A stretch of 64,000 nucleotides of DNA. It comes from Candidatus Bathyarchaeia archaeon (GTDB lineage Archaea; Thermoproteota; Bathyarchaeia; Bathyarchaeales; Bathycorpusculaceae). This document shows, one piece after another, positions 1 through 64,000 of this stretch (position 1 is its first letter; every line of letters starts with the position of its first letter). A program made the position numbers and the translations under genes. The stretch is taken from NCBI GenBank assembly GCA_050010755.1, contig JBEKKK010000001.1:1248001-1312000 (forward strand), written 5' to 3'. Under the pieces are notes generated by a model, which did no database searches, had not been told where the DNA came from, and saw nothing but the letters and a program-made list of their open reading frames with translations.

Positions 1-1
1 A

Positions 2-181
2 GCAGCAACCAAAATAAACAAGGCAACTGGGTCACGGCATACCATTTATTTGAGAACCGAGTTACTCAACGACAGTAAATTTCCTTTCAAAATAGGGCAG
101 CAATTGATAATTAGAATAGATGGCGATCGGTTGATCGTTGAAGCCAGCAAACCAAAAGAGCGTGATAGAGAAAATGAATAA
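2..181 (+). CDS. AbrB/MazE-like small DNA-binding protein (5' truncated)
   Basis: Hand translation AATKINKATGSRHTIYLRTELLNDSKFPFKIGQQLIIRIDGDRLIVE...*; swapped-hairpin pattern (IYL..ELL.DS.FPFK.G..L.I.I.GD.LIV); not in the ORF track. Confidence 0.6.
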   Translation, partial: AATKINKATGSRHTIYLRTELLNDSKFPFKIGQQLIIRIDGDRLIVEASKPKERDRENE

Positions 182-190
182 ACGTCAGCG

Positions 191-1372
191 ATGGTTTATT
201 ACTGTGTCGATTTACCAAGACTGGGGGGACTAAGATTGCTTTCGGGGCCTCACTCTACATACGTTACCAAATTTGAGTCAAGAAAGAACTTCATGCTGCA
301 TCTAGAGAGCATGATGATTGCTGCACAGGAGAAAGAAGAGGAAGAAGAACTTGAGGAAGAGACACGTGGCCATCCAACAGAATTGAAGACGTATTATATG
401 GAGACCAACAGCGGTTTGCCAAAAACATTGGAAACATCTCCTCTGAAAGTCTTTCCTATTGCCACGACTCTCTCAGATGTCAATGTACTTCGATTAGAAC
501 ATGGTAAACATTCAGCAATATTCTACTTGGATGCGGCAGATCCACGTTTCTTGCTGTTATACACGAACGGTGTTGCAACGACAACTGATAGACTTTTCAG
601 GTATCTTGTTGAAACTCCAGCAAACAGATTTGACAGGATTTGGCTGCCATCAAAGACTCAAGAGAAAATATCGCACTATTCAGGTAATGCTTTTACAGGT
701 TTTGGTCTATTGTTCGATGACCTTTTCGTTGCCCACGACACAAGGAATGTGCCTATTGGTGAGTTATCAATGAGCGTTTCTGGAGTCAGTTCCTCCAGAG
801 CTCTTGATGCTCTCAACAGTGATAAGACTTTGAAAAAGGCTGTCTGTTATTCGAAGATACGTGTTGAAAGGGGGAGCGAAGAATCATATGTTGCTGATGA
901 AATCAAATACAATGGCAGAATAATTACTAAAATTGGACAGTCGATTGACGATCATGTTAGCCTTGTGGAAATCATTAGGAAGGAATACAGAGGTCTGATT
1001 GAAAACATTGAAAGGAACAGTCTGGGCACGAAAGAGGTTGAAGGAAGAACGCTTGTTGAAGGAGAGGCGTTTGAACTTGAACTGAATCGAGAAATTCTAG
1101 ACTTGGACAGATTCGCGGAACGACTCGCAGATGGTGATAGACCGTTCAGATTATGGGGAATGGTAAACAACATTTCAAGAGATATGCGCCAAGTCATCGG
1201 ATTAGATTTGCATACTGGTGACTCTATCAATCTTGAAATCATGCCCTCTCTAATTAGAGTCTATATTCCCAGAGGCGGTTGTGGCAACACTGTTTTGAGG
1301 CTCTGGGTGAATCTTCAACATAGTTTTGACTCAGAAGTAAAACTCAATGAGGAGACCGATTTTGCAGCCTAG
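191..1372 (+). CDS. Hypothetical protein, putative partner of the downstream nuclease
   Basis: 393-aa ORF, AT-rich, C-terminal motif-like block PFRLWG..DLHTG..CGNTVLRL..NLQH; overlaps the next ORF. Confidence 0.75.
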   Translation: MVYYCVDLPRLGGLRLLSGPHSTYVTKFESRKNFMLHLESMMIAAQEKEEEEELEEETRGHPTELKTYYMETNSGLPKTLETSPLKVFPIATTLSDVNVLRLEHGKHSAIFYLDAADPRFLLLYTNGVATTTDRLFRYLVETPANRFDRIWLPSKTQEKISHYSGNAFTGFGLLFDDLFVAHDTRNVPIGELSMSVSGVSSSRALDALNSDKTLKKAVCYSKIRVERGSEESYVADEIKYNGRIITKIGQSIDDHVSLVEIIRKEYRGLIENIERNSLGTKEVEGRTLVEGEAFELELNREILDLDRFAERLADGDRPFRLWGMVNNISRDMRQVIGLDLHTGDSINLEIMPSLIRVYIPRGGCGNTVLRLWVNLQHSFDSEVKLNEETDFAA

Positions 1373-2240
1373 TTTACATACCAAACTCATGAATTGCATA
1401 ATCGGAATGTGTAAGAGAGATAAGAAATGGATTACAGTTTTGCGTGAACTTGGCTACCAACCATATCTGATCGAACAGAGTATTAGGACATCAAGTGGTT
1501 CAAAAGTCAAAACGGACATAATTGCATCATCCGCACAATTGATACACTCTCTTGTTTTTGAAGTTAAAGGCGGGATTACTATTCAACAGGATCAACTAGA
1601 GAGATATGCTATGATTGATCCAGAAGATTTGTACAGATGGGTAGCACTTCCCGCGTTCACACGTCAAACTTTTCGATTCGACTGGTGCATAAGTGATTGG
1701 GAAGAAAATCACCCAATAATTGCGGCCTTGGTCAAAGATGTTCCAATCATTACTTTCGGCACAGAGCATATTGAAAAAACTGGCCAATTCCACAATCCTC
1801 GGCTTAACAGCGTGTTTAATCAACCGATTAGTCTAATTGGCAAATCGGCACCTACGCTATACTATCCTTTCAGTGAATATGACCCGCAAGCCTACATTGC
1901 GCGTTTTGTCATTCAAGGTTTGCTCCAAGTTGCATCTAAGAAACCAAGGAACGAAATCAGCGTTTTTGACGAAAATCTAATCACACGGGACGAAATACTG
2001 AAGTATATCTTTAATCCTGTTTTTGATGCCTTGTCAAAAGACCATCAGGGACATTTGAAGGATAAGATCAAAGAAGTGGTTCGCTGGATTATGGCAGATC
2101 AGAAGATGAAAGAGGCTTTTGGTTCGATTGAACAACGAGGCGGTTATAAGCTTAAACGACCTCTTGACAAACTCCGAAAGGCATCAAACCAATTTTTGGC
2201 TAACCTAGAAACCCAAGGAAAATTGGATACATTTCTCTAA
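1347..2240 (+). CDS. Putative PD-(D/E)xK nuclease
   Basis: E...KTDII...VFEVKGG..QxxRY motif arrangement in the N-terminal half; helical C-terminus. Confidence 0.6.
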   Translation: MRRPILQPSLHTKLMNCIIGMCKRDKKWITVLRELGYQPYLIEQSIRTSSGSKVKTDIIASSAQLIHSLVFEVKGGITIQQDQLERYAMIDPEDLYRWVALPAFTRQTFRFDWCISDWEENHPIIAALVKDVPIITFGTEHIEKTGQFHNPRLNSVFNQPISLIGKSAPTLYYPFSEYDPQAYIARFVIQGLLQVASKKPRNEISVFDENLITRDEILKYIFNPVFDALSKDHQGHLKDKIKEVVRWIMADQKMKEAFGSIEQRGGYKLKRPLDKLRKASNQFLANLETQGKLDTFL

Positions 2241-2394
2241 AAATCCACCCACCAACAAAAAGCCCCTTTGGTTAACATGAACACTTTCAAGCCCATGAAA
2301 GACCCGAAGAGTTAACAGAATCTCTTTTTGAAACCTTTATTAGCATGATAACCTGGAAAAATAAATCGCAAACATAATTCAGAAACGCGTTGGC

Positions 2395-3045
2395 ATGTCT
2401 ATGAAAAGTCGGTATGCATGTGCAAGATGTGGGGTGGTGAAATGTTTCTATTCTGGCGTAGAAGCTAATTATCCAAGTTTCTGTCCTCATGAAAACCTAA
2501 AGGATACTGTGAAGACTAGTATCGAAGAAGGATGGAAGAACCCTGAGAACCGCAGGATAAACGAAGCCTATGAAGCAGTTTTGAAAAAAGGCGGCTATGC
2601 AAGCGGTAATTACTCTTGGTGTAGAATTAAAGAAATAATCGAGTTCTGCAAACAACTCGGCTACAAGAAGCTAGGGCTCGGTTTCTGCGTCGGTTTGAGG
2701 GATGAAGCTCGTATACTCACAGACATATTGGAAAAGAACGGGTTTGAGGTAGTCTCAGTCGGATGCATGGCGGGAGCCCCTGCACTCGGTGAAGTTGGAT
2801 TTGGAGAATACCGAGGTGCTTCTACTAAAGCATGCAATCCGATCATGCAGGCAAAAGTTCTCAACAAAGAAAAAACAGAACTGAATATCATGCTTGGCCT
2901 CTGCGTCGGACATGACATACTATTCATAAAATACTCAAAAGCAGGCGTTACACCATTGATCGTAAAAGACATGGCATTGGCTCATAACCCAGCAGCTGCG
3001 TTGTACGTGAGCCAAAGCTACTACAAGAAACAACTTTTTCCATAG
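2395..3045 (+). CDS. DUF1847-family metal-binding protein
   Basis: CARC..C..FCP, GFCVGL, CNPIMQA, GLCVGHD, LAHNP motifs. Confidence 0.85.
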   Translation: MSMKSRYACARCGVVKCFYSGVEANYPSFCPHENLKDTVKTSIEEGWKNPENRRINEAYEAVLKKGGYASGNYSWCRIKEIIEFCKQLGYKKLGLGFCVGLRDEARILTDILEKNGFEVVSVGCMAGAPALGEVGFGEYRGASTKACNPIMQAKVLNKEKTELNIMLGLCVGHDILFIKYSKAGVTPLIVKDMALAHNPAAALYVSQSYYKKQLFP

Positions 3046-3119
3046 TCGATAACACTTCGCGCACGAACCAGGCGAAAGGCTATTCTCTGATTCTTGCACA
3101 GCTTTGTTTTGCGAGTTGG

Positions 3120-3676
3120 TTGACTTTGGGCAAGGCGGACATGGTTCTGAAGGGAATTGAGGCAATAGCCGAAAAAGAGTCCCTGCCAATAATAGGACGA
3201 GACAGGGGACAAGTTCTCATCAAAGTCATACGCCAAACAAGACCCAGAAGGATACTTGAAATCGGAACCTTGGTTGGTTACTCAACGATTAAGATGGCAA
3301 AAGAACTTGACGCAAAGGCGTGTTTGACTACGATTGAAACCCACTCTGGTAGAGCCAAACTGGCACGCGAAAACATAGAAAAAGCAGATGTTCGCCCAAA
3401 AATAGACGTGATCGTAGGCGACGCCATCAAAGTCATTCCGAAGCTGACTGAAAATTCCACATAGTCTTCATCGACGCTGCCAAGGAAGAATATTTCGACT
3501 ATCTGAAGATGGTCGAAAAAAAGCTCCACAAGGGAAGCGTAATCGTCGCGGACAACGTTGGAGTCTTGACAGATCAAATGAAAGAATATCTAGACTACGT
3601 AAGGTCATCACGCAATTACAAGAGCGAATACATACCCTTCGGAAAAGACGGAGTCGAAGTAAGCGTAAAGCTATAG
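3120..3676 (+). pseudogene. Class I SAM-dependent O-methyltransferase, frameshifted near 3452
   Basis: ILEIGTLVGYS motif I; reading continues in another frame as FHIVFIDAAKEEYFDYLK...VIVADNVG...DGVEVSVKL* after the GAAAATTC run. Confidence 0.8.
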
Positions 3677-3737
3677 CGCACGCTGGACGCTAAAACCTCC
3701 TGCAAAACCACAAAAGGCAATCAGGGCTCTCTGACCG

Positions 3738-4198
3738 TTTTCGGAACAAGCATTGTCGCCATCATCGCGGTTTACACTGCAACATTACGCTGCAACATTA
3801 CAACGGATGTAAAGAAAAAAAGAGAAAGGAGCACGCTCATTCGGTGAAATCGAAATCCAACGTGCACTCAACCTAAACTCACGCAGAGAGGCCGACCTTA
3901 ACGCGCGCGCCATTTTCAACTTTTTTCGGAACACTGCACGATACGTGGAGATTTACGCTTACACATTACAAAGCAACATTACATCTGACGTAAAGAAAAA
4001 AAGGGGAGGGGACACCCTTCACCATAGAAATCTAGCATAACGTAAGACGCAAACCCGAAGAAAAGACGCGACCTCAACTCGCCAGCACCAAGTTTCAGCC
4101 TTTTTCGGAACACGCACGCGCAACATGGAAATCTTACATTGCAACATTACACGGCAACATTACATCTGATGTGTGTGAAAAAAAGGGAGGGGGGCACC
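3738..4198 (+). repeat. Triple tandem array (181-bp period) of a ~100-120-bp non-coding element
   Basis: Cores start at 3772, 3953, 4134: TTTTCGGAACA...TTACANNGCAACA x2, TTACATCTGAYGTAA-like dyad, AGAAAAAAAGGGRAGGGG. Confidence 0.9.
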
Positions 4199-4343
4199 CA
4201 CAGCGGTAAACCAGAGCGCGCGCTGGTGGGTAGCTCTTTTGATTCCGAGTATTGATTGTTTGTTCATAACTCTTTAAGGCGTGCTCCATTCATCATGTGT
4301 AATTCAATGCGTCGCATTACCCGTAGGCATAGATGGGGACAAG

Positions 4344-7070
4344 ATGAACGAAACTGTTGTGCAGTCTCAGGAGAAGCCAGTTCTTGACTTGAATGAGAAA
4401 ATCCGGGTGTTGCTTGTAGATGATGATCGTAGTCTTCTGAAGATTGCCAAACAGTGTCTGGAGATGGAAGCGCCCCTCCAGGTTGACACTTCTCTTTCTG
4501 TTGAAGAAGCACTCAAAAAGCTGGATGAGGAGAAGTATGATGTCATAATTTCAGACTATCAAATGCCCGCTAAAGATGGTCTGGAATTTCTCAAAGAACT
4601 GAGAGCAAAGGACAACAAAATTCCCTTCATAATGTTTACCGGCAAAGGCAGAGAGGAAGTCGCAATAAAGGCCCTCAACCTGGGAGCCAGCCAGTACCTC
4701 AACAAATTGGGGGAGACAGATGCCGTTTACGCCGAGCTGGCTCACAGCATCACAGAACTAGCAAAAACCAGAAAGGCTGAAGAAAAACAATGCGAATCAG
4801 AAGAGAAACTCCGCATCACCGAGGGCAAGCGGGCTGAAGAGGCCCTCAAGGTTTCGGAAGAAAGGTACAGGAGTCTTTTTGAGAACTCCAAAGCACTCAT
4901 GGTCACGTATGATTTGAACGGGAACGTAACCGCAGTGAACAAAGTTGCTGCCGATTATGGCTTTTGCAGTAAAGAAAACATTGGCAAAAACATGCTGGAA
5001 TTTGCTCCTCAAAAAGAAGTGCCAAGACTACGCAAGGAAGTTGAGGAAATTATTCAGGGAAAATCCGTTGAAAGCGAAATCGAAATAGACACTCCGAAAG
5101 GGAAGAGGACACTCGAGTACATTTCCAGTCCTATAAGAGAAAGAGGGGCTATCGTTGGCATTCACGGATCTTATAAAGATGTCACTGAGAGCAGGAGAGC
5201 AGCGGAGGCTCTTAGGGTTTCGGAGGAAAAGTACAAGCATCTAACGGAAGAATTGCAGCGTTTCTCAACTGCCGTTAGAGCATCTGTCGATGGTGTTGTC
5301 ATCAGCGATATGGAAGGAAAAATAATCGAAGTGAACCTTGCGGCCTTAAAGTTGTACGGCGCCAACAAAGAAAAAGACTTGACAGGAAAGAGCTCTCTTG
5401 ATCTGGTGGTCTCTGAGGAAAGAGAGAAACTCGTACTGAACATGAAGGAAACTGAGGAAAAAGGATGCGCTGGTGCCCTGGAAATCACTGCTGTCACCCT
5501 TGGTGGCAAGAGAATTCCGGTGGAAATCACGGCCACTCTGGTAAGGGATAGCGATGGCCTTTCAGTGGGCTTTCTGAACATCCTCCGAGACTTGACTGAG
5601 GCCAAGAATCAACGGAGACTGCTGGATGAGAGTCAACAAAAGTTTGCAGGCTTGTTCACCGGGAACCCAGAGGCGACAGCGTATGTCGACGTTGACATGA
5701 GGGTTTTGGACGTTAATCCCCGTTTTGAAAGCTTGTTCGGATACTCACTTGACGACATTAGAGGTAGGCACATCCAAGACGTGATCGTACCGGAGAATCT
5801 GCTTGAAGAGGGGAGGAGGTTGAGTGAGAAGGCTGCGATGGGGTACGTCTACCATGACACCTTGAGAAAGAAGAAAGATGGATCGTTGATTCCTGTCTCA
5901 GTCTCCGCCGCGCCAATTAGAGTTCACGACAAGCTGATAGGCTACGTGTGGCTCTACAAGGACATTTCTCAACAGAAACTTGTAGAAGAGTCTCTGAAAG
6001 AAAGCGAGGAAAGATTCAGGGCGTTGTTCGCTGGCGGTCCTGAAGCATCAGTCTATCTCAGTCCCGATTTCTATATACAGGATATTAACCGTCGCTTCGA
6101 ACAAGTCTTCGGATACTCTTTGGCTGAAATCAAAGGAAAACGACTCGACGACGTCATCGTTCAAGATAGCAAAAAAGAGGAAGCAGGGATGCTGAATGAA
6201 AAGGCGGTAGGTGGATATGTATATCACGAAACTGTGCGAAGACGGAAGGACGGCTCCTCTGTGCCAGTCTCAATATCGGCGGCCCCGATAGTGATCAAGG
6301 GCCAACTCTCAGGGACAGTTGGAACCTACAAGGATATTTCGGATTTGAGGAGCGCGCAGGTGAAGTTGGCTCTCATGAACGAGAAGCTGAGAGTCGTGGG
6401 TGGCCTGACGAGGCACGACATTAGGAATAAGCTTTCAGTCATTACTGGAAACACGTACTTGATGAAGAAGAAGCTGAAGGATCATCCTGAAGTCCTAGGC
6501 GGCTTCGAAGATATTGAGTTTGCAACTGCCGCTATCGTGGGGCTTCTGGAGTTTGCGAGAGATTACGAAAGGCTAGGCGTCGAAGAATTGAGTTATGTCG
6601 ACCTGGAAGATTCCATCGAAAAAGCTGTGTCGCTGTTCATGAGCAATGATCAAACGAAGATTGCGAACCATTGCCACGGTCTAACGGTGTTAGCCGACTC
6701 ATTGTTGAGCAAGCTCTTCTGCAATTTGATAGACAACTCTTTGAAGCACGGCGCCCACGTCACAATGATGGACATAAGCTGCGAAGAATCAGGGGATGCA
6801 TTGAGTTTGGTTTACGAGGATGACGGCGTGGGCATTGCTCAGGAGGAAAAGCCCAAACTGTTCAGCGAAGGATACACTACGGGCAACGGGTCAGGCTACG
6901 GACTCTACCTGATAAAAAAGATGATGGAAGCATACGGCTGGAATATACAGGAAACAGGGGTGCCCGGAAAAGGAGCACGATTTGTCATTGCAATTCCGAA
7001 ATTAAACCAACAGGGAAAAGAAAACTTCAGGCCCACCGACCACAAATCCTTGTTGACAAGCAAGTCTTAA
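4344..7070 (+). CDS. Hybrid REC-multi-PAS sensor histidine kinase
   Basis: N-terminal receiver (VLLVDDD, SDYQMP, FTGKG), about 4 PAS/PAC repeats, H-box RHDIRN, N/G boxes NLIDNSLKHG, DDGVGI, GSGYGLY. Confidence 0.95.
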   Translation: MNETVVQSQEKPVLDLNEKIRVLLVDDDRSLLKIAKQCLEMEAPLQVDTSLSVEEALKKLDEEKYDVIISDYQMPAKDGLEFLKELRAKDNKIPFIMFTGKGREEVAIKALNLGASQYLNKLGETDAVYAELAHSITELAKTRKAEEKQCESEEKLRITEGKRAEEALKVSEERYRSLFENSKALMVTYDLNGNVTAVNKVAADYGFCSKENIGKNMLEFAPQKEVPRLRKEVEEIIQGKSVESEIEIDTPKGKRTLEYISSPIRERGAIVGIHGSYKDVTESRRAAEALRVSEEKYKHLTEELQRFSTAVRASVDGVVISDMEGKIIEVNLAALKLYGANKEKDLTGKSSLDLVVSEEREKLVLNMKETEEKGCAGALEITAVTLGGKRIPVEITATLVRDSDGLSVGFLNILRDLTEAKNQRRLLDESQQKFAGLFTGNPEATAYVDVDMRVLDVNPRFESLFGYSLDDIRGRHIQDVIVPENLLEEGRRLSEKAAMGYVYHDTLRKKKDGSLIPVSVSAAPIRVHDKLIGYVWLYKDISQQKLVEESLKESEERFRALFAGGPEASVYLSPDFYIQDINRRFEQVFGYSLAEIKGKRLDDVIVQDSKKEEAGMLNEKAVGGYVYHETVRRRKDGSSVPVSISAAPIVIKGQLSGTVGTYKDISDLRSAQVKLALMNEKLRVVGGLTRHDIRNKLSVITGNTYLMKKKLKDHPEVLGGFEDIEFATAAIVGLLEFARDYERLGVEELSYVDLEDSIEKAVSLFMSNDQTKIANHCHGLTVLADSLLSKLFCNLIDNSLKHGAHVTMMDISCEESGDALSLVYEDDGVGIAQEEKPKLFSEGYTTGNGSGYGLYLIKKMMEAYGWNIQETGVPGKGARFVIAIPKLNQQGKENFRPTDHKSLLTSKS

Positions 7071-7111
7071 GCGAATAAAATCTATCGGATGCCACCGGGC
7101 CGTACATACCA

Positions 7112-7360
7112 GTGACTCAGGAAAAACCGAGCAAAAAACCATTGCGATTGGCGCCTCGAAAGCCGTGCTTCAATATTCGTCTCTCTTCCAAATGTTGTAG
7201 GGGCATTGTCTCCAACAGTAAGTGCCCGCTTTGTAGATACAATTTTGACATTCGAGTCTGTCAAACCGTCTACGCCTACTCACAAACAGACTCCCCAATA
7301 CTCATATCAACAATCTCCCTCATTAAGCCTTGGATTGCGTTTCGATTCAACGATGATTGA
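7112..7360 (+). CDS. Possible small Cys-rich protein
   Basis: 82-aa ORF with C..CC..CPLC..C; may be spurious. Confidence 0.3.
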   Translation: MTQEKPSKKPLRLAPRKPCFNIRLSSKCCRGIVSNSKCPLCRYNFDIRVCQTVYAYSQTDSPILISTISLIKPWIAFRFNDD

Positions 7361-7614
7361 CCAAAGATCTGCAGCCTTAGTGCGTCAACGAGCCCTTGAC
7401 CAACATTTCTGCCAGTTGAGGCTAATTCTTCTTGGTTTGGGTTCAAGAGAATTTGGCGAGAACAATGAGGGGATAATCGCACACACGAGTCATGTACGCG
7501 CCTTAAAGCTCCGTTTGAGTTGCGTTCTATTCGCGGACAAACGCAAAAAAAACTGAAATTGTTGATTTGTGGCTTTTGTTGGTCGAGCGGATGTTTCAGA
7601 AGCAGAATCTGGAA

Positions 7615-8307
7615 CTAGTAATATTTTTTCAGTGGATTTCGCTGATCCGTTGCCAGTTTCACTTGTGGAGGGATTAGTATGCCTTGCCAGTCTGCCTTGG
7701 CGATGCGCTTTCTGTGGCTTCGGATGTTGATGCTATGGATGTGAAGGGCGTAGGACATTGCGCGGTCTTGGGGGTTCTCGATCTGGAGCATCTGTCTCAG
7801 GCTGAGGTGCTCAAAGATCCTGCGGATTGGGCGTAAAGAGTTGCCGTGGCAGGATACGGCCACGTTGCCTGGGTTCCGTTGGAGCCATTGTTCAAGCTGC
7901 ACTATGAAGGGCAAGGTCCTGTTTTCGACCATCTTCAGGCTTTCTCCATCAGGAGGCGGAAAGTTGTAGCCTCTGTGAACCTTGGCAAAGTATTCTGGTC
8001 TTTCCTCGGCAAGCTTTCTTTTGCTTTTGCCCTGAAGCAAGCCGTAGCAACGCTCGATGAGACGGTCATCCGTGAAAACTGGGATAGCTGGATGTGCCTC
8101 AAGAACTATTTCAAGGGTTTTCCGGGCTCTTTTGAGGTGGGAAGTGAAAGCATAGTCGATCTTCTCTCGGTTCAGTTGGTTTGAAATCTCACGTGCTTGT
8201 GAAATGCCTTTCGAAGTGAGTTTTGCGTCCCGCCACCCTGAGAATATTTCGCGACTGTTGTCAGTCGTTTCGGCATGCCTGAAGACGAGCAACTTGCAAA
8301 TCATCAT
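7615..8307 (-). CDS. gpmA: 2,3-BPG-dependent phosphoglycerate mutase / histidine phosphatase
   Basis: RHAET, FSGW.D..LT, ERCYGLLQG, PPDGESL, SCHGNSLR. Confidence 0.8.
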   Translation of the reverse strand: MMICKLLVFRHAETTDNSREIFSGWRDAKLTSKGISQAREISNQLNREKIDYAFTSHLKRARKTLEIVLEAHPAIPVFTDDRLIERCYGLLQGKSKRKLAEERPEYFAKVHRGYNFPPPDGESLKMVENRTLPFIVQLEQWLQRNPGNVAVSCHGNSLRPIRRIFEHLSLRQMLQIENPQDRAMSYALHIHSINIRSHRKRIAKADWQGILIPPQVKLATDQRNPLKKYY

Positions 8308-8412
8308 GATATCCTCCTCGAGTCAGTTTGGCGACTGCATGCAGCCTTTGTTGAACCGACCTAGCGCATGAACGATTGGAGAAGCAGTGGTCACATGTGT
8401 TATCTGCGCGCG

Positions 8413-9600
8413 CTATGACAATCCTGCATCTTTCTTGAGGGTTTCCGCTTTGTCGGTTCTTTCCCATGTGAAGTCGGGGTCGTCTCTTCCAAAGTGGCCG
8501 AACACGGCGGTTTTCCTGTATATTGGTCTCAGTAAGTTGAGGTGCGCTATGATTGCCTTGGGTCTCATGTCGAAGTGTTTTTTTATCAATTCTAGAACTT
8601 TTTCGTCGGATATTTTTCCAGTTCCGAACGTGTTGACCATCAGGGAAACTGGCTGGGCCACACCGATTGCGTATGACATTTGAATTTCGCATTGATCTGC
8701 CAGACCCGCCGCGACGATGTTCTTTGCGATGTATCTTGCCATGTAGCAGCCTGATCTGTCAACTTTTGACGGATCTTTTCCCGAGAAACATCCTCCACCA
8801 TGGCTTCCGACGCCTCCGTAAGTGTCAACGATGATTTTTCTTCCCGTCAGTCCTGAGTCTGCTAAGGTTCCTCCGACAACGAACCTTCCTGTTTCATTGA
8901 CGAAATATTTTGTTTCTTTGTCCAGCATGGTTGAAGGTATGACCTTCTTTATGACGTGGTTTATTATGTCTCTTCTCATCTTTTCTCTGCTAACTTTAGG
9001 AGTGTGTTGAGCAGCTATAACCACGGCTGCCACTCTTCTCGGTTTTCTATCGACGTATTCCACCGTGACCTGTGACTTTCCATCAGGTCTAAGATAGGGT
9101 ATAATCTTCTTGGTCCTGCATTCTGACAGTCTTCTCACGAGGCTGTGCGCCAGCATTATTGGTAAGGGCATCAGCTCCTTTGTCTCGTTCGTCGCGTAAC
9201 CGAAGACCATCCCTTGATCTCCAGCTCCTTGCTCATGAGATTCGGTCTCGACGACTCCCATCGCAATGTCCGGAGACTGCTCCGTTATCGAGACTAGAAC
9301 GCCGCAGGTTTCCCAGTCCATGCCGTCTTTGGCGTTGTCCAATCCTATTTCCTTCAGCGTTTTTCTTGCGATGCTGGGAATGTCTACGTAGCAGGAGGTT
9401 GTAATTTGCCCGGTGACTACCACGTTTCCCTGCATCACCAGCGTTTCGCAGTCAACTCTTGCTTTAGGATCTTTGCAGAAGACGGCATCGAGTACGGCAT
9501 CTGAAATCTGGTCGGCAACCTTATCTGGATGACCCTCTGCCACGGATTCCGAAGTGAACTGATACTTTCCGTCTTTTAACATATGAATCATCGATTGCAA
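8413..9600 (-). CDS. metK: Methionine adenosyltransferase, bacterial/eukaryotic type
   Basis: [54 protein letters not shown]. Confidence 0.97.
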
Positions 9601-9786
9601 ACGTCAAAGTTGAACGTTACGATCTCGCATTCTTATCTTAAGAAACTTTCCCTGAGGACGAGCCATGGTGCATCGCCATAACACTTTTGACGCGCCTTTC
9701 AGATTTACAGACTGGAAAAGAAATCGTTGAAGCGAATTCTAACACATGAAAGCAGGTGGGAATATAAAAAATTGGGGGAGGGTTGT

Positions 9787-11436
9787 CTAGTCCTCGCCTT
9801 CAGGCATTCCGCCTGGTGGTTTTCCTCCGGGTCCTTCTCTCGGTTTTGTGGATGCTATGACGTCGTCGATGCGTAGGATCATGGTTGCGGATTCTGTTGC
9901 GGATTTTATCGCTTGCTCTTTTACTATGACGGGTTCGACTACGCCCTTGTCACGCATGTTTTCGACTTTTCCGGTGAAGAGGTTGACTCCTTTGTATTTT
10001 CCATCTGCTTTTCCGTGGGCGGCTCTCAGTTCTACGAGTATGTCTATGGGTTCTAATCCTGCGTTTTCCGCCAAGGTTTTCGGTATTATCTCGATTGCGT
10101 CCGCGAAGGTTTCTATCGCGAGTTGTTCTCTTCCGCCGACGTCGGTGGCGTAGCTTCGCAGTTCTTTGGCCACTTCGACTTCTACTGCTCCGCCTCCAGC
10201 GACTATTTTGCTGTTTTCTATGACGTCTGAGACCACTGATAAGGCGTCTGTCATTGCTCTTTCGGCTTCGTCGACCATTCTCTCAAGGCCGGCTCGTATG
10301 ATGATTGCTACCGAGCGTGGGTCTTTGCATTTTTCGACGAATATCATCTTGTCTTCGCCGAGCTTGCGTTCCTCGACGAGGCCTGCTATGCCCAGGTCTT
10401 GTGTTCTCAAGTCGGTAAGGTTTGAGACTATTCTTCCGCCTGTTGCTCTTGCCAGCTTCTCCATGTCTGACTGTTTCACTCTTCTGGCTGCGAGTATTCC
10501 TTCTTTGGCCAAGAAGTGCTGGGCCATGTCGTCTATGCCTTTCTGACAGAAAACTACGTTTGCGCCCGAAGCCTTGATTTTCTCAACCATTTCTTGCAGC
10601 ATCTTGTTTTCTTGATCTAGGAAGGCCTTCATCTGGGATGGATCGCGAATTCTTATCTCGGCGCTTATCTCGGTCTTTTCGATTTCCAAAGCGCTATCAA
10701 GCAGGGCCATTTTCGCTTTATCGACGCTTTTCGGCATTCCCGTGTGGACGACTTCTTTGTCTATTACTAGGCCTTGGACCAGTTGCGATTCGAAGAGGCT
10801 TTTCCCCGTCTTCTTGATCACTTGGATGTTGTCTATGTCAGCGACCCATTTGTCTCCGCGTTTTTCAGCCACTTTCCTTACAGCTTCGATGGCTATGTCT
10901 GCAAAGTGTTCCTTCGCTGTGCCGACGGCTTTGCTTGCCATGGACGTCACTGCAACTTTCTTCAGTGTTACCTTGTCGTCGATGTCCACGTCTATTGCAA
11001 CTTTGTTTATGGTTTCCATCGCTTGTTGTGCCGCCTTGCGGTAGCCGCTCACGATTATGGTCGGATGAATGTTCTGATCCAGGAGCTCCTCAGCTCTTTT
11101 CAAGAGTTCGCCTGCCAGCACTACGGCGGTGGTTGTTCCATCGCCCACCATGTCGTCCTGTGTCTTCGCGATTTCCACCATCATCTTTGCAGCTGGGTGT
11201 TCGACTTCGATCTCGTTGAGTATCGCTGCTCCGTCGTTTGTTATCGTTATGTCCCCGAGGCTGTCGATGAGCATCTTGTCCATGCCGCGTGGTCCTAGAG
11301 TCGTTCTCAACACTTCGCCAATTACTCGTGCGGCCATTATGTTGTTTCTCTGAGCTTCTCTTCCTCTGTTTCGTGTAGTGCCTTCTTTTAGAACTAGGAC
11401 TGGTTGTCCCGACGCTGTCGTCGTCAAGTAAGCCAT
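9787..11436 (-). CDS. ths: Thermosome subunit (group II chaperonin)
   Basis: [38 protein letters not shown]. Confidence 0.98.
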
Positions 11437-11650
11437 ACAAATCCTCCATTCAAACTTAAAATCCTTAATCGGAACAAGAAAAAATGCCCACAAATATAAA
11501 TCTTTACCTCAACCTACCCTTTGCCCCACGTATTTTCGCACCTCTGTCAGAAATTTGGCCCCGTCCAACCCCTGCCTTTATCACTTGACTTTCGCATTCT
11601 CTACAGCTTTATTCGTGTCGAAATGGCTGGAGTGCAGAGGCGCGCACGGT

Positions 11651-12661
11651 TCATTGTGTAATTGGCCTGTCGGACGGTTCTTTGGAGAAGACTAGAATTG
11701 AAGTTGACTTCGCGATTTGCGGTACGCCGGCAAGGTCTTCAACCACCAACAGGACTCTGGAAAGTAAAGCGAATGCCCCTGCAATAGGCGCTGCTACGCC
11801 TAAGAGAATGAAAACTCCGACAATCGCTCCCTCCTGAAAGCCTATGCCTGAAGGCGTGAGAGGCACGAACCCTAGCGCCGTCACCAGAGGATGCAACAGG
11901 AAGAATCCAAGCCATCCTATCTGAGTGATTCCCAAGGCCAAACCCAAGAAGAACCATTCAAAACCCTTCAGAATCCAACACATGCCCGTTATCAACGCGA
12001 TTTCAGGGATGGCCCGCCGCGTTTTTCTAGCGTTTGTCCTGTACTGCTCAAGCTTCACTACCAAGCCGCCTGTAAACCTTGAAAGAAGCTTTGACCCGGC
12101 GATGCGGTTGAAAAGACCTATTACCCTTTCCGACCAGGTTAGGGCGGCTAACAAGACTGCTCCAGTTAGCATGAGACTGATGCCTAGAATCGCGACTACA
12201 AACACGCCTAGGGACAAATTGACTGTCCGAACCAGAAAAACTACTGCCAGCGATCCGCCCAGTACTTTGATGAGAAACTCCACGGACTGGATGCCGAGAA
12301 CTCCCGAGAGGCTGATGGACGTTGGAATGCCTTGGTCCCTGAGGTAAATCGGCGTTAAGACGTAACCAGATCTTCCGGGAGTCACGTCGCTAGTCAACAT
12401 GCCCGCGTACTGGGCAAGCAACGTTTTGCCGAAGGACGTTTTGACCCCCTCTCTCTTCAAGACCCTTCTGAGTCGCACAGTGAACAGAAGATTGATTCCA
12501 AAATAAGCAAGAAAAGAAACGCAAAGAAAAGCAAGCTTGATTCCCCTAAGAGTGTTGTAGAGCGATCCAATCCCGACGTACCAGAACAAAGCCCCAAGAA
12601 TCACCACCATGCACACTATCTGCAACAAAACACGCAGACTTCGCCTTGAACCGCCCTTCAT
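11651..12661 (-). CDS. UPF0104 / lysylphosphatidylglycerol synthase TM-family (flippase-like) protein
   Basis: Multi-TM, VTPGRSG and PLTPSGIGFQE motifs. Confidence 0.85.
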   Translation of the reverse strand: MKGGSRRSLRVLLQIVCMVVILGALFWYVGIGSLYNTLRGIKLAFLCVSFLAYFGINLLFTVRLRRVLKREGVKTSFGKTLLAQYAGMLTSDVTPGRSGYVLTPIYLRDQGIPTSISLSGVLGIQSVEFLIKVLGGSLAVVFLVRTVNLSLGVFVVAILGISLMLTGAVLLAALTWSERVIGLFNRIAGSKLLSRFTGGLVVKLEQYRTNARKTRRAIPEIALITGMCWILKGFEWFFLGLALGITQIGWLGFFLLHPLVTALGFVPLTPSGIGFQEGAIVGVFILLGVAAPIAGAFALLSRVLLVVEDLAGVPQIAKSTSILVFSKEPSDRPITQ

Positions 12662-12765
12662 CTCAGTCAGCTCGCATTCATCAGCATCGGTAAATAGTGC
12701 TTACCTAACGGAAGGGTTGTATAAATTTATAAACGATAACCAGCGATAAAATCAAAAGAATTCTC

Positions 12766-13275
12766 ATGAAAACTGTCATTGTGCTCGTCATGCACGGCGT
12801 GCCGCCGAATGATTTTCCTGAACGCGAGATGGGGGAACTGTTTAGCTTGCAGGCTAGAGTGAAAAAAGTTGCGGGGCCCGAGCGCGGCGCGCTTGAGCAT
12901 CGTCTCATAGAACTAGATGCCAAGATGCACACCTGGCCGCGTACGGCCCAAAACGACCCGTTCCATGCTGGATCTCAAGTGCTGTCGGCGCAGTTGGGCG
13001 AGGTCACCGGGCATGAGGTGATATTGGGATTCAACGAATTCTGTGCTCCAACTCTGGACGATGCGCTCGGCCAGGCCATTGCGAGGGGAGCCGAAAAAGT
13101 TATCGTAGTAACCCCGATGATGACCCGCGGGGGCGAGCACGCCGAAGTGGACATTCCAGCTGCCGTAAAAGCCGCACAGGCACGACACCCTGAAATCCCG
13201 ATAGTATATGCATGGCCCTTCAAAGTCTCAGAAACGGCGAATTTTTTGGCGTCACATATAGCCGGTCTCCTTTAA
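12766..13275 (+). CDS. CbiX/SirB-family chelatase (small form)
   Basis: MHG, FNEFCAPTL, TRGGEHAEVDIP. Confidence 0.85.
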   Translation: MKTVIVLVMHGVPPNDFPEREMGELFSLQARVKKVAGPERGALEHRLIELDAKMHTWPRTAQNDPFHAGSQVLSAQLGEVTGHEVILGFNEFCAPTLDDALGQAIARGAEKVIVVTPMMTRGGEHAEVDIPAAVKAAQARHPEIPIVYAWPFKVSETANFLASHIAGLL

Positions 13276-13346
13276 CAAGCAAACTTGACCACGCAGTGAA
13301 ACAGTTTAAATTTTAGGGTGCGCCCATCAATGTCGGTGGGCTGCAC

Positions 13347-13640
13347 GTGCGTGTTTCGGTTCGATTTTTCACGACTCTGAGAGAGTTAACGGGCAAAAAG
13401 GAGGAGAGTCTGGAGTTTCCGAGAGGAAAAGCCGTCACGGTTGAGAGTGTACTTGAGCGGTTGAAGGAGCTGCATGGAAAGAGGCTTATGGAATATGTTT
13501 GCGACCCCAAAACCGGCGAGGTTCGAGGGTTCCTTCAGTTTCTCGTTAATGGCAGAAGCACAGCGTCATTTGAAGGGTTACAAACGAAACTTTCAGACGG
13601 CGATGTTCTGGCCATAATACCACCAGTCGGCGGCGGCTGA
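13347..13640 (+). CDS. MoaD/ThiS/SAMP ubiquitin-like sulfur carrier
   Basis: Beta-grasp pattern, LVNG, C-terminal PPVGGG. Confidence 0.93.
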   Translation: MRVSVRFFTTLRELTGKKEESLEFPRGKAVTVESVLERLKELHGKRLMEYVCDPKTGEVRGFLQFLVNGRSTASFEGLQTKLSDGDVLAIIPPVGGG

Positions 13641-13688
13641 CCAAGTTGACTTTTCGACTTCGCTTCCCGCTGCTGTAACTTTGGATTA

Positions 13689-14678
13689 GTGTTGAATATG
13701 GGCTCATCTGGCGAGTTCTTGTACCTTTCTCGGTCCGACGTGGAGAGATTGAACGTTCCGATGAAAGAGATAGTGGGAATCGTGGAGGAGGCTTTTCGTG
13801 AGAAGGCAGCTGGAAGAGCTGAAGTTCCTCCGAAGCCGGGGATACATCCCAAAAAAGACGCTTTTATCCATGCTATGCCAGCATATCTGCAAAAAATGAA
13901 TGCAGCAGGAATGAAATGGGTGGCAGGTTTTCCAGAAAATCCTAAAAAAGGTTTGCCATACATCTCTGGCCTGATCGTGATTAACGATACTGACACTGGG
14001 GTTCCAGTCTGCGTCATGGACTGCACGTGGGTGACGGCCAAACGCACTGGTGCTGCTACCGCAGTCGCGGCTAAACGCTTAGCGAGGGAGGACTCCGCAG
14101 TGTTGGGGGTTCTCGGCTGTGGTGCTCAGGGCAGGAGCAATCTTGAAGCCTTGATGGTTGTGTGCAAGAGCCTAGAACAGGTTAAGGCCTACGACATCAG
14201 CCAAAAGAATTTGCGAGAATACGTAAATGAAATGGCTGCCCTTCACGGATTAAGAGTCGCTCCCGTCGATTCGCCCAAGAAAGCGGTTGAGGGTTGTGAC
14301 ATAGTGATTACTGCCGGTCCGATTCTGAAGAAACCGCAGCCCGTAATCGAAAAATCGTGGTTCAGAGACGGCGGATTGGCGTGTCCTCTGGATTTTGATT
14401 CCTACTGGAAGCCGGAAGCAATGTATTCTATGCACAAGTTCTGTACTGATGACCGGGAGCAACTGGCCTACTACAAGGCTCAGGGCTACTTCGCTGACGT
14501 GCCGGAGGTCTACGCAGAGTTAAGCGAAATCGTGGCTGGCTCCAAACCGGGTCGATTAAACGCGGAAGAACGAATCATGTCGATGAATCTGGGCTTGGCA
14601 ATAGAAGACGTGGCAACGGCTTTCTACGTCTTTCAGAAAGCGAAGAAAGCAAAAGTTGGAACAACACTGCAGCTTTGA
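13689..14678 (+). CDS. Ornithine cyclodeaminase/mu-crystallin (alanine dehydrogenase-like) family protein
   Basis: HAMPA, TAKRTGA, GCGAQG, GLAIEDVA. Confidence 0.9.
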   Translation: MLNMGSSGEFLYLSRSDVERLNVPMKEIVGIVEEAFREKAAGRAEVPPKPGIHPKKDAFIHAMPAYLQKMNAAGMKWVAGFPENPKKGLPYISGLIVINDTDTGVPVCVMDCTWVTAKRTGAATAVAAKRLAREDSAVLGVLGCGAQGRSNLEALMVVCKSLEQVKAYDISQKNLREYVNEMAALHGLRVAPVDSPKKAVEGCDIVITAGPILKKPQPVIEKSWFRDGGLACPLDFDSYWKPEAMYSMHKFCTDDREQLAYYKAQGYFADVPEVYAELSEIVAGSKPGRLNAEERIMSMNLGLAIEDVATAFYVFQKAKKAKVGTTLQL

Positions 14679-14689
14679 CCCTCGGGTTT

Positions 14690-16468
14690 TTATCCTCCCC
14701 AGAACGGGACCTTCTTTCTCATGACGTTGACGTATTCTTCCAGCGCTTTTTGTTCTCCTTCTGTTAATTTTTCGTTGAAGGTTGTCATGAGAGCTTTCAC
14801 CTGCTGTTCGGGAACTTTCACGTATAACACGTCTTTTTCGAATATGTGTCTTCCGAACACGGGCTTGTCCATGGAGATGGCGACCTGTCTTCCCTGTTCA
14901 GCGTTGGATAAGGCTTCTCCCTTGTCCTGGATCTGCTGGATTTCGCCTACCTCTTCGCCGTTTTGTCTGACGAGTGCTATTTTTGGTTTGATGCTGCCGG
15001 ACAGGATTTCAACTCCGAAAATCGCGGGTTTCGCCCTTCGAAAAACGTAGCCCTCCATTACTTGGAGTTTGGCAGGCTTGACTAGGGTTTCGAAGTCCTG
15101 TGCGAGTCCAGCGTCGCGTTTTCCTTTGTACCAGGCCAGATAGTTTTCGATGACGTGGTAGATTATTTTTTCGCGGAAAACCTGTACGCCTCTGCTTCCG
15201 GCTTCTTGTTCAGCGTCGGGTAGGATTCTGACGTTGAAAGCCAGCACTGCACCGTATAGTGGTTCGTGTTCCTTTACGACTGAGGCTTCTACTATGTCTC
15301 GTTTCGAAATGTCTCCCACATCGGCTAGTCTGATAGGAATCTCGTTTTGCTTCAAAATGTCCGCGATGGCTTCGAGCGAGCCGAGGGTGTCGGCTTTCAA
15401 AACGATGCCGTCAATGTTAGTTGCTATTCTTATTTTCTCGATTTCCTCGGAGATTAGCCTCGCGTACTTTTCGGGTTTTTCCTCTGGAGGCACGGCGTAC
15501 AGGGTAGCTCCGGCCAGCACTCCTTCTATGTCTGGCGCGACGATTTTGATGCCTGCGGCAGCGGATGCAAAGTCAACGGAGGAGAATTTGTCTCTGGGAT
15601 CTCTGATCTCGTCCAAGGGTTTGGGTACCAGAATCGCCCGTATGCGCGTGACGATGGGTTTCTCTTTTCCGCCGACGACTATCAAGTCGTCCTTCTGCAG
15701 CACCCCGTCGTAGATTATGGTGTTCATGGTTAAGCCAAGTCCGGGTTCTTCCTTGACCTCCAGAACCGTGCCCTTGGCGGGGCCTTCAGTTATCTGCAGA
15801 CGCTTCTTCAAGTATTGCTGCGCCAAGCCTATGAGAACCGTTATGAGTTCGGAAATGCCTTCACCCGACTTTGCGCTCGTGGGCACGATGGCCACGGTGG
15901 ACGTGAAGTCCTTTATCCTGTCGAAACGGTCCGTTTTGAAACCGAGACGCGAGAAGACGCCGATGATGTCGTACAGTTTGTTGTCCAGATCCTCCCTGAC
16001 GTAAGGATCTTGCTGGGGATACGTCTTCGAAAACGGCGCATCCGTATAAGATTTCCATCCGGGCACACGGTCCATCATGTTCGCGGCGACCAAGAAGGGA
16101 GTTTTCCGAGCCTTAAGAATCTCTACACACTCGTACGTCTGAGCCTCAAAACCTCGCAGGACGTTGATGACGAGAATGGCGATGTCCGCGACGCTGCCGC
16201 CTCTCTTGCGCAGGTTGGCGAAGGCTTCATGCCCCGGCGTGTCAATAATGAGTAAACCGGGAATCTCTATTTCACCATTGACTCTGGAAAGAGCAGAGCC
16301 TACCAGTTGACCGAGCGTCTCAACGGGAAAAAAGCTTGCACCGATGTGCTGAGTGATGCCTCCAACCTCCCTTGCCTGAACGCTGGTCTTCCTGATTCTG
16401 TCCAGCAGAGAAGTCTTGCCACTGTCAACATGACCAAGAACACACACGATTGGCTGACGAGTCGGCAT
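14690..16468 (-). CDS. infB: Translation initiation factor aIF5B
   Basis: GHVDSGKT, GGITQHIGA, DTPGHEAF, KADTLGSLEA. Confidence 0.97.
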   Translation of the reverse strand: MPTRQPIVCVLGHVDSGKTSLLDRIRKTSVQAREVGGITQHIGASFFPVETLGQLVGSALSRVNGEIEIPGLLIIDTPGHEAFANLRKRGGSVADIAILVINVLRGFEAQTYECVEILKARKTPFLVAANMMDRVPGWKSYTDAPFSKTYPQQDPYVREDLDNKLYDIIGVFSRLGFKTDRFDRIKDFTSTVAIVPTSAKSGEGISELITVLIGLAQQYLKKRLQITEGPAKGTVLEVKEEPGLGLTMNTIIYDGVLQKDDLIVVGGKEKPIVTRIRAILVPKPLDEIRDPRDKFSSVDFASAAAGIKIVAPDIEGVLAGATLYAVPPEEKPEKYARLISEEIEKIRIATNIDGIVLKADTLGSLEAIADILKQNEIPIRLADVGDISKRDIVEASVVKEHEPLYGAVLAFNVRILPDAEQEAGSRGVQVFREKIIYHVIENYLAWYKGKRDAGLAQDFETLVKPAKLQVMEGYVFRRAKPAIFGVEILSGSIKPKIALVRQNGEEVGEIQQIQDKGEALSNAEQGRQVAISMDKPVFGRHIFEKDVLYVKVPEQQVKALMTTFNEKLTEGEQKALEEYVNVMRKKVPFWGG

Positions 16469-16581
16469 CCAGTTTTTCCTCACTGTTTTTTGGCAACCCG
16501 GGCGAGTTGCCATTTCATTGAAACGTTTGAAAATTAATAAGCAATTGCCCTAATAAACACTCATTCAAGAGGCAAGCGATT

Positions 16582-16899
16582 TTGCCCTACTGCTGGAAAT
16601 GCGGAGCAAGACTGAATGATGAAGACAGGTTCTGTCCAGTTTGCGGTGCGGCAAGGGCCAAGGTGAGCAGAGAGAAATTCACGGTTTCCTCCGACGATCT
16701 TATCGAGAAGGTTAAGCAGTTGCTCCACGAGGGCAACGTTACAAGAATCATCGTCAAGGATGAAAAAGGGAAAACTCTTCTCGAGATCCCCGCCACTGTG
16801 GGAGTCATCGGAGTGCTTCTTGTTCCATGGCTCGCGGCGTTGGGTGCCATAGCGGCTCTAGCCGCAAAATGTGAGATAGTCGTTGAAAGAAGAGAATAA
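16582..16899 (+). CDS. Zinc-ribbon + DUF4342 protein
   Basis: CWKCG..FCPVCG, then EGNVTRIIVK..LLEIP and a hydrophobic tail. Confidence 0.8.
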   Translation: MPYCWKCGARLNDEDRFCPVCGAARAKVSREKFTVSSDDLIEKVKQLLHEGNVTRIIVKDEKGKTLLEIPATVGVIGVLLVPWLAALGAIAALAAKCEIVVERRE

Positions 16900-17097
16900 C
16901 TATTCCACTTTAACAATCAGCAAAAAGACGCCTAGAATTACAAGGATGATGCTCAGAAAACTGAAAAGCCCAGTGTAGCCCACTAGAACGTCAGAGCTCG
17001 ACACCGTGTAATATAGAGCAAGAATGCCCGTGATGAAAATGATGAGGCCCAAGAACTTTTCAGCCACCTCGAGTCCGAAACCGCCTTCTTCGCTCAT
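16900..17097 (-). CDS. Small 2-TM membrane protein
   Basis: 65 aa, two hydrophobic helices. Confidence 0.7.
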   Translation of the reverse strand: MSEEGGFGLEVAEKFLGLIIFITGILALYYTVSSSDVLVGYTGLFSFLSIILVILGVFLLIVKVE

Positions 17098-17308
17098 TTC
17101 AGTCGAATCCTTCTGGCATTCTTTTTACATACAAACAACAAAGGGTTATTTATAGCTAATCTTCCCTTTTCCAACGGTCTCCTAAGAAGGCCACCGTTAG
17201 CCCTTCATTGGAGGGAGGGTGCAAATCGTTGATTATGTTCTCACTCTACGAAATTGGTGGGTTGTGATGAGTGCTCACAGGTTCGATTTGGAATAGAGAA
17301 AGCGTGTT

Positions 17309-18406
17309 CTACTCTGGCAGTGGGCCGTCGTATACTTTGCATGTGTAGCAGAGGTTGTCTCCTGTCGCTACGGCGGTGGCGTGGCCGTGGAATTGGCATA
17401 TCCATCCGTTTATGTATCCGTCGTGGGGCATCTTGATTTCTTCGAGAAGTTCTCCGAAGAGGCTCCATATCTTGGCTATTGTGGTTCCCTCCTTTGTGAA
17501 CTTGAAGTTGTCCACGAGTATTTCGACTAGGCCGCCACGCTTTGGAAGGATGTTTCCCATCCTGGCAAGTGGCTTGGATATGACAACGACGCCGGTCTGT
17601 TTCTCAGGCTTGCCGTCCAGCATGCCGAGCATTTTCATTACGTTCTTTGCGCCTACGATGCCCACTTCAACTCCTCTTGGGAGTATGCGCCTCGCGTCCG
17701 TCATTTCCAGTCCCAGACAGGGTATGCCCTTCTGCATGGCGAAATCGGCGAGGCGTTGAGGAGGCAGTAGTCTTGCGCCAACCTTGGCAGTCACTTTACC
17801 TATGTCTGCGTCGTTGGACGAGGGCATCATCATGGTGATGCCGAAGGCCTTTGCCATTCTGTAGGTCATTAACGTGGTCTTCTTGTCTTTTGCGTAGTTT
17901 GCTGATTCGTCGATTCCGCCTGTGAATGGAAATCCGTTTTCTCCGAATTGGGGGTTTGCGTGGTAGTTGATCAGGTAGTCCGCGTGTTCCATGCAGATCT
18001 TTGCGTAAGCGTAGGCAAGCCGCTCCGTTTCTCTCCCATTCGGTCTTCCCCATATTCCATCCGTGGACGACGTAAGGGTGGCGATGTTTGTATCGTCCTG
18101 GTACGTAATGTATGAGCTGAACCTCAGTGTGAACGGGTTGCAGCAGGGAACTCCTATTATTGTGCCCTTTAACTTTTTCGGGTTTAACTCGCGCATCAGC
18201 TTCCCAATCGTTCTCATGCCCGGTAATTCCGTGCCGTGTTCGCCGGCAATCAGCATCAAAGTGGGGCCTTCCTCAGCCCCGTTCAAAATCATCAGGGGCA
18301 AATCGACCCTCTGCTGATCTGGAAGCTCAACCACTGGAATCCAACCGCAAGCAAGCTTCCCCGGCTCCGCCTTGATTCCCTCGATTTCTAACGCTTTCTT
18401 CGGCAT
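17309..18406 (-). CDS. Succinylglutamate desuccinylase/aspartoacylase (M14-like) family protein
   Basis: AGEHGTE, LKGTIIGVPCCNP, NYH, C-terminal biotinyl-like domain. Confidence 0.88.
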   Translation of the reverse strand: MPKKALEIEGIKAEPGKLACGWIPVVELPDQQRVDLPLMILNGAEEGPTLMLIAGEHGTELPGMRTIGKLMRELNPKKLKGTIIGVPCCNPFTLRFSSYITYQDDTNIATLTSSTDGIWGRPNGRETERLAYAYAKICMEHADYLINYHANPQFGENGFPFTGGIDESANYAKDKKTTLMTYRMAKAFGITMMMPSSNDADIGKVTAKVGARLLPPQRLADFAMQKGIPCLGLEMTDARRILPRGVEVGIVGAKNVMKMLGMLDGKPEKQTGVVVISKPLARMGNILPKRGGLVEILVDNFKFTKEGTTIAKIWSLFGELLEEIKMPHDGYINGWICQFHGHATAVATGDNLCYTCKVYDGPLPE

Positions 18407-18516
18407 GATTATCGCAGGCCTAACTTGATGTCTATTCTATTAAAATTTTTCTACATCGCGTCGGTGCGAAGAAAAAACTTATCTTAGATCCGGTACAGTA
18501 TTTTCAGAAGGGTGTC

Positions 18517-19092
18517 TTGATGTCGGCTAGAAAGATGGTTCTGTATTTCAGCGGTCCCGGCGAGGTCAACTCTGCTGAGACGCTTAAGGCGGCTAAGGAG
18601 CGGGCTGATGAACTTAATATAAGAGATGTTGTTGTTGCCAGTACGCGGGGGACGACGGGTCTGATGGCCGTCGATCTCTTCAAGGGCTACAACGTCGTGG
18701 TCGTGTCTCACGTCGCAGGCATGAAGGAACCAAACACCAGCGAGCTGGACGACAGGTTTGCAGAGAAGATTAGGGCGCAGGGAGGAAAGATTGTAACGGC
18801 TGCCCACACTTTTTCGGGTGTAAACAGGGCCATCCAAACCAAATTTAACACTGTTTACCCAGCTGGGATAATTGCTCAGACCCTGAGACTTTTCGGTCAA
18901 GGCATGAAGGTCGTGGTCGAGATCACTGCAATGGCTGCAGATGCGGGGGCAATCCCGACGGGCAAAGACGTCATCGCCATAGCGGGTTCGGGAAAAGGCG
19001 CCGACACGGCCGTCGTGATCAAGTCAGCTTCATCTCACAATCTTTTTGACTGCATAGTCAGAGAGATAATTGCCAAACCGAGTTCCACCTGA
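18517..19092 (+). CDS. Pyruvate kinase C-terminal alpha/beta-domain-like archaeal protein
   Basis: YFSGPGEVN, VVASTRGTT, LRLFGQGMKV..E, GADTA, REIIAKP. Confidence 0.85.
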   Translation: MMSARKMVLYFSGPGEVNSAETLKAAKERADELNIRDVVVASTRGTTGLMAVDLFKGYNVVVVSHVAGMKEPNTSELDDRFAEKIRAQGGKIVTAAHTFSGVNRAIQTKFNTVYPAGIIAQTLRLFGQGMKVVVEITAMAADAGAIPTGKDVIAIAGSGKGADTAVVIKSASSHNLFDCIVREIIAKPSST

Positions 19093-19515
19093 TATTCTCT
19101 AAAGAGCGTGCTTGCTCTGAGAGTCATGGATGATCCAACTCTATCGAGCTTCTGCGCAAACCTGTCAAGTAACACTCGTCAACAAACTCCCATAAGAGAA
19201 CTTGCTGGCAAGCGCTAACTACCTGTTCTTGACGTTCACTAACTGGAGCATAAAAAAGGAAATTAATTTGGGTTCTTAGGCGGACGTTGGTGTTTGCTGT
19301 GGAGGAGGATCTATCTTCCTTGGCTATCCAAAAGACGTGCCTGAAGCACGGGCACTGCGGTGAAAGAAGAAATAGCCCGTGGTCAATGGATCCAGAAATC
19401 ACTCTAGCTTGTTTAGGCATGGGATCATATAGCATACAAATTCAACCAACAAAGCCCGTCCAACGGTCATGAAAAGGCTTTTATCATTAAATGCTAGACA
19501 ATTGCTGGAGGAAAA

Positions 19516-20187
19516 GTGATGAGTCTAGAATCAAGCAAGAGCTTGGGCGTTGTGGGCGCAATACTGATGCTCTTAGGTGTTTTTTCTTTTGGTATCCCCT
19601 ATATTAGCATCCTCGGACTTGTCGGCTTTATACTAATTCTGGCGGCACTGCACGGTTTAGGTCGCTACTACAATGAAAATGGAATTTTCAGCAATGCAAT
19701 CTACGGCTTCATAATTGGCATAGTGGGCACAGTTGTGACGGCAATAGTTGCAGTCATCGTTGTGCTTTCTAACTTGACCTCTATCGAGAATTTCTTGGTA
19801 CAGATTTTTCCAACTTGGACGAAAGGGGATTGGAGAGCACTCTCTGGAATGAGACCTACAATTCCTTCAAGCATTGACTGGTCACCATTGGGACCTCTAA
19901 TTGCTGGACTCGTAGCGGCCTTCGTTATCTTTGTTGTCTTCGCGGTGGTCTCAGCCTACTTCTTCCGACGCTCGTTTAAGTTGCTCTCAGTAAAATCAAC
20001 AGTTGGATTATTCTCAACTGCCGGACTGCTGCTGCTGATAGGTGCAGCGCTGTTGATTGCAGCGTTAATTCCCGGTGTAATCGTGATTTGGATAGCAATT
20101 CTCTTACTGGCAATTGCCTTCTTCCAGATGCAACCTATGCAGGCGTCCACGATGACAACAGCTCCTGCTCCGTCCAAACCAGCTTAG
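19516..20187 (+). CDS. DUF996-family membrane protein
   Basis: Multi-TM, LG.VGAIL...YYNE.GIF.N, LFSTAGLLLLIGA. Confidence 0.8.
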   Translation: MMSLESSKSLGVVGAILMLLGVFSFGIPYISILGLVGFILILAALHGLGRYYNENGIFSNAIYGFIIGIVGTVVTAIVAVIVVLSNLTSIENFLVQIFPTWTKGDWRALSGMRPTIPSSIDWSPLGPLIAGLVAAFVIFVVFAVVSAYFFRRSFKLLSVKSTVGLFSTAGLLLLIGAALLIAALIPGVIVIWIAILLLAIAFFQMQPMQASTMTTAPAPSKPA

Positions 20188-20501
20188 AGCCAAAAACAAT
20201 CTCATTTTTTTCTCTTTTTGCTAGCAAGCACGCACGCTCCACCGCCGCGAAAAAAAAAAACGGTCTATTTCCTTGCAGCCAACAAGTGGTAAATAGCGGT
20301 CGGGGGTAGGATGGAAAAACCAACTGGTCCCAGCGACAAATCAAAAGTGCTATTTGATTCGTCGCGCGCGCTCTCTTCTATCCAAGCCTAATTGGCACTT
20401 ATTGTGAATGGAGGGGCTAAGAATATAGACCAAAACAGCAAAGATGTTCTTGGAAAGCACTTTTAGGCTGCACGCGCTATTATCTTGGATTCTGTCGTTT
20501 C

Positions 20502-21593
20502 TTACTTTGTCTCTTCGAGTTTTTGTGGAAGATATTCGTCGACGATGTAGGTTAGGCCGTATCTGCTGAAGGCCTCTTGTTCGGCCTTTCTCTTGATTTT
20601 CATGAAAGTCTTTATTTCTCTTCGCCAGAGCGGATCCTTGTATCGCGGGTCTTTCTGCAGTTCGTAGAGGCGTTTCATGTCCATCTCGTCTAACGGGTCG
20701 GTCGGCAACTTGTAGTTGACAATGTCTGTGGCCCACACTCCGCTCCATTTTGCGTCTGGGGTGTTGAGTTCTCTCAGGTGTGCAGCGTTGGCGGAGCCTG
20801 AGATTATGACCATGGCTATGTGCATTCCCCAGGGGTCTCCATCCGTGAAAATGTAGACGGGGAGGTTGAGTTCTTCGCTTAGCCTTCTGATGAAGCGTCT
20901 GGTCGCTCTGGGTGCTTGTCCAGCCGTCATGACTAGGAGGGAGTTGTATTTTTTGTGGACGTTTTCCTCTATGAACCGCGTGAACAGGCCGCCTTTCTCT
21001 ATTGCTATGACTTTGTCTGCCGAGGTTCGTACAAATTCTGAGGAGGTCAATGCTGGGCCGATTAGTACGCCGTCTGGGTGGGAGGTTAGGTCAAGGGTTT
21101 TTCCTTCGTATCCGGGCACGGTGTATTCTATTGTCAGGTCGCCGAAAACGGCTGAGCGTTCTTCGGGGAAGATGTTGAAATCTTCTCTTGAGAAGCCAAG
21201 TATGGTTTCTAGGTCTGTTATGATGTTGTTGGATTCCTGTTGATCTTTGAAGGTCATTTCATAGGCTTGGGCGGAATAGTACACGTCCCTGAGGGTTGAG
21301 GTCTTGCGCTGCGAGGAGAGTTCATTAGAGAACAGGGCGGCCCACACGAGTTGAGTGAACGGTTTCAAGTGTCGGATGTTCCGCACGTTTCTTCGAACCC
21401 TTCTGTCGCCCAGGATGAATTGTCTAAGCTGCTCATCATAGGCGATGTTGTCCGTCGATCGGCTGGGCATGTCTAGTGAAGGGAAATTTCCCTTGTCCAT
21501 TTGATCGTAGATGCTCGCCCCAAGATCTTCTAGGCCCTTCAGAACCTCTTTCTTTCTCTCCAGTATACTGCTCTTATGCTTCTTCGGCCCCAT
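20502..21593 (-). CDS. top6A: DNA topoisomerase VI subunit A
   Basis: TLRDVYY, IEK, TDGDPWG, KAEQEA. Confidence 0.97.
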   Translation of the reverse strand: MGPKKHKSSILERKKEVLKGLEDLGASIYDQMDKGNFPSLDMPSRSTDNIAYDEQLRQFILGDRRVRRNVRNIRHLKPFTQLVWAALFSNELSSQRKTSTLRDVYYSAQAYEMTFKDQQESNNIITDLETILGFSREDFNIFPEERSAVFGDLTIEYTVPGYEGKTLDLTSHPDGVLIGPALTSSEFVRTSADKVIAIEKGGLFTRFIEENVHKKYNSLLVMTAGQAPRATRRFIRRLSEELNLPVYIFTDGDPWGMHIAMVIISGSANAAHLRELNTPDAKWSGVWATDIVNYKLPTDPLDEMDMKRLYELQKDPRYKDPLWRREIKTFMKIKRKAEQEAFSRYGLTYIVDEYLPQKLEETK

Positions 21594-23100
21594 ACTTTTG
21601 CACACTCGTCAATAATTTCTCTATGTCAGGTGGTTTTTCTCTGCCTGCTAGTTGAGTTGAAAACTGAGCTATTTTCGGAAGGTACTTGTTGAAGATACCC
21701 AGTCTTTTGCGTTCTCTGTCTACGTGTTCTCTTTTTGACAGGAAATGCTGGATTTGACGCGCAACTTCGCGCAGTCCGTTTGCTATTTCCCTTCTGACCT
21801 CAGGCCTGTCGGCTATGAACTCTTTTCCAACGGTCTTGTAGGGCACCTTCGTGCTGCAGATGTGCACCAGTATTGCGACCGGCATTTCGGGCATGACTCG
21901 GTATCTGCGCCAATTCATTGCCGTTATGACTCTGAACGAAACGTCGTTCGCCTCGTCGTACAGCAAAGGTATTCTATTCGCGAAACGATATACGAGGAAG
22001 ACTCCTTTCTTGGGAATCTCTCCGCCGTAGGCGATGCCGACTTCTACGATGAAGGGGTGGCCAGAATACGTTGAGGGTTTGCGCTGGTGGACGGCAACGA
22101 ACTCGGGTTTTAACTCCTTCACTACACCCGCTTTCATAAGGTCTTCGCCCAGAGGTGACAGACAGCTTGCGTCCGGCGGCAGAAACTCCCTGAACCTCTT
22201 GAGCATGTGCATGAGTCTGACGATTTCTTCGTGGGAAAGCTTCTTCGGGTTCTTGGATGGGCTTATGGTGCTGAATTCCAGAAACTTTCGTGCGGTGATG
22301 TCGCCCACTCTGTGGAAGTGAAACCTCAAGAACTCGTTCATGCTCTTGTAAGGCGTGATCTGTATGAGCCTTTGAAGAAGTTCCACGTCTACGCCATACG
22401 GATGCGGCAGTGTCTCTTTCGGCGGCGGGGGCATGTCCTTTGTGATTCTGGTGAACTTGTAGAGTCTTCCTTTCGGATCCACGAAGGTGAGGTTTGCGTA
22501 GGGGTTAACCATCGCCGTCTGCTTGAAATAGTCCAGGATTTTGGGCATCGCCCTGAAATAGTCTCCTTCGAGAGTGAACTCGACAATCGTGCCCCTCCAC
22601 GCTTCCTTGTTGATGAGGACTTTTCTGTCCACTATCAAGGGGCGGTTTCTCTGAATGTCAATCATTAGTTTGTACATGTACGTCTTCGAAATTCCCGTGC
22701 TCGACCAGATGGTAGCAGGCTGATGCGTCGTAATCTGGCCATACAGAATGGCCATTTTTCCGCCTAAGCCGAACGTGCCCCTTTGCTGCTTCAGCTTGTA
22801 TTTTGAACCGAAAAGAATCTGCCCGAAGGCTGAGGGAATGTGTCTCGGAGGAACCCCTATTCCGTTGTCTTCAACGCGCAACTTGTAAATCTGCGTGTCC
22901 TGGCTGGCCTCGCCCTCATAGGACAAGCGAACATAAACGTCAGGTGGAATCTGGTGGCTCTCAGCCGCGTCCAGAGAGTTCTCAACAAGCTCCCTCACGG
23001 CCACGAAGATGGCTCTTGAAGGGTTAGTAAACCCTGCGATATCCCTGTTCCTGTAGAAAAAGTCAGCAGCGCTTATCTCTTCAAACGTTTGTTGAGCCAC
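21574..23100 (-). CDS. top6B: DNA topoisomerase VI subunit B
   Basis: ELVENSLDA, EDNGIG, RGTFGLG, RFANRIPLLY. Confidence 0.97.
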   Translation of the reverse strand: MAQQTFEEISAADFFYRNRDIAGFTNPSRAIFVAVRELVENSLDAAESHQIPPDVYVRLSYEGEASQDTQIYKLRVEDNGIGVPPRHIPSAFGQILFGSKYKLKQQRGTFGLGGKMAILYGQITTHQPATIWSSTGISKTYMYKLMIDIQRNRPLIVDRKVLINKEAWRGTIVEFTLEGDYFRAMPKILDYFKQTAMVNPYANLTFVDPKGRLYKFTRITKDMPPPPKETLPHPYGVDVELLQRLIQITPYKSMNEFLRFHFHRVGDITARKFLEFSTISPSKNPKKLSHEEIVRLMHMLKRFREFLPPDASCLSPLGEDLMKAGVVKELKPEFVAVHQRKPSTYSGHPFIVEVGIAYGGEIPKKGVFLVYRFANRIPLLYDEANDVSFRVITAMNWRRYRVMPEMPVAILVHICSTKVPYKTVGKEFIADRPEVRREIANGLREVARQIQHFLSKREHVDRERKRLGIFNKYLPKIAQFSTQLAGREKPPDIEKLLTSVQKYGAEEA

Positions 23101-23189
23101 TTAAGCCTTCCCAGCCCTCTCCGTTTCCAGATTGCCTCTATCATATACTCTGCTCATTCTTTAACTTAACTACGTCAAACAGAGAGACT

Positions 23190-23618
23190 TCATTTTCTGT
23201 ACGGAAAAGGAAGCAACTCTTCTAATTTTCTGATGTTAACAGTCTCCTTCAGAATCTTTCCTTTTTCTGCTTTAGCCATGACGACTTTTATCTGCGGGTT
23301 CACTGAAAAATCGGAGATGTATTGTAGGCACGCGCCGCATGGTCTGGGTTCGCCCCCTGAATTGGCATTCATGACTACTGCTAGTTCCTTGATCTTTCGA
23401 TTTCCATTCAGAACAGCGTGGTTGATGGCACATCTCTCAGCGCAGGTGCCCAGTCCTGAAACCCAGCTTTCGACGTTGCATCCCTCGTAAACTTGCCCAT
23501 CCTCTGCTAGAACGGCGGCGCCGACCTTGAACCCCCAAAGCACATACGCACTGTTCAAGGCAGTCAATGAGGCCTCTAACAGTTTTTTCTCTGTTTTGCC
23601 GATTTTCAGCGCGGTCAT
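23190..23618 (-). CDS. cdd: Cytidine deaminase
   Basis: VGAA, GCNVE, CAE, PCGAC, LLP.P. Confidence 0.9.
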   Translation of the reverse strand: MTALKIGKTEKKLLEASLTALNSAYVLWGFKVGAAVLAEDGQVYEGCNVESWVSGLGTCAERCAINHAVLNGNRKIKELAVVMNANSGGEPRPCGACLQYISDFSVNPQIKVVMAKAEKGKILKETVNIRKLEELLPFPYRK

Positions 23619-23628
23619 CTCGTTCGCC

Positions 23629-25416
23629 CTATCTTTTATGTCTGCGCACGTAATAGTATTCGCCTATTTGTTTTTGAAACTTGTCGAGTTTTGATCCTTC
23701 TTTGTTGACTCTGGGCCTTTTGGTGGCAGGGTCTCTTCTGAACGTAACTTGCATGTCCTTCAGAAAAAGGTTCATTCCCTTTCGCAGACTCGTCGGCGGG
23801 TTAGCCACACCGCTAACGCCGGGCTCTCCCATGAAGACCATAAGATGATCGGCTATGAAGTCCTGTGTGACGACATCGTGTTCAACTACGAAGGCTGTCA
23901 CGTTGCGGTTTTCAACGACTCTTCGGATAGTCTTCGCCATGTTCAGTCTCTCTTCAACATCCAAGTAGGCGCTCGGCTCGTCCAGCAGGTAAAGATCAGC
24001 CTTGCGTGAGAGACAAGCCGCGATGGCCACTTTCTGCAGCTCTCCGCCACTGAGCTCCATAACGTTTCTGTCGAACAGGAGATTCGCCTTCAGAGGTTGC
24101 AGGATTTCTGTTCTGTACCAGCCTGAACTGAACTCGTCTTTGGCCACGCTCATGAGAAGCTCCTGAACCGTACCCTCATAATCCGCTGAAATGTACTGAG
24201 GCTTGTAGCTGACGTTCAGTTTGCCGAATTCTCTCTCGTCATCAGCCTTTTCAATTCCGGCCAATATTTTTATGAAAGTTGTCTTCCCAATGCCGTTAGC
24301 TCCTAATATCCCGATTATTTCTCCTCTCTTGATTTCGCCAGGCTTGACCTCAAGCTTGAACCCTTCGAACGTTTTCTCCAGTTGTTCCCAAATTAGCATG
24401 GTTTCTCCAGCCTCAGCGCTGACAGTTGGGGGTTTCTCATGAAATACTATGGATTCCTTCCTGAAACGAACGTTTTCGTCTGGAATGTAGCCTTGCAGGT
24501 AAATGTTTATGCCTGTTCTGACTCCGTGGACGCTTGAGACGACTCCGTAGACGCCCGGTTCACCGTAGAACAGACAAACCTGGTCTGACAAATAATCAAT
24601 TATTGCCAAGTCATGCTCGGCGATGATTATCGTTTTTTGATCGTTCTTCAGGCTTCTTATCGTCTTCGCCACTTCAAGCCTCTGTTTTACGTCCAAGTAG
24701 CTTGACGGCTCATCGAACATGTACACGTCTGCCTCGCGACAGATCGCAGCGGTCACCGCAACACGTTGCAGTTCTCCACCGCTCAGCACGTTTAGAGGAC
24801 GATTCCAGACCTGCTTGAGTTCAAGCTGCTCGGCAATCTTGTCCAAGGTCTTCCTTTCATCTACTTTTTCAAGTAGTTCGCCGACCTTTCCAGAGATGGC
24901 CTTGGGCAGCTTGTCCACATACTGCGGTTTGTGCGAGACTCTCAGCTTTCCCTCCGCCATTTTCTGAAAATACTCCTGCAGGATAGAGCCCCTGAAATGC
25001 TGAAAAATTTGGTTCCAGTCAGGCGGGTTCTCGTAATTTCCAAGATTCATCTTGATTTCTCCAGATAGCAGTTTGAGAGCTGTCGTCTTGCCTATTCCGT
25101 TCTGCCCCAACAGGCCCAGCACCAAGCCAGGCGAAGGCGTCGGCAACCTGTAAAGCTTGAAGGTGTTTTCTCCGAAACGGAAACTGCAGTCTTTTTCAAG
25201 CTCGTCAGGAAGATTAACTATAGACAGGGCTTTGAAGGGACACTTCTTCACGCATATTCCGCATCCCGTGCACAGGGACTCGACGATCACCGCCCTGTCA
25301 TTCTCAAAGCGCACTGCCTCTATCTTGCTCCGCACGATGGGGCAAAAACGATAGCATACCCTACTGCAACGTTTAGACTTGCACTTATCGGCCTCTAACA
25401 CGGCGACTCTAGTCAT
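23629..25416 (-). CDS. ABCE1/Rli1 ribosome recycling ATPase
   Basis: N-terminal 4Fe-4S (CTGCGICVKKCPF), two NBDs GxNGIGKTT / LSGGELQ. Confidence 0.97.
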   Translation of the reverse strand: MTRVAVLEADKCKSKRCSRVCYRFCPIVRSKIEAVRFENDRAVIVESLCTGCGICVKKCPFKALSIVNLPDELEKDCSFRFGENTFKLYRLPTPSPGLVLGLLGQNGIGKTTALKLLSGEIKMNLGNYENPPDWNQIFQHFRGSILQEYFQKMAEGKLRVSHKPQYVDKLPKAISGKVGELLEKVDERKTLDKIAEQLELKQVWNRPLNVLSGGELQRVAVTAAICREADVYMFDEPSSYLDVKQRLEVAKTIRSLKNDQKTIIIAEHDLAIIDYLSDQVCLFYGEPGVYGVVSSVHGVRTGINIYLQGYIPDENVRFRKESIVFHEKPPTVSAEAGETMLIWEQLEKTFEGFKLEVKPGEIKRGEIIGILGANGIGKTTFIKILAGIEKADDEREFGKLNVSYKPQYISADYEGTVQELLMSVAKDEFSSGWYRTEILQPLKANLLFDRNVMELSGGELQKVAIAACLSRKADLYLLDEPSAYLDVEERLNMAKTIRRVVENRNVTAFVVEHDVVTQDFIADHLMVFMGEPGVSGVANPPTSLRKGMNLFLKDMQVTFRRDPATKRPRVNKEGSKLDKFQKQIGEYYYVRRHKR

Positions 25417-25542
25417 TGCAACCCGACAGTCAATGCTCTTTGCTTGTTGGTTATAAACGTGAACCTCATGAAACCGCTATAAACATCCAAGAAAAGCTCT
25501 GATAAAAGAAAGAACAAAAAAAAGTCACCTTGGCTGAAGTCC

Positions 25543-25617
25543 TTACCACTCTTCTTCCTCAAAATCCTCTTCCTCATCCCAGTCTTCTTCTTCAGTATCT
25601 TCTTCCTCATCTATCAC
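25543..25617 (-). CDS. 24-aa hyper-acidic microprotein MIDEEEDTEEEDWDEEEDFEEEEW
   Basis: GGAGGTGA Shine-Dalgarno just upstream of a GTG start; T-rich terminator-like tract after TAA. Confidence 0.65.
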   Translation of the reverse strand: MIDEEEDTEEEDWDEEEDFEEEEW

Positions 25618-25733
25618 CTTTTTCACCTCCATGCAAATCGAATTGCATAGTGAGAACATGCTCGCGATCCTTAAGCATTGTTATACGTCAGTTGTCGAGA
25701 ATAAGAAAGGAGATAAACATACGTCGGCTCATT

Positions 25734-26705
25734 TTACAGATGTTCTTTCACAATCTTAGCCGTCAGCGACGCTTCGGGTCCTTTCATATCTGGAGTAACG
25801 TAGGCCCAGCACATGTTCGGCGAACTGTGGGCTGCACCTATTCTTCCATGCGTGTCAATAGCAATCAGCCCCATCGCATTGTAAATATTCGGCATTCTGG
25901 TGTTCACGAGCCTTATCGCTTTCTCAGCGGCCTCTTGGGCCGTTTTTCCGGTTTCCATGCAATCGCAAACCGCCTTTGCCAGAACCAGCCTAATCGCAAG
26001 CTCACCGACGCCTGTAGTTGAACAAGCACCAGTCAAGTTGTCAGCATAAGTCCCACAGCCAATCAACGGAGAATCTCCGATCCTGCCCGGAAGCTTCAAC
26101 GGGAACCCCCCTGTCGACGTAGCAGCAGCCACGTTTCCCTCATCGTCCATAGCAACAGCGCCCACAGTGCCCAGAGTGAAAAGCTCCGGATGATCCCTAA
26201 CCATGTTAGCAAGCTTCGGAAGCTCAGACTTTCCTTCTAGCAGAGCGTTCTTCTGTTGCTCATAATACTTCAGTCTCAGCTCGGTTACGGGGTTGCGTCT
26301 CTCGAGATGCTCAAGATTTGCCAACTTTTCCGCACCTTCGCCCACCACAAAAACATGGTCGGTCTTCTCCATGACCACCTTTGCCAAGCGAACAGGGTTC
26401 CTCAGGTCTCGCAACAACCCAACGGCGCCAGCCTGAAGAGTCTTTCCATCCATTATCGAAGCTTCCATCTCCACCTTTTTCTCCAAGTTCAGGCTGGAAC
26501 CATGTCCCGCGTTGAACACCCCATCATCCTCCATGCTCGCAACGGCCTCCATCACACCGTCCACGGCACTTCCACCTCTCTTCAAGACGCCGAACCCCAC
26601 CTCAGCAGCTCTCTTCACACCCTCAACGCCAGGTTGACTACGCTCCGGCTGCCATGTCCCAGCTCCACCATGAACAACCATCGTTGGCTTCCGCGCTCTC
26701 TTCAT
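25734..26705 (-). CDS. Isoaspartyl peptidase/L-asparaginase (Ntn hydrolase)
   Basis: HGGAG, FNAG, GTVGAVA, TSTGG, GRIGDSP. Confidence 0.95.
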   Translation of the reverse strand: MKRARKPTMVVHGGAGTWQPERSQPGVEGVKRAAEVGFGVLKRGGSAVDGVMEAVASMEDDGVFNAGHGSSLNLEKKVEMEASIMDGKTLQAGAVGLLRDLRNPVRLAKVVMEKTDHVFVVGEGAEKLANLEHLERRNPVTELRLKYYEQQKNALLEGKSELPKLANMVRDHPELFTLGTVGAVAMDDEGNVAAATSTGGFPLKLPGRIGDSPLIGCGTYADNLTGACSTTGVGELAIRLVLAKAVCDCMETGKTAQEAAEKAIRLVNTRMPNIYNAMGLIAIDTHGRIGAAHSSPNMCWAYVTPDMKGPEASLTAKIVKEHL

Positions 26706-26812
26706 CTCTCAATCACTTTCAATATGGACGTTGAACACGTCCGATTCGAATTTAAGCCTAACGCCATCAGAACGGTCAAAATGGATAAATCTGCGCATTT
26801 GGATACTACATC

Positions 26813-26878
26813 TGGGATGATGTGAGGCGACGGCTGAGAGCCACTGGCAATGAAGGAGCCATTTACGCACACTGACCA
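26813..26878 (+). ncRNA. Candidate box C/D guide sRNA
   Basis: ATGATGT (C), 10-nt guide, CTGA (D', 26834), GCC-ACT-GGC hairpin, ATGAAGG (C'), guide, CTGA (D, 26872), short terminal GG/CC stem; intergenic. Confidence 0.6.
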
Positions 26879-26958
26879 AAAATCACGATGAAAGTTCGGC
26901 CCTTCTTCGAAACGCTAAATTGCTCTAGAAAATATATAGCGTGTGGGTGGAGGAACCT

Positions 26959-27483
26959 ATGCTTAAAGAATTCAACATTTTGGCCACCACTTCACGTGGA
27001 TACGAGAAGTACGCCCGCTCCGAACTGCGTTTCCTCTTTGAAAAAATAGGAGACGCTTCACCCGCAATTGAAAGAACAGGCGTCTCCGGCCTCATCGCAG
27101 TTAAGACGAACATGGATACTATCGAAGCCATCAGACAGCTCCGTGCCTTACTGCAGCAGAGTCCTTACGAATTCCGATTCACACTCAGGATAATACCGAT
27201 TGAAAAAATCGTCCCCACGGAACTGGAAATGATTCAGCAGGCAGTCACAGAACTCAGCTCCAAAATCGACGAAAAAGAAACCTTCCGGGTGACAGTCGAA
27301 AAACGCTTCACCACAACACACAGCAAAGAGATAATCGAAAAAGTTGCAGTAAGCATCAAGAGAAAAGTCAACTTAACCAACCCAGACAAGATAGTCCTAA
27401 TCGAAATCATCGGCAGCATCACCGGCGTCTCAGTGCTGAACCCACAAGACATCGTGTCAGTGCAGAAGGAAAAACTCCTCTAA
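26959..27483 (+). CDS. THUMP-domain RNA-binding protein
   Basis: ETFRVTVEKR, KVNLTNPDKIVLIEI. Confidence 0.9.
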   Translation: MLKEFNILATTSRGYEKYARSELRFLFEKIGDASPAIERTGVSGLIAVKTNMDTIEAIRQLRALLQQSPYEFRFTLRIIPIEKIVPTELEMIQQAVTELSSKIDEKETFRVTVEKRFTTTHSKEIIEKVAVSIKRKVNLTNPDKIVLIEIIGSITGVSVLNPQDIVSVQKEKLL

Positions 27484-27485
27484 AA

Positions 27486-28052
27486 TCAGCGCCTAGTAGC
27501 CAACAGCGCTACCCGCTCCACGACAAGATCAACAAGCGCCTTCTCCAAGTCCTCTCCTTCCATGACCGTTGCCAACTCCACGTCCAAAATGTCAAAAGCT
27601 CTCTTGATTCTCTCTATCTTCTCCCCTGAAAGCTCAAGAACCGAATCGGCACGCTGCCCACCAACGCGCCTCGAAACTTTTGCCAACGCCTCTTGCACAA
27701 CTTTGGCATTACCTCCGACTATCAGAATTGCAATGGTCCGCGACGCGGGTTTGATGCCGAGAAGCCGAGTAGCTTTCTGGATTTGTCTTCGGCCAGCTGC
27801 GTAAAGCATAGCTTCCATCACGACACTCTTGGAGAGGTTCTCCCCATTCTTGAACGCTGTAAGCGCGTTCAACAATGCAAAGTACAGATGCTGCCAGGTG
27901 GCGACAAGATCTGCATCAAAAAATTGCAGTTCCACATCCGAGGGCTTGTCCCTCCTTGCTGCCTTCAAAAGCGCTTCAATGTCGTTGACTTCAACGTCCC
28001 TGAAACCCACTATTTCGCAGCTCTTTCTAAACTCCTTAACATAAGCCCGCAC
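27486..28052 (-). CDS. cgi121: KEOPS complex subunit Cgi121
   Basis: QFFDA, E.MLYAAGRRQI.KA...LG, ERVALL. Confidence 0.88.
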   Translation of the reverse strand: MRAYVKEFRKSCEIVGFRDVEVNDIEALLKAARRDKPSDVELQFFDADLVATWQHLYFALLNALTAFKNGENLSKSVVMEAMLYAAGRRQIQKATRLLGIKPASRTIAILIVGGNAKVVQEALAKVSRRVGGQRADSVLELSGEKIERIKRAFDILDVELATVMEGEDLEKALVDLVVERVALLATRR

Positions 28053-28210
28053 GGTTCTTCCTCAATGAATTTTCAACAACCCTCAACCTTTTCGACCATA
28101 TCAACAATATCCCGACTTCCACAGCCTAGCATAAAGCTTCTCGCCGCCATCCATCGCATTCACGACAGCACGCGCTTCTCCTTAGTCTCCCGAGGTACTC
28201 ATTATTTAGC

Positions 28211-28975
28211 TTGCTTGAAGACTTAAAGCATGTGAAATCAATAGTTCCAACTGGGGAGAAACATTTGGAGACACGTAAAGAGCTAATCAACAGACTTCTG
28301 AATGACTACGGCACTGACACTCAGGTTCTTGGAATCATACAGGTTGGGTCTATTGTGAAGGGCTATGCTGACAAACACTCCGATGTTGATCTTGAGATAG
28401 TAGTCACCGAAGACAAGTACACTGAACTTGAAAGGAATTCTCAGAAAATAGTTCATACGGAAAAGTATGACTTGCGTTTCACCACAGCGATCAAACTCCG
28501 ACGAATCAGGGATTCCGATGCGGATGAAGATCACTGGGACTATCAAAAATCCATCGTCTTGCTAGACAAGACCCGCAACCTCCAGAAGATCCTGAACCAA
28601 ATCATCACGTATGACGAGGGCTCAAGGATTGACAGGCTGAAACGACATTATAAAGAGTATTGGGGGAACACATTGGATGCATTCAGTTGCCTTGAGCACG
28701 AAAACCAATGGGGATCGAAAATATATGCCGCCCTTTCCATTCAGGAATTAATTCGAGTGTTGTTCAACTTCAACCATCGTTGGTCTCCGAGGCTCCAATG
28801 GGCTTTCAGAGAGATTCAGACGCTCCAGAAAAAACCGAAAAAACTCGAAACGCAGCTACAGAACATTCTGAACAAGCCTGAAACAAGCAAATTGTCCCGA
28901 CTCTGGAACCAGACAGCCACCCTCCTACGAGAAGAGAAGTGCACGTGGATTGATCATCCCGAAGAGCTTCTCTAG
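28211..28975 (+). CDS. Pol-beta-like nucleotidyltransferase with helical C-terminal domain
   Basis: GSIVKGYADKHSDVDL motif; W.P..QW in the C-terminal domain. Confidence 0.8.
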   Translation: MLEDLKHVKSIVPTGEKHLETRKELINRLLNDYGTDTQVLGIIQVGSIVKGYADKHSDVDLEIVVTEDKYTELERNSQKIVHTEKYDLRFTTAIKLRRIRDSDADEDHWDYQKSIVLLDKTRNLQKILNQIITYDEGSRIDRLKRHYKEYWGNTLDAFSCLEHENQWGSKIYAALSIQELIRVLFNFNHRWSPRLQWAFREIQTLQKKPKKLETQLQNILNKPETSKLSRLWNQTATLLREEKCTWIDHPEELL

Positions 28976-29434
28976 GATGCGGACTTTGCTGAGCCTGAAC
29001 AGCGCGCGCTTCAGACTAAAACCCTCAGCTGGAGCAGGGATATGCATAGAAAGACTCGGCAGCTGGATTGTTGGAGCCAAGCACACTGGAGAGACGCAGG
29101 TTTTTCCAAAAAATACCAGGAATATTTCATGACTTACGAAGCGCAGAAAAACTTCAAACCCAAGCGCGCGTTCCTGAAACCTTGTCGTCTTTCTTGGCCC
29201 TCGCAAACTCATTTTCTAGACTGCGCTTTTTCAGAGTTTTCGTGAATGAACTTGATGTTCTGTCGGCAATAGTCTGTTTTGACGAGCTGAAGTGAGAGAG
29301 AGCGCTGACCGTCAAGACAATTCTTTCCATTAGGCATTAAATCAGAATTCGCAGAAGCAAATTCTGGGTTTTGGGTTGAACAGATGAAGATTTCAAAATG
29401 ACGCGAAGCTTCTCTTGTGAGAAAGAGGCGATGT

Positions 29435-30688
29435 TTAGATTTGTTTTGTGTCTTGTTCGAACACTTTGTAGTGGACAAATATGGCGATGGGGATGACGCT
29501 TGCCGCTAGCATCAGGAAGGGCAAGGGTCTCCAAACATAGGAGAAGAGAACGCCTATGAGTAACTGTGTGAATGCTTGGGCCAGATAGCCAAAGAATTGG
29601 CTGCAGCCGACGACTCTTCCTCTCAGTTCTCTCGGAGTTAAATCGCCTATGAGAGCCTGATAGCTGCTTGATTGGAGCACTTGGCCGAGCCCGAAGAAAA
29701 AGAAGGCGAGAACAAGCAAGTAGAAGTTTCCAAAAACGAAAATAACCATCGCAGGTCCGTAGCAGAGATAGGATGCGATGAGGTAATTTTTCCGTCCGAA
29801 TTTGTCCATTCTTAAACCGGCGATTACGCTGGGAACCGCAACAGTCAACGACATCAACGCCATAAGGAGGGCCCACTGAAAGTTCGTAATTTCGAGATTC
29901 TCAGTGGCGTAGATGATGAAGTACGTACTGCATCCAACTACTAGGCTGTTTAAGGCAGCGTTGGATATGAACAGGTAATAGACGGATTTCGGGGTTTGGC
30001 TCCAGATGTTCAGGCTTTGTTTAACTGCTTCTGGATATTCTCTGAAAGCGGCTAGGAGGCTAGGACGTGCATCCCCTTTTCGGGTGGTTAGGGGCAACGT
30101 TTCTTTCAGCTTAACCCTTAGGAATGCGGCTGCAAAATAGGCTATCATTGCTATAGAATAGGCGATTCGCATGCCGATGTTCAATTTGAATATCAAGACT
30201 AGATATCCCGCGATGAGTGCCGCAGGCAATCCCACAAGATTCGTTATCACTGCCTGCGCGGAAAAACCTGTACCGCGATTTTCAGGGGAAACTGAATCGA
30301 GCATGATTGCAAACAATGCCGGTTGGTACAACAGGCAAAAATTTTGGATCACCGTTCCCACGACTATCAGAGGCCAAGAAGGCGCGAAAATGAAGAAGAC
30401 ATATCCTAAGGCAACTCCAAAAGTCATTGTGTAAACAAGCCATCGACGTCCATGCTTGTCTGCAAGATAGCCGCCTGGGATTTGAACCAAAGCGATGGCG
30501 ATTAATCCTGAGAAAGCAATTACACCCAGAAGGAAGTCATTTGCGCCAAGAACGGTTTTGAAGTATTCGTTCGCATAGGTGCCAGGAATGGGGCCTGCAG
30601 CATTCATCAGAATCCAAGTAATGACCATTATTAGAAAATTGCCAGTGAGAAACGCAGATCGATTGCGCAAACGATCGAACAAACCCAT
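29435..30688 (-). CDS. MFS transporter
   Basis: GGYLADKHGRR and MDKFGRK motifs, about 12 TM. Confidence 0.95.
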   Translation of the reverse strand: MGLFDRLRNRSAFLTGNFLIMVITWILMNAAGPIPGTYANEYFKTVLGANDFLLGVIAFSGLIAIALVQIPGGYLADKHGRRWLVYTMTFGVALGYVFFIFAPSWPLIVVGTVIQNFCLLYQPALFAIMLDSVSPENRGTGFSAQAVITNLVGLPAALIAGYLVLIFKLNIGMRIAYSIAMIAYFAAAFLRVKLKETLPLTTRKGDARPSLLAAFREYPEAVKQSLNIWSQTPKSVYYLFISNAALNSLVVGCSTYFIIYATENLEITNFQWALLMALMSLTVAVPSVIAGLRMDKFGRKNYLIASYLCYGPAMVIFVFGNFYLLVLAFFFFGLGQVLQSSSYQALIGDLTPRELRGRVVGCSQFFGYLAQAFTQLLIGVLFSYVWRPLPFLMLAASVIPIAIFVHYKVFEQDTKQI

Positions 30689-30841
30689 CGGAAACTTTCA
30701 CGCATTGCCGCAATATAAGCAGAGACTCCATGCGCAATTGAATTGCTGAAGAGAGTGGACCCATTCTGAGCTTTCGAATGCCTTGGAATATGGAAGTTCG
30801 CTCTTGCCGATAGCAGGTGTGTCAAAAGTCTTAAGGCTTGC

Positions 30842-32500
30842 TTATTTTAACATCGGCATCTTCACATTTTTCTCTTTTGCAATCCTCTGGGCCTTCTCGT
30901 AGCCTGCGTCTGCGTGTCTGACTATCGCCATTCCAGGGTCTGTCGTCAGCACAGTTTCTATTCGGCGTTCCATTTCATCGGTTCCGTCGGCTACCAAGCA
31001 CATTCCAGCATGAATACTGTAGCCTATACCGACGCCGCCCCCGTGGTGCACGCTTACCCATGTTGCCCCGCCTACAGCGTTTATTAGAGCGTTGAGTATG
31101 GGCCAGTCCGCAACGGCGTCGCTTCCGTCTTTCATGCCTTCGGTCTCCCGGTTCGGTGAAGCAACGCTTCCTCCGTCCAGATGATCCCTGCCTATCCACA
31201 CCGGTCCAGAAAGACTGCCATCCGCAACCATGCGGTTTATGATTTTTCCGAACCTTGCCCTTTCACCGAAGCCGAGCCAACAGACCCTTGCAGGCAAGCC
31301 TTGAAACTTCACCTGCTCCTTGGCTTTCATTATCCAGCGGCACAGCTCCTTGTTATAAGCGAAATCCTTCAGAAGCACATCATCCAACTTGTAAATATCG
31401 TCCTCGCTGCCTACTAGCGACGCCCAGCGGAACGGCCCCTTTCCCTCGCAAAACATCGGTCTGACGTATCGCTGCACGAAGCCTGGAAAAGCAAACGCCT
31501 CTTTGAAGCCTGCCTCGCTAGCCTGTTCCCGCAGGTTGTTTCCGTAATCAAACGTCACAGCGCCTTTCCGCATCATCTTGACCATGGTTTCAACGTGCAA
31601 TCGCATGCTCTGGCTGGCTCGTCTGAGATATTCTTTCTGGTCGCTCTTTCTCAGCTCATCCGCCTTTTCCTTGCTCAGGCCTGCCGGATAGTAACCATTC
31701 AGAGGGTCGTGCGCGCTGGTCTGATCCGTCAGGACATTAGGGATAATGCCTCTTCTCAGAAGTTCAGGGTGCACTTCCGCAGCGTTACCGAGTAAACCTA
31801 TGCTTTTCGCGACGCCGTCATGTTTTGCCTCCAGAGCCAAGTTAATGGCTTCGTCCAAGCTGTCGGTCCACGTTTCCAGATACTTGAGCCTAATCCTCCG
31901 CTCAATCGCATGCTTGTCAACATCCACAACCAAGGCGACGCCACCGTTCATGGTCACGGCCAGAGGCTGAGCGCCTCCCATTTCACCCAGACCCGCGGTC
32001 AGCACGAGTCTTCCTTTCAGGTTCCCGCCAAAATGCTCTTTTGCAACAGCAGCCATCGTTTCATAGGTTCCCTGCAGAATCCCCTGCGTTCCGATGTAAG
32101 CCCAGGATCCAGCCGTCATCTGCCCGTACATGATCAAGCCTTTCTGCTCCAACTCGTAGAAGTAGTCCCAAGTGGCCCATTTCGGCACAAGCATCGAATT
32201 AACGATCAAGCCCCTCGGAGCCCATGTGTGCGTCTTGAAAACGGCAACGGGTTTTCCGCTCTGGATCAGCATGGTTTCGTCGGGCTCAAGCTCAGTAAGA
32301 GTCTCGACTATCCGGTCAAAACACTCCCAGTTCCGACAAGCTTTTCCAGTACCGCCGTAGACAACGAGTTTTTCAGGATCCTTACCCACGTCCGGGTCAA
32401 GAACGTTGCAGAGCATGCGCAGCATACCTTCAATCTGCCAATTCCTGCAGTGCAGTTCTTGCCCCGTCAAACAGTGAACAGGCTTCTCTAGCTCAACCAA
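30842..32500 (-). CDS. hutU: Urocanate hydratase
   Basis: [41 protein letters not shown]. Confidence 0.98.
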
Positions 32501-32919
32501 CAGGGTTCACCATGAACCAAGAATGTTGACGGCGCACTTTAATTCTTTGCCCAAAATGATCGTGTTAATTTATCGCGGGTGGTTGTTGGTGTTAACAGTC
32601 GTCAAGTCAATCCTACGTTCTGTAAATTCGGCTCTGTCAAATCTTTTTCGAGCCATCTCTTGCATGAAAATTCGTCAAACCTATTAGTGAAGCGATACTG
32701 AGGTTTTTTCCTTATGCCAATTTTTGAAACTCGCATGGTTCAATCTCTCGGTTTTTCATAACCGTTCTGAACTCTTTGGTCCAAATCCCTAGAGACTTCA
32801 ACCCAAGAAGAAACGAATCTGACAGGGCTCAGTTCGCTCGAATCTCGCTACTAGCGCGCGTTAGTCAGTTGAAGAGACGAGATTCTGTTAATTCATCTGC
32901 GAGGTTAGCGTCTGTTGCA

Positions 32920-33470
32920 TCACTGGTTAGTCGTCGTCGCTGTTTCAGAACTGCGCCTGCGGATTCTCATCTCTTCTGTCAGAATCCAGGTGCTGCCCCC
33001 GTCGTGTGTTTCCTCCGAGTGCCACCTGAAAGATCCGGGCTTGATTTCTGAAAAGACCCAGCGCTCTGGATAGCCATCTTTGTAACTCCCTCAAGGACGA
33101 TATCTCTCCCCACCTGCCGCGCCACGAATGTTTGGACCGAACGGAGTAGCACAGATATCGAGGTGCTGTGCCAGGCGTCGATCGAAGGATCGTAAACCCT
33201 TATTGTGGTACCCACAGGAATGGCTTTCTTGGAGTGCTCGTCATACGTCATCCACACATCCTGTACAGCCCTGCCGTTGAGGATCCACCCGAAATGGACC
33301 TCGCCACCTTTCTTGAAAACGACTCCGCTGGGGCTTGGGCTCTTGACGCCAACGATATCCCAATCACCCACGAACCGACCGAAGAGCATCAGTTTGGCTT
33401 TGAACTCAGGATACGGACCATTAGAGAAAAGCCCTTCGATACTCCTCTGTCCGCCGCTTTTGTCTTTCAG
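32920..33470 (-). pseudogene. Beta-barrel (DUF1579-like) protein, frameshifted near 33080
   Basis: LFGRFVGDWD...WILNGRAVQDVW...GTTIRVYD; continues in another frame as DGYPERWVFSEIKPGSFRWHSEETHDGGSTW. Confidence 0.7.
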
Positions 33471-33587
33471 TCAATCGACGCCGCCAATAAGTGTAAGCGC
33501 TCGCGCGCTATAATTTGCAGATACTATCTGAACTACTATAACTTTTGCTGTCCTAAACAGACTGCGCGCGCTTTACTCTAGGTTCTT

Positions 33588-35621
33588 CTAGCTTTGGCTT
33601 GTTTTCACAGCTTTCTTTTTGTAGATTATGGCTGCTAGTAGTGTTAATAGCATGAAAAGCATCGTGGCTTGAATCCATGGAAACTCTGGAACCACTACTA
33701 TTGGAACCGTAAGCGGGTAATGGTCAGTATTGTGTGTGTCGATTACGTAAGGCGTGTTCCAGACGCCGTCTGTTTCGGTGGCGTTCGGATACTTTGTCAG
33801 ATAGTCGCTCCAGTAGTTGCCCAAGCCTCCACTATCCCAAATGTTAGTTGAGTTTGAAGAAGAAACTTGGCTGGTGTTGTTTATGAAGTTGTTATGGTAG
33901 ATTGTGTTGTTAGAAGAAGAATCGAGATAGATGCCATCATAGGTGTTTGCTGCTATGTTGTTCCCGTTCAGGTTGTTATTGGCAGAAGAATAGAGATACA
34001 TGCCATCAAAGTTGTTTGTTATGTTGTTTCCGCTTAATCTGTTATTAGAAGAAGAATCGAACAAGATGCCAACCCTGTTGCTTGTTAAGCTATTTCCGCT
34101 CACATTGTTGTTATTAGAAGAAGACTCGAGCACGATGCCAGTAGAGTTGCCTAATATGTTGTTTCCTGTTATGTTGTTCGCGTTCAGGCTGTTATTAGAA
34201 GAAGAATAGAGATAGATGCCATCATAGGTGTTTGCTGTTATGTTGTTTTCGCTAATGGTGTTGTTTGAAGTGTTCTCGAGGAAGGTGCCATATTGAAAGT
34301 TCTCTATGTTTGTGTTTTCGATTGTTATGTTGTTTCTGTTAGATAGGTCTATTCCGTTTCCAGTTCCATCTCCTTGAATCGTGAATCCAGCTCCGTTCAG
34401 AACGATATTGTCCCTCTGCACAACGATTGACTCAATGATGATGTTGGCTGTAAACGTGTAAGTGATATTGTCAACAGTCGTAATCGGTGCTGTTGACGGG
34501 CTTATGCTTCCGTCAGCATTGATGGTAATGGGTCCGCCCTCATATGGAACCCAAAGTTGCATGAGTGGATAATAGTCGGTATTGTTTGCGTCAATGACAT
34601 ATGAAGTGTTCCAGACGCCGAAGCCGTCAACTTTAGTGGCGTTCGGATACTTTGTCAGATAGTCGCTCCAGTAGTTGCCCAGGCCTCCACTATCCCAAAT
34701 GTTAGTTGAGTTTGAAGAAGAAACTTGGCTGGTGTTGTTTATGAAGTCATTATGGTAGATCATGTTGTCAGAGGATGAGTAGAGCTCAATGCCATTCCCG
34801 TTTTTTACAACGTTGTTGCCAGACAACGTGTCACCAGAGGCAGAGTAGAGCTTAATGCCATATCCGTTGTTTGCAACGTTGTTGCCAGACAAAGTGCAAT
34901 TATAAGAAGATTCGAGCAAAATGCCAATGTTGCTGTTTGCCGTGACGTTGTTGCCAAACAATGTGTTGTTAGAAGCAGAGCTGAGCACAATGCCATCATT
35001 ACTGCTTGCCGTAACGTTGTTGCCCGACAAAGTGTTGTTATCAGACGATTGTTGGAGCCAAATGCCATACCGGTTGTTTACGACAGTGTTGTCAGAAAAA
35101 GCGTTACCAGGGGAAGAGTCGAGCCAAATGCCATACGCGTTGTTTACGACGGTGTTGCCAGAAAAAGCATTATTAGAAGAAGATTGGAGTTGAATGCCTT
35201 GTCCGTTGTTTACGACGGTGTTGCCAGAAAAAGTGTTACCGGAAGAAGAGCCGAGCAAAATGCCCCAGGTAAAGTTCGTTAAAATCAGGTTTGTTACTGT
35301 CACGTTGCTTATGTTCGTCATGGTCGTTATTCCGCTCTCGTTTCCGCCTCCGGTCACAGTGTAGCCTGCCCCGTTTAAAACAATGTTGTCTCTTTCAATC
35401 ACAATTCCACCAGTATTGGCGGCGGTGATGTTGATGTTGCCAGTTAAAGTGTATGTGATATTGTCTGCTGTATAGATGGGAGCAGTTGACGGCGTTATGC
35501 TCCCGTCTGCATTTATGTAAATGGGTGCAACATCAGCCTTGACTATCTGAATCAACCCAGTTATTGACGATACGGAAAGCAAACACAGAATTATAATCGA
35601 AACAAAAACAACTCTGTTCAT
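33588..35621 (-). CDS. Secreted NosD/CASH parallel beta-helix protein with PEF-type C-terminal anchor
   Basis: Signal peptide, two duplicated modules (INADGSI..GI.L.SS.NN..GNYWSDY..D.YPL), VPEF + TM + KKK. Confidence 0.9.
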   Translation of the reverse strand: MNRVVFVSIIILCLLSVSSITGLIQIVKADVAPIYINADGSITPSTAPIYTADNITYTLTGNINITAANTGGIVIERDNIVLNGAGYTVTGGGNESGITTMTNISNVTVTNLILTNFTWGILLGSSSGNTFSGNTVVNNGQGIQLQSSSNNAFSGNTVVNNAYGIWLDSSPGNAFSDNTVVNNRYGIWLQQSSDNNTLSGNNVTASSNDGIVLSSASNNTLFGNNVTANSNIGILLESSYNCTLSGNNVANNGYGIKLYSASGDTLSGNNVVKNGNGIELYSSSDNMIYHNDFINNTSQVSSSNSTNIWDSGGLGNYWSDYLTKYPNATKVDGFGVWNTSYVIDANNTDYYPLMQLWVPYEGGPITINADGSISPSTAPITTVDNITYTFTANIIIESIVVQRDNIVLNGAGFTIQGDGTGNGIDLSNRNNITIENTNIENFQYGTFLENTSNNTISENNITANTYDGIYLYSSSNNSLNANNITGNNILGNSTGIVLESSSNNNNVSGNSLTSNRVGILFDSSSNNRLSGNNITNNFDGMYLYSSANNNLNGNNIAANTYDGIYLDSSSNNTIYHNNFINNTSQVSSSNSTNIWDSGGLGNYWSDYLTKYPNATETDGVWNTPYVIDTHNTDHYPLTVPIVVVPEFPWIQATMLFMLLTLLAAIIYKKKAVKTSQS
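33779..34760. repeat. Near-identical ~120-bp intragenic duplication (about 33779-33902 and 34637-34760)
   Basis: Direct comparison shows only about 3 mismatches. Confidence 0.85.
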
Positions 35622-35728
35622 CCGTTGTCACTTCCGCAAATAATTTATGGGATTGATTGAATCAGTTCTTATGGTTTGTGGAAGAATCCTCAGCGCGTGT
35701 GCAATGAGAATAGGGCACGACGACGCGT

Positions 35729-37057
35729 TCACATTTTCTGTTCTTCTAGAAGTCGAAAGTCGCCGCGACTTGCTTCTTTATCAATCACGATTCTTCCGTT
35801 CTTAATAACCTTGTCAACCAGGTTAACTCCGAATCGGTAGCCGAGAAACTTGTGGTTGGGCACGTCGAGGACGATGACATCAGCCTTCTTTCCCAATTCC
35901 AAGCTGCCGACCTCGTTTGCCCGGCTCACGGCGTGAGCGGCGTTAATCGTAGTTGCCGTAATAGCTTCGGCAGGCGTCATTTTCATACAGTGACAGGCGA
36001 GCCCTATGACCAGTTGCTGATTTTCAACCCAGCAGTTCGGGTTAAAATCCGTACCCAAAGCCACGGGGACTCCACAGTCAATCATTTTGCGGGCATCGGC
36101 GTACCGGTTGGTCATTAGGCTGAAAGCTGCCGCGGGCAGCAGAATCGCTGCCACGCCTTTTTCGGCCATCGCCTTGATGCCCTGATCGGAGGAGAAGAGC
36201 AGGTGATCTGCAGAAGCCGCTCCGATGTCTGCCGCGAGTTCTGCCCCGCCCAGGCGGCTCATCTCGTCCGCGTGAACCTTGGGCTTCAGGCCTGAGCTCT
36301 TGCCCGTGCTCAGGATGCGCCTGGTCTGTTCAAGGCCGAACACTCCTTTCTCGCAGAACACGTCACAGAACTCTGCCAGTCCCTTCTCTGCCACTTTGGG
36401 GATCATCTCCTCGGTGACCAGATTAACGTAGCCTTGCAGGTTGTTTTCGAATTCGGGGGGAACAGCATGGGCCCCGAGAAACGTTGGAACTATGTCCACG
36501 CTGTGCAGCTGATTCAACCGTTTGACAACTTCCAACATCTTGAGCTCATCTTTGGTCGTCAGACCGTAGCCGCTCTTGGCTTCAACAGTCGTCGTTCCGT
36601 GCTCCAACATCGCATCCAAGGTTTCGGTGCCATTTTCGACGAGTTTCTCGAAACTCGCCTTTCTGGTCTCTCTGACCGTTTTCAGAATGCCGCCGCCCGC
36701 CTCGAGGATTTCCATGTAAGAGGCACCCGTCATTCGCAATTGAAACTCGTCTTCCCGTGAACCGGCAAACACAAGATGGGTGTGAGGGTCAACGAAGCCG
36801 GGAAGAACGATTTTCCCGTTTACACTCACGACGTTTTCAGCCTTGTAAGTTTTCGTGATGTCCGCGGTTTTTCCCACAGCGACGATTCTTCCATCCTTGA
36901 CTGCCAAGCCTCCGTCGCGCACTATTCCAAGCTCCTGCATCTGCTTTCCAGTGCGCGGCTTCTGAGATTCGCTTGAAAGCGTGACAAGCTCATTCGCGTT
37001 TACGACGAGCAGGTCCAGTTTTTCCCGTGGCCTTGTCTTCACTGATCTTCTACTCAA
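35729..37057 (-). CDS. hutI: Imidazolonepropionase
   Basis: PGFVDPHTH, E.KSGYGL, HADE, ADHL, TDFNP. Confidence 0.97.
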   Translation of the reverse strand: MSRRSVKTRPREKLDLLVVNANELVTLSSESQKPRTGKQMQELGIVRDGGLAVKDGRIVAVGKTADITKTYKAENVVSVNGKIVLPGFVDPHTHLVFAGSREDEFQLRMTGASYMEILEAGGGILKTVRETRKASFEKLVENGTETLDAMLEHGTTTVEAKSGYGLTTKDELKMLEVVKRLNQLHSVDIVPTFLGAHAVPPEFENNLQGYVNLVTEEMIPKVAEKGLAEFCDVFCEKGVFGLEQTRRILSTGKSSGLKPKVHADEMSRLGGAELAADIGAASADHLLFSSDQGIKAMAEKGVAAILLPAAAFSLMTNRYADARKMIDCGVPVALGTDFNPNCWVENQQLVIGLACHCMKMTPAEAITATTINAAHAVSRANEVGSLELGKKADVIVLDVPNHKFLGYRFGVNLVDKVIKNGRIVIDKEASRGDFRLLEEQKM

Positions 37058-37970
37058 ACGTACCGCCTTTTTCGATGGCCTCTTGAACGGCTATTTCTAG
37101 GACGCGCTGCTCGGTCAGGTTGTCAACCTTCAAGTAGTACCCCGCGGTGTCGATTAGGGCCTTTAGCGGGGCCATGCCGCAGAATTCCGAACCCAAGATC
37201 GACACGTTGTAACGCGCACACTCAACCTTGAGAACTTCGAATACACGGTACAGCGGAGTTCTTTCGAAATCGCTTATGCTCATCCCGATTTGCGTGATGT
37301 TCTTCTCCGGAAGGAAGGCGGCCATCGCCTTGACGTTTGAGAACCCGCCCTTACTAGCATGCAAGGCCCGAGCTATCTTCCTGGCAACCTTCAAGTCTGC
37401 CGTCCCAATGTTAACGTTGAAGCCCGCCATGACCCTGCGCGCACCCGTTATCGTGGCGCCCGCGGTTGGATGAGGCTTCGCTGGCCCGAAGTCCGGCCTT
37501 CGCTCGGGTTTCGCAATCATCTCCCCAAGTCTCTCATAGTCCCCATCACGAATCCAATCCAAATCTCTCCGCTCATGCTTCAAAGAAGCGATACCATAAA
37601 GGTACACGGGCACGTGGCACTTTTCTGCAAGACTCTGGCCGAACCTCTTCGAGAGTTCGATACAGTCGTCAATTGTGACGTTTTTCAACGGAACAAACGG
37701 GACAACGTCAATTGCGCCGATTCGGGGGTGCTGGCCCTTGTGCTTTTTCATGTCAATCAGTTCCACAGCTTTGAAAGCCATTTTCAGCGCAGCCGCAAGC
37801 ACAGACTCTTCGTCTCCAACGAAAGAAACCACAAGTCTGTTGTAATAATCATCAAAAGAACAGTCGAGCAAAAATGCGTTCCTAGTTTTCCTAAGCTCCC
37901 CAAGAATGCTCTCCACAACTTCAGGATCTGAAGTGCTGAAGTTCGGCACGCACTCAACTAGGCCCGCCAT
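37050..37970 (-). CDS. ftcD: Glutamate formiminotransferase
   Basis: ECVPNFS, HKGQHPRIGAIDVVPF, PDFGP..HPTAGA. Confidence 0.95.
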   Translation of the reverse strand: MAGLVECVPNFSTSDPEVVESILGELRKTRNAFLLDCSFDDYYNRLVVSFVGDEESVLAAALKMAFKAVELIDMKKHKGQHPRIGAIDVVPFVPLKNVTIDDCIELSKRFGQSLAEKCHVPVYLYGIASLKHERRDLDWIRDGDYERLGEMIAKPERRPDFGPAKPHPTAGATITGARRVMAGFNVNIGTADLKVARKIARALHASKGGFSNVKAMAAFLPEKNITQIGMSISDFERTPLYRVFEVLKVECARYNVSILGSEFCGMAPLKALIDTAGYYLKVDNLTEQRVLEIAVQEAIEKGGTFE

Positions 37971-38250
37971 TCTTCTCCCACTCAGCTTCTAAAAGCGACG
38001 CAAACAAATAAGTGTATTTCGGGAAAAATCCAGAACCGAGACACAGTAACAAAAGAACGGGCCTACCCGCTAACCTCCAATTAGCTTCTTCTGTTGCTGT
38101 GCTAATGATTTCTTGACTTTTCGTAAACTGAACCCGAGCGCGCGCGTCGCGTGAACCTCGCCCAAACAACGACTGGGAGGCTGACCGTACGAGTTGCAGG
38201 ATTCTCAGAAGATTACCGGGATACTGCGAGAAAGGCCATTGCAAGGGACG

Positions 38251-39312
38251 TCAGATTGCTTTGACAATCTTGTATCCGGAGGCTCTTCTCAGCCTATTCA
38301 TAACCGCCAATCCAAGTCCTTCGAGAGGCACGCCTTCAGCCACAATGACGTCAACTCCTTCCATATCAAACTCCCTCAGACTGGCAAACAAGCTCCGAGC
38401 AATACTGCCCAAGTCACTTCTGCTTCCAACACACTTCACAACGCCAGTCTTGTAAGAACCGGCGGTTTCAGCAGTGCACAAAACCCCCACCTTGCTCCCC
38501 CTCCTTACATAATATGCTACCAACTCGTTCACTTTCTTCACAAGGGCAGGCAACTCGCCCTCAACCACGACCACGCAAGCATCGGGTGCGTAATGCTTAT
38601 GCTTCAATCCAGGCGAACGAACCGGCCCAGCGGGCACAGGCTTTTCAGCCGACACCGCCGGATTAAGAACCACACAGCCCAGAACCTCCTTCAACGCCTC
38701 AAACGGCGTTCCACCGGGCCGCAAAACCTCAGGAGGATCCACCGTCAGGTCCAAAACAGTAGACTCGACACCCACCGCCGTCGGACCAGCATCCAAAACT
38801 GCGTCAATCCTCCCGTTCAAATCATCCAAAACGTGCCTTGCTAAAGTTGGACTCGGCCTTCCCGCTAGGTTGGCGCTGGGCGCAGAAACTGGACAACCGC
38901 TCTCCCGAATCAACGCCAAGGCAACCTCGTGCCTGGGCATCCTCACAGCAACCGTATCTAAGCCGGCAACGGTCACGTCAGGTAAGGCCCTCGACCGCTT
39001 CAAAACCAAAGTCAGCGGCCCAGGCCAGAACAATTTCATCAGCGCCTCTGCCTTCGGCGGAACCTCCCTGGCAACCCTGCGAACATCCTCAACACCGCAC
39101 ACATGTACGATAGGTGGGTTATCTAGCGGGCGCTTCTTTGCCTCGAAAAGTGCCAAAACGGCCGAACCGTTCAAAGCGTCTGCCCCTAGCCCGTACACGG
39201 TCTCCGTCGGAAAGGCTACTAAACCGCCACGTCTGATGAGCCTTGCCGCGACACGAACCTTCTCGATGTCAGGGGTCTCGGGGTCGACCTTCAACAGCAC
39301 CGTTTTCTTCAT
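38251..39312 (-). CDS. sua5: Threonylcarbamoyl-AMP synthase Sua5
   Basis: FPTETVYGLGA, K.RP.DNP, APSAN..G, SPG..HYAP. Confidence 0.97.
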   Translation of the reverse strand: MKKTVLLKVDPETPDIEKVRVAARLIRRGGLVAFPTETVYGLGADALNGSAVLALFEAKKRPLDNPPIVHVCGVEDVRRVAREVPPKAEALMKLFWPGPLTLVLKRSRALPDVTVAGLDTVAVRMPRHEVALALIRESGCPVSAPSANLAGRPSPTLARHVLDDLNGRIDAVLDAGPTAVGVESTVLDLTVDPPEVLRPGGTPFEALKEVLGCVVLNPAVSAEKPVPAGPVRSPGLKHKHYAPDACVVVVEGELPALVKKVNELVAYYVRRGSKVGVLCTAETAGSYKTGVVKCVGSRSDLGSIARSLFASLREFDMEGVDVIVAEGVPLEGLGLAVMNRLRRASGYKIVKAI

Positions 39313-39382
39313 CGGAAACGGTAGAATCGCACCTCAGCTTTTAAACCTCGCCAACGGGGAACACGAAAAAAGAAGAGCAGGC

Positions 39383-39877
39383 CTAGACGACGTATCGATC
39401 CATAATCTTCTTTATGCCCTTCGGCGGAGCCTGTTTTGCGGCTAGTTGCTTCAGTATCGACATGACCTGCGGCTGAAAACGAGCGATATCCGTCAAACTC
39501 ACCAGGCCTACGAGACGCTTCCCATCAACCACCGGTAACTTCTTGATTTTCATCTGAAACATCAACTTCACAGCCTCTCCCAAATCCATACTCGGCTCTG
39601 CCACGACAAGCGGGCTCGTCATCACATCCTTAACCTTCGTCTTCTTGGCATCCTTCGCACCCGCAACAATCCGCTTCAAGACATCCCTCTCCGTGAGAAT
39701 ACCCATAGCCTTTCCCTTCTTCACCGCGATCAAACAGCCAATCTCGAACTTGTTCATAACATCAACGGCCTCCTTAACCGTCACGCCATCATCAATCGTG
39801 ACGACTTCCTTCACCATCACGTCCTCAACTTTCAGGGAAATCTCGCCTTCCTTCTCTTCGGCTTCATCTTTAGGCAA
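39383..39877 (-). CDS. CBS-domain protein
   Basis: Tandem CBS (GILTERD, VKDVMT, LVGLVSLTD); start inferred at a TTG with GGTGAT upstream. Confidence 0.9.
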   Translation of the reverse strand: MPKDEAEEKEGEISLKVEDVMVKEVVTIDDGVTVKEAVDVMNKFEIGCLIAVKKGKAMGILTERDVLKRIVAGAKDAKKTKVKDVMTSPLVVAEPSMDLGEAVKLMFQMKIKKLPVVDGKRLVGLVSLTDIARFQPQVMSILKQLAAKQAPPKGIKKIMDRYVV

Positions 39878-39942
39878 TGCAATCACCAACCCTTTATGAC
39901 ATGCCGATTTGAGTATATAAAACTCTGCAGCGTCCACTGCGC

Positions 39943-41283
39943 CTACAGACCATGCAAGCCCCGCACAAGCGCCTCGGCATTCTTCGAAACTGGGATTCTC
40001 GCCCTCTCAAACTTTTCTCTAGGCTTAGCAAACGGCCTAGTCGCGTCAACACCCACTTTCGTAGTAGAACCCGTTTCTTGATCTGCGGAAGAGTCCAAAG
40101 TTGAGCCACGGACGTTGTTGACCACGAACAGATCCTTGCTGGCTTGGAACCTCGTGGCAATAGCCCACTCAACGCTGGAAGCATCGAACACGTCTATATC
40201 CGAATCCACTACAACTGCGTGCTTCAAACTTGGATGAGCAGCAAGAGCGGCCAACAAAACGTTCTTCCCATCTCCATCAAGCTGTTTTTCAACGGAAATC
40301 ACCGCGTGCAGCCATCCACATCCGCCCGCTGACAGGTTCACAGCATAAACTTTAGGCACGACCTTCGAGACCGCCTCCCAAATGAGCACCTCATGCGGGA
40401 CACCCATCAGAAGCCTATGTTCAGCCCCAGAAGGCAGAAGCCCGTGATAGAGATAATCCTCTCGCTGCCGCACCCCGACGACGGTGACGATTGGCTGCTT
40501 CCTCTGCACATCATAAGTACCCGTAACATCCACGAAAGGACCCTCAACAACTTCTTTCACAGCTGAGATCCTCCCTTCTAGCACCAGCTCCGCATCAGCT
40601 GGGGCACAGGCATCAACGTCTTCGCACTCAATCAGACGAAGCCCACCGTCCATCAGAGCGTTAGCAACGTCGAACTCGCAAACCCCGAAAGGAAGAGGAG
40701 ACGAAGCAGCCAGCATGACCGCAGGGTGGACGCCAATGGAAATTGCCACATCAAGATCCTTACCCGCTTCCTTCGCCATTCGCCACAGCTTAAAAAGATG
40801 CCGCGGAACCAGCCTAATCGCCAAATGATTTCTATCTAAGACCCGAAGACGATGTACGGAAACGTTCTCAACTTTTCCATCAACGTTTTTCGCATGAACG
40901 ACGCCCGAAGTGATGTACGGAGCTGCATCCCTTTCGAAGTGCGTCAAAATCGGAACACTCGACAGGTCAACAACCTTAACTTTTTTCGCGGCAGCATTTT
41001 CAACTACCTTGGGTTTCTTCGGCGAGTGCCAAGCCTTCATCAACGTTTCGCAGAGTCCGTCTTGATCGACGTCAAGCGCCCTGCATATCCTATTTCGCGT
41101 CCCGCAAACGTTAGCGACAACCCTCCTGTCGCTGCCCTTCACCTTTTCGAAGAGAAGAATCGGGCCATCCTTGTCAAATTCTTTCAAAACATGGGAGATT
41201 TCAAAACGAGGAGAAACTGCCTCTTTCACACGCAGAACCTCTCCTTCCCCCTCGGACTTCTCGATGAAGTCTCTGAGGCTCAC
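39943..41283 (-). CDS. UbiD-family prFMN decarboxylase (probable anhydromevalonate phosphate decarboxylase)
   Basis: EGPFVD.TG.Y, GG.GWLHAV, VVVD.DID, EWAIATR, GSTLD. Confidence 0.9.
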   Translation of the reverse strand: MSLRDFIEKSEGEGEVLRVKEAVSPRFEISHVLKEFDKDGPILLFEKVKGSDRRVVANVCGTRNRICRALDVDQDGLCETLMKAWHSPKKPKVVENAAAKKVKVVDLSSVPILTHFERDAAPYITSGVVHAKNVDGKVENVSVHRLRVLDRNHLAIRLVPRHLFKLWRMAKEAGKDLDVAISIGVHPAVMLAASSPLPFGVCEFDVANALMDGGLRLIECEDVDACAPADAELVLEGRISAVKEVVEGPFVDVTGTYDVQRKQPIVTVVGVRQREDYLYHGLLPSGAEHRLLMGVPHEVLIWEAVSKVVPKVYAVNLSAGGCGWLHAVISVEKQLDGDGKNVLLAALAAHPSLKHAVVVDSDIDVFDASSVEWAIATRFQASKDLFVVNNVRGSTLDSSADQETGSTTKVGVDATRPFAKPREKFERARIPVSKNAEALVRGLHGL

Positions 41284-41651
41284 GCCGTCACTCCCTCCCT
41301 CTGCGGTTCGTCATGAGCAACCTTGTCCAAGAGTTTCCTAAAAATCGACTGCGCCTGTCTCTCATCCATCGACTCCAAATAAACTGAAACAAGAGCTATC
41401 TTACCCTTCCTCTCAGCCAAGTTCTCAGCAAACATTCGAGCTGAAATCGCGTTCCTATCCCCCAGGAGAATCGAAGACGAAGGAGGTCCCAACATGTCCT
41501 TGGGTCTCGGAACAGCAATTGCCAGCGTCCCAAGCTTATCCACTCTTTCGCTCAACAGAACCAGACAGGAATTTTTGGCCTCCAAATAAACTTCGAGGAA
41601 ATGCACGTTCTGTTCGACAATCTCCTCCTTCACAACCCGCGCACGTTCCAT
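41280..41651 (-). CDS. PAC4/PSMG4-like (or LpdD-like) small chaperone-fold protein
   Basis: VHF..L..KNS.LV....KLGTLAIAVP...SS.LLGD...A...AE.LA.R.GK...VS resembles the PSMG4 pattern; GTGA overlap with ubiD. Confidence 0.6.
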   Translation of the reverse strand: MERARVVKEEIVEQNVHFLEVYLEAKNSCLVLLSERVDKLGTLAIAVPRPKDMLGPPSSSILLGDRNAISARMFAENLAERKGKIALVSVYLESMDERQAQSIFRKLLDKVAHDEPQREGVTA

Positions 41652-41725
41652 GCCCAAACCTCCAGCACTTATTAGAAGCTTCACATACTCACTATTTATC
41701 ACTTTCAAGAAATCGAGGCAATAAA

Positions 41726-42397
41726 ATGGCAGACGGTCGTCCGAAGAACATTCTGGAAATACTTCGAAAAACCTTCACCATGCCAAAGTGGGTAACCTCA
41801 ACAGAAGACCCCTTTAGAACACTGATTGTGACGATAATTTCACAGAATACAGCCGACAGAAACACGGCAAAAGCCTTCGAAAACCTTTCGAAAAGGTTCA
41901 AAATCACCCCCGAAGCACTCGCGAAGGCCGAACAGAAAGAAATTGAACAGTGCCTAAGAGTCGGAGGACTGTACAGAAACAAGGCAAAAACAATAAAACA
42001 AGTCTCAAAAACAATTCTGGAAAAATACCACGGAGAACTGAAACCCATCCTTTCATTGCCAACCGAAAAAGCAAGAGAAACACTAATGCAATTCCCAGGA
42101 GTCGGACCCAAAACGGCCGACGTTGTCCTCCTCTTCAGCGCCAATAAGAACACCATCCCAGTCGACACTCACGTAAACCGCGTCTCAAAACGGTTAGGCC
42201 TCGCCCCGGCAAAAGGAAACTACGAAGCCGTTCGCAAAGCACTCCAAACAATCTACGATCAAGTCGACTACATGCAAGTCCACGTGCTACTAATCTCACA
42301 CGGAAAAAAATACTGCAAAGCAAGACTCCCCCTGTGCAAACAATGCCCAATAAACACCCTCTGCCCATCCAGACACCTCTGGGATAAGAACAATTGA
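41726..42397 (+). CDS. nth: Endonuclease III
   Basis: ISQNT, HhH FPGVGPKTA, VDTHV.R, C..R.P.C..CP....C. Confidence 0.95.
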   Translation: MADGRPKNILEILRKTFTMPKWVTSTEDPFRTLIVTIISQNTADRNTAKAFENLSKRFKITPEALAKAEQKEIEQCLRVGGLYRNKAKTIKQVSKTILEKYHGELKPILSLPTEKARETLMQFPGVGPKTADVVLLFSANKNTIPVDTHVNRVSKRLGLAPAKGNYEAVRKALQTIYDQVDYMQVHVLLISHGKKYCKARLPLCKQCPINTLCPSRHLWDKNN

Positions 42398-42489
42398 AAT
42401 AGTCAAGAGGCCGCAGACTTCCTTTCCACAGGAGAGCCAACAACCCCTTCAAAAACAAATTCACCAAAAACAACAGCACACTTTTGACC

Positions 42490-42905
42490 ATTTTCGCAAC
42501 ACGCATTGTCAACCAACATCGCCGTTTACGCTTACACATTACGCTGCAACATTACGTCTGACGTAAAGAAAAAAAGGGGAGGGGCCGTTCACAGTTAAAA
42601 TCTTCCACCCCAGCACGACGTCAAACTCACGAACAGAAAGACGACAGACACTAACAGTCACCGCCAACACGGAGATTTACGCTGCAATATCACAATGCAA
42701 TATCATAATTGACCTCACCATAAACGGAAAAAGTTTAGCCGCAAGGCGCAGTAAAGCCTGTTTAAAACATGGTTTGTCACGAAACAAAATTACAACTAAC
42801 CTCAAACCATAGAGCCGGAGGGGGCGAAAGCAACATGGAAAACTTACAAAGCAACATTACATTGCAACATTACATCTTATGTAAAGAAATAAAAGGGAGG
42901 GGCAG
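42490..42905 (+). repeat. Two complete and one degenerate copy of the non-coding element
   Basis: Cores at 42526 (dyad TTACGTCTGACGTAA), 42677 (degenerate, no G-string) and 42844 (TTACATCTTATGTAA). Confidence 0.88.
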
Positions 42906-42916
42906 ACCGCACGAGT

Positions 42917-44233
42917 TCAGAACGGTGCCTTCAACGATGAAGAGTCCATCTGACTTTCTTCCTCAACGCCTGGAACTTCCTTCATGTTCTTGTCCAGCCT
43001 CACCTTTCCCAGGGAAAGCACGCAGATGTCTCCCGAAACCGGCGTGGATATCTTCAAGCTTTTCCTCAGATAATCAATCGCCTGCAGCACACCTATGCCG
43101 AGAAACCTCCTGTTCGAATCAAACACGCCCGCGAGCAACCCCTCTTCTTCACCCTTCCGAGTCACAACAACCTTCTTCTTCACATACTCCTCAACTTTCC
43201 TAACGTTATCAGGATCAATCCAACGCCTCCTTCCGATGATAACACACACCTTGTCACTCACCTCGGAAAGCTGCAGAGGCTTCATCCCCAGAAGTCCATT
43301 AATCTTGTCCGCCTGTCTAGCGCTCATACGAGCCTTGCAAATATCAAAAAGCTCATTCCCCTCAAACTTCAACCAGCTCAACGAAAGCGACTGCACCTTC
43401 GAATTCCCCAAATACTTTATGTAACCAAGCTCCCGCAAGCTCCTACGCCTACCAATATCCCTCTGCCTAATAGCAAAAGGAGACTCCACAACAACTTTCT
43501 TAAAACCCTCAATCCCAGCAATAACAGGAGAAAGCTCATCCTTCTGCTGAACACAGAAGACGATATCCGGCCTAAGCTCCCCAACAAGCCGAACCTTATA
43601 GTCCAGCGCCCCTTCACCCTCAACCCAACCGTCAGTGTTTATCACAACGAACTCAGGGTTGCTCGCCAAGATTTCCTTCTTCAAAGAGGCTAATGCCCCA
43701 ATCACCTTATCCCCAACATTGCTTGCAGACGTCTCCCCAATGAAGAAAGCATTCTTCGCACGCAAACTGAACAAATCTGTAATCGGCCGCGCAACAAAAG
43801 CATACCCGACCGTTGACGGAGGCCCTATGTCCGACTGACCTAAATCTCCATCCAGAACCGCCACCTTCTTCTTCTCAGCCAAAGCCCTGTTCACAAGAAG
43901 CGTGCAAAAGCTTGATTTTCCAGAATCAACCGTTCCAAGCACCATCGCCGTAACAGGTTTCTTTTCTAAACCCAGGAACTCCTTAGATCCTTCATTCCAA
44001 GAACCCGGAACCGTGGTCCCCTCGACTTCTTCCGCCGAACCCGTGTCTCCCAATGCGATTTCGAAGGCGGCGGTTTCCTCCACAACAAACGGCAACCTCT
44101 TGCCCTCCCGCACAACAACTTTCGCGGTCCCACTAATGACCGAGCCAAACACTTCCACCTTGCCCGAAGTCACTAGGACCGAGGCTGGCCCATCAACCAG
44201 CAGCGTTGTCCCTTTCTTAACCGTTCGATTCAT
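42917..44233 (-). CDS. Clp1/Nol9-family polynucleotide 5'-kinase
   Basis: GTVDSGKS, DGDLGQSDIGPP, INTDGW, RRRSLRE. Confidence 0.92.
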   Translation of the reverse strand: MNRTVKKGTTLLVDGPASVLVTSGKVEVFGSVISGTAKVVVREGKRLPFVVEETAAFEIALGDTGSAEEVEGTTVPGSWNEGSKEFLGLEKKPVTAMVLGTVDSGKSSFCTLLVNRALAEKKKVAVLDGDLGQSDIGPPSTVGYAFVARPITDLFSLRAKNAFFIGETSASNVGDKVIGALASLKKEILASNPEFVVINTDGWVEGEGALDYKVRLVGELRPDIVFCVQQKDELSPVIAGIEGFKKVVVESPFAIRQRDIGRRRSLRELGYIKYLGNSKVQSLSLSWLKFEGNELFDICKARMSARQADKINGLLGMKPLQLSEVSDKVCVIIGRRRWIDPDNVRKVEEYVKKKVVVTRKGEEEGLLAGVFDSNRRFLGIGVLQAIDYLRKSLKISTPVSGDICVLSLGKVRLDKNMKEVPGVEEESQMDSSSLKAPF

Positions 44234-44870
44234 CTGACATTCTCCTCTGAAACCTATAGCCCCTTCTTCCAGCTATTTGTATCGCTGAAACGATATCCCT
44301 CAAGCCTCTTCTATGTTTCGTTTCGCTCAGACCACGACTTGTTCCAGACTCACTCACGCTTTCCAGCGAAACGCTCGCTGGCAACGTCTCGTCCAAGACA
44401 CGCAACAGATTCTGAGTACACTGCGGAACCCCGTCACCTATTTTCACGGAAATAGATTCGACCGCAGCGCCTTCGAAATCCCTCACGATACCTGCTATCT
44501 TGTCCGATGCTTCTTCGAAGCCGAAACAGTTTCCTGTTTCTTCAACTTTTCCATCAGCCAGAACTGCCCACCCAAAGACTTCACCAGGATCCACGCCAAT
44601 TGTGATTCTCTGAAAGAACGCCTTTCCCTGAACGCTTCTTAACGCCTCGCTTACTAACGTTTCCAGGCGCATCCCCTCTTGCAAAGCGAGTATTCTCTTA
44701 TGCCTCACCAAAGGTTTCTCTTTCTCCGTCGTGATTACAACTTCAATTTCTATGGGAACCGATTCATATGGAGTCAGACTCAGGAACGGCACATTCCTCC
44801 TCTTTAACTCATTGACAATCAAATAATAATCTTTCCCACAAACCGTTACGACTGCTATTTTCGCTTTCAT
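44217..44870 (-). CDS. RNase H-fold (YqgF/RuvX-like) protein
   Basis: IGVDPG..GWAV, KIGDG, VSE.GTS, D..SA..IA. Confidence 0.7.
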   Translation of the reverse strand: MKAKIAVVTVCGKDYYLIVNELKRRNVPFLSLTPYESVPIEIEVVITTEKEKPLVRHKRILALQEGMRLETLVSEALRSVQGKAFFQRITIGVDPGEVFGWAVLADGKVEETGNCFGFEEASDKIAGIVRDFEGAAVESISVKIGDGVPQCTQNLLRVLDETLPASVSLESVSESGTSRGLSETKHRRGLRDIVSAIQIAGRRGYRFQRRMSDESNG

Positions 44871-44952
44871 ACCTCAATCCTGTTTGCACAAGGCATTCGA
44901 ACGCAAAGCAAATTATAGGTTTCGACGTTTATATTTGTTGGCGTGTACAAAA

Positions 44953-45651
44953 GTGCTGCGAAACATTTCCACAGGTAGCAAGGCAATAGATGCGGATCTG
45001 GGCGGAGGTCTGATGGCAGAGAACATTAACCTCATCTACGGTGAGGCCGAAACTGGGAAAACAACCCTTGCTATGCAGTGCGCCGTGAATTGTGCCAAGC
45101 AAGGCCACAAAACATTATTTGTCGACTGCGACGACACGTTCTCAGTTGAGCGACTCGGCCAGATAACAGCCAAAAGATTCGCAGAAACAGCCGAACTCAT
45201 CATCCTGACGAAGCCCCACAACTTTCGCGAACAAGCAACAATCATAGATCAATTGGCCGATTACACCACAAACAACTTTACATTCACAATCTTCGACACG
45301 TTCACATCACTGTACCGCCTAGCAGTTTCAGAGTCCCCATCAAAAACGTTCGAATTGAATCGAGAACTGAACAGACAGCTAGCAGTATTAGCTCAGACAG
45401 CCAAAATCAACAAAATCGCACTTCTCATAACAAGTCAAGTCCATAGCGTTCTTGACCATGCTCCAATGACTGTGGAACCCGTTGCCACGAGGGTTCTAAA
45501 ATTTTGGGCCAGCGAAATAATCGCCTTAACACCAACCGAAAACCCCCAGATAGTGAAAATGACCCTGGAAAAAAACCCTCGAAAACTCCAGACCAAGACT
45601 CACCTCCTTAGGATTGAAGAGTCCGGAATACACGATTATCCCAATCACTGA
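44953..45651 (+). CDS. radB: RadB/RecA-family recombinase paralog
   Basis: STGS..ID..LGGG, YGEAETGKTT, FS.ERL, TSQV. Confidence 0.8.
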   Translation: MLRNISTGSKAIDADLGGGLMAENINLIYGEAETGKTTLAMQCAVNCAKQGHKTLFVDCDDTFSVERLGQITAKRFAETAELIILTKPHNFREQATIIDQLADYTTNNFTFTIFDTFTSLYRLAVSESPSKTFELNRELNRQLAVLAQTAKINKIALLITSQVHSVLDHAPMTVEPVATRVLKFWASEIIALTPTENPQIVKMTLEKNPRKLQTKTHLLRIEESGIHDYPNH

Positions 45652-45664
45652 TGGAGCCAACGAA

Positions 45665-46165
45665 ATGGAGATAACTAATCTGATTGTCAAAGCGATAATT
45701 TTCATACTTCCAGCATACTGTGCCAATGCAACTCCAGTCATTGCAGGAGGAGGTTTGCCGATGGACTTGGGGAGAAAATTCATTGACGGAAAACCAATCT
45801 TCGGAAAAAACAAGACCTTCCGAGGTTTTTTTGTCGGTTTAATCGTCGGCACGTGCGTCGGCCTTGGAGAAAGCACTATTTTCAAATATCCTTTAACGTT
45901 CGGTCTGCTGTTGTCGTTAGGCGCCCTATTCGGTGACCTTGCCGGAGCTTTTCTAAAAAGGAGACTCGGAATTGCGCCTGGAAATCTCTTGCCGATTGTA
46001 GATCAAATCGATTTCGTCGTGGGCGCACTAATCTTTTCGCTTCTACTCTCCTCGTCTCTGCTCACTTGGGAACTCGCTTTGACAGTTCTTCTAATTACCC
46101 CACCGATCCATCTGCTGACAAATTTTACAGCCTACAAATTGGGGTTGAAAAGAAACCCTTGGTGA
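45665..46165 (+). CDS. carS: CDP-archaeol synthase
   Basis: PAYCANA.P, GKNKTFRG, GDL..AFLKRR, DQIDF, K..PW. Confidence 0.95.
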   Translation: MEITNLIVKAIIFILPAYCANATPVIAGGGLPMDLGRKFIDGKPIFGKNKTFRGFFVGLIVGTCVGLGESTIFKYPLTFGLLLSLGALFGDLAGAFLKRRLGIAPGNLLPIVDQIDFVVGALIFSLLLSSSLLTWELALTVLLITPPIHLLTNFTAYKLGLKRNPW

Positions 46166-46172
46166 ACTATTG

Positions 46173-46595
46173 TCAACCGCCGCTGAGCTTCACTTTTATC
46201 GCGAGCTCCAAAAATATGTAAGCCATGAATGCTAAGGCCAACCCGATTATGAGCATCATGTAAGCCTGTCTAGGCTTATAGATGTACCTCGTGCTTTGAT
46301 ACACCACTATCAATCCGATCACACCCATAGAATAGATGATTGCCGCAAGAACACTGTCGCTAATAAATTGCTCAGTAAGATATGGATTGAGAAAGAGGAA
46401 TGCATTATTATAGTAAACTGCAGCCAAAGGCTTCTGAATCAAATCGTAAATTCCACCTGCAAAAAGAAACACCGCAAAACCAACCGCCAAGATTGGGATA
46501 AGGAGATTCGACGGCTTAGCATTTATTATCGTCCTATAAAGCCTGTTAACTGAAAATGACAGCGACGAGACACGCCTCTTAACTGATCTTGACAT
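46173..46595 (-). CDS. OST3/OST6-DC2(OSTC)-like oligosaccharyltransferase accessory subunit
   Basis: 3 TM; GGIYDLI.KP...F......QFI.DS..A...Y.MG..GL parallels the eukaryotic DC2/OST3 C-terminal pattern. Confidence 0.6.
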   Translation of the reverse strand: MSRSVKRRVSSLSFSVNRLYRTIINAKPSNLLIPILAVGFAVFLFAGGIYDLIQKPLAAVYYNNAFLFLNPYLTEQFISDSVLAAIIYSMGVIGLIVVYQSTRYIYKPRQAYMMLIIGLALAFMAYIFLELAIKVKLSGG

Positions 46596-46777
46596 TCTTC
46601 AGGTCCTCCTTTTCCATCAATTGCCAGGCAACTTCTTCTATTCACTCGCCTGTAAATGGAATCTTAGCAATCTAACTTAAATACTCTTTCCAAGAGATCC
46701 CCACAGCTTTTCTCCAACCAATATAATTCTTTATGATGATGGTACGGTCTTTTGCCTTGTTCCGGCAACAACCCTAT

Positions 46778-48883
46778 TCATCCACTCAACTGCCCCATAT
46801 TCGACGTTGCAATTCCTCTCTCTCCTTTTCCTTTCAACGCGCAATCAGGATTGAAACACAATATCCATAGTTCTCTTCCTTTCGTTCGGACTTGAATGGT
46901 AGGCCATCCGCACCCTCTGCAGTTCTTGCCATTCGCTTTGATTGTGCCCCTTTGTGGGATAGCAAACGAAGCCCTGCACAATCCTCTAAAGTAGTTAGTA
47001 CAGCCGACGAAGCGTTTTCCAGTTTTCTTCGAGCGTACAGTCACAAGCTTTCCAGTCTTGCAGATTGGGCATGCCCCGATCATGCTTTCTTCCAATCTTG
47101 TCTTTTCCAAGGCATTACTCAAGCGCTCACCGATCTCTTCCTCTTTTTGCTGAAGTTCCTTCAGCATTGGTCCAAGAGTTTCAATTGCACTGGCCAAGAC
47201 GTCCTCCCTTTTTACTAGGTTCTGGCATATCCCATTGATACTGTCCTCCAGCTCCCTTGTCATTTCAACAGAAACGATTTTCCCACAATTACTCTGCAGA
47301 GTTTCCAAAACCCCAAAGCCCAAGTCAGTCACTTCCATTCTCTCGTTTCGAATATATTTTCTTTCATAAAGAGTCTGTATTGCATCGGCTCTAGTCGCCT
47401 TCGTCCCAATTCCAACCTCTTCCATTTTTTGAAGCAAGGTGCTAGGATTATATCGTGGCGGCGGCTTAGTGAATCTGCTTTCTAGGATGACCTTCTTGAA
47501 GTTGACCATTTGCCCCTCCTTTACCGGAGGCAACAGCGTTTCCTTTGATATTACGTAAGGCCCGTAGAATCGTTGCCATCCTTGTTCTAACGTACATTTT
47601 CCTTCGGCAAGGAAGAGATATTCGTTGACCTTGATTTTCGCCCTGACAATCTGCTTTACTGCTGGCTCACCGAAAACCGCCATGAACCTACGAACCACAA
47701 GATCCCAAATACTTCTCTCAGATTTGTTCAGCAATCGTTCGGGCAAATTCCCGGTTGGAAAGATGGCTGGATGAGCTGAGTCTTCTCTGGCTCCTTCATG
47801 GGGCTTCAACGTTGGTTTGCTCAAAAGATCAGCCGCAAGCCTCCATTCTCGAACGCTGCTCAAATTCTTAAGAATCATACGATAGTTTATCGCGGCAGGA
47901 AGCTTTTGGCTACCCGTTCGTGGATAAGAGATTAACGCGTCCAAATACAAACGTTGAGCGATGCTTAAAGTTTTCTTGAGGTCATATCGAAACAGTTTAT
48001 AAGCTTCAACCTGCAAGCTCCCTAAATCAAAAGGAACAGGTGCTAGTTGCTGAAATTGTAGGGCTTCCACCTGTTCAATTTTTCCGCTTCCTTTGCAGGC
48101 AGTTCTAACAGCGTCTGCTTCTTTCTTAGTATTTATCACTCTCTTTTCGAATTCTGCTAGGCAAGTTTGTCCATCTATTTCCACCTGTGCTTTGATTCGC
48201 CAATACGGCATGGGTACGAAACTTCTTATGGAATTTTCCCTGGAAACTAAAAATTTTAGGAGCGGTCCCTGAACTCGACCCGTGCTCAACGCACTGTATC
48301 TTCCGCTCCAGTTCTTCACCGCAAACGTCAGGGCTCTAGAGAGATTGATGCCATAAAGCCAGTCAATTTCATGCCTCGTTGTGCCAGCTTCGACAAGCGC
48401 AAAATCCAAATGCGGTAGAGACTCGTCGTAAGACTTTTCCAGTTCTTCTTTAGTCAAGGTGGAGTATTTCATGCGTCTCGACACTTTTTCCTTGTTCTTG
48501 CAAGCGTATTTCAGAATACAGTATCCAATTATGCTTCCTTCCATATCGTAATCGCAAGCGTCAATGAAAGAATCTGCTTTCTTGGACAGTTTCGAGATGA
48601 CTTGAAGCCATGTGCGGATATGCTCTGCTTTTCTCTCGGCCTGAAATCGAGGCACCCATTTGAAATTGAAAACGGGATAAGTGCGTCTTCCCTTCGCTCC
48701 CGACGAAACCGTGTATAAGTGTCCAAGCGCAGGAACGATCACAATTTCCTTGTCACGCCTAGCCACGTAGTAGGGGACACCGTCCTCTTCCATCATTCTT
48801 GCGTTCTGGCTCAGGTCAAGCGCTGAAGCTATTCTTCGAGCAGCATCCGGCTTTTCAGCGATTATTAAAGTATACTTTTCCAT
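46778..48883 (-). CDS. topA: Type IA DNA topoisomerase
   Basis: IAEKP, GHL, DYD.EG, GRVQ.P, ISYPRT, GIGTKATR, C-terminal Zn ribbons. Confidence 0.96.
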   Translation of the reverse strand: MEKYTLIIAEKPDAARRIASALDLSQNARMMEEDGVPYYVARRDKEIVIVPALGHLYTVSSGAKGRRTYPVFNFKWVPRFQAERKAEHIRTWLQVISKLSKKADSFIDACDYDMEGSIIGYCILKYACKNKEKVSRRMKYSTLTKEELEKSYDESLPHLDFALVEAGTTRHEIDWLYGINLSRALTFAVKNWSGRYSALSTGRVQGPLLKFLVSRENSIRSFVPMPYWRIKAQVEIDGQTCLAEFEKRVINTKKEADAVRTACKGSGKIEQVEALQFQQLAPVPFDLGSLQVEAYKLFRYDLKKTLSIAQRLYLDALISYPRTGSQKLPAAINYRMILKNLSSVREWRLAADLLSKPTLKPHEGAREDSAHPAIFPTGNLPERLLNKSERSIWDLVVRRFMAVFGEPAVKQIVRAKIKVNEYLFLAEGKCTLEQGWQRFYGPYVISKETLLPPVKEGQMVNFKKVILESRFTKPPPRYNPSTLLQKMEEVGIGTKATRADAIQTLYERKYIRNERMEVTDLGFGVLETLQSNCGKIVSVEMTRELEDSINGICQNLVKREDVLASAIETLGPMLKELQQKEEEIGERLSNALEKTRLEESMIGACPICKTGKLVTVRSKKTGKRFVGCTNYFRGLCRASFAIPQRGTIKANGKNCRGCGWPTIQVRTKGRELWILCFNPDCALKGKGERGIATSNMGQLSG

Positions 48884-49316
48884 GATTGAAACAGACCATG
48901 TTGAATTCGCTAAACCCTGCATCTCTGAACTCTGGTGTATTGATCAGAATATTGAACTTTTCCTCCGTTGAATGTTCTTCAGTCCTTTCGTTCCCAAGCC
49001 GCTTCTAGCACCGCGAGTCACAAGGGAAATTCCTCAAAAGTCACAATTAGATCCGTCAATGTGCTTGAAAGAAAACCCATGCTTATGAGTTGTTGATCAC
49101 GGTTGTCTTCGGTCTATTGAAAAACGCAAATGAAGGAGTAAGACGGAAGGAGTAAGACGCATGCACTCGAATCTTCGTTCTTAACAAGACAGAAGAATGC
49201 TTCGCAGAAAAGATATTGTCGTTCGCGCGATCACGCATCTTGCACCGATTCCTCTAGCAACTGATAAATATGCCGCGAACGTGTAGTTCCCTTGTTGATA
49301 ACGGAGTGCAGCGTTT

Positions 49317-49481
49317 ATGCCTCAACGTGTAACCTGTCAAGGCTGTGGCCACGTGTTGTATGAAGGGCCTGATCTAAAACCCCCGGATGAAATTTTACAC
49401 GAGCATGAAGGTAAGTGTCCGAGTTGTGGCAAAAAACTCTCCTTCATTCCTATAGACGTAAATGTGAAACCTTCGAAATGA
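49317..49481 (+). CDS. 54-aa C4 zinc-finger protein
   Basis: Hand translation MPQRVTCQGCGHVLYEG...KCPSCGKKL; not in the ORF track. Confidence 0.8.
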   Translation: MPQRVTCQGCGHVLYEGPDLKPPDEILHEHEGKCPSCGKKLSFIPIDVNVKPSK

Positions 49482-49502
49482 TCCATTTTTGAGGAAAAAG
49501 AC

Positions 49503-50651
49503 GTGGGCGAAGAGAATCGCAGAACTCAAATTTATGAAATACACCGAAAAACTTCAAGACTAACGGTTTTCGCCGGCTTTGAAATGCCGTTATACTACAC
49601 CGATATAATCCCTGAGCATCTGGCCGTACGAAATAGTGTCGGTGTCTTTGATATCAGCCATATGGGAAGAGTGTTATTAACAGGAATTGATGCTGAACGC
49701 TTCCTGAATCATGTGATAACGAACGATGTCTCAGCGTTACAGCCCAACGCTGCACAATATTCAGTTATGTGTAACGAGAACGGCGGCATAATTGACGACT
49801 TTGTCGTTTACCGGTTGGCAGACGAGAAATTTCTCGTGGTTTTCAACGCGAGCAACCGCGAAAAAGACTATAACTGGTTAACTCAGAATGCAAAGGGTTT
49901 CAACGTGAAGATCGAAGAAATCTCTGACAACGTGGCAATGTTTGCGGTTCAAGGTCCAAGAGCCGAAAAAACACTTCAAAAAATCGCGACCGAGGATTTG
50001 AGCAAGATTGGAAGATTCAAGTGCGAGCCTTCCAATTTGGCTGGTGTAGAAGTCTTCCTGTCCAGAACGGGTTATACAGGTGAAGACGGCTTCGAGATCT
50101 TCGTATGGAATGCTACAATTGCAAAACCAGGTAACGCCACGAGGCTCTGGGAAGCAATTCTTGACGCTGGAACGCCGCTAGGAATAGAACCGTGTGGTTT
50201 AGGGGCCAGGGACACTTTAAGACTTGAAGCAGGACTGTGCTTGTACGGAAACGATATTGATGAAACTACAACGCCACTAGAGGCTGCGCTCGGTTTTGTA
50301 GTGAAACTACAGAAGGATAGATTCATAGGAAAAGATGTCTTATCCAAACAGAAAGCTGAAGGAGTGAAGCGCAAGCGCGTTGGAATGACCATGATAGATC
50401 CCGGGATACCTCGACAAGGCTTCGAAATCCGGGCTGAATCTGGAGAAAAAATAGGCAAAATAACAAGTGGAACTTTTTCCCCTTTGCTGAACTTCGGAAT
50501 AGGCATGGGTTACGTCCAGACACCTCATGCCCAAGAAGAAAGTATCGTGAACGTCATAATACGCGGCAAAATAGCTACAGGCAGAATAGCCGCATTTCCG
50601 TTTTACGACAGTGAAAAATATGGCTTCAAACGAAAGACAGCTATTGTTTAA
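49503..50651 (+). CDS. gcvT: Glycine cleavage aminomethyltransferase T
   Basis: FDISHMG, SRTGYTGEDGFE, GLGARDTLRLEAG. Confidence 0.96.
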   Translation: MGEENRRTQIYEIHRKTSRLTVFAGFEMPLYYTDIIPEHLAVRNSVGVFDISHMGRVLLTGIDAERFLNHVITNDVSALQPNAAQYSVMCNENGGIIDDFVVYRLADEKFLVVFNASNREKDYNWLTQNAKGFNVKIEEISDNVAMFAVQGPRAEKTLQKIATEDLSKIGRFKCEPSNLAGVEVFLSRTGYTGEDGFEIFVWNATIAKPGNATRLWEAILDAGTPLGIEPCGLGARDTLRLEAGLCLYGNDIDETTTPLEAALGFVVKLQKDRFIGKDVLSKQKAEGVKRKRVGMTMIDPGIPRQGFEIRAESGEKIGKITSGTFSPLLNFGIGMGYVQTPHAQEESIVNVIIRGKIATGRIAAFPFYDSEKYGFKRKTAIV

Positions 50652-50761
50652 AAACGAAATCTCTCCTAGCTCACATTTTTCTTTTGGAAAAGTATATAAC
50701 GACGGCCCATGTCATCTAAACTAACTTCAAACAGTAAGTAACCGTAAACAAAATAACAGAC

Positions 50762-53065
50762 TTGAACATAGCCAGTAGGAGGAAGGAAACCAAAGTGAAG
50801 CTGCCCAACATATCTCGAGAAACCCTGGGAAAACTTCGAGTAAAGATCAGTTCCACTTCTTTGCTTTCTTTCGCGGCGTTGATACTTATCCTGTTCATCG
50901 CTTACATCATACGCATGCTTCCACTGCGTTGGGAAATTGGATCTGGAACAGGCTTCATAAACCTGTCCGAGTTTGATGCATTTTTCGAATTTCGCATAGG
51001 TAACTATATGGTGCAAAACGGGTTGCTTTCGCCTTATTGGCCAAAACTGTGGCTCGATACCCAACTCTGGTATCCCGCGGGAATTAACATGGGCACAGAA
51101 TCGCTACCGTCAATACCCATGACTGGAGCTTTTCTTTATGACATAGTTCATGCTCTGGGGGTCAACATAGATTTTATGAGTTTTTGTGCGCTTCTTCCAC
51201 CAATATTTGGCACCTTGTGTGTTCTAATTATGTATTTCATCGGCAAGGAATATGGAGGAAAAGCCGTCGGATTGCTCGCTGCGCTTATCTTGGCTCTGGA
51301 CGCATCTTTTATTACAAGAAGCAATTTGGGCTGGTTTGAAACTGAAACAGCCACATTTTCCTTTCTGCTTTTCTTTTTGCTTTTTCCGAAAGCAATCGAA
51401 GAAGAGAGATCGATAAGCTCCTCATTGAAACTGTCGCTGGCCTGCGGATTGTGCTTGGCCTACTTCATATGTGGGTGGGGTGCAGCGTATTATCTGGTAG
51501 ATTTGGCAGTACTCTTCGTTTTCGTCTTGCTCCTGTTGAGAAGGTACACCCGGCGCATACTGTTTGCCTACAGCATAACATATGGATTAGGGCTTATAAT
51601 AGCAATGAGCGCTCCATTCTTGGGAATACAATATCCAGTAAGCTATGCGGTCTTGCCCGTGGCTGGCGTGTTCCTCTTGCTGTGCCTTAGTGAAGTTCTG
51701 AAGATTCTAACCTCGGCAAGAGAGAGATTCGCCCTCGTAGTAGCAACCATAATAGCCATCATTGGCGCCTTCACGGCTATCTTCACCCTAGGATATGCAA
51801 ATAACATAGCGGGCAAGTTCATAACAGTCTTGGATCCTTTATTACGAAGTGCCAGTCCACTCACTGAGTCCGTTGCTGAGCACGGTATAACCGCTTGGGG
51901 CTCAATGTATTATGATCTGGGCATCTTGATTCTTTTCTTTGTTGTCGGGCTGTATTTCATTTCAAGAAATCTGGTCAACAAGAACCTGTTCTTGTTACTC
52001 TTTGGATTGACATCACTGTACTTCGCTGGCTCCATGGTGCGCTTGCTTTATCTTCTAGCACCAGCCTTTGGCCTTATCGCCGCCGTAGGAATAGTAGGTA
52101 TACTGAGACCATTCATCGCAATGCTGAAAGAACCACCGAAGATAACAACGAAAAAGTTTCGTCTAGAGCATGTGGGAAAAGAATTTAGCGGAACTGCCGT
52201 TTTCCTAATATTCCTGATTCTAGTGACGCAGTTTGCGGTGTCACCGCAGTCAGGTGGCATTCCAGCTGTGTACACGCAAGCTTACAGTCCTTTGACGATT
52301 ACGGCAGCGAGCCTTCCCATAGTTCCCAATGCTGCTGTAACAGAATGGCTTGACATGGTTACATGGACTAAGAATAATCTCGCTTCGACCGACGTCGTGG
52401 ATGCTTGGTGGGACTATGGATTCTGGCTGACAATTCTCGGAAATGTGACGACGCTCAACGATAACGCCACGATAAACGGAACGCAGATAGAAAATGTGGG
52501 TTTCACGATGATGGCAAACGAGAATGATTCAATAAAGATGCTGAAGGCTTACAATGCAAAATACATTCTCGTCTTCACCACGCTCGCCATAGAATCGCAA
52601 TCAGGTATAAACTACGCGGTTGAAGCTGGCTACGGAGACGAAGGAAAATGGACGTGGATGGCAAGGATCTCCGCGCAGAGCAGCTATGACATTAATGTTA
52701 CTCCCACCTCCCCTTGGACAAACTGGAATTGGACTGACGAGACGGCGTTCGGATCATTCACAAATGTTACTACCTATTGGCCGAACGATTGGTTATGGAA
52801 CAACCAAGGAACAAATTCGACGATTTATCAACTGATGACTTGGGCGAGAACCTTGTATTGCAATGCGCAAGGAGTAACCGACCCCGACGCGGGCAACGCT
52901 ACTGGAGGAATAAACCCCGATACTGGCGTGTCAAACCCCGTGCCACTCTACTTTACACCTGCACACATTTCCGGGTTGGATCTTAACCCAACTGACGCCA
53001 CTGATCAGTACGGTGGGTTGGTGCCACTCGTCGCGCTTTTCAAGATAGACTATCCTGACGGGTGA
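50762..53065 (+). CDS. aglB: Oligosaccharyltransferase AglB/STT3
   Basis: EFD, SVAEH, WWDYG, DNAT.N, multi-TM. Confidence 0.95.
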   Translation: MNIASRRKETKVKLPNISRETLGKLRVKISSTSLLSFAALILILFIAYIIRMLPLRWEIGSGTGFINLSEFDAFFEFRIGNYMVQNGLLSPYWPKLWLDTQLWYPAGINMGTESLPSIPMTGAFLYDIVHALGVNIDFMSFCALLPPIFGTLCVLIMYFIGKEYGGKAVGLLAALILALDASFITRSNLGWFETETATFSFLLFFLLFPKAIEEERSISSSLKLSLACGLCLAYFICGWGAAYYLVDLAVLFVFVLLLLRRYTRRILFAYSITYGLGLIIAMSAPFLGIQYPVSYAVLPVAGVFLLLCLSEVLKILTSARERFALVVATIIAIIGAFTAIFTLGYANNIAGKFITVLDPLLRSASPLTESVAEHGITAWGSMYYDLGILILFFVVGLYFISRNLVNKNLFLLLFGLTSLYFAGSMVRLLYLLAPAFGLIAAVGIVGILRPFIAMLKEPPKITTKKFRLEHVGKEFSGTAVFLIFLILVTQFAVSPQSGGIPAVYTQAYSPLTITAASLPIVPNAAVTEWLDMVTWTKNNLASTDVVDAWWDYGFWLTILGNVTTLNDNATINGTQIENVGFTMMANENDSIKMLKAYNAKYILVFTTLAIESQSGINYAVEAGYGDEGKWTWMARISAQSSYDINVTPTSPWTNWNWTDETAFGSFTNVTTYWPNDWLWNNQGTNSTIYQLMTWARTLYCNAQGVTDPDAGNATGGINPDTGVSNPVPLYFTPAHISGLDLNPTDATDQYGGLVPLVALFKIDYPDG

Positions 53066-53949
53066 AGGAAGACATTTTGTTCCCCAGAGCTCCTGACCAG
53101 CATAAGCCAAACAGGCCGCTGGTTCCGAACGGTTTAGGCATCTTCTATGTCATTATCAGCGCTGTTTACATTTTTCTTCTGTATTTCTTCGGCGTGGAGA
53201 ACGTGGCTAACGGGATTTCTGCGCCTCTTACCTTGGCGGCATGCATATTGTTCGGTGGTTTCATGGGCCTGCTGGACGACTGGATCGATCTCAGGTGGCG
53301 ATACAAGGCGTTCCTTCCACTTGTGGCTGCCATACCTCTTGTTACTTTTGCAAGTAAGGTCGGAGCGCGTACTTCGATAGCCCTTCCGCTTTTGGGAACC
53401 ATCCACTTCGGACCGGTATATTACTTTATAATCATTCCAGTCCTCGTGACGATAATCACGAACACTGTTAATCAGCTTGGTGGTCTGAACGGTTTAGAAA
53501 CAATCTGTCCCGCAATAATTATGATAGGGCTGATGGTCATCTCAGGATCTTTCGCAATTCTCCTGCTTTGTCCGTTGATTGTTTGGCTGATACTTGCCTT
53601 CTTTAATTTTCAAGGCAGAATTTTCATCGGTAATACTGGATCTTTCGCCATAGGGATTACGCTCGCTGCTTTTGCAGTTATTTCGGACCTGAAGTTCGAT
53701 TTGGTGATTTCAGTTTTGCCATACATATTCAACTCAGTTGTAATTCTCTTGACATTTTTCTTTTACAAGACTAAGGCCAGCGTTTCCTTTGACGGCAAGC
53801 GACTCGTGTCAGATCACAGGAGGAGCCTAGTAACGCTTATCTCGTTTAACCGTCCGCTGACCGAAAGACAGATGGTCATCATAATCTCGCTTTTGGTTGC
53901 GGCAACAACTTTCGCAGCTGTCCTTGCTCGACTACTGTTAAATCTCTGA
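53062..53949 (+). CDS. aglH: UDP-GlcNAc:dolichyl-P GlcNAc-1-P transferase (GPT/MraY family)
   Basis: GLLDDWIDL, N..N..GGLNGLE, IFIGNTG; GTGA overlap with aglB. Confidence 0.85.
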   Translation: MKEDILFPRAPDQHKPNRPLVPNGLGIFYVIISAVYIFLLYFFGVENVANGISAPLTLAACILFGGFMGLLDDWIDLRWRYKAFLPLVAAIPLVTFASKVGARTSIALPLLGTIHFGPVYYFIIIPVLVTIITNTVNQLGGLNGLETICPAIIMIGLMVISGSFAILLLCPLIVWLILAFFNFQGRIFIGNTGSFAIGITLAAFAVISDLKFDLVISVLPYIFNSVVILLTFFFYKTKASVSFDGKRLVSDHRRSLVTLISFNRPLTERQMVIIISLLVAATTFAAVLARLLLNL

Positions 53950-54034
53950 CACTTTGATTTCCCTCAAACTCGTTTTTCAACGCAGTGCCCTAAAGAAAGA
54001 GTACGTGGCCAACACGGTTCGCAGAGCAGCGCGC

Positions 54035-56725
54035 CTAGAGGAAATGTTCCAGTTTCGTCAGGCCGATTATTTCTTCAAAATCTAGGCCTAGGGCGTCTAA
54101 GACCTGATCAAACGTTGATTGCAGATAGGCGACGTACTTGTCGACATCGACCTCATTCCGTGTTGCGAGTTCGACAGGCTTGACGTGTGGTTCCCTGGTG
54201 ATCTTGACGAAGCTTATCAGGTCGCCTGCCTTCAAGTCTGCCCCTTTTTCTCTCAAGATTTTGGCAGCTTTTACATGTTGTGGCGTTGTCTTTGTGTAGT
54301 GTTCTATGTCCTCCCCCAAGACCACGTTGAAGGCGAGATCGCTCATGCTGTCCCATTCTCGCCTCTTGAGTTGCTGGTAGCACTCCCGCACATTTTCTGC
54401 TATATCCATTTTCGCTTTCTCGAAATCTGCAGGTGTCTTAACAGTCGCCAGATGTGTTTTCATTCTTTCAAACGCCTTTTTTATGAAAATTGGTATATGC
54501 CGTTTCTTGCCTGTAAGTCCTTTTACGTCAACAGTCCCATCTTCTAGCACGCCTAAGTAGTTCTTTTTTCGAGAACTGAACACGGCGTACCTGTAGACCT
54601 TGTCAACGTCGAGACTCATTTTTAGCTCTTGCTCAGTCCAACCTGCCAACTCTTCGATCTGTTGCTTCGAAGGATTTTTCAAGAATAGGCTGTCCGTGTC
54701 TCCATAAAGCACTTGGATATTCAGCTTCTCAGCTTTGCCGAGTATTTGTGTTATAGAGTGTCTCCCGATTGCAGCGGTAGCTTCGGCCACCGGTGGACAA
54801 TAAAGGTCGAAGCTTTCGGCTCCAAATACTCCGTAGCTTGCGTTCAGAATTACTTTTAACGCTCCTTGAGTTACGTTATACCAACTTCTTAGGTCAGGGG
54901 TAAGAGCCTTGTCTTTGGATTTTGGTTTGTACCATTGCACTCGCAAGTCCCTCAGCGAGCCGATGAGAAGACTTTCTAGCGCCCGTTTTTTCCTGCAGAC
55001 CCAGTGGGGCGTGCCAGGAATGACGTTGCTACGGCATTCAGGGTGTTGACACAAGATGGATTGGTAGCCCAAGTTCCAGACCTTTATTATTGAAGGGTAC
55101 AAGCTTGGAAAGTCCATAACGGCCACATTGAAGTGAACTCCGGGAACAGGCTCAACGACAATGGCGCCCTTGTATTTTTTGCCCTTGATGATTGCTTTTG
55201 TCGCGGTCTTGCCCTTCATTGCTAATATTTCTTGAGGGGTTGGAATGAGCATGTTTCTGTGGCGATGTTCTCTTTGGAGGAAGTCTCTTATCCAGCGCGA
55301 CACCCCTTGCCTGCTAACATCCTCCATGGGCATGCTGCTGATTCTCGCGAGTAGAAGAATCAGCTTCATGACCTGTTCGTCTTCGAAACTTGTGAGTTTG
55401 AAAGTTATTTCGGAGTCCCTGAAACAGTATTTGGCCAGTTCAGTGTAAGTTAGCTCTCCCAAGTTTTTGTCAAGCTGAATTTTCTCCAGTCGGATTAGGG
55501 CCCTTCCTACCTCGTTGAGGGTCACGTCCCGGTAGCGGCCGTTAAAAGCGTATATTTGGATTGAGCGATTAAAGAAGAACTTGTAGAGATCAATGTGGAC
55601 TCCATAGCTCAGAAGGCAGGAGCGTTTGCCGATTTCTATTGGAATGTCGCTGTGCTTTATGCCTAGGTTCATGGCGCGGTGGGCTAGATAACGGAGGTCG
55701 AAATCGTCCCCGTTGAACGTTAGCACGAAGGGGTAGTCCCAAAGGGCGTCGAAAACGGCTCTTAAGAGTTTTTCTTCTGTGTCGAAGTATTCGATTGTTA
55801 CGCCCGCAGGCAAGTGTTCTGTTCCTTCGCGGATTTCTTCTCGCTTAAGAACGAGAATTGTCTCAAGCCCGTCAGAGGCGAACATTGACACGCAGATAAC
55901 TTGGTAAGCCGCCTCTCTCGGGTCTGGGACTCGTGTCGGAATGGGCGCCAATACCTCGATATCGATGGCTACGCGGCGGAACTTTGGAGCTGGATATTCC
56001 AGAAGTCTGGCCCATTCTACTATGAACTCGCATTCTTCGCTCGTAGCTTCCTTGAAGACTTCGCGTATTTTTGCCACTGTTCTTTCCGTGTCCTGCAAGG
56101 TTTTCTTAACGAGATTGCTGTCTTTGACCTCGTAAATCATTCCTGGAAACAGGTTTCTGTCGAATATGTAGGATTGATAGTATTTTATCGTTGATTCCCA
56201 TACTTTGATTTGATCTTGGGCTATTGGTGTTTCCGAGACTTTGGGGAAGTCTTCGGGTATTATGTCTCTGATGCATCCTGTTGGGCGTCCGCCGATGGCG
56301 AGAGGATCTTTGGTCAGGATTTTTGTTATTTTCACGTTCTTGTCCAGAAGGGGGTCGAATTTTTCGACGATTTCAAATCGGTCTAGACCCTGGTGCTGGG
56401 TCAAGCGGCTGATTCTTTCAAGCTCGTACCGTGACAGGTTGGTTAGGCAGTATGGCTGGTGTCCGGTGTTGTCGTACCAGAAATAGATCTGTCCCGAGAT
56501 TGGTTCATAGAGTTTCATCACTGCCTTTCCAATTTTTCCGTCGTATGTGGCGGATACAATGTAGGAAGCGGACAAGTTCTGAGGTGCCACTGGAGGAAAA
56601 GAAAAGCGTTTCACTTTTTCATTGGCCCGGCTTCCAGAGATGACAGCGATTCTGGGCTCCGCTTTCTCCTCTTTCACATACGGAGCTTCTTTGCGTGCAA
56701 AGTCTTCTAAGCGTTTCTGTGCCAT
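54035..56725 (-). CDS. polB1: Family B DNA polymerase PolB1
   Basis: DIEV, FNGDDFD, DFPSLYPS, K...NASYG, YGDTDS, KKNY; WYDNTGH.PY N-terminus typical of B1. Confidence 0.95.
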   Translation of the reverse strand: MAQKRLEDFARKEAPYVKEEKAEPRIAVISGSRANEKVKRFSFPPVAPQNLSASYIVSATYDGKIGKAVMKLYEPISGQIYFWYDNTGHQPYCLTNLSRYELERISRLTQHQGLDRFEIVEKFDPLLDKNVKITKILTKDPLAIGGRPTGCIRDIIPEDFPKVSETPIAQDQIKVWESTIKYYQSYIFDRNLFPGMIYEVKDSNLVKKTLQDTERTVAKIREVFKEATSEECEFIVEWARLLEYPAPKFRRVAIDIEVLAPIPTRVPDPREAAYQVICVSMFASDGLETILVLKREEIREGTEHLPAGVTIEYFDTEEKLLRAVFDALWDYPFVLTFNGDDFDLRYLAHRAMNLGIKHSDIPIEIGKRSCLLSYGVHIDLYKFFFNRSIQIYAFNGRYRDVTLNEVGRALIRLEKIQLDKNLGELTYTELAKYCFRDSEITFKLTSFEDEQVMKLILLLARISSMPMEDVSRQGVSRWIRDFLQREHRHRNMLIPTPQEILAMKGKTATKAIIKGKKYKGAIVVEPVPGVHFNVAVMDFPSLYPSIIKVWNLGYQSILCQHPECRSNVIPGTPHWVCRKKRALESLLIGSLRDLRVQWYKPKSKDKALTPDLRSWYNVTQGALKVILNASYGVFGAESFDLYCPPVAEATAAIGRHSITQILGKAEKLNIQVLYGDTDSLFLKNPSKQQIEELAGWTEQELKMSLDVDKVYRYAVFSSRKKNYLGVLEDGTVDVKGLTGKKRHIPIFIKKAFERMKTHLATVKTPADFEKAKMDIAENVRECYQQLKRREWDSMSDLAFNVVLGEDIEHYTKTTPQHVKAAKILREKGADLKAGDLISFVKITREPHVKPVELATRNEVDVDKYVAYLQSTFDQVLDALGLDFEEIIGLTKLEHFL

Positions 56726-56878
56726 CTCAGTTTTGACCCTGTTACCTTTATGCGTTCAAAACCTAAAATCTCTTCTCCTCTGGGCGAAAACATCCGGTCG
56801 GACGTGACGCACGCTGAATACAGAATGCCTTTAATTCTCATTCGCTTGATCCTTGATGTTTGAGGAGATGCTGAAGCC

Positions 56879-58243
56879 ATGCTTAAGGAAGCTTGGATGC
56901 TTTCGATTGAGACCCTGAGCTGGATGGAAATGCGAAGGTTAAGCGAGCCGTTGGCTTTGGCGAGGACTGTTAAACAGCTGGGAGTTACTGATTACAACGT
57001 TGTGAGGATGGCTCACCTGCTTGTTTCTGAGACTGTGAGACGGAAGAACTTTATAGACAGGTTCATTGACGGCGTTGTGAAGCCAGATTCTTTGAGTGAT
57101 TTCGATTTTGGAACTCGGGCGTTTTTGAGGCTTTATGTCTATCAGGCTCGAATTGTCAAGAACTGGGTTAGGGCAGATTTTGACGAGGCCGAGAACGTCG
57201 TGAAGCTTGGTCGCTCTATCTTGGGGTGGAAGACTCTGCAGAGGGTCGAACCGTTTCTGGGCGTGTTGCTTACGCAAGAGGAGGCTTCGGTGTTTGAGGG
57301 TGGAAGCGACGAGCAATTGATCGGGCTTCGGACTTTTCACCCATCGTGGTTTGTGAGATACTGCATAGGGCACTTCGGCAGGGGAGAGACAGTTGACGTG
57401 CTGCGGGCGGATATGAAGCCGCCTCCGAGCTACGTGAGGTTGAACACCCTTAAGGCTGATGAGGTCGAAATTCTGCAGAGGCTCTGCGGAGACGGGGTTA
57501 GCGTTGAGAAAGTCGACGGGTTGAGATATACGTACGAGGTTACGGCCGCTTCTCAGCCTGTGGCCAGAACTGCAAGTTTTCAAGAAGGGTTGCTTTTTGT
57601 ACAGGATAAGGCAAGCTGTTTCGCCGTAGAAGCAGGAAACCCAAAAGGTGGCATGACCGTTCTTGACGTCTGTGCGGCGCCGGGAGCGAAGACCTCATTC
57701 CTGGCACAGCTGATGCAGAATAGGGGTGAAATCATCAGTGTGGATTATTCAAAGCGCAGGATGGCTACATGGGAGAATGAAATCAATCGGGCCGGCGTTG
57801 GGATTGCCGAGCCGGTGATTGCTGATGCGCGGTTCAGTTTGCCTTTGGATGTCAAGGCTGACTTGGTGGTTTTGGATCCGCCGTGTACGGGAACGGGCAC
57901 TTTTGCGAAGAATCCGGCGGCCAAGTGGAGGCTTGCGCCGAGGTCTATTGAGAAGATGGCTGAGATTCAGTGGCAAATGTTGAATAACTGTTCTGATTAC
58001 GTGAAGCCTGGAGGAACGCTGGTTTATTCTACGTGTAGCATAACCGTTGAAGAGAATGAGATGCTGATTGAACGGTTTATGAAATGGCATCCGGAGTTTT
58101 TGCTGACTGAAATAGCGCCGAAGATTGGTTTGCCAGGGCTGAGGGGGCTGGACAAGTGTCAACGACTTTATCCTCACGTGCACCGTTGCAATGGGTTCTT
58201 CATCGCAAAACTGTTGAAGAGCAAGGGCACGGAAGGTGCCTGA
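56879..58243 (+). CDS. RsmB/NOP2 (Fmu) RNA m5C methyltransferase
   Basis: QDKAS, D.CAAPGAKT, DPPCTGTG, YSTCS...ENE, GFFIA. Confidence 0.95.
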   Translation: MLKEAWMLSIETLSWMEMRRLSEPLALARTVKQLGVTDYNVVRMAHLLVSETVRRKNFIDRFIDGVVKPDSLSDFDFGTRAFLRLYVYQARIVKNWVRADFDEAENVVKLGRSILGWKTLQRVEPFLGVLLTQEEASVFEGGSDEQLIGLRTFHPSWFVRYCIGHFGRGETVDVLRADMKPPPSYVRLNTLKADEVEILQRLCGDGVSVEKVDGLRYTYEVTAASQPVARTASFQEGLLFVQDKASCFAVEAGNPKGGMTVLDVCAAPGAKTSFLAQLMQNRGEIISVDYSKRRMATWENEINRAGVGIAEPVIADARFSLPLDVKADLVVLDPPCTGTGTFAKNPAAKWRLAPRSIEKMAEIQWQMLNNCSDYVKPGGTLVYSTCSITVEENEMLIERFMKWHPEFLLTEIAPKIGLPGLRGLDKCQRLYPHVHRCNGFFIAKLLKSKGTEGA

Positions 58244-58290
58244 GGCTTCAGCTCCTCCTTCTTGGCGCGGGCAGCGGTTTTCGTTCTGTG

Positions 58291-59190
58291 TTATTGTTTT
58301 CTTGATTTTTCGATGAAACAGAGGAGTTCGAAGATTATTTTTGCGGCCTGAATGGCTGAGATGCCTTGGTCGTAGTTTGGGGCGATTTCGAGGACGTCGA
58401 AGCCTAGCACGCGTCTGTCGCACACGCTTTCGAGCATGTCGAGTAGAACGTTTGTTTCAAGTCCGTCTGCTTCGGGGTTTTGTGCTGCGGGAACGTAGGC
58501 GGGGTCGAGAACGTCCATGTCGACGGATATGTAGATGTTCTTGTAGGCGTCGAGTATTTTCTTCAGTTTGTCGGCGCTTCGTTGGGTTCCCTGTTTTCTT
58601 ATCTGTTGGGTTGTGAGAGATTCTATTCCTGCCTTCTTTGCGTATGCCAGTTCTTCTTTGCAGACTGCTCTTGTGCCGACTTCTATGATTTTTGCGGGTT
58701 TGGTTTCTTCGTTTATTCGGCGCATGAAGGTTGTGTGGGAGAGTTTGAGGCCTAGGAACTCGTTGCGCAGGTCGAGGTGTGCGTCGAAGCTGACTATCGC
58801 CGTTTCGGAGGCTTTGTCTCTGAGGCTTCTTGCGATTCCGAGGGTTATCGTGTGTTCTCCGCCGATGGTTACGGGTGTTTTTTGATTTTCAACGATGCTT
58901 GTTATGACGTGTTCTAGGGTTTTGAGGGTTTTTTCGGTGTTTGCGGAGACGTGCAGGTCGCCTAGATCGTGCAGGGATAGGTCTTCAACGTCTGTTCCTG
59001 TGCGCATGCTGTAGGTTTCGATGTTGAGCGATGCTTGTCTAATCGCGGTGGGACCGAAACGTGCTCCGGTGCGGTAGGTGCTGGTGACGTCGAAGGGAAC
59101 GCCTAAGATTATGTAATCTGCTTTTTCGAACGGTTTTTGAAGTCCGCTGAAGACGTTTGATTGTGAAACGAATAGTTCTTGATCGCTCAT
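58291..59190 (-). CDS. speB: Agmatinase
   Basis: GGEHT, DAHLD, D.DVLDP, E.AP. Confidence 0.93.
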   Translation of the reverse strand: MSDQELFVSQSNVFSGLQKPFEKADYIILGVPFDVTSTYRTGARFGPTAIRQASLNIETYSMRTGTDVEDLSLHDLGDLHVSANTEKTLKTLEHVITSIVENQKTPVTIGGEHTITLGIARSLRDKASETAIVSFDAHLDLRNEFLGLKLSHTTFMRRINEETKPAKIIEVGTRAVCKEELAYAKKAGIESLTTQQIRKQGTQRSADKLKKILDAYKNIYISVDMDVLDPAYVPAAQNPEADGLETNVLLDMLESVCDRRVLGFDVLEIAPNYDQGISAIQAAKIIFELLCFIEKSRKQ

Positions 59191-59395
59191 ACGCGTTTTC
59201 ACGTCCTGCCCTGTTTATCTTGGCCCTCGGTTCTAAACCTTTCCATGTCTCCTCCTGAAGTGGCAGGCTCACGGCATTTCTTTCCAATTCCAGACGAATG
59301 GCTTCCCGCGAGCTTTACAGTGACCCTCGGAAGAAGCGGGCTAGAGTCGCCTCTCTCTTTGAGTCCAGGTCCAACATTAGGCTTTATCACAAGAT

Positions 59396-59520
59396 GTCAA
59401 CTGTGAACGGTGTCCCCCCTCCCCTTTTTTTCTTTACATCTAATGTAATGTTGCTTTGTAATGTTGCTTTGTAAGTTTCCCATGTTGCGTGTGCGCGTTC
59501 CGAAAAAGGCTAAACTTGGA
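59396..59520 (-). repeat. Inverted copy of the non-coding element
   Basis: Reverse complement CCAAGTTTAGCCTTTTTCGGAACGCGCACACGCAACATGGGAAAC-TTACAAAGCAACA x2-TTACATTAGATGTAA-AGAAAAAAAGGGGAGGGGGGACACC closely matches the 4088-4198 copy. Confidence 0.92.
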
Positions 59521-59729
59521 AAGATATTGCATTAGTTGCCAGGAACTTCGGAAGACACATCTAGCACAATTCACCACCTAACGTGGGTTGCCATCCACAA
59601 CCGTTGTTTTCTTAGCGCTCGCGTTTTAATAACTGGCCATGTTCAGTTGGCTGTTTTTTCGACTCCAGTCTGGTCAATTGAAAAAGACCATGAACTTTCT
59701 CGCTTCGACAAAGAAAGAGCGGCCGCGTC

Positions 59730-61283
59730 TCATGACGTTTTGCCGATTGTGCTCACTGGCTTTGTTGATTCCTTGGGTGCTCTGAAACTTCTCGTCCTCC
59801 TAAGATCTACTAGGGCCACCAACAGAGTGACTACGCAAAGTGACGCGGCGATTGCAACGAGAAGCGAAGGTGGGGCTAAACTTTGAGCGGGAGGGAAATT
59901 TAAGTTTTCGCCGAGGACGTTTGTTCCGATGATTTCAACAGTGTGGTTGCCTTGGACGCGCTGGAATGACAACGCGGTGGCGACGGCGGTTTCTGTTGCC
60001 GTGTAAGAGATTGGGATCCCATCCACTTTAATTGTCCACTGCGACGTCAGGTTGCATGTTAGAAGTTTCTTTGGAACGCTGATTTGGAGAAACCAATTTT
60101 CCATCGAGAGAACGTCAAAGCGTATCTCCTTATCGGTCGCGTTGAAAACGGCGTTAAAAAGCCCAGAGGGTGCATTCGTTTTCGTGACCCCGGTTACGTT
60201 ATCCGCCACTTGGACTCCAAAGTTTGTTCCATTAGAGGGAACGGTAAAGCTCTCAATGACCTCGGCCGGGATGTATGCTTCCCCGTTGCTCGCGAATCCG
60301 CCGCTCATTAAGTAGGTGTCGATCAGTCGGATGTCTGAAACGCCAATCCCAACCGACGTGAATTTAAGGTAAGCCAGCTGTCCGCTTCCACTGGCTCCCG
60401 CGACGTTGAGATCTGCGAGGAAATCGTTCGCAAGAGGCGTGCTTTCCAATTGATTACTCGGGTTTGAGTATGACATAGTCGTAAATCCTGTGAATTCTGC
60501 TGACTCTTTCAGAAAGTCACCTTCATAGAAGCCAGTGCACTTCAAAATCGATGAGTTAAAATCAATACCTGCCGACCACTCCCAAAGGTTGTAAACGTTT
60601 GATATTCTTATGTTTACAGTAAAGTCTTGGCCAAGGCTCGTCGACTCTACCGCTGACGGCTCCGTGAATAAAGTTGTATTCTGATGCTGCAGTTCATAAG
60701 CAGCCTCGTCAGTTACGACGCTGACGATCCCATAGGGGTACAGCATGCTGTTGTCCGAGGGAGTCGGATCTCCAGGCAGATATGCCGTTGCCCTGAGGGC
60801 ATAACCCCCCAATGCCCATCCAGTAGTGTTCCAGACAAAAGTCGAATATGTTTGTTCCCCTGGACTCAGATTGGTCACTGTCTGATTTGGAGCCACACTA
60901 GTTGAATTAGCAAAGACACCCACGCCGAAGCTTTCTGTAAAGGCACCTGTGTTCAGAACGGTAACTGATATGTCCACTGAAGAGTCATTTGCCACGCTGG
61001 GAGATAGGCCCATATCCACCGGCGCAACATTTGTTACGGCGACATCGTGAACAAGCGCGCTATGTCCAGGAGATGCGCCGTTCGCAGGCATTACGCTTAC
61101 GAGCATTATTGAAGGGTTCGCCAAAAGAGTCAGTATTAGCAGAACAAGGACTATTTTCGATTTGATTTTCTCTGTTTTTGACAGGCGTGATTTGAGGTTT
61201 CTCATTATGTATCGCATTCTCAGTCGCCATACTTCAAGATGATCTTTCGCTAACTTTACTCTATACGTTCGAACGTTTCCCAT
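59730..61283 (-). CDS. Secreted CARDB + cohesin-domain surface protein with C-terminal TM
   Basis: HDVAVTNV..V.NTG..E.F (CARDB); FTVNI.I.NV.NL......F...IL......EG.FL..GSG.LA...F (cohesin); true start probably later. Confidence 0.8.
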   Translation of the reverse strand: MGNVRTYRVKLAKDHLEVWRLRMRYIMRNLKSRLSKTEKIKSKIVLVLLILTLLANPSIMLVSVMPANGASPGHSALVHDVAVTNVAPVDMGLSPSVANDSSVDISVTVLNTGAFTESFGVGVFANSTSVAPNQTVTNLSPGEQTYSTFVWNTTGWALGGYALRATAYLPGDPTPSDNSMLYPYGIVSVVTDEAAYELQHQNTTLFTEPSAVESTSLGQDFTVNIRISNVYNLWEWSAGIDFNSSILKCTGFYEGDFLKESAEFTGFTTMSYSNPSNQLESTPLANDFLADLNVAGASGSGQLAYLKFTSVGIGVSDIRLIDTYLMSGGFASNGEAYIPAEVIESFTVPSNGTNFGVQVADNVTGVTKTNAPSGLFNAVFNATDKEIRFDVLSMENWFLQISVPKKLLTCNLTSQWTIKVDGIPISYTATETAVATALSFQRVQGNHTVEIIGTNVLGENLNFPPAQSLAPPSLLVAIAASLCVVTLLVALVDLRRTRSFRAPKESTKPVSTIGKTS

Positions 61284-61286
61284 GCT

Positions 61287-61751
61287 TTATCGAACGCTCC
61301 TTCTGGATGAGGGTAAATTGGAATAGAGCGTGACTGCATCATACCACAGGATTATTGAGGCTACGATTCCCGGAAGTAAGGCGAGGAAAACTGTCGGTGT
61401 AAAGAATTTCCAGAACAGAACTGTAAAGGACAGACACATGAGCGTGGTCGCAGTTGCATAGATGATTTGCTTGGGAAAAACGAGGCCATGAACCACAAAG
61501 AAGCGATCTATCAGTCGGACCTTTGTTTCTCCGTTGATCTTGTAGTTTCCATAGGAATCTTTGGTCAAGATTCTATTATGAGCCAGCTTTTCAAGATGGT
61601 AGTATGCGCTGCTGGGGCTCGAAAAACCCATGGCCCTCTGGATTTCTCTAACACCGCAAGTCTGTTTCTTCCTCAGAAGATAGAAGTATACAATCAATGT
61701 ATTCCCTGAGATGTCCGCTGACTGCTCCTTGTCTCCCGAGGGCAACGACAC
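61287..61751 (-). CDS. Winged-HTH regulator with two C-terminal TM helices
   Basis: GVREIQRAMGFSSPSSAYYHLEKL, then hydrophobic helices. Confidence 0.85.
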   Translation of the reverse strand: MSLPSGDKEQSADISGNTLIVYFYLLRKKQTCGVREIQRAMGFSSPSSAYYHLEKLAHNRILTKDSYGNYKINGETKVRLIDRFFVVHGLVFPKQIIYATATTLMCLSFTVLFWKFFTPTVFLALLPGIVASIILWYDAVTLYSNLPSSRRSVR

Positions 61752-62307
61752 ACACCTTTCGGGGCCAACCCTCCCCCAACATTATTGTTATTACGTCGTT
61801 CTAATTAAACGATACTTTCGAACAGCAAGTTAGCGCATCTTGAGCAAGTACCCAAGATGCTTCGTGATGAACCGTGGGGAACTTTTTGACTGATCAGAGC
61901 TTTTGTTTAACCGAAAAGACAGAAAGAGGTCGCTTATAACAATGAACGTGTCTGCACATGCTTGCGCGAAGTTTTGCCGGTGTAACTACTGGGAGAAAGT
62001 TCCAGATTTCGGACACGGGTTCCACGAAGATAGGGTCATGGTGAGTGTTGTTCGAAGTTTCTGGTTGCTAGCGCGATATCTCTAGCGTACGCTTCTGTAT
62101 AGAACGCGCGTCTGCGTGGGAGCGTTTTTCGCTGAGCAACATTGCAAATCTCATGCAGTAAGATGATTGCGAATCAACAATGCATAGCGAAATCGATGTT
62201 TAAGAGTGTTAGAACAGGGCATGTGTCGATTTTTGGCATATTGTCATTTTTGCAATTTCCTATATACGTTTTGAAGCGAATCTGACTGTTGCTAGTGATG
62301 CGGTAGT

Positions 62308-62415
62308 ATGAGCCAAAAACTTTCCAGTAAGAAGTTCTTGGAATTGTTTGATGTCTTATGGCAGGAAGGACCAAGAACAGAATACAAGAACCCTGACAGT
62401 TGGGCCGGCTATTAG
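62308..62415 (+). CDS. Possible 35-aa microprotein MSQKLSSKKFLELFDVLWQEGPRTEYKNPDSWAGY
   Basis: Hand translation; TATATA about 45 nt upstream. Confidence 0.4.
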   Translation: MSQKLSSKKFLELFDVLWQEGPRTEYKNPDSWAGY

Positions 62416-62753
62416 CTGAGGATTAGCGCGCGCTCTCGCATTGGTTCAGAAAACATGCATAAGAGACTCTGCGCGTGCTGGCAAAGCGCCGCGTGCGCCA
62501 TCAAAATCACAATAACGTTACTACTGTAAAGTCGTTTCACTTGTTGAGCGCGCACTAACAGTAGAATGGCCATATGACGGAAAATGATGCGGCTCACGTG
62601 TCCAATATTGATTGTGAATCCAGTATGTTAATATGCTGCGTTCTCGAGTCTATCGGAGTAAGCAAGATTTTTGCCCATAGTATCGTGAAACCGGATTGTT
62701 CCGTTTTTGCTTTTGGCATATCTGCTAGAAGAAAAGAATTCGAGGTGAAAAAC

Positions 62754-62840
62754 ATGCAAGACACTAAGGAAATGGAAGAACGAATTAGGCGAACCGAAAT
62801 TTGGATGTATCGGTCTAAGACGCACGAAATGCAACGATAG
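62754..62840 (+). CDS. 28-aa microprotein MQDTKEMEERIRRTEIWMYRSKTHEMQR
   Basis: GAGGTGA SD upstream of ATG; T-tract after the stop. Confidence 0.5.
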   Translation: MQDTKEMEERIRRTEIWMYRSKTHEMQR

Positions 62841-63007
62841 TAGATTTCCTATCTTTTTTCCTTGAAAGGTATCTCTGTTTAACAATCACTCCAATCCGAA
62901 TCAAGAATTTTGTTATGGCACGCGCCAGTTGAGTCGGTTTTTGCTGCGCACTTCTAATATACTGGATAATTGAATATTATCATGCAGGGCACGCGGGGTT
63001 TGGGAGG

Positions 63008-63199
63008 ATGAGCTACAAGGAGGAAATGGAAAAAGGAGTCAAAGAGCGCTCTTTGAGTTATGAGATGTGGTTGAGACACGTCAAAAACTTGACTGGGCAA
63101 GAAATCTTTGAAATTAAGAATGAGGTCAACCGAGACCCCGCCAAGAACCGTGAACTGAAGGAAGAATACGAAAAGTGGAAGGCCAGCGTGCCTAAATAG
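63008..63199 (+). CDS. 63-aa charged hypothetical protein
   Basis: GGGAGG upstream; helical K/E-rich. Confidence 0.6.
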   Translation: MSYKEEMEKGVKERSLSYEMWLRHVKNLTGQEIFEIKNEVNRDPAKNRELKEEYEKWKASVPK

Positions 63200-63265
63200 T
63201 CGTCAATTAACGCACGCCAAAATTATTAAAGCACTATACGCATATCATACCTTCTGGGAATATAA

Positions 63266-63355
63266 ATGCCGAAAAAAGAAAAACCGTTAACTAAGAAAGA
63301 GCGAGACGAGAAAAGGAAAAAACATAAGGAGAAGCAAAGCAAGACACAGAGTTAA
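63266..63355 (+). CDS. 29-aa Lys-rich microprotein
   Basis: MPKKEKPLTKKERDEKRKKHKEKQSKTQS; T-rich tract downstream. Confidence 0.5.
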   Translation: MPKKEKPLTKKERDEKRKKHKEKQSKTQS

Positions 63356-63527
63356 GCCCTAAGAAAGAGCTTTGCAAAACCCTTTTTCTCTTTTTACTTT
63401 AAAGTTGGCTTCTTTAATGAAATGAGAGAAAGACGCTTCAGTTTGGGATATTGTCGGCTTCCTCCGTTAATGCGAAAGAAATATGTTTTAAGCTTGTTCA
63501 TCTATAGTTGATTTGTAGCTGAGAGTT

Positions 63528-63656
63528 ATGCCGAGTGTATTGAAACGTAAACAAAAGAATGCTCAAATCGCACAACAGAAAAAGATGGAACGGGATAAAG
63601 AAGCTAAAAAGAAACAGTTGAGACAGCAACTTCCTGCCAAGGGCAAGAAACGTTAA
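63528..63656 (+). CDS. 42-aa Lys/Gln-rich microprotein
   Basis: MPSVLKRKQKNAQIAQQKKMERDKEAKKKQLRQQLPAKGKKR; TTTTAAG box upstream. Confidence 0.5.
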   Translation: MPSVLKRKQKNAQIAQQKKMERDKEAKKKQLRQQLPAKGKKR

Positions 63657-63878
63657 AGCCACTAAAAGGAGCTATGGTAACCATCTAGAAGCTTATGCCT
63701 AGCGCGCGCTGGAAGATGGATTAATTTATGGATACCGTGATGACCATTTGACAAGGCTTCAAGCGATACTTCTATTACGGAGATTGAATAAATTCGGTCT
63801 AGTTGAAGGATTCAAGGGAACTCAAAGTCATTTTGGAAAATCAACCATCAAGTTTGTAGGATAGGAAGGTGAGAAAAA

Positions 63879-64000
63879 ATGGGCGAGAGAAGATACAACA
63901 GAAGTAAAAGCTACAAATGTCCATCATGTAGTCTAGAATTCAAGAGTGAGGGAGTACCTGGACACTGTCCACGATGTCACGCTGTAATTGAAATCAAAAG
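63879..64000 (+). CDS. Small C4 zinc-finger protein (3' truncated)
   Basis: AGGTGA SD; YKCPSC...HCPRC. Confidence 0.65.
   Translation, partial: MGERRYNRSKSYKCPSCSLEFKSEGVPGHCPRCHAVIEIK

Follow-up and report, generated by a model that had tools for sequence, protein, structure and literature searches.

The neisserial NIMEs, which consist of dRS3 repeats and RS segments, have by analogy the nearest described organization to that of the array analyzed here. In the available part of the report on these elements, the filamentous prophage Nf1 integrates into the dRS3 repeat (PMC3898611). On that partial account, both systems contain a short conserved repeat that is interleaved with longer, less conserved segment families in intergenic multi-copy arrays of a few hundred bases, and in both the short repeat serves, very probably so in the present case, as the landing site of an integrating mobile element. 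On the same account, the repeat described here differs in being found in Archaea, in having a conserved block of ~65 to 100 nt as opposed to the 20-bp inverted-repeat box of the NIME, in existing in ~84 rather than ~700 copies, and in its apparent use by ~9.3-kb elements that carry a tyrosine integrase. The likeness is one of organization only; there is no sequence similarity.

Archaeal integrases are known to insert at tRNA genes or within the integrase gene itself. The islands and proviruses of tRNA and tmRNA genes, as covered in the available part of the Islander report, have a tyrosine integrase at one of their ends, direct repeats (attL and attR) with a short common core, and a short conserved target (PMC4383910), all of which have counterparts in the system described below. 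Compared with that description, the target here is not a tRNA gene but a multi-copy repeat, with dozens of potential attB sites in each genome, the core is only ~9 to 10 nt long, and the unit disrupted by the insertion is not restored by the element.

REP/BIME and MITE-type bacterial repeats are multi-copy and intergenic, occupy lineage-specific positions, and are depleted from divergent promoter regions. The archaeal units are likewise intergenic and multi-copy, and only 5 of their 51 clusters lie between divergent genes. Unlike MITEs, they show no inverted repeats of at least 12 nt at their ends and are strictly head-to-tail, and the only enzyme tied to them is a tyrosine integrase whose element has just a 9- to 10-nt core in common with the repeat. 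Integron attC sites are recombined by a tyrosine recombinase, keep the complementarity of their arms rather than the arm sequence, and form head-to-tail arrays. In the present case, however, there is no integrase beside the arrays and no attI, the units are noncoding and ~185 nt long, and the mapped crossover lies in a 13-mer at the foot of a local dyad. The available parts of the literature on Bathyarchaeia proviruses, archaeal MITEs and recombinases, and REP-type attB sites describe neither such a repeat nor a multi-copy archaeal attB.

The array represents three diverged copies, arranged head-to-tail, of a modular intergenic repeat that is restricted to the genus and is very probably a landing site for integrase-bearing elements; with a probability of roughly 0.55, the repeat is otherwise selfish, non-autonomous DNA. 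The new result is that the 13-mer beside the dyad is very probably the crossover site of these elements.

Structure of the array

The window (the whole 64,000-nt stretch analyzed, from a Candidatus Bathyarchaeia archaeon; GenBank assembly GCA_050010755.1, contig JBEKKK010000001.1) starts at C1:1248001. A repeat search of the window finds three 67-nt copies that start at 3771, 3952, and 4133, which confirms the exactly phased (181/181) 181-bp triple array claimed from the sequence alone. Copies 2 and 3 show 76% and 69% identity to copy 1. The motif GCAACATTACA, with at most one mismatch, occurs 12 times in the window versus 0.88 times expected, and none of 100 shuffles reaches 12.

Unit 1 (labeled type D) spans positions 3738 to 3837 on the plus strand (nhmmer E = 8e-32). 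It contains TTTTCGGAACA (3738 to 3748), two 13-mers (3772 to 3784 and 3785 to 3797), a predicted integrase core GCAACATTA (3792 to 3800), and a perfect dyad, TTACAACGGATGTAA (3798 to 3812), which is opened by a third TTACA and followed by A7 (3815 to 3821) and a degenerate purine run, GAGAAAGGAG (3822 to 3831). Its closest relative is found at 42485 to 42576 of the window (83.7% over 92 nt). Unit 2 (type B; 3920 to 4018, plus strand, E = 9e-32) has the same parts, namely TTTTCGGAACA at 3923 to 3933, 13-mers at 3953 to 3965 and 3966 to 3978, the predicted core GCAACATTA at 3973 to 3981, the dyad TTACATCTGACGTAA, with one mismatch, at 3979 to 3993, A7 at 3996 to 4002, and GGGGAGGGG at 4003 to 4011; it is 91.2% identical over 113 nt to C1:472963-473075. 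In unit 3 (4099 to 4198, plus strand, E = 1e-33), the 5′ part belongs to type A and the 3′ arm to type C. This unit includes TTTTCGGAACA (4102 to 4112), 13-mers (4134 to 4146 and 4147 to 4159), the predicted core GCAACATTA (4154 to 4162), a dyad, ACATCTGATGT (4162 to 4172), that is shifted relative to those of units 1 and 2, A7 (4178 to 4184), and GGGAGGGGGG (4185 to 4194), and it matches the window copy at 59409 to 59519 (83.9% over 112 nt). The unit layout given in the sequence-only reading stands for the 13-mers, the dyad, and A7, which are present in all three units, but the dyad has one mismatch in unit 2 and is shifted in unit 3. The succession of dyad, AG, A7, and a G-string (GGGGAGGGG) is clear in units 2 and 3 and degenerate in unit 1.

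The two linkers (3838 to 3919 and 4019 to 4098, both on the plus strand) are recurrent segments as well. Linker 1, a less conserved part of the ~181- to 189-nt unit, is covered by alignments to C1:823219-822810, C3:139228-138993, C1:140296-140058, C1:1376399-1376646, and C2:37331-36884. Linker 2, which ends in AAGTTTCAGCC, judged by eye to be TATA-like from its similarity to the sequence upstream of tRNA-Val, is covered by alignments to C3:126277-126494 (83%), C2:17787-18042, C1:128179-128410, C1:1138094-1138309, and C2:37320-37063. By eye, the two linkers look like diverged homologues with common blocks TTCA..GAAATC, AAAC, CGACCTnAAC, and TTTCAnC-TTTTTCGGAAC. The earlier statement that the linkers differ in sequence and keep their length is correct as to length; the linkers do not vary freely, however, as each recurs elsewhere.

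The array is flanked by a frameshifted O-methyltransferase gene (3120 to 3677) and a gene for a response-regulator/PAS/histidine-kinase protein (4344 to 7070); neither a cdc6 gene nor an integrase paralogue is found near it. In the reads of four DNA runs, the short-read contigs break off within the array (contig X2 ends at 3821, and the next one starts at 4165), no contig bridges it, and the read depth is that of a multi-copy pile-up, 719 versus ~21.

A dispersed repeat family

A profile made from six window units finds, in nhmmer searches of the whole 2.19-Mb assembly (E < 1e-3), 84 matches in 51 clusters, namely 25 single units, 19 pairs, and 7 triples. The 26 clusters of more than one unit are all head-to-tail, and no array has more than three units. 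The clusters are intergenic, and in 44 of the 51 any overlap with a crude ORF call is limited to 30 nt. Overlaps with ORF calls are found for the remaining 7, and at least one of these calls, an integrase ORF, had an over-extended start. The undescribed repeat with conserved 13-mers, dyad, A-tract, and G-run, as proposed from the sequence, is real.

Outside the array, the window contains a further type D copy (42489 to 42590, plus strand, E = 4e-34), a further type A copy (42830 to 42908, plus strand, E = 6.5e-26), and a single type A copy on the minus strand (59414 to 59518, E = 1.6e-34). The F module (42655 to 42830, plus strand) is a longer, related family member with 13-mer-like boxes, ACTAACCTCA, and a G-run; its homologues are found at C1:128009, C1:1376244, C1:195979, and C3:16266. 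Subfamilies A, B, C, D, and F were labeled by eye with all copies in register, and in these terms the window array consists of D, B, and an A/C chimera. The CATTAC boxes are invariant across the subfamilies, and A7 and the G-run are strongly conserved across them.

The spacing between successive G-runs in tandem clusters is 176 to 201 nt in 17 of 20 cases, mostly 180 to 183 or 187 to 189, with the first spacing of the window left out of the 20 owing to the degenerate G-run of unit 1. Of the outlying values, 91 and 93 come from copies that lack the middle part of the linker, and 319 comes from the insertion of an F module. Including its linkers, the whole array aligns with C1:823219-822810 (75.7% over 420 nt) and with C2:37331-36884 (73.5% over 457 nt). 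Each window unit is 84 to 91% identical to a copy elsewhere, compared to 69 to 76% to the neighboring units, which indicates that the array did not arise by local duplication. The fixed period probably reflects the common descent of a ~185-nt unit with a faster-evolving linker and not a helical-phase requirement.

Among 99 proteins encoded next to the 51 clusters, no family recurs; the largest has three members. The upstream gene is co-directional with the cluster in 35 of 51 cases (P = 0.011) and the downstream gene in 28 (P = 0.58). This gene-orientation pattern is that of repeats settling behind genes, not of promoters, and the array is not a gene-specific regulatory site. A promoter role of the units, considered separately, was rejected in view of the low co-directionality of the downstream genes and of the histidine-kinase gene having a conserved promoter-like region of its own.

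In the same assembly, which is 93.5% complete, there are no matches to the Y1_Tnp (PF01797) or TnpB-type zinc ribbon (PF07282) domain. None of the units is bounded by terminal inverted repeats of at least 12 nt, the only conserved inverted pair being an internal 6-bp stem.

Distribution in related archaea

Searched with a sequence-only covariance model of its 65-nt core, the repeat has 79 matches in this genome. With stricter filters, the model was applied to one genome from each of 60 other genera in the family and gives no matches in 59 of them and a single match in the remaining one (G021). In the other four species of the genus, the same model gives weaker matches, often clustered, that number 22, 31, 1, and 47. 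The congener copies that were read keep the order of CATTAC boxes, TCTGA, A-rich stretch, and G-run, but they have a direct CATTACA repeat in place of the dyad and are more tightly packed, with cluster spacings, taken from the match coordinates, of ~55 to 200 nt rather than 181.

Individual loci show a lack of positional conservation. The C1:229262 locus is syntenic in all four congeners, and the element is absent from all of them; the C1:1134887 locus is syntenic in three of three congeners, which have a different sequence of ~450 nt there. These are the two orthologous sites that could be compared; at C1:1016516, synteny is broken in the congeners. Orthologues of the histidine-kinase gene in three congeners retain the promoter-like region equivalent to 4241 to 4280 of the window, and the element is not found upstream of it; this locus is not a clean empty site, since its left neighbor differs in the congeners. 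The empty sites of the congeners are too diverged for the junctions to be read for target duplication. Conservation of motif and phasing in relatives had been named in the sequence-only reading as a point to check: the motif is kept within the genus in a diverged form, whereas neither the positions nor the 181-nt phasing are. On these comparisons, the repeat appears to be genus-restricted and to occupy species-specific positions. Being multi-copy, intergenic, and located at such positions, it behaves like non-autonomous selfish DNA.

Integration junctions

In four 5′-truncated copies of the repeat, the last 13-mer is directly succeeded by DNA of the element. These left junctions are found at C1:196122, C3:16340, C8:11840, and C4:1831 (minus strand), and three of the four share a palindromic box, TTAATCAGTTGATTAAAAAAG, ~50 to 70 nt into the following DNA. 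Conversely, four 3′-partial copies begin at the last 13-mer, ~100 to 150 nt upstream of integrase genes (C1:204311-205405, C2:135-1091, C2:199486-200436, and C3:24487-25608), with the copies pointing away from the genes. The last of these genes encodes a more distant paralogue (38% identity) in the same arrangement. C1 and C3 each have a left junction that is paired with a right junction of the same orientation ~9.33 kb away, and the integrase gene is at the right end. There are thus two complete insertions, on C1 and C3, and four junctions at contig ends. The latter fit assembly breaks in repeated island DNA; in a search for contig-end overlaps, C8 and C4 were not joined to the ends of C2. 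The C1 element encodes mostly ORFans, along with a tail-completion-like protein.

The left and right junctions share the core ACAACATTA. When the host-side halves of the two junctions of the C1 insertion are joined in silico, the product matches C2:8406 in 73 of 73 positions and C1:1376383 in 104 of 118, in each case across the joint; the joined C3 halves match intact F modules in 70 of 77, 67 of 76, and 60 of 66 positions. From these junctions, the ~9.3-kb elements in all likelihood integrate into the 13-mer that adjoins the dyad. The stretch common to attP and attB is only ~9 to 10 nt long, and the repeat is therefore more than a copy of the att site carried by the element. Three exact scans of viral contigs returned no match to attP or the free element, and a metagenome scan returned the source contig only.

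On the right side of the C1 insertion, homology to the congeners resumes only at C1:205625, at a tRNA-like 3′ end ~100 nt past the unit, and the left and right flanks of this island map to different contigs in the congeners. The C1 boundary is therefore ambiguous, and the site may have a more complex history.

According to the preferred reading, the repeat would spread as a mobile or duplicative element, and its best-conserved motif, the 13-mer (G/A)CAACATTACA beside the dyad, would serve as the chromosomal crossover site with the attB core ACAACATTA; the window array would then offer three unoccupied landing sites for the ~9.3-kb elements. A multi-copy landing repeat would explain how one small genome comes to hold at least four related islands. 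It would also explain the breaks in assemblies of these peat archaea; C2 has integrase genes at both of its ends.

The integrase

The protein encoded at the right end of the elements has no integrase match in Pfam, and PDB searches by sequence and by profile find no recombinase, only coiled-coil matches to its tail. In PHROGs, it shows a weak match to phrog_216 (E = 0.006). Metagenomes contain 372 homologues (E ≤ 1e-5), and some of the 120 matches listed have the source annotation integrase or XerD. Of 24 aligned family members, 6 match PF00589, with a best E value of 2.3e-7, and residues R150, K182, H246, R249, and Y278 are invariant in the family. An hhalign comparison of the family profile with a protein of this genome that passes the curated PF00589 cut-off gives a probability of 98.6% (E = 6.6e-16), with GLRAGD, HxLRKY, and the tyrosine (R, HxxR, and Y) in register. 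By these profile comparisons, the element protein is a divergent tyrosine integrase, which would be expected to bind the 13-mer and dyad. The protein-binding platform envisaged in the sequence-only reading survives in this respect, with the 13-mer as a very probable, predicted recognition site for a tyrosine recombinase, but not as an origin-like site. No such repeat is found upstream of the integrase homologues (43 to 50% identity) in 11 other Bathyarchaeia records. The crossover data would provide a precise attB/attP pair for this uncharacterized integrase clade.

Possible folding of the repeat

The local dyad is paired in 93.9% of cells and includes one covarying pair. Both 13-mers lie within a longer-range 6-bp stem in which the first TTAC box would pair with the 3′ arm; this stem is paired in 85.6% of cells. 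Four of its six pairs change on both sides between subfamilies, as in the variants CTTACA/TGTAAG, TTTACG/CGTAAA, and CACACA/TGTGTG; none of 500 shuffles reaches the observed score, and slid controls score lower. This covariation comes from ~3 subfamilies and represents few independent events, and recombinant copies, including unit 3 of the window, break the stem. The retention of complementarity through sequence change hints at a folded single strand, RNA or DNA, as an easier explanation than the specificity of one protein.

RNAalifold predicts no structure on a gappy 65-sequence alignment, and Rfam 15 has no matches at the gathering score in the 64-kb window. A GNRA hairpin considered for the F module fell through on an alignment of five copies. 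The covarying stem and the conserved A7 and G-run are not explained by plain selfish DNA plus a landing pad and, together with the fixed unit length, go beyond what selfish spread alone explains.

Alternative explanations

It is conceivable, if rather doubtful, that the units are tiny noncoding cassettes with a folded recombination site each, the archaeal equivalent of integron cassettes or pdif modules, or else new structured small-RNA genes. In the small-RNA case, which is similarly doubtful when taken alone, the TATA-like AAGTTTCAGCC or ATTTTTAAC would drive a transcript that starts near CAACAUGG and consists of the 13-mers within a stem-loop, A7, and a G-rich tail, and the integrase elements would use a multi-copy RNA gene as their target in the way that other elements use tRNA genes. 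Besides the covariation of the longer-range stem, this is consistent with AAGATTTAGCC, which by eye lies ~27 nt upstream of CAACATGG and resembles the GAGATTTAGCC found upstream of tRNA-Val, with the onset of homology at CAACATGG in copies that lack the left module, and with the strand-asymmetric composition and CA-rich linkers. The covariation, however, has the narrow subfamily basis and the broken recombinant stems noted above, the Rfam gathering score is not reached in the window, no consistent oligo-T terminator follows the terminal units, the positions differ between species, as is uncommon among functional RNA genes, and the congeners have the direct CATTACA repeat in place of the dyad. 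It is less probable, and on the whole unlikely, that the ~185-nt units are miniature integrative cassettes moved in trans by the same tyrosine integrase family, with excision, insertion, and head-to-tail stacking via the 13-mer cores and no resident integrase beside the array; the 181- to 189-nt period would then be the size of the moving circle. The uniform head-to-tail order of the 26 multi-unit clusters and the tight period (17 of 20 spacings at 176 to 201 nt) would follow naturally, the covarying hairpin recalls folded attC sites, and the sole recombinase tied to the repeat is a tyrosine recombinase. There are also chimeric units with breakpoints at the shared 13-mer and dyad, such as unit 3 of the window (A-type 5′ part and C-type 3′ arm), and the reverse chimera exists at C1:195297 and C1:473157, but homologous recombination accounts for the chimeras equally well. 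Furthermore, the subfamilies differ mainly in the stem/13-mer block and have homologous linkers, as in whole-unit divergence, circles of ~185 bp would be very small, and no circular junction is seen.

A host protein platform, in which a nucleoid-associated protein or a regulator occupies the 13-mers and the period matters for chromatin, would account for the CATTAC boxes being invariant across the subfamilies and recognizable across the genus, and for the regular period and an A-tract that could bend DNA. This is improbable, given that the positions are not conserved between species, that the phasing is lost in the congeners, and that no gene family recurs beside the 51 clusters (at most 3 of the 99 proteins belong together), and the covariation of the arms within one genome fits base pairing better. 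The alternation of conserved blocks with less conserved blocks of constant length, which led to the suggestion of a repeat/variable-spacer array of an undescribed type, resembles a new CRISPR-like array with unique spacers. Both supposed spacers, however, are homologous segments that recur at no fewer than five other loci each, the repeats are only 69 to 76% alike, and arrays stop at three units, all of which makes this the remotest of the readings considered. An ORB-like origin array bound by Orc1/Cdc6 is scarcely more credible. The units do resemble archaeal ORB and mini-ORB elements, as these appear in the available parts of the reports, in having 13-bp repeats and a dyad, an A-rich spacer (9 nt long here), and a G-string (PMC1904270, PMC4010727). 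The 13-bp ORB box has conserved TTCC and GAA core motifs in the part of the source that covers it, where the opposite strand of the Pyrococcus furiosus ORB1 oligonucleotide reads TTCCAGTGGAAATGAAACTCTGGGGGG (PMC1904270). The units lack the TTCC..GAA core and are present at 51 loci, none of them beside cdc6.

The latter gene is indeed distant, as the sequence-only reading had noted: the genome has a single Cdc6_C (PF09079) match, at C1:514945-515223, within a gene at C1:514870-516111, 733 kb from the window. The nearest copies of the repeat are 17 to 23 kb from cdc6. With cdc6 and canonical ORBs that far from the array and the element at 51 loci, the origin-like reading is rejected; a spurious origin candidate is thereby set aside and the genuine oriC located. 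Within the 810 nt upstream of cdc6, TTCCAATGGAAAC-AAA-GGGG and, inverted, CCCC-ATGA-TTTCCGCTGGAAC are arranged around an AT-rich sequence; these boxes carry TTCC/GAA and hence fit the ORB description. Only the region upstream of cdc6 has the canonical boxes TTCCAATGGAAAC and TTTCCGCTGGAAC; the repeat units have TTACA..TGTAA instead.

Integrated elements and mobile DNA

Two integrated elements of ~9.33 kb, each with an integrase at its right end, are found at C1:196165-205486 and C3:16396-25718 of the genome under study. Their integrases are 38% identical, and their bodies share nearly no sequence relationship. The C1 element carries a tail-completion/HK97-gp10-like gene (phrog_5) and, because it falls below the size needed for a head-tail virus, may represent a satellite-like element. 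Just to its left lies an ORFan region (C1:192528-196166) with five more units of the dispersed intergenic repeat, all on the plus strand and each located upstream of a plus-strand gene, one of which is holin-like. These five units may be remnants of older insertions. The minus strand at C1:205626-205720 resembles the 3' end of a tRNA, with a T-arm (GGGTTCAAACCCC), an acceptor and CCA, and homology to congeneric species begins exactly where this tRNA-like sequence ends. ARAGORN makes no call at this site; it reports only 22 tRNAs in the assembly and probably overlooks those with introns.

Contig C2 terminates at both ends (positions 1-1399 and 199351-200576) in inverted copies of an integrase gene, which are 92% identical over 1106 nt; on the inner side of each copy lies a 3'-partial unit of the repeat. 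The assembly break at the C2 ends falls within island DNA. The density of units peaks on the small contigs C7 (6 in 34 kb) and C8 (3 in 20 kb), whose GC contents are 0.46 and 0.45, respectively, versus 0.48; both contigs are probably mobile-element DNA. Outside this genome, loci L005 (G021:C16) and L002 (G003:C14), which come from genomes of different genera, share a stretch of >500 nt, containing one copy of the repeat and the adjoining gene, at ~99% identity. Such near-identity between genera indicates either a recent transfer or cross-binning of contigs.

Candidate replication origin

The probable oriC is found outside the window, at C1:516112-516921, upstream of the single cdc6 gene. This region contains an ORB-like box, TTCCAATGGAAAC-AAA-GGGG, at ~516444, an inverted box, CCCC-ATGA-TTTCCGCTGGAAC, at ~516263, and a weaker box near 516700, separated by AT-rich sequence.

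Other features of the window

The O-methyltransferase gene (PF01596; window positions 3120-3677) is frameshifted, with the break near 3449-3451. At this site, sequencing runs X2 and X4 match the window sequence, and related strains in runs X5 and X9 have one additional base. Tandem Repeats Finder detects several arrays with a period of 66-69 nt and up to 7.4 copies at window positions 33905-35264; these repeats, which bear no relation to the phased units, probably lie within a repeat-protein gene.

Follow-up and report, generated by a model that had tools for sequence, protein, structure and literature searches.

The window, by which we mean the whole 64,000-nucleotide stretch of Candidatus Bathyarchaeia archaeon DNA analyzed here, contains seven copies of a short repeat, three at 3.7-4.2 kb, three at 42.5-42.9 kb and one, inverted, at 59.4 kb. 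All of them lie between open reading frames, as the first-pass annotation had claimed, and their gene contexts differ, as it had also claimed, the gene calls being codon-usage ORF picks and not curated annotation. The 42.5-kb array separates an HhH-GPD (nth-like) gene from the convergent clp1 gene, its last unit ending 15 nt short of the clp1 stop codon at 42917, while a PAS histidine-kinase gene (4281-7070) lies downstream of the 4-kb array and the arginase-family gene speB, with its start at 59202, lies downstream of the 59.4-kb copy, which is ~200 nt upstream of it. A full unit is about 180 nt long and consists of a T5 run, CATGG, two or three 13-bp ACATTAC iterons, a 15-bp dyad that overlaps the last of these iterons, an A7-9 run, a GGGGAGGGG box (G-box) and a looser linker (Table 1).

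Table 1. Repeat units in the window, and integrative elements elsewhere in the genome
Feature	Position	Strand	Basis	Parts and remarks
Three-unit array at 4 kb	3729..4203	+	nhmmer C1:1251729-1252203	Units 3729-3840, 3914-4019, 4093-4203; 181-bp period; dyad TTACATCTGATGT at 4160
Unit 1 of 42.5-kb array, subtype C	42482..42600	+	nhmmer window 42482-42594 = C1:1290482-1290594, E 3e-28; cmsearch 42533-42588, 78.4 bits	T-run module 42482-42502; ACATTAC iterons 42533-42555; perfect dyad TTACGTCTGACGTAA 42552-42566; A-run 42565-42575; G-box GGGGAGGGG 42576-42584; tail CCGTTCACAGTT 42585-42596
Degenerate unit TTTACGCTGCAATATCACAATGCAATATCA...	42605..42767	+	Repeat-search copy 42671-42724, 70%; nhmmer window 42657-42713, E 2.7e-4	Fourth copy, at 42671; homologous to the X module in arrays of other species of the genus (compared with L043/L044 units)
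Y-like module	42768..42825	+	Sequence	CATGGTTTGTCAC...AAATTACAACTAACCTCAAACC...GGAGGGGGC
Last unit of 42.5-kb array, subtype A (Z)	42826..42911	+	nhmmer window 42802-42911, E 1.3e-22; cmsearch 42851-42906, 77.7 bits	CATGG 42834-42838; iterons GCAACATTAC 42851-42860 and 42864-42873; dyad TTACATCTTATGTAA 42870-42884; A-run; G-box 42895-42902
Third iteron GCAACATTAC of subtype-A unit	42864..42873	+		Intact; motif also at 59445-59454 (-), 4154-4163, 3973-3982, 3792-3801, 42546-42555
Solo unit, subtype A, inverted	59320..59519	-	nhmmer window 59402-59514, E 5.8e-28	5' module and T-run complement 59501-59519; CATGG complement 59480-59484; iterons 59458-59467 and 59445-59454; dyad TTACATCTAATGTAA 59434-59448; T/A-run 59425-59431; C/G-box 59414-59424; tail 59400-59411 (reverse complement of CCGTTCACAGTT); weaker linker homology to about 59320, read from alignment
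C1 element	C1:196158 and 205486			Core ACAACAT at both; 9328 bp apart; recombinase gene C1:204311-205405
C3 element	C3:16387 and 25719			Core ACAACATTA at both; 9332 bp apart; recombinase gene C3:24487-25608
C8/C2 element	C8:11877 and C2:1354			Core GCAACATTA at both; recombinase gene C2:93-1091

The four dyad sequences attributed to these units were found where the first-pass annotation had put them. Its claim that the 59.4-kb copy resembles the 4.1-kb copy was borne out by a repeat search, in which 4094-4194 pairs with 59414-59514 over 101 nt with 83% complementarity, and the same search paired 42816-42902 with 59416-59502 (87 nt, 84% complementary); the tail said to be common to the 42.5-kb and 59.4-kb copies is likewise present in both. 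With one mismatch or fewer, GCAACATTAC occurs 12 times in the window, where 3.3 occurrences are expected and none of 100 shuffles attains 12, and its ten exact matches all fall within the three repeat loci. At the same tolerance AAAGGGGAGGGG occurs five times in the window against an expectation of 0.28.

An nhmmer profile built from six copies and applied with a cut-off of E<1e-3 gave 83 hits in 50 intergenic clusters across the 2.19-Mb genome, in agreement with the suggestion that many more copies would exist genome-wide. These results support the view that the four copies described at 42.5-42.9 kb and 59.4 kb belong to one dispersed and abundant family of intergenic elements in unrelated gene contexts. 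The clusters comprise 24 solo units, 19 doubles and 7 triples, and in all 26 multi-unit clusters the units are co-oriented at a spacing of 150-195 nt, with no alternating orientation. Units of differing subtypes are stacked head to tail into mosaic arrays, a Y-like module being found upstream of type-A units in several arrays, and the arrays of sister species keep a fixed X-Y-Z module order (X-Y-Z(-W) in G001, G002 and G004). Solo units end near CCAAGTTT... and ...AACGCGCGC, and not at the iteron. The best-kept 45 nt of the unit consist of the last iteron, the dyad, the A-run and the G-box; among orthologous copies identity is 83.8% in this core (686/819) and 75.2% in the 5′ part (623/829), a comparison that may mis-pair paralogous units, and the core is likewise better kept than the 5′ part among paralogous copies.

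The placement of the clusters favors gene 3′ ends. Of 47 clusters, 33 share the direction of their upstream gene (p = 0.008) and 42 are faced by the 3′ end of one neighboring gene or more; eleven lie in convergent gaps and five in divergent ones. Oligo-T tracts terminate archaeal transcription, and the unit could be read as a bidirectional terminator or insulator, its forward T5 run and reverse T7-9 run stopping transcription of the flanking genes and the repeat persisting because it is useful at gene ends. The preference for 3′ ends is consistent with this, as are the distance from the G-box end to the neighbor's stop codon in convergent gaps (mostly 6-73 nt, up to 191 nt, and 15 nt from the unit end at clp1) and the retention of both the T-run before CATGG and the A-run after the iterons in the sister-species versions. 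A terminator would leave the iterons, the dyad and the G-box unexplained, however, and it fits poorly with the five clusters between divergent genes, with the many that have a co-directional gene starting 100-400 nt downstream, and with the presence of the repeat in only about 50 of roughly 1700 gaps. We consider this reading unlikely.

The first-pass annotation had also reported that paired positions of the dyad change together. Across 69 copies this holds for one pair in one subfamily and not for the rest of the dyad: one of the six pairs carries a double change, A-U to G-C, in six copies. At that position 16 copies fail to pair, as do 17 at the adjacent one. Scored for covariation, the alignment gives 0.101 against a shuffled mean of 0.089, a value attained or exceeded by 24 of 500 shuffles, and one pair changed on both sides was observed where shuffles give 1.3. 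The fraction of dyad cells able to pair, 88.5%, is, like the A-T to G-C pair, an observation that would favor a structured small RNA or cis-regulatory RNA with a hairpin kept by compensatory change, but shuffled columns reach 87.7%. The dyad is perfect in 31 of 59 copies and mismatched at two pairs in 17-19 of the 59. RNAalifold returned no forward-strand structure and, on the reverse strand, the dyad only (-2.8), single-sequence fold energies gave no stability excess (z about +0.3), and an Rfam search of the window at the gathering threshold gave no hits. The stem has 6 bp and a 3-nt loop, the unit outside it is rich in A and C and offers no strand to pair with, and in other species of the genus direct ACATTAC repeats stand in place of the dyad, so that the hairpin is lost. 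The annotation had named a lack of significant covariation in a larger alignment as the outcome that would speak against its hint of RNA structure, and this is what the larger alignment gave. The results show that the element acts as DNA and not as a folded RNA, and a conserved RNA hairpin is the least probable of the explanations considered here.

A DNA element of this kind could also serve as an operator array, its iterons and its dyad (TTACA-N5-TGTAA) being bound by a winged-helix transcription factor of the host, of Lrp/AsnC or MarR type, whose regulon they would define. The evidence from related genomes bears on this in both directions. At the speB locus, arrays are present in G001, G002 and G004 and the copy is positionally conserved in four of five genomes; this orthologous copy retains its outer arms TTACA/TGTAA, whereas the five central nucleotides differ from species to species (TCTGA, AAAAA, GAAAA), which favors an operator. 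A winged-helix paralogue family has 11 copies in the genome that contains the window (G000), three of them within 1 kb of elements by distances read by eye. But speB is the only one of six examined loci retained in other species of the genus, with no element at the counterparts of the other five in G001-G004, nor at the clp1 3′ flank, a locus beyond the six. The 79 flanking genes are functionally diverse (aminoacyl-tRNA synthetases, RFC, L10e, NadA, SHMT, eRF1 and transporters among them), and because of this diversity and the low retention we agree with the earlier reading that the repeat is not a simple regulon operator. The preference for gene 3′ ends, the dyads mismatched at two pairs and the wide range of distances to the downstream start codon (41 to 405 nt) also stand against an operator array, which we regard as doubtful.

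The same genomes indicate how far the family extends. ACATTAC-N5-6-ACATTAC, for which about one match is expected by chance, occurs 44 times in G004, 24 in G002, 6 in G001 and once in G003, whereas 120 other genomes of the order gave a single, chance-level match (G053), and by this motif the family is confined to one genus. Taxa with roughly 75-93% identity account for 31 of 51 metagenome loci. Most map to G000 loci that also bear the repeat, with a different unit number at 5 of the 15 compared. The repeat has multiplied in the G000 lineage, and its unit number changes between close relatives.

High copy number, intergenic placement and lineage-specific expansion would also suit a MITE or a REP-type sequence mobilized by a transposase. 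That enzyme could come from a DDE IS partner, or it could be an IS200/IS605 Y1 or a RAYT enzyme that cuts at TTAC. TTAC is the target of IS608 and lies within the iteron. The unit has no terminal inverted repeats, however, since comparison with its own minus strand gives the internal dyad only. Shared 8-mers numbered six against 1.6 in permutations, but three of the six are window-overlap artefacts and the three real ones lie at inconsistent positions, leaving no excess of target-site duplications in a test that is weak because the 5′ boundary is fuzzy. Searches of G000, which is 93% complete, gave no hits to Y1_Tnp (PF01797, for which the positive control was found in six known genomes), the TnpB zinc-ribbon domain or RVT_1, and no transposase was present among the 79 neighboring genes. 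Given the lack of both inverted repeats and duplications, classic MITE mobility is unsupported and a transposase-moved element is highly improbable, yet the family has clearly proliferated. Origin recognition boxes were considered separately and rejected: the single Cdc6_C gene, at C1:514945, is about 17 kb and 22 kb from the nearest repeats (C1:497851 and C1:538671), and the repeats in its own flanks are unrelated to this family.

A different kind of mobile DNA is associated with the repeat. Three elements of ~9.3 kb each lie inside an iteron, and a core repeat of 7-9 nt marks the two junctions of each (Table 1). Rejoining the flanks of the C1 element rebuilds an intact unit, identical to the one at C2:8413 across 72 nt, and the rejoined C3 flanks rebuild a Y-like module resembling C1:196060-196110, of the type found in the 42.5-kb array. 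All three elements carry TTAATCAGTTGATTAAAAAAG 45-65 nt inside the left junction and a recombinase gene 80-125 nt inside the right one. The recombinase paralogs align at R (GLR motif; 5 of 7 rows), K, HxxR and Y; their family profile matches the XerA-type structure 4a8e_A (E 9e-10) and tblastn links them to a Pfam-positive integrase (8e-9), although alone they fall below the Pfam cut-off (Phage_integrase E 0.017). The cargo includes an HK97-gp10-like/phrog_5 tail-completion protein and an HNH endonuclease. This anatomy shows the iteron as the putative chromosomal attachment site of ~9.3-kb elements with a divergent tyrosine recombinase, and from the junctions we infer their excision or integration. 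G004 is without the C3 insert, but the neighboring gene there differs too, and the more distant recombinase homologues of G001, G002 and G004 have no element adjoining. The iteron at 42864-42873 is intact and is therefore a potential attachment site, its motif being the insertion point of the integrative elements elsewhere in the genome.

These elements could also have spread the repeat itself. The units would then be non-autonomous integrative modules on which the recombinase of the 9.3-kb elements acts in trans, mobilizing them and piling them into arrays, with exchange among ~80 dispersed iterons reshuffling the chromosome. If so, they would be a tyrosine-recombinase counterpart of MITEs and not a passive landing pad, and a virus- or satellite-type integrase would be using its own multi-copy att sites to remodel a chromosome of Bathyarchaeia type, this exchange driving the frequent synteny breaks. 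The recombinase would already use the iteron, judging from the junctions; the part of the unit around the att iteron is the best conserved; and head-to-tail arrays of mixed subtypes are what tandem site-specific integration would give. Several synteny breaks fall at elements (nth/clp1, upstream of RFC, L122, L129 and L131), one of them exactly at the G-box end, and G003, with about no elements, has no homologue of the recombinase at E<=1e-5. On the other hand, solo units are not circular permutations that start and end at the iteron, neighboring units show no significant subtype pattern (by eye, 1 of about 14 neighbor pairs is identical), and no reciprocal element is present at the partner breakpoints C1:402353, 461295 and 975400. 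The close recombinase clade was seen in G000 only, yet G004, G002 and G001 are rich in elements. We hold stacking by the recombinase to be rather unlikely.

We favor, with a probability of about 0.7, a BIME/BOX-like interspersed repeat, non-coding, modular and restricted to one genus, whose many copies provide attachment sites. Integrase-carrying elements insert into its short motif, which argues for a landing pad rather than an RNA gene. The 45-nt core is putatively recognized by a protein, whether the integrase, a host protein or both; the repeat may have spread and been homogenized by recombination and not by a transposase; and the T-runs of the two strands may terminate transcription as a side effect. 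The attachment-site role leaves the conservation of the core and the genus-wide retention of the speB copy unexplained, so a host function (terminator, insulator or protein binding site) may be primary.

The closest known repeats are the BIMEs/REPs of enterobacteria and pseudomonads, which are likewise high-copy, extragenic and species-specific mosaics of unit subtypes with a preference for gene 3′ ends. Like the repeat described here they are hot spots for other mobile elements, IS elements being described as inserting specifically into REPs (Tobes & Pareja 2006, PMC1525189). REPs are described as hairpins of 20-40 nt whose orientation alternates and whose partner is a RAYT Y1 transposase (PMC3333891, PMC2817692). 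In contrast, the present repeat is ~110-180 nt long, iteron-based and always head to tail; its sole inverted repeat is the weak 15-nt dyad instead of a short imperfect palindrome with a stable stem-loop, no Y1 transposase is present, and the inserting element uses a tyrosine recombinase and not an IS transposase. MITEs are also small, non-coding, multi-copy, intergenic and lineage-specific, but they are defined by the terminal inverted repeats and duplications absent here, and the searches above gave no autonomous partner.

BOX of Streptococcus pneumoniae, boxA-(boxB)n-boxC, is a dispersed intergenic non-coding element with modules in fixed order and a variable number of internal units, and its modules are predicted to fold. 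The fixed module order of the sister-species arrays is comparable, and the subtype order in the G000 arrays is analogous, but there is no sequence relationship, the repeat here is not predicted to fold and its host is archaeal. The attachment-site role most resembles the tRNA-gene attB of archaeal tyrosine integrases, with a core at both junctions, the integrase gene by one junction and the target restored on rejoining. It has been proposed that tRNA genes are favored partly as a multigene family with many similar targets, and in the passages of the same source on intergenic attB these are listed only as single loci, such as that of psiM100 (PMC8371274). The target here differs from a tRNA gene in being a multi-copy, non-coding intergenic repeat with about 80 potential sites, and what is new is that integrative elements with a divergent tyrosine recombinase sit inside the iterons of such a repeat.

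The window copies belong to a proliferating, modular, DNA-level interspersed repeat. The sequences quoted in the first-pass annotation were located at their positions, and a repeat search of the window grouped six direct copies (3766, 3947, 4128, 42520, 42671, and 42838) and matched the 59.4-kb stretch, in inverted orientation, to the 4.1-kb unit (101 nt, 83%) and to the 42.8-kb unit (87 nt, 84%). Matches to GCAACATTAC with at most one mismatch number 12 in the window versus 3.3 expected, and the G-box motif occurs 5 times versus 0.28 expected, with no shuffle as high for either. The expectation of many more copies genome-wide was borne out, as a profile built from six window copies found 83 matches at a cut-off of E<1e-3 in the 2.19-Mb assembly, falling into 50 clusters, of which 24 have a single unit, 19 have two, and 7 have three. 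Units within any cluster are co-oriented without exception, at a spacing of 150–195 nt. In the alignment of 45 copies that gave the unit consensus (see table), the ~45 nt preceding the linker are near-invariant and the remainder of the unit is ~55–65% identical; this conserved core is probably a protein recognition site. Subtypes are distinguished by the dyad and the iterons upstream of it, and different subtypes are combined within single arrays.

Features of the repeat unit, its subtypes (A–D), the integrative elements and the linked recombinase genes (C1, C2, C3, and C8 are contigs of the genome under study)
Feature	Coordinates	Sequence	Remark
Unit, 5′ module		CCAAGTTTcAGCC, then TTTTTCGGAACAC, then ~8 nt	alignment of 45 copies
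Unit, CATGG and iteron module		AACATGGAAAc, then TTACAnnnGCAACATTACAnnnGCAACATTAC	alignment of 45 copies
Unit, dyad		TTACATCTGATGTAA	overlaps last iteron; alignment of 45 copies
Unit, A-run and G-box part		AAAGAAAAAAA, then GGGGAGGGG	alignment of 45 copies
Unit, looser linker		CGTTCAC..TTGAAATC...AAAC.CGAAGAAAA..CGACCT.AACGCGCGC	alignment of 45 copies
Subtype A		perfect dyad	24 copies
Subtype B		TTACAACAGACGTAA	10 copies and 3 close variants
Subtype C		TTACGTCTGACGTAA	4 copies
Subtype D		GGACACACATGTG..TCC palindrome	in place of iterons 1–2
C1 element	C1:196158-205492		cores 9328 bp apart
C3 element	C3:16387-25727	core ACAACATTA	cores at 16387 and 25719, 9332 bp apart
C8/C2 element	C8:11877-end and C2:1-1362	core GCAACATTA	right core at C2:1354
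Recombinase gene	C1:204311-205405		paralogous
Recombinase gene	C2:93-1091		paralogous
Recombinase gene	C2:199486-200484		paralogous
Recombinase gene	C3:24487-25608		paralogous

Paired changes in the dyad had been taken as compensatory, a hint of RNA structure that did not survive the larger alignment. In a hand count of 59 dyads, 31 were perfect, pair 5-11 was A-T in 35, A.C in 17, G-C in 6, and G.T in 1, and pair 6-10 was an A.A mismatch in 18. Over 69 copies, an automated count put a double change in 1 of 6 dyad pairs versus 1.3 in shuffles, the covariation score was 0.101 versus 0.089 in shuffles (matched or exceeded by 24 of 500), and 88.5% of dyad cells were paired versus 87.7% in shuffles. 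The compensatory change is a single event in one subfamily and does not indicate an RNA helix. A structured RNA was rejected on this shuffle-level covariation together with the lack of a match in Rfam and of any forward structure predicted by RNAalifold from 31 full copies. The reverse strand of the same copies gave the dyad hairpin only (-2.8), and mean single-sequence z-scores were +0.27 forward and +0.32 reverse. Sister species carry direct ACATTAC repeats 12 nt apart where the genome under study has the palindrome. A single symmetric change in a palindrome should not be taken for RNA covariation.

The genes beside the window copies encode an HhH-GPD (nth-like) protein and Clp1 (convergent), arginase-family speB, a CARDB protein, and a PAS histidine kinase, in a genome of archaeal gene content (Clp1, one Cdc6_C gene, eRF1, RFC, and L10e). 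The different gene contexts first noted in the window recur genome-wide, where 79 flanking proteins are of diverse function with no transposase among them. With gene calls taken from our own codon-usage ORF picks and the element oriented with its G-box at the 3′ end, a co-directional upstream gene was found in 33 of 47 clusters (p=0.008), tandem-gene gaps held the element in sense 22 times and in antisense 9 times (p=0.03), and element-bearing gaps were convergent in 11 cases and divergent in 5. The T-runs of the unit may terminate transcription. A promoter role was rejected, as the promoter-like boxes conserved at speB, AlaRS, RFC, and NadA lie apart from the element and show no likeness to it, and so were small ORFs across the core, where by reading the lengths of the A-run (7–9) and the G-box vary and shift the frame.

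Other features were seen in the window and elsewhere in the genome. A 114-aa ORF (3120-3464, plus strand), which ends some 260 nt short of the 3.7-kb array, matches only positions 27–116 of the 204 in an O-methyltransferase profile; it resembles a truncated gene and is possibly a rearrangement scar. A 677-aa ORF at 33588-35621 (minus strand) consists mostly of 66–69-nt (22–23 aa) tandem repeats in several families of 62–85% identity and looks like the gene of a repeat-rich surface-type protein. A winged-helix family (HTH_24/AsnC/MarR-type) has 11 copies in the genome, including C1:205863-206504, and 7–12 in each relative; comparing coordinates by reading, three copies (C1:205863, C1:640820, and C2:7154) lie less than 1 kb from repeat loci.

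Outside the genus, the repeat is close to absent. The exact two-iteron 23-mer core, searched in one genome per species, returned only 5 bacterial stretches, regarded as chance; ACATTAC-N5-6-ACATTAC had one match among 120 other genomes of the order; and two core patterns found 0 stretches in viral contigs. Among the four other genomes of the genus, CATTAC-N5-7-CATTAC occurs 44 times in G004, 24 in G002, 6 in G001, which is 77% complete, and once in G003, about chance level; a reversed-pattern control was uninformative because the motif is identical read backwards. In G001, G002, and G004, the family takes the form of arrays that repeat every ~87 nt and whose modules always follow one another as X-Y-Z(-W). 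Module Z corresponds to subtype A of the genome under study, where remnants resembling X and Y persist inside arrays, including window 42605-42825.

Individual loci were compared across these relatives. Upstream of speB, arrays stand in G001, G002, and G004 in the place and orientation of the 59.4-kb copy, and their promoter-proximal Z unit keeps TTACA...TGTAA with a different central 5 nt. At this site G003 (locus piece L045, 2497-2841) has a 114-aa fragment of a Phage_integrase-family gene (E 3e-10) in place of the array present in the other four genomes. At the clp1 3′ end, all four relatives have no element and a different neighbour, and nothing comparable was found in them upstream of RFC, upstream of NadA, or downstream of AspRS, nor on either side of AlaRS in G002–G004 (G001 had no match at this locus). 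The flanks of the AspRS-GATase gap are too diverged to place exact insertion borders. About 600 nt upstream of NadA, G001, G002, and G003 (L181, L178, and L180) have the 3′ end of a tRNA gene (…GGTTCAAATCCGGCCCGCTGCACCA), of which G004 (L179) retains only the last ~15 nt; in the genome under study, an array of two repeat units lies at the equivalent distance, and the site is possibly an old hot spot for integration.

The number of units and their neighbourhood change quickly. A metagenome scan with the 23-nt core yielded 51 loci, 20 identical to the genome under study and 31 from taxa roughly 75–93% identical. Most of the 31 map to places that bear the repeat in the genome under study too, several connect regions distant from each other there, and 5 of the 15 loci compared differ in their number of units. 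At one locus, an array of two units is present in two sister taxa and absent from the genome under study, with the break exactly after the G-box. Identity between orthologous copies, which may include mis-paired paralogous units, was 83.8% (686/819) in the core, 75.2% (623/829) in the 5′ part, and 79.7% (2572/3229) in the flanks.

Judged from junction anatomy, the iteron serves as an attachment site for a family of small integrase-bearing elements. In the C1 element, a subtype-A unit is interrupted after ...CATTACATTACAACAT at C1:196164 and continues with ACAACATTACATCAGATG... at C1:205486, and joining the two flanks gives 72 nt identical to the intact unit at C2:8413. The C3 element interrupts a Y-like module in the same manner, and the C8/C2 element spans a contig end and would measure ~9195 bp given a genuine 74-nt overlap of the two contigs. 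All three have TTAATCAGTTGATTAAAAAAG 45–65 nt inside the left junction and a recombinase at the right end. The C1 and C3 elements have two proteins in common and otherwise different DNA; the former carries an HK97-gp10-like tail-completion protein (Pfam 26.4 bits, phrog_5 9.5e-13), the latter an HNH endonuclease and an RHH-like protein, and most remaining ORFs of the three have no match. The elements may represent small proviruses or satellites of viruses. At its two ends (1-1106 and 199471-200576), contig C2 has inverted copies, 91.6% identical, of the element end that bears the recombinase, and the final 74 nt of C8 are identical to the opening 74 nt of C2, so the assembly breaks at integrative elements.

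The four paralogous recombinase genes, unnamed by Pfam at 1e-5, each have a core of the repeat just upstream, in divergent orientation, and encode a divergent tyrosine recombinase. Each protein can be aligned to an integrase from the same genome that Pfam does recognise (tblastn 8e-9), with GLR, K, HxLR, and Y in register; the family profile matched the XerA-type structure 4a8e_A at E 9e-10, the recombinase alone reached only E 0.017 against Phage_integrase in Pfam, and it has a coiled-coil region at its C terminus. No homologue was found at E<=1e-5 in G003, the only genus member without the repeat, whose integrase fragment upstream of speB is unrelated (E 0.28). No repeat element adjoins the distant homologues of G001, G002, and G004, sister-taxon loci have no homologue, and viral contigs searched with the recombinase yielded no relative. 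That the units derive from the ends of integrative elements was rejected, these ends being without similarity to unit modules. Recombination, possibly by the element integrase, would spread and homogenise the units. Three independent insertions target an iteron of 9–10 nt, and a mobile element would therefore find in this non-coding repeat some 80 alternative sites for attachment.

Other readings of mobility and origin were rejected. The element fails to show the defining features of REPs and MITEs, with no TIRs and no convincing TSDs. An IS200/IS605 or RAYT relationship, prompted by TTAC, found no Y1_Tnp or TnpB domain, and a retro-element, prompted by a purine tract like a polypurine tract, no RVT_1. 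Nothing similar adjoins orc1/cdc6, as origin boxes would.

A separate abundance of GC runs was observed. GCGCGCGC occurs 253 times genome-wide versus 22.7 expected, 217 of them intergenic, and there are 668 distinct GCGCGC runs (consensus aGCGCGCGct), 434 outside ORFs, for example 4218-4230, 62425-62434, and 63701-63710 in the window. Of 451 distances from a run to the end of a flanking gene, 152 fall in a peak 0–50 nt downstream of stop codons. The density of runs is highest in convergent gaps, and runs also occur at block borders of the sister-taxon loci L122 and L131. As an insertion target, GCGCGC was rejected, since 10 of 83 repeat matches lie within 150 nt of GCGCGCGC versus 7.4% of random intergenic points; the runs show no specific link to the ACATTAC element.

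Repeats scattered through intergenic DNA have received much study in bacteria and, to our knowledge, scant description in archaea, and literature searches on Bathyarchaeota intergenic repeats or archaeal integrase attachment in such repeats found nothing on this family among the papers listed. The family is unusual in being built of iterons rather than hairpins, in its strictly head-to-tail arrangement, and in its link to a molecular user. It bears on the persistence of proviruses and satellites in uncultured peat archaea, on the reasons for assembly and synteny breaks at repeat sites, and on the calling of provirus borders in such genomes. The nearest known systems are BIME/REP repeats, BOX repeats, and the IS elements that, according to PMC1525189, target REPs. 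As described in PMC8371274, archaeal integrases mostly target tRNA genes and occasionally single intergenic sites, whereas the elements found here use a multi-copy, non-coding repeat.
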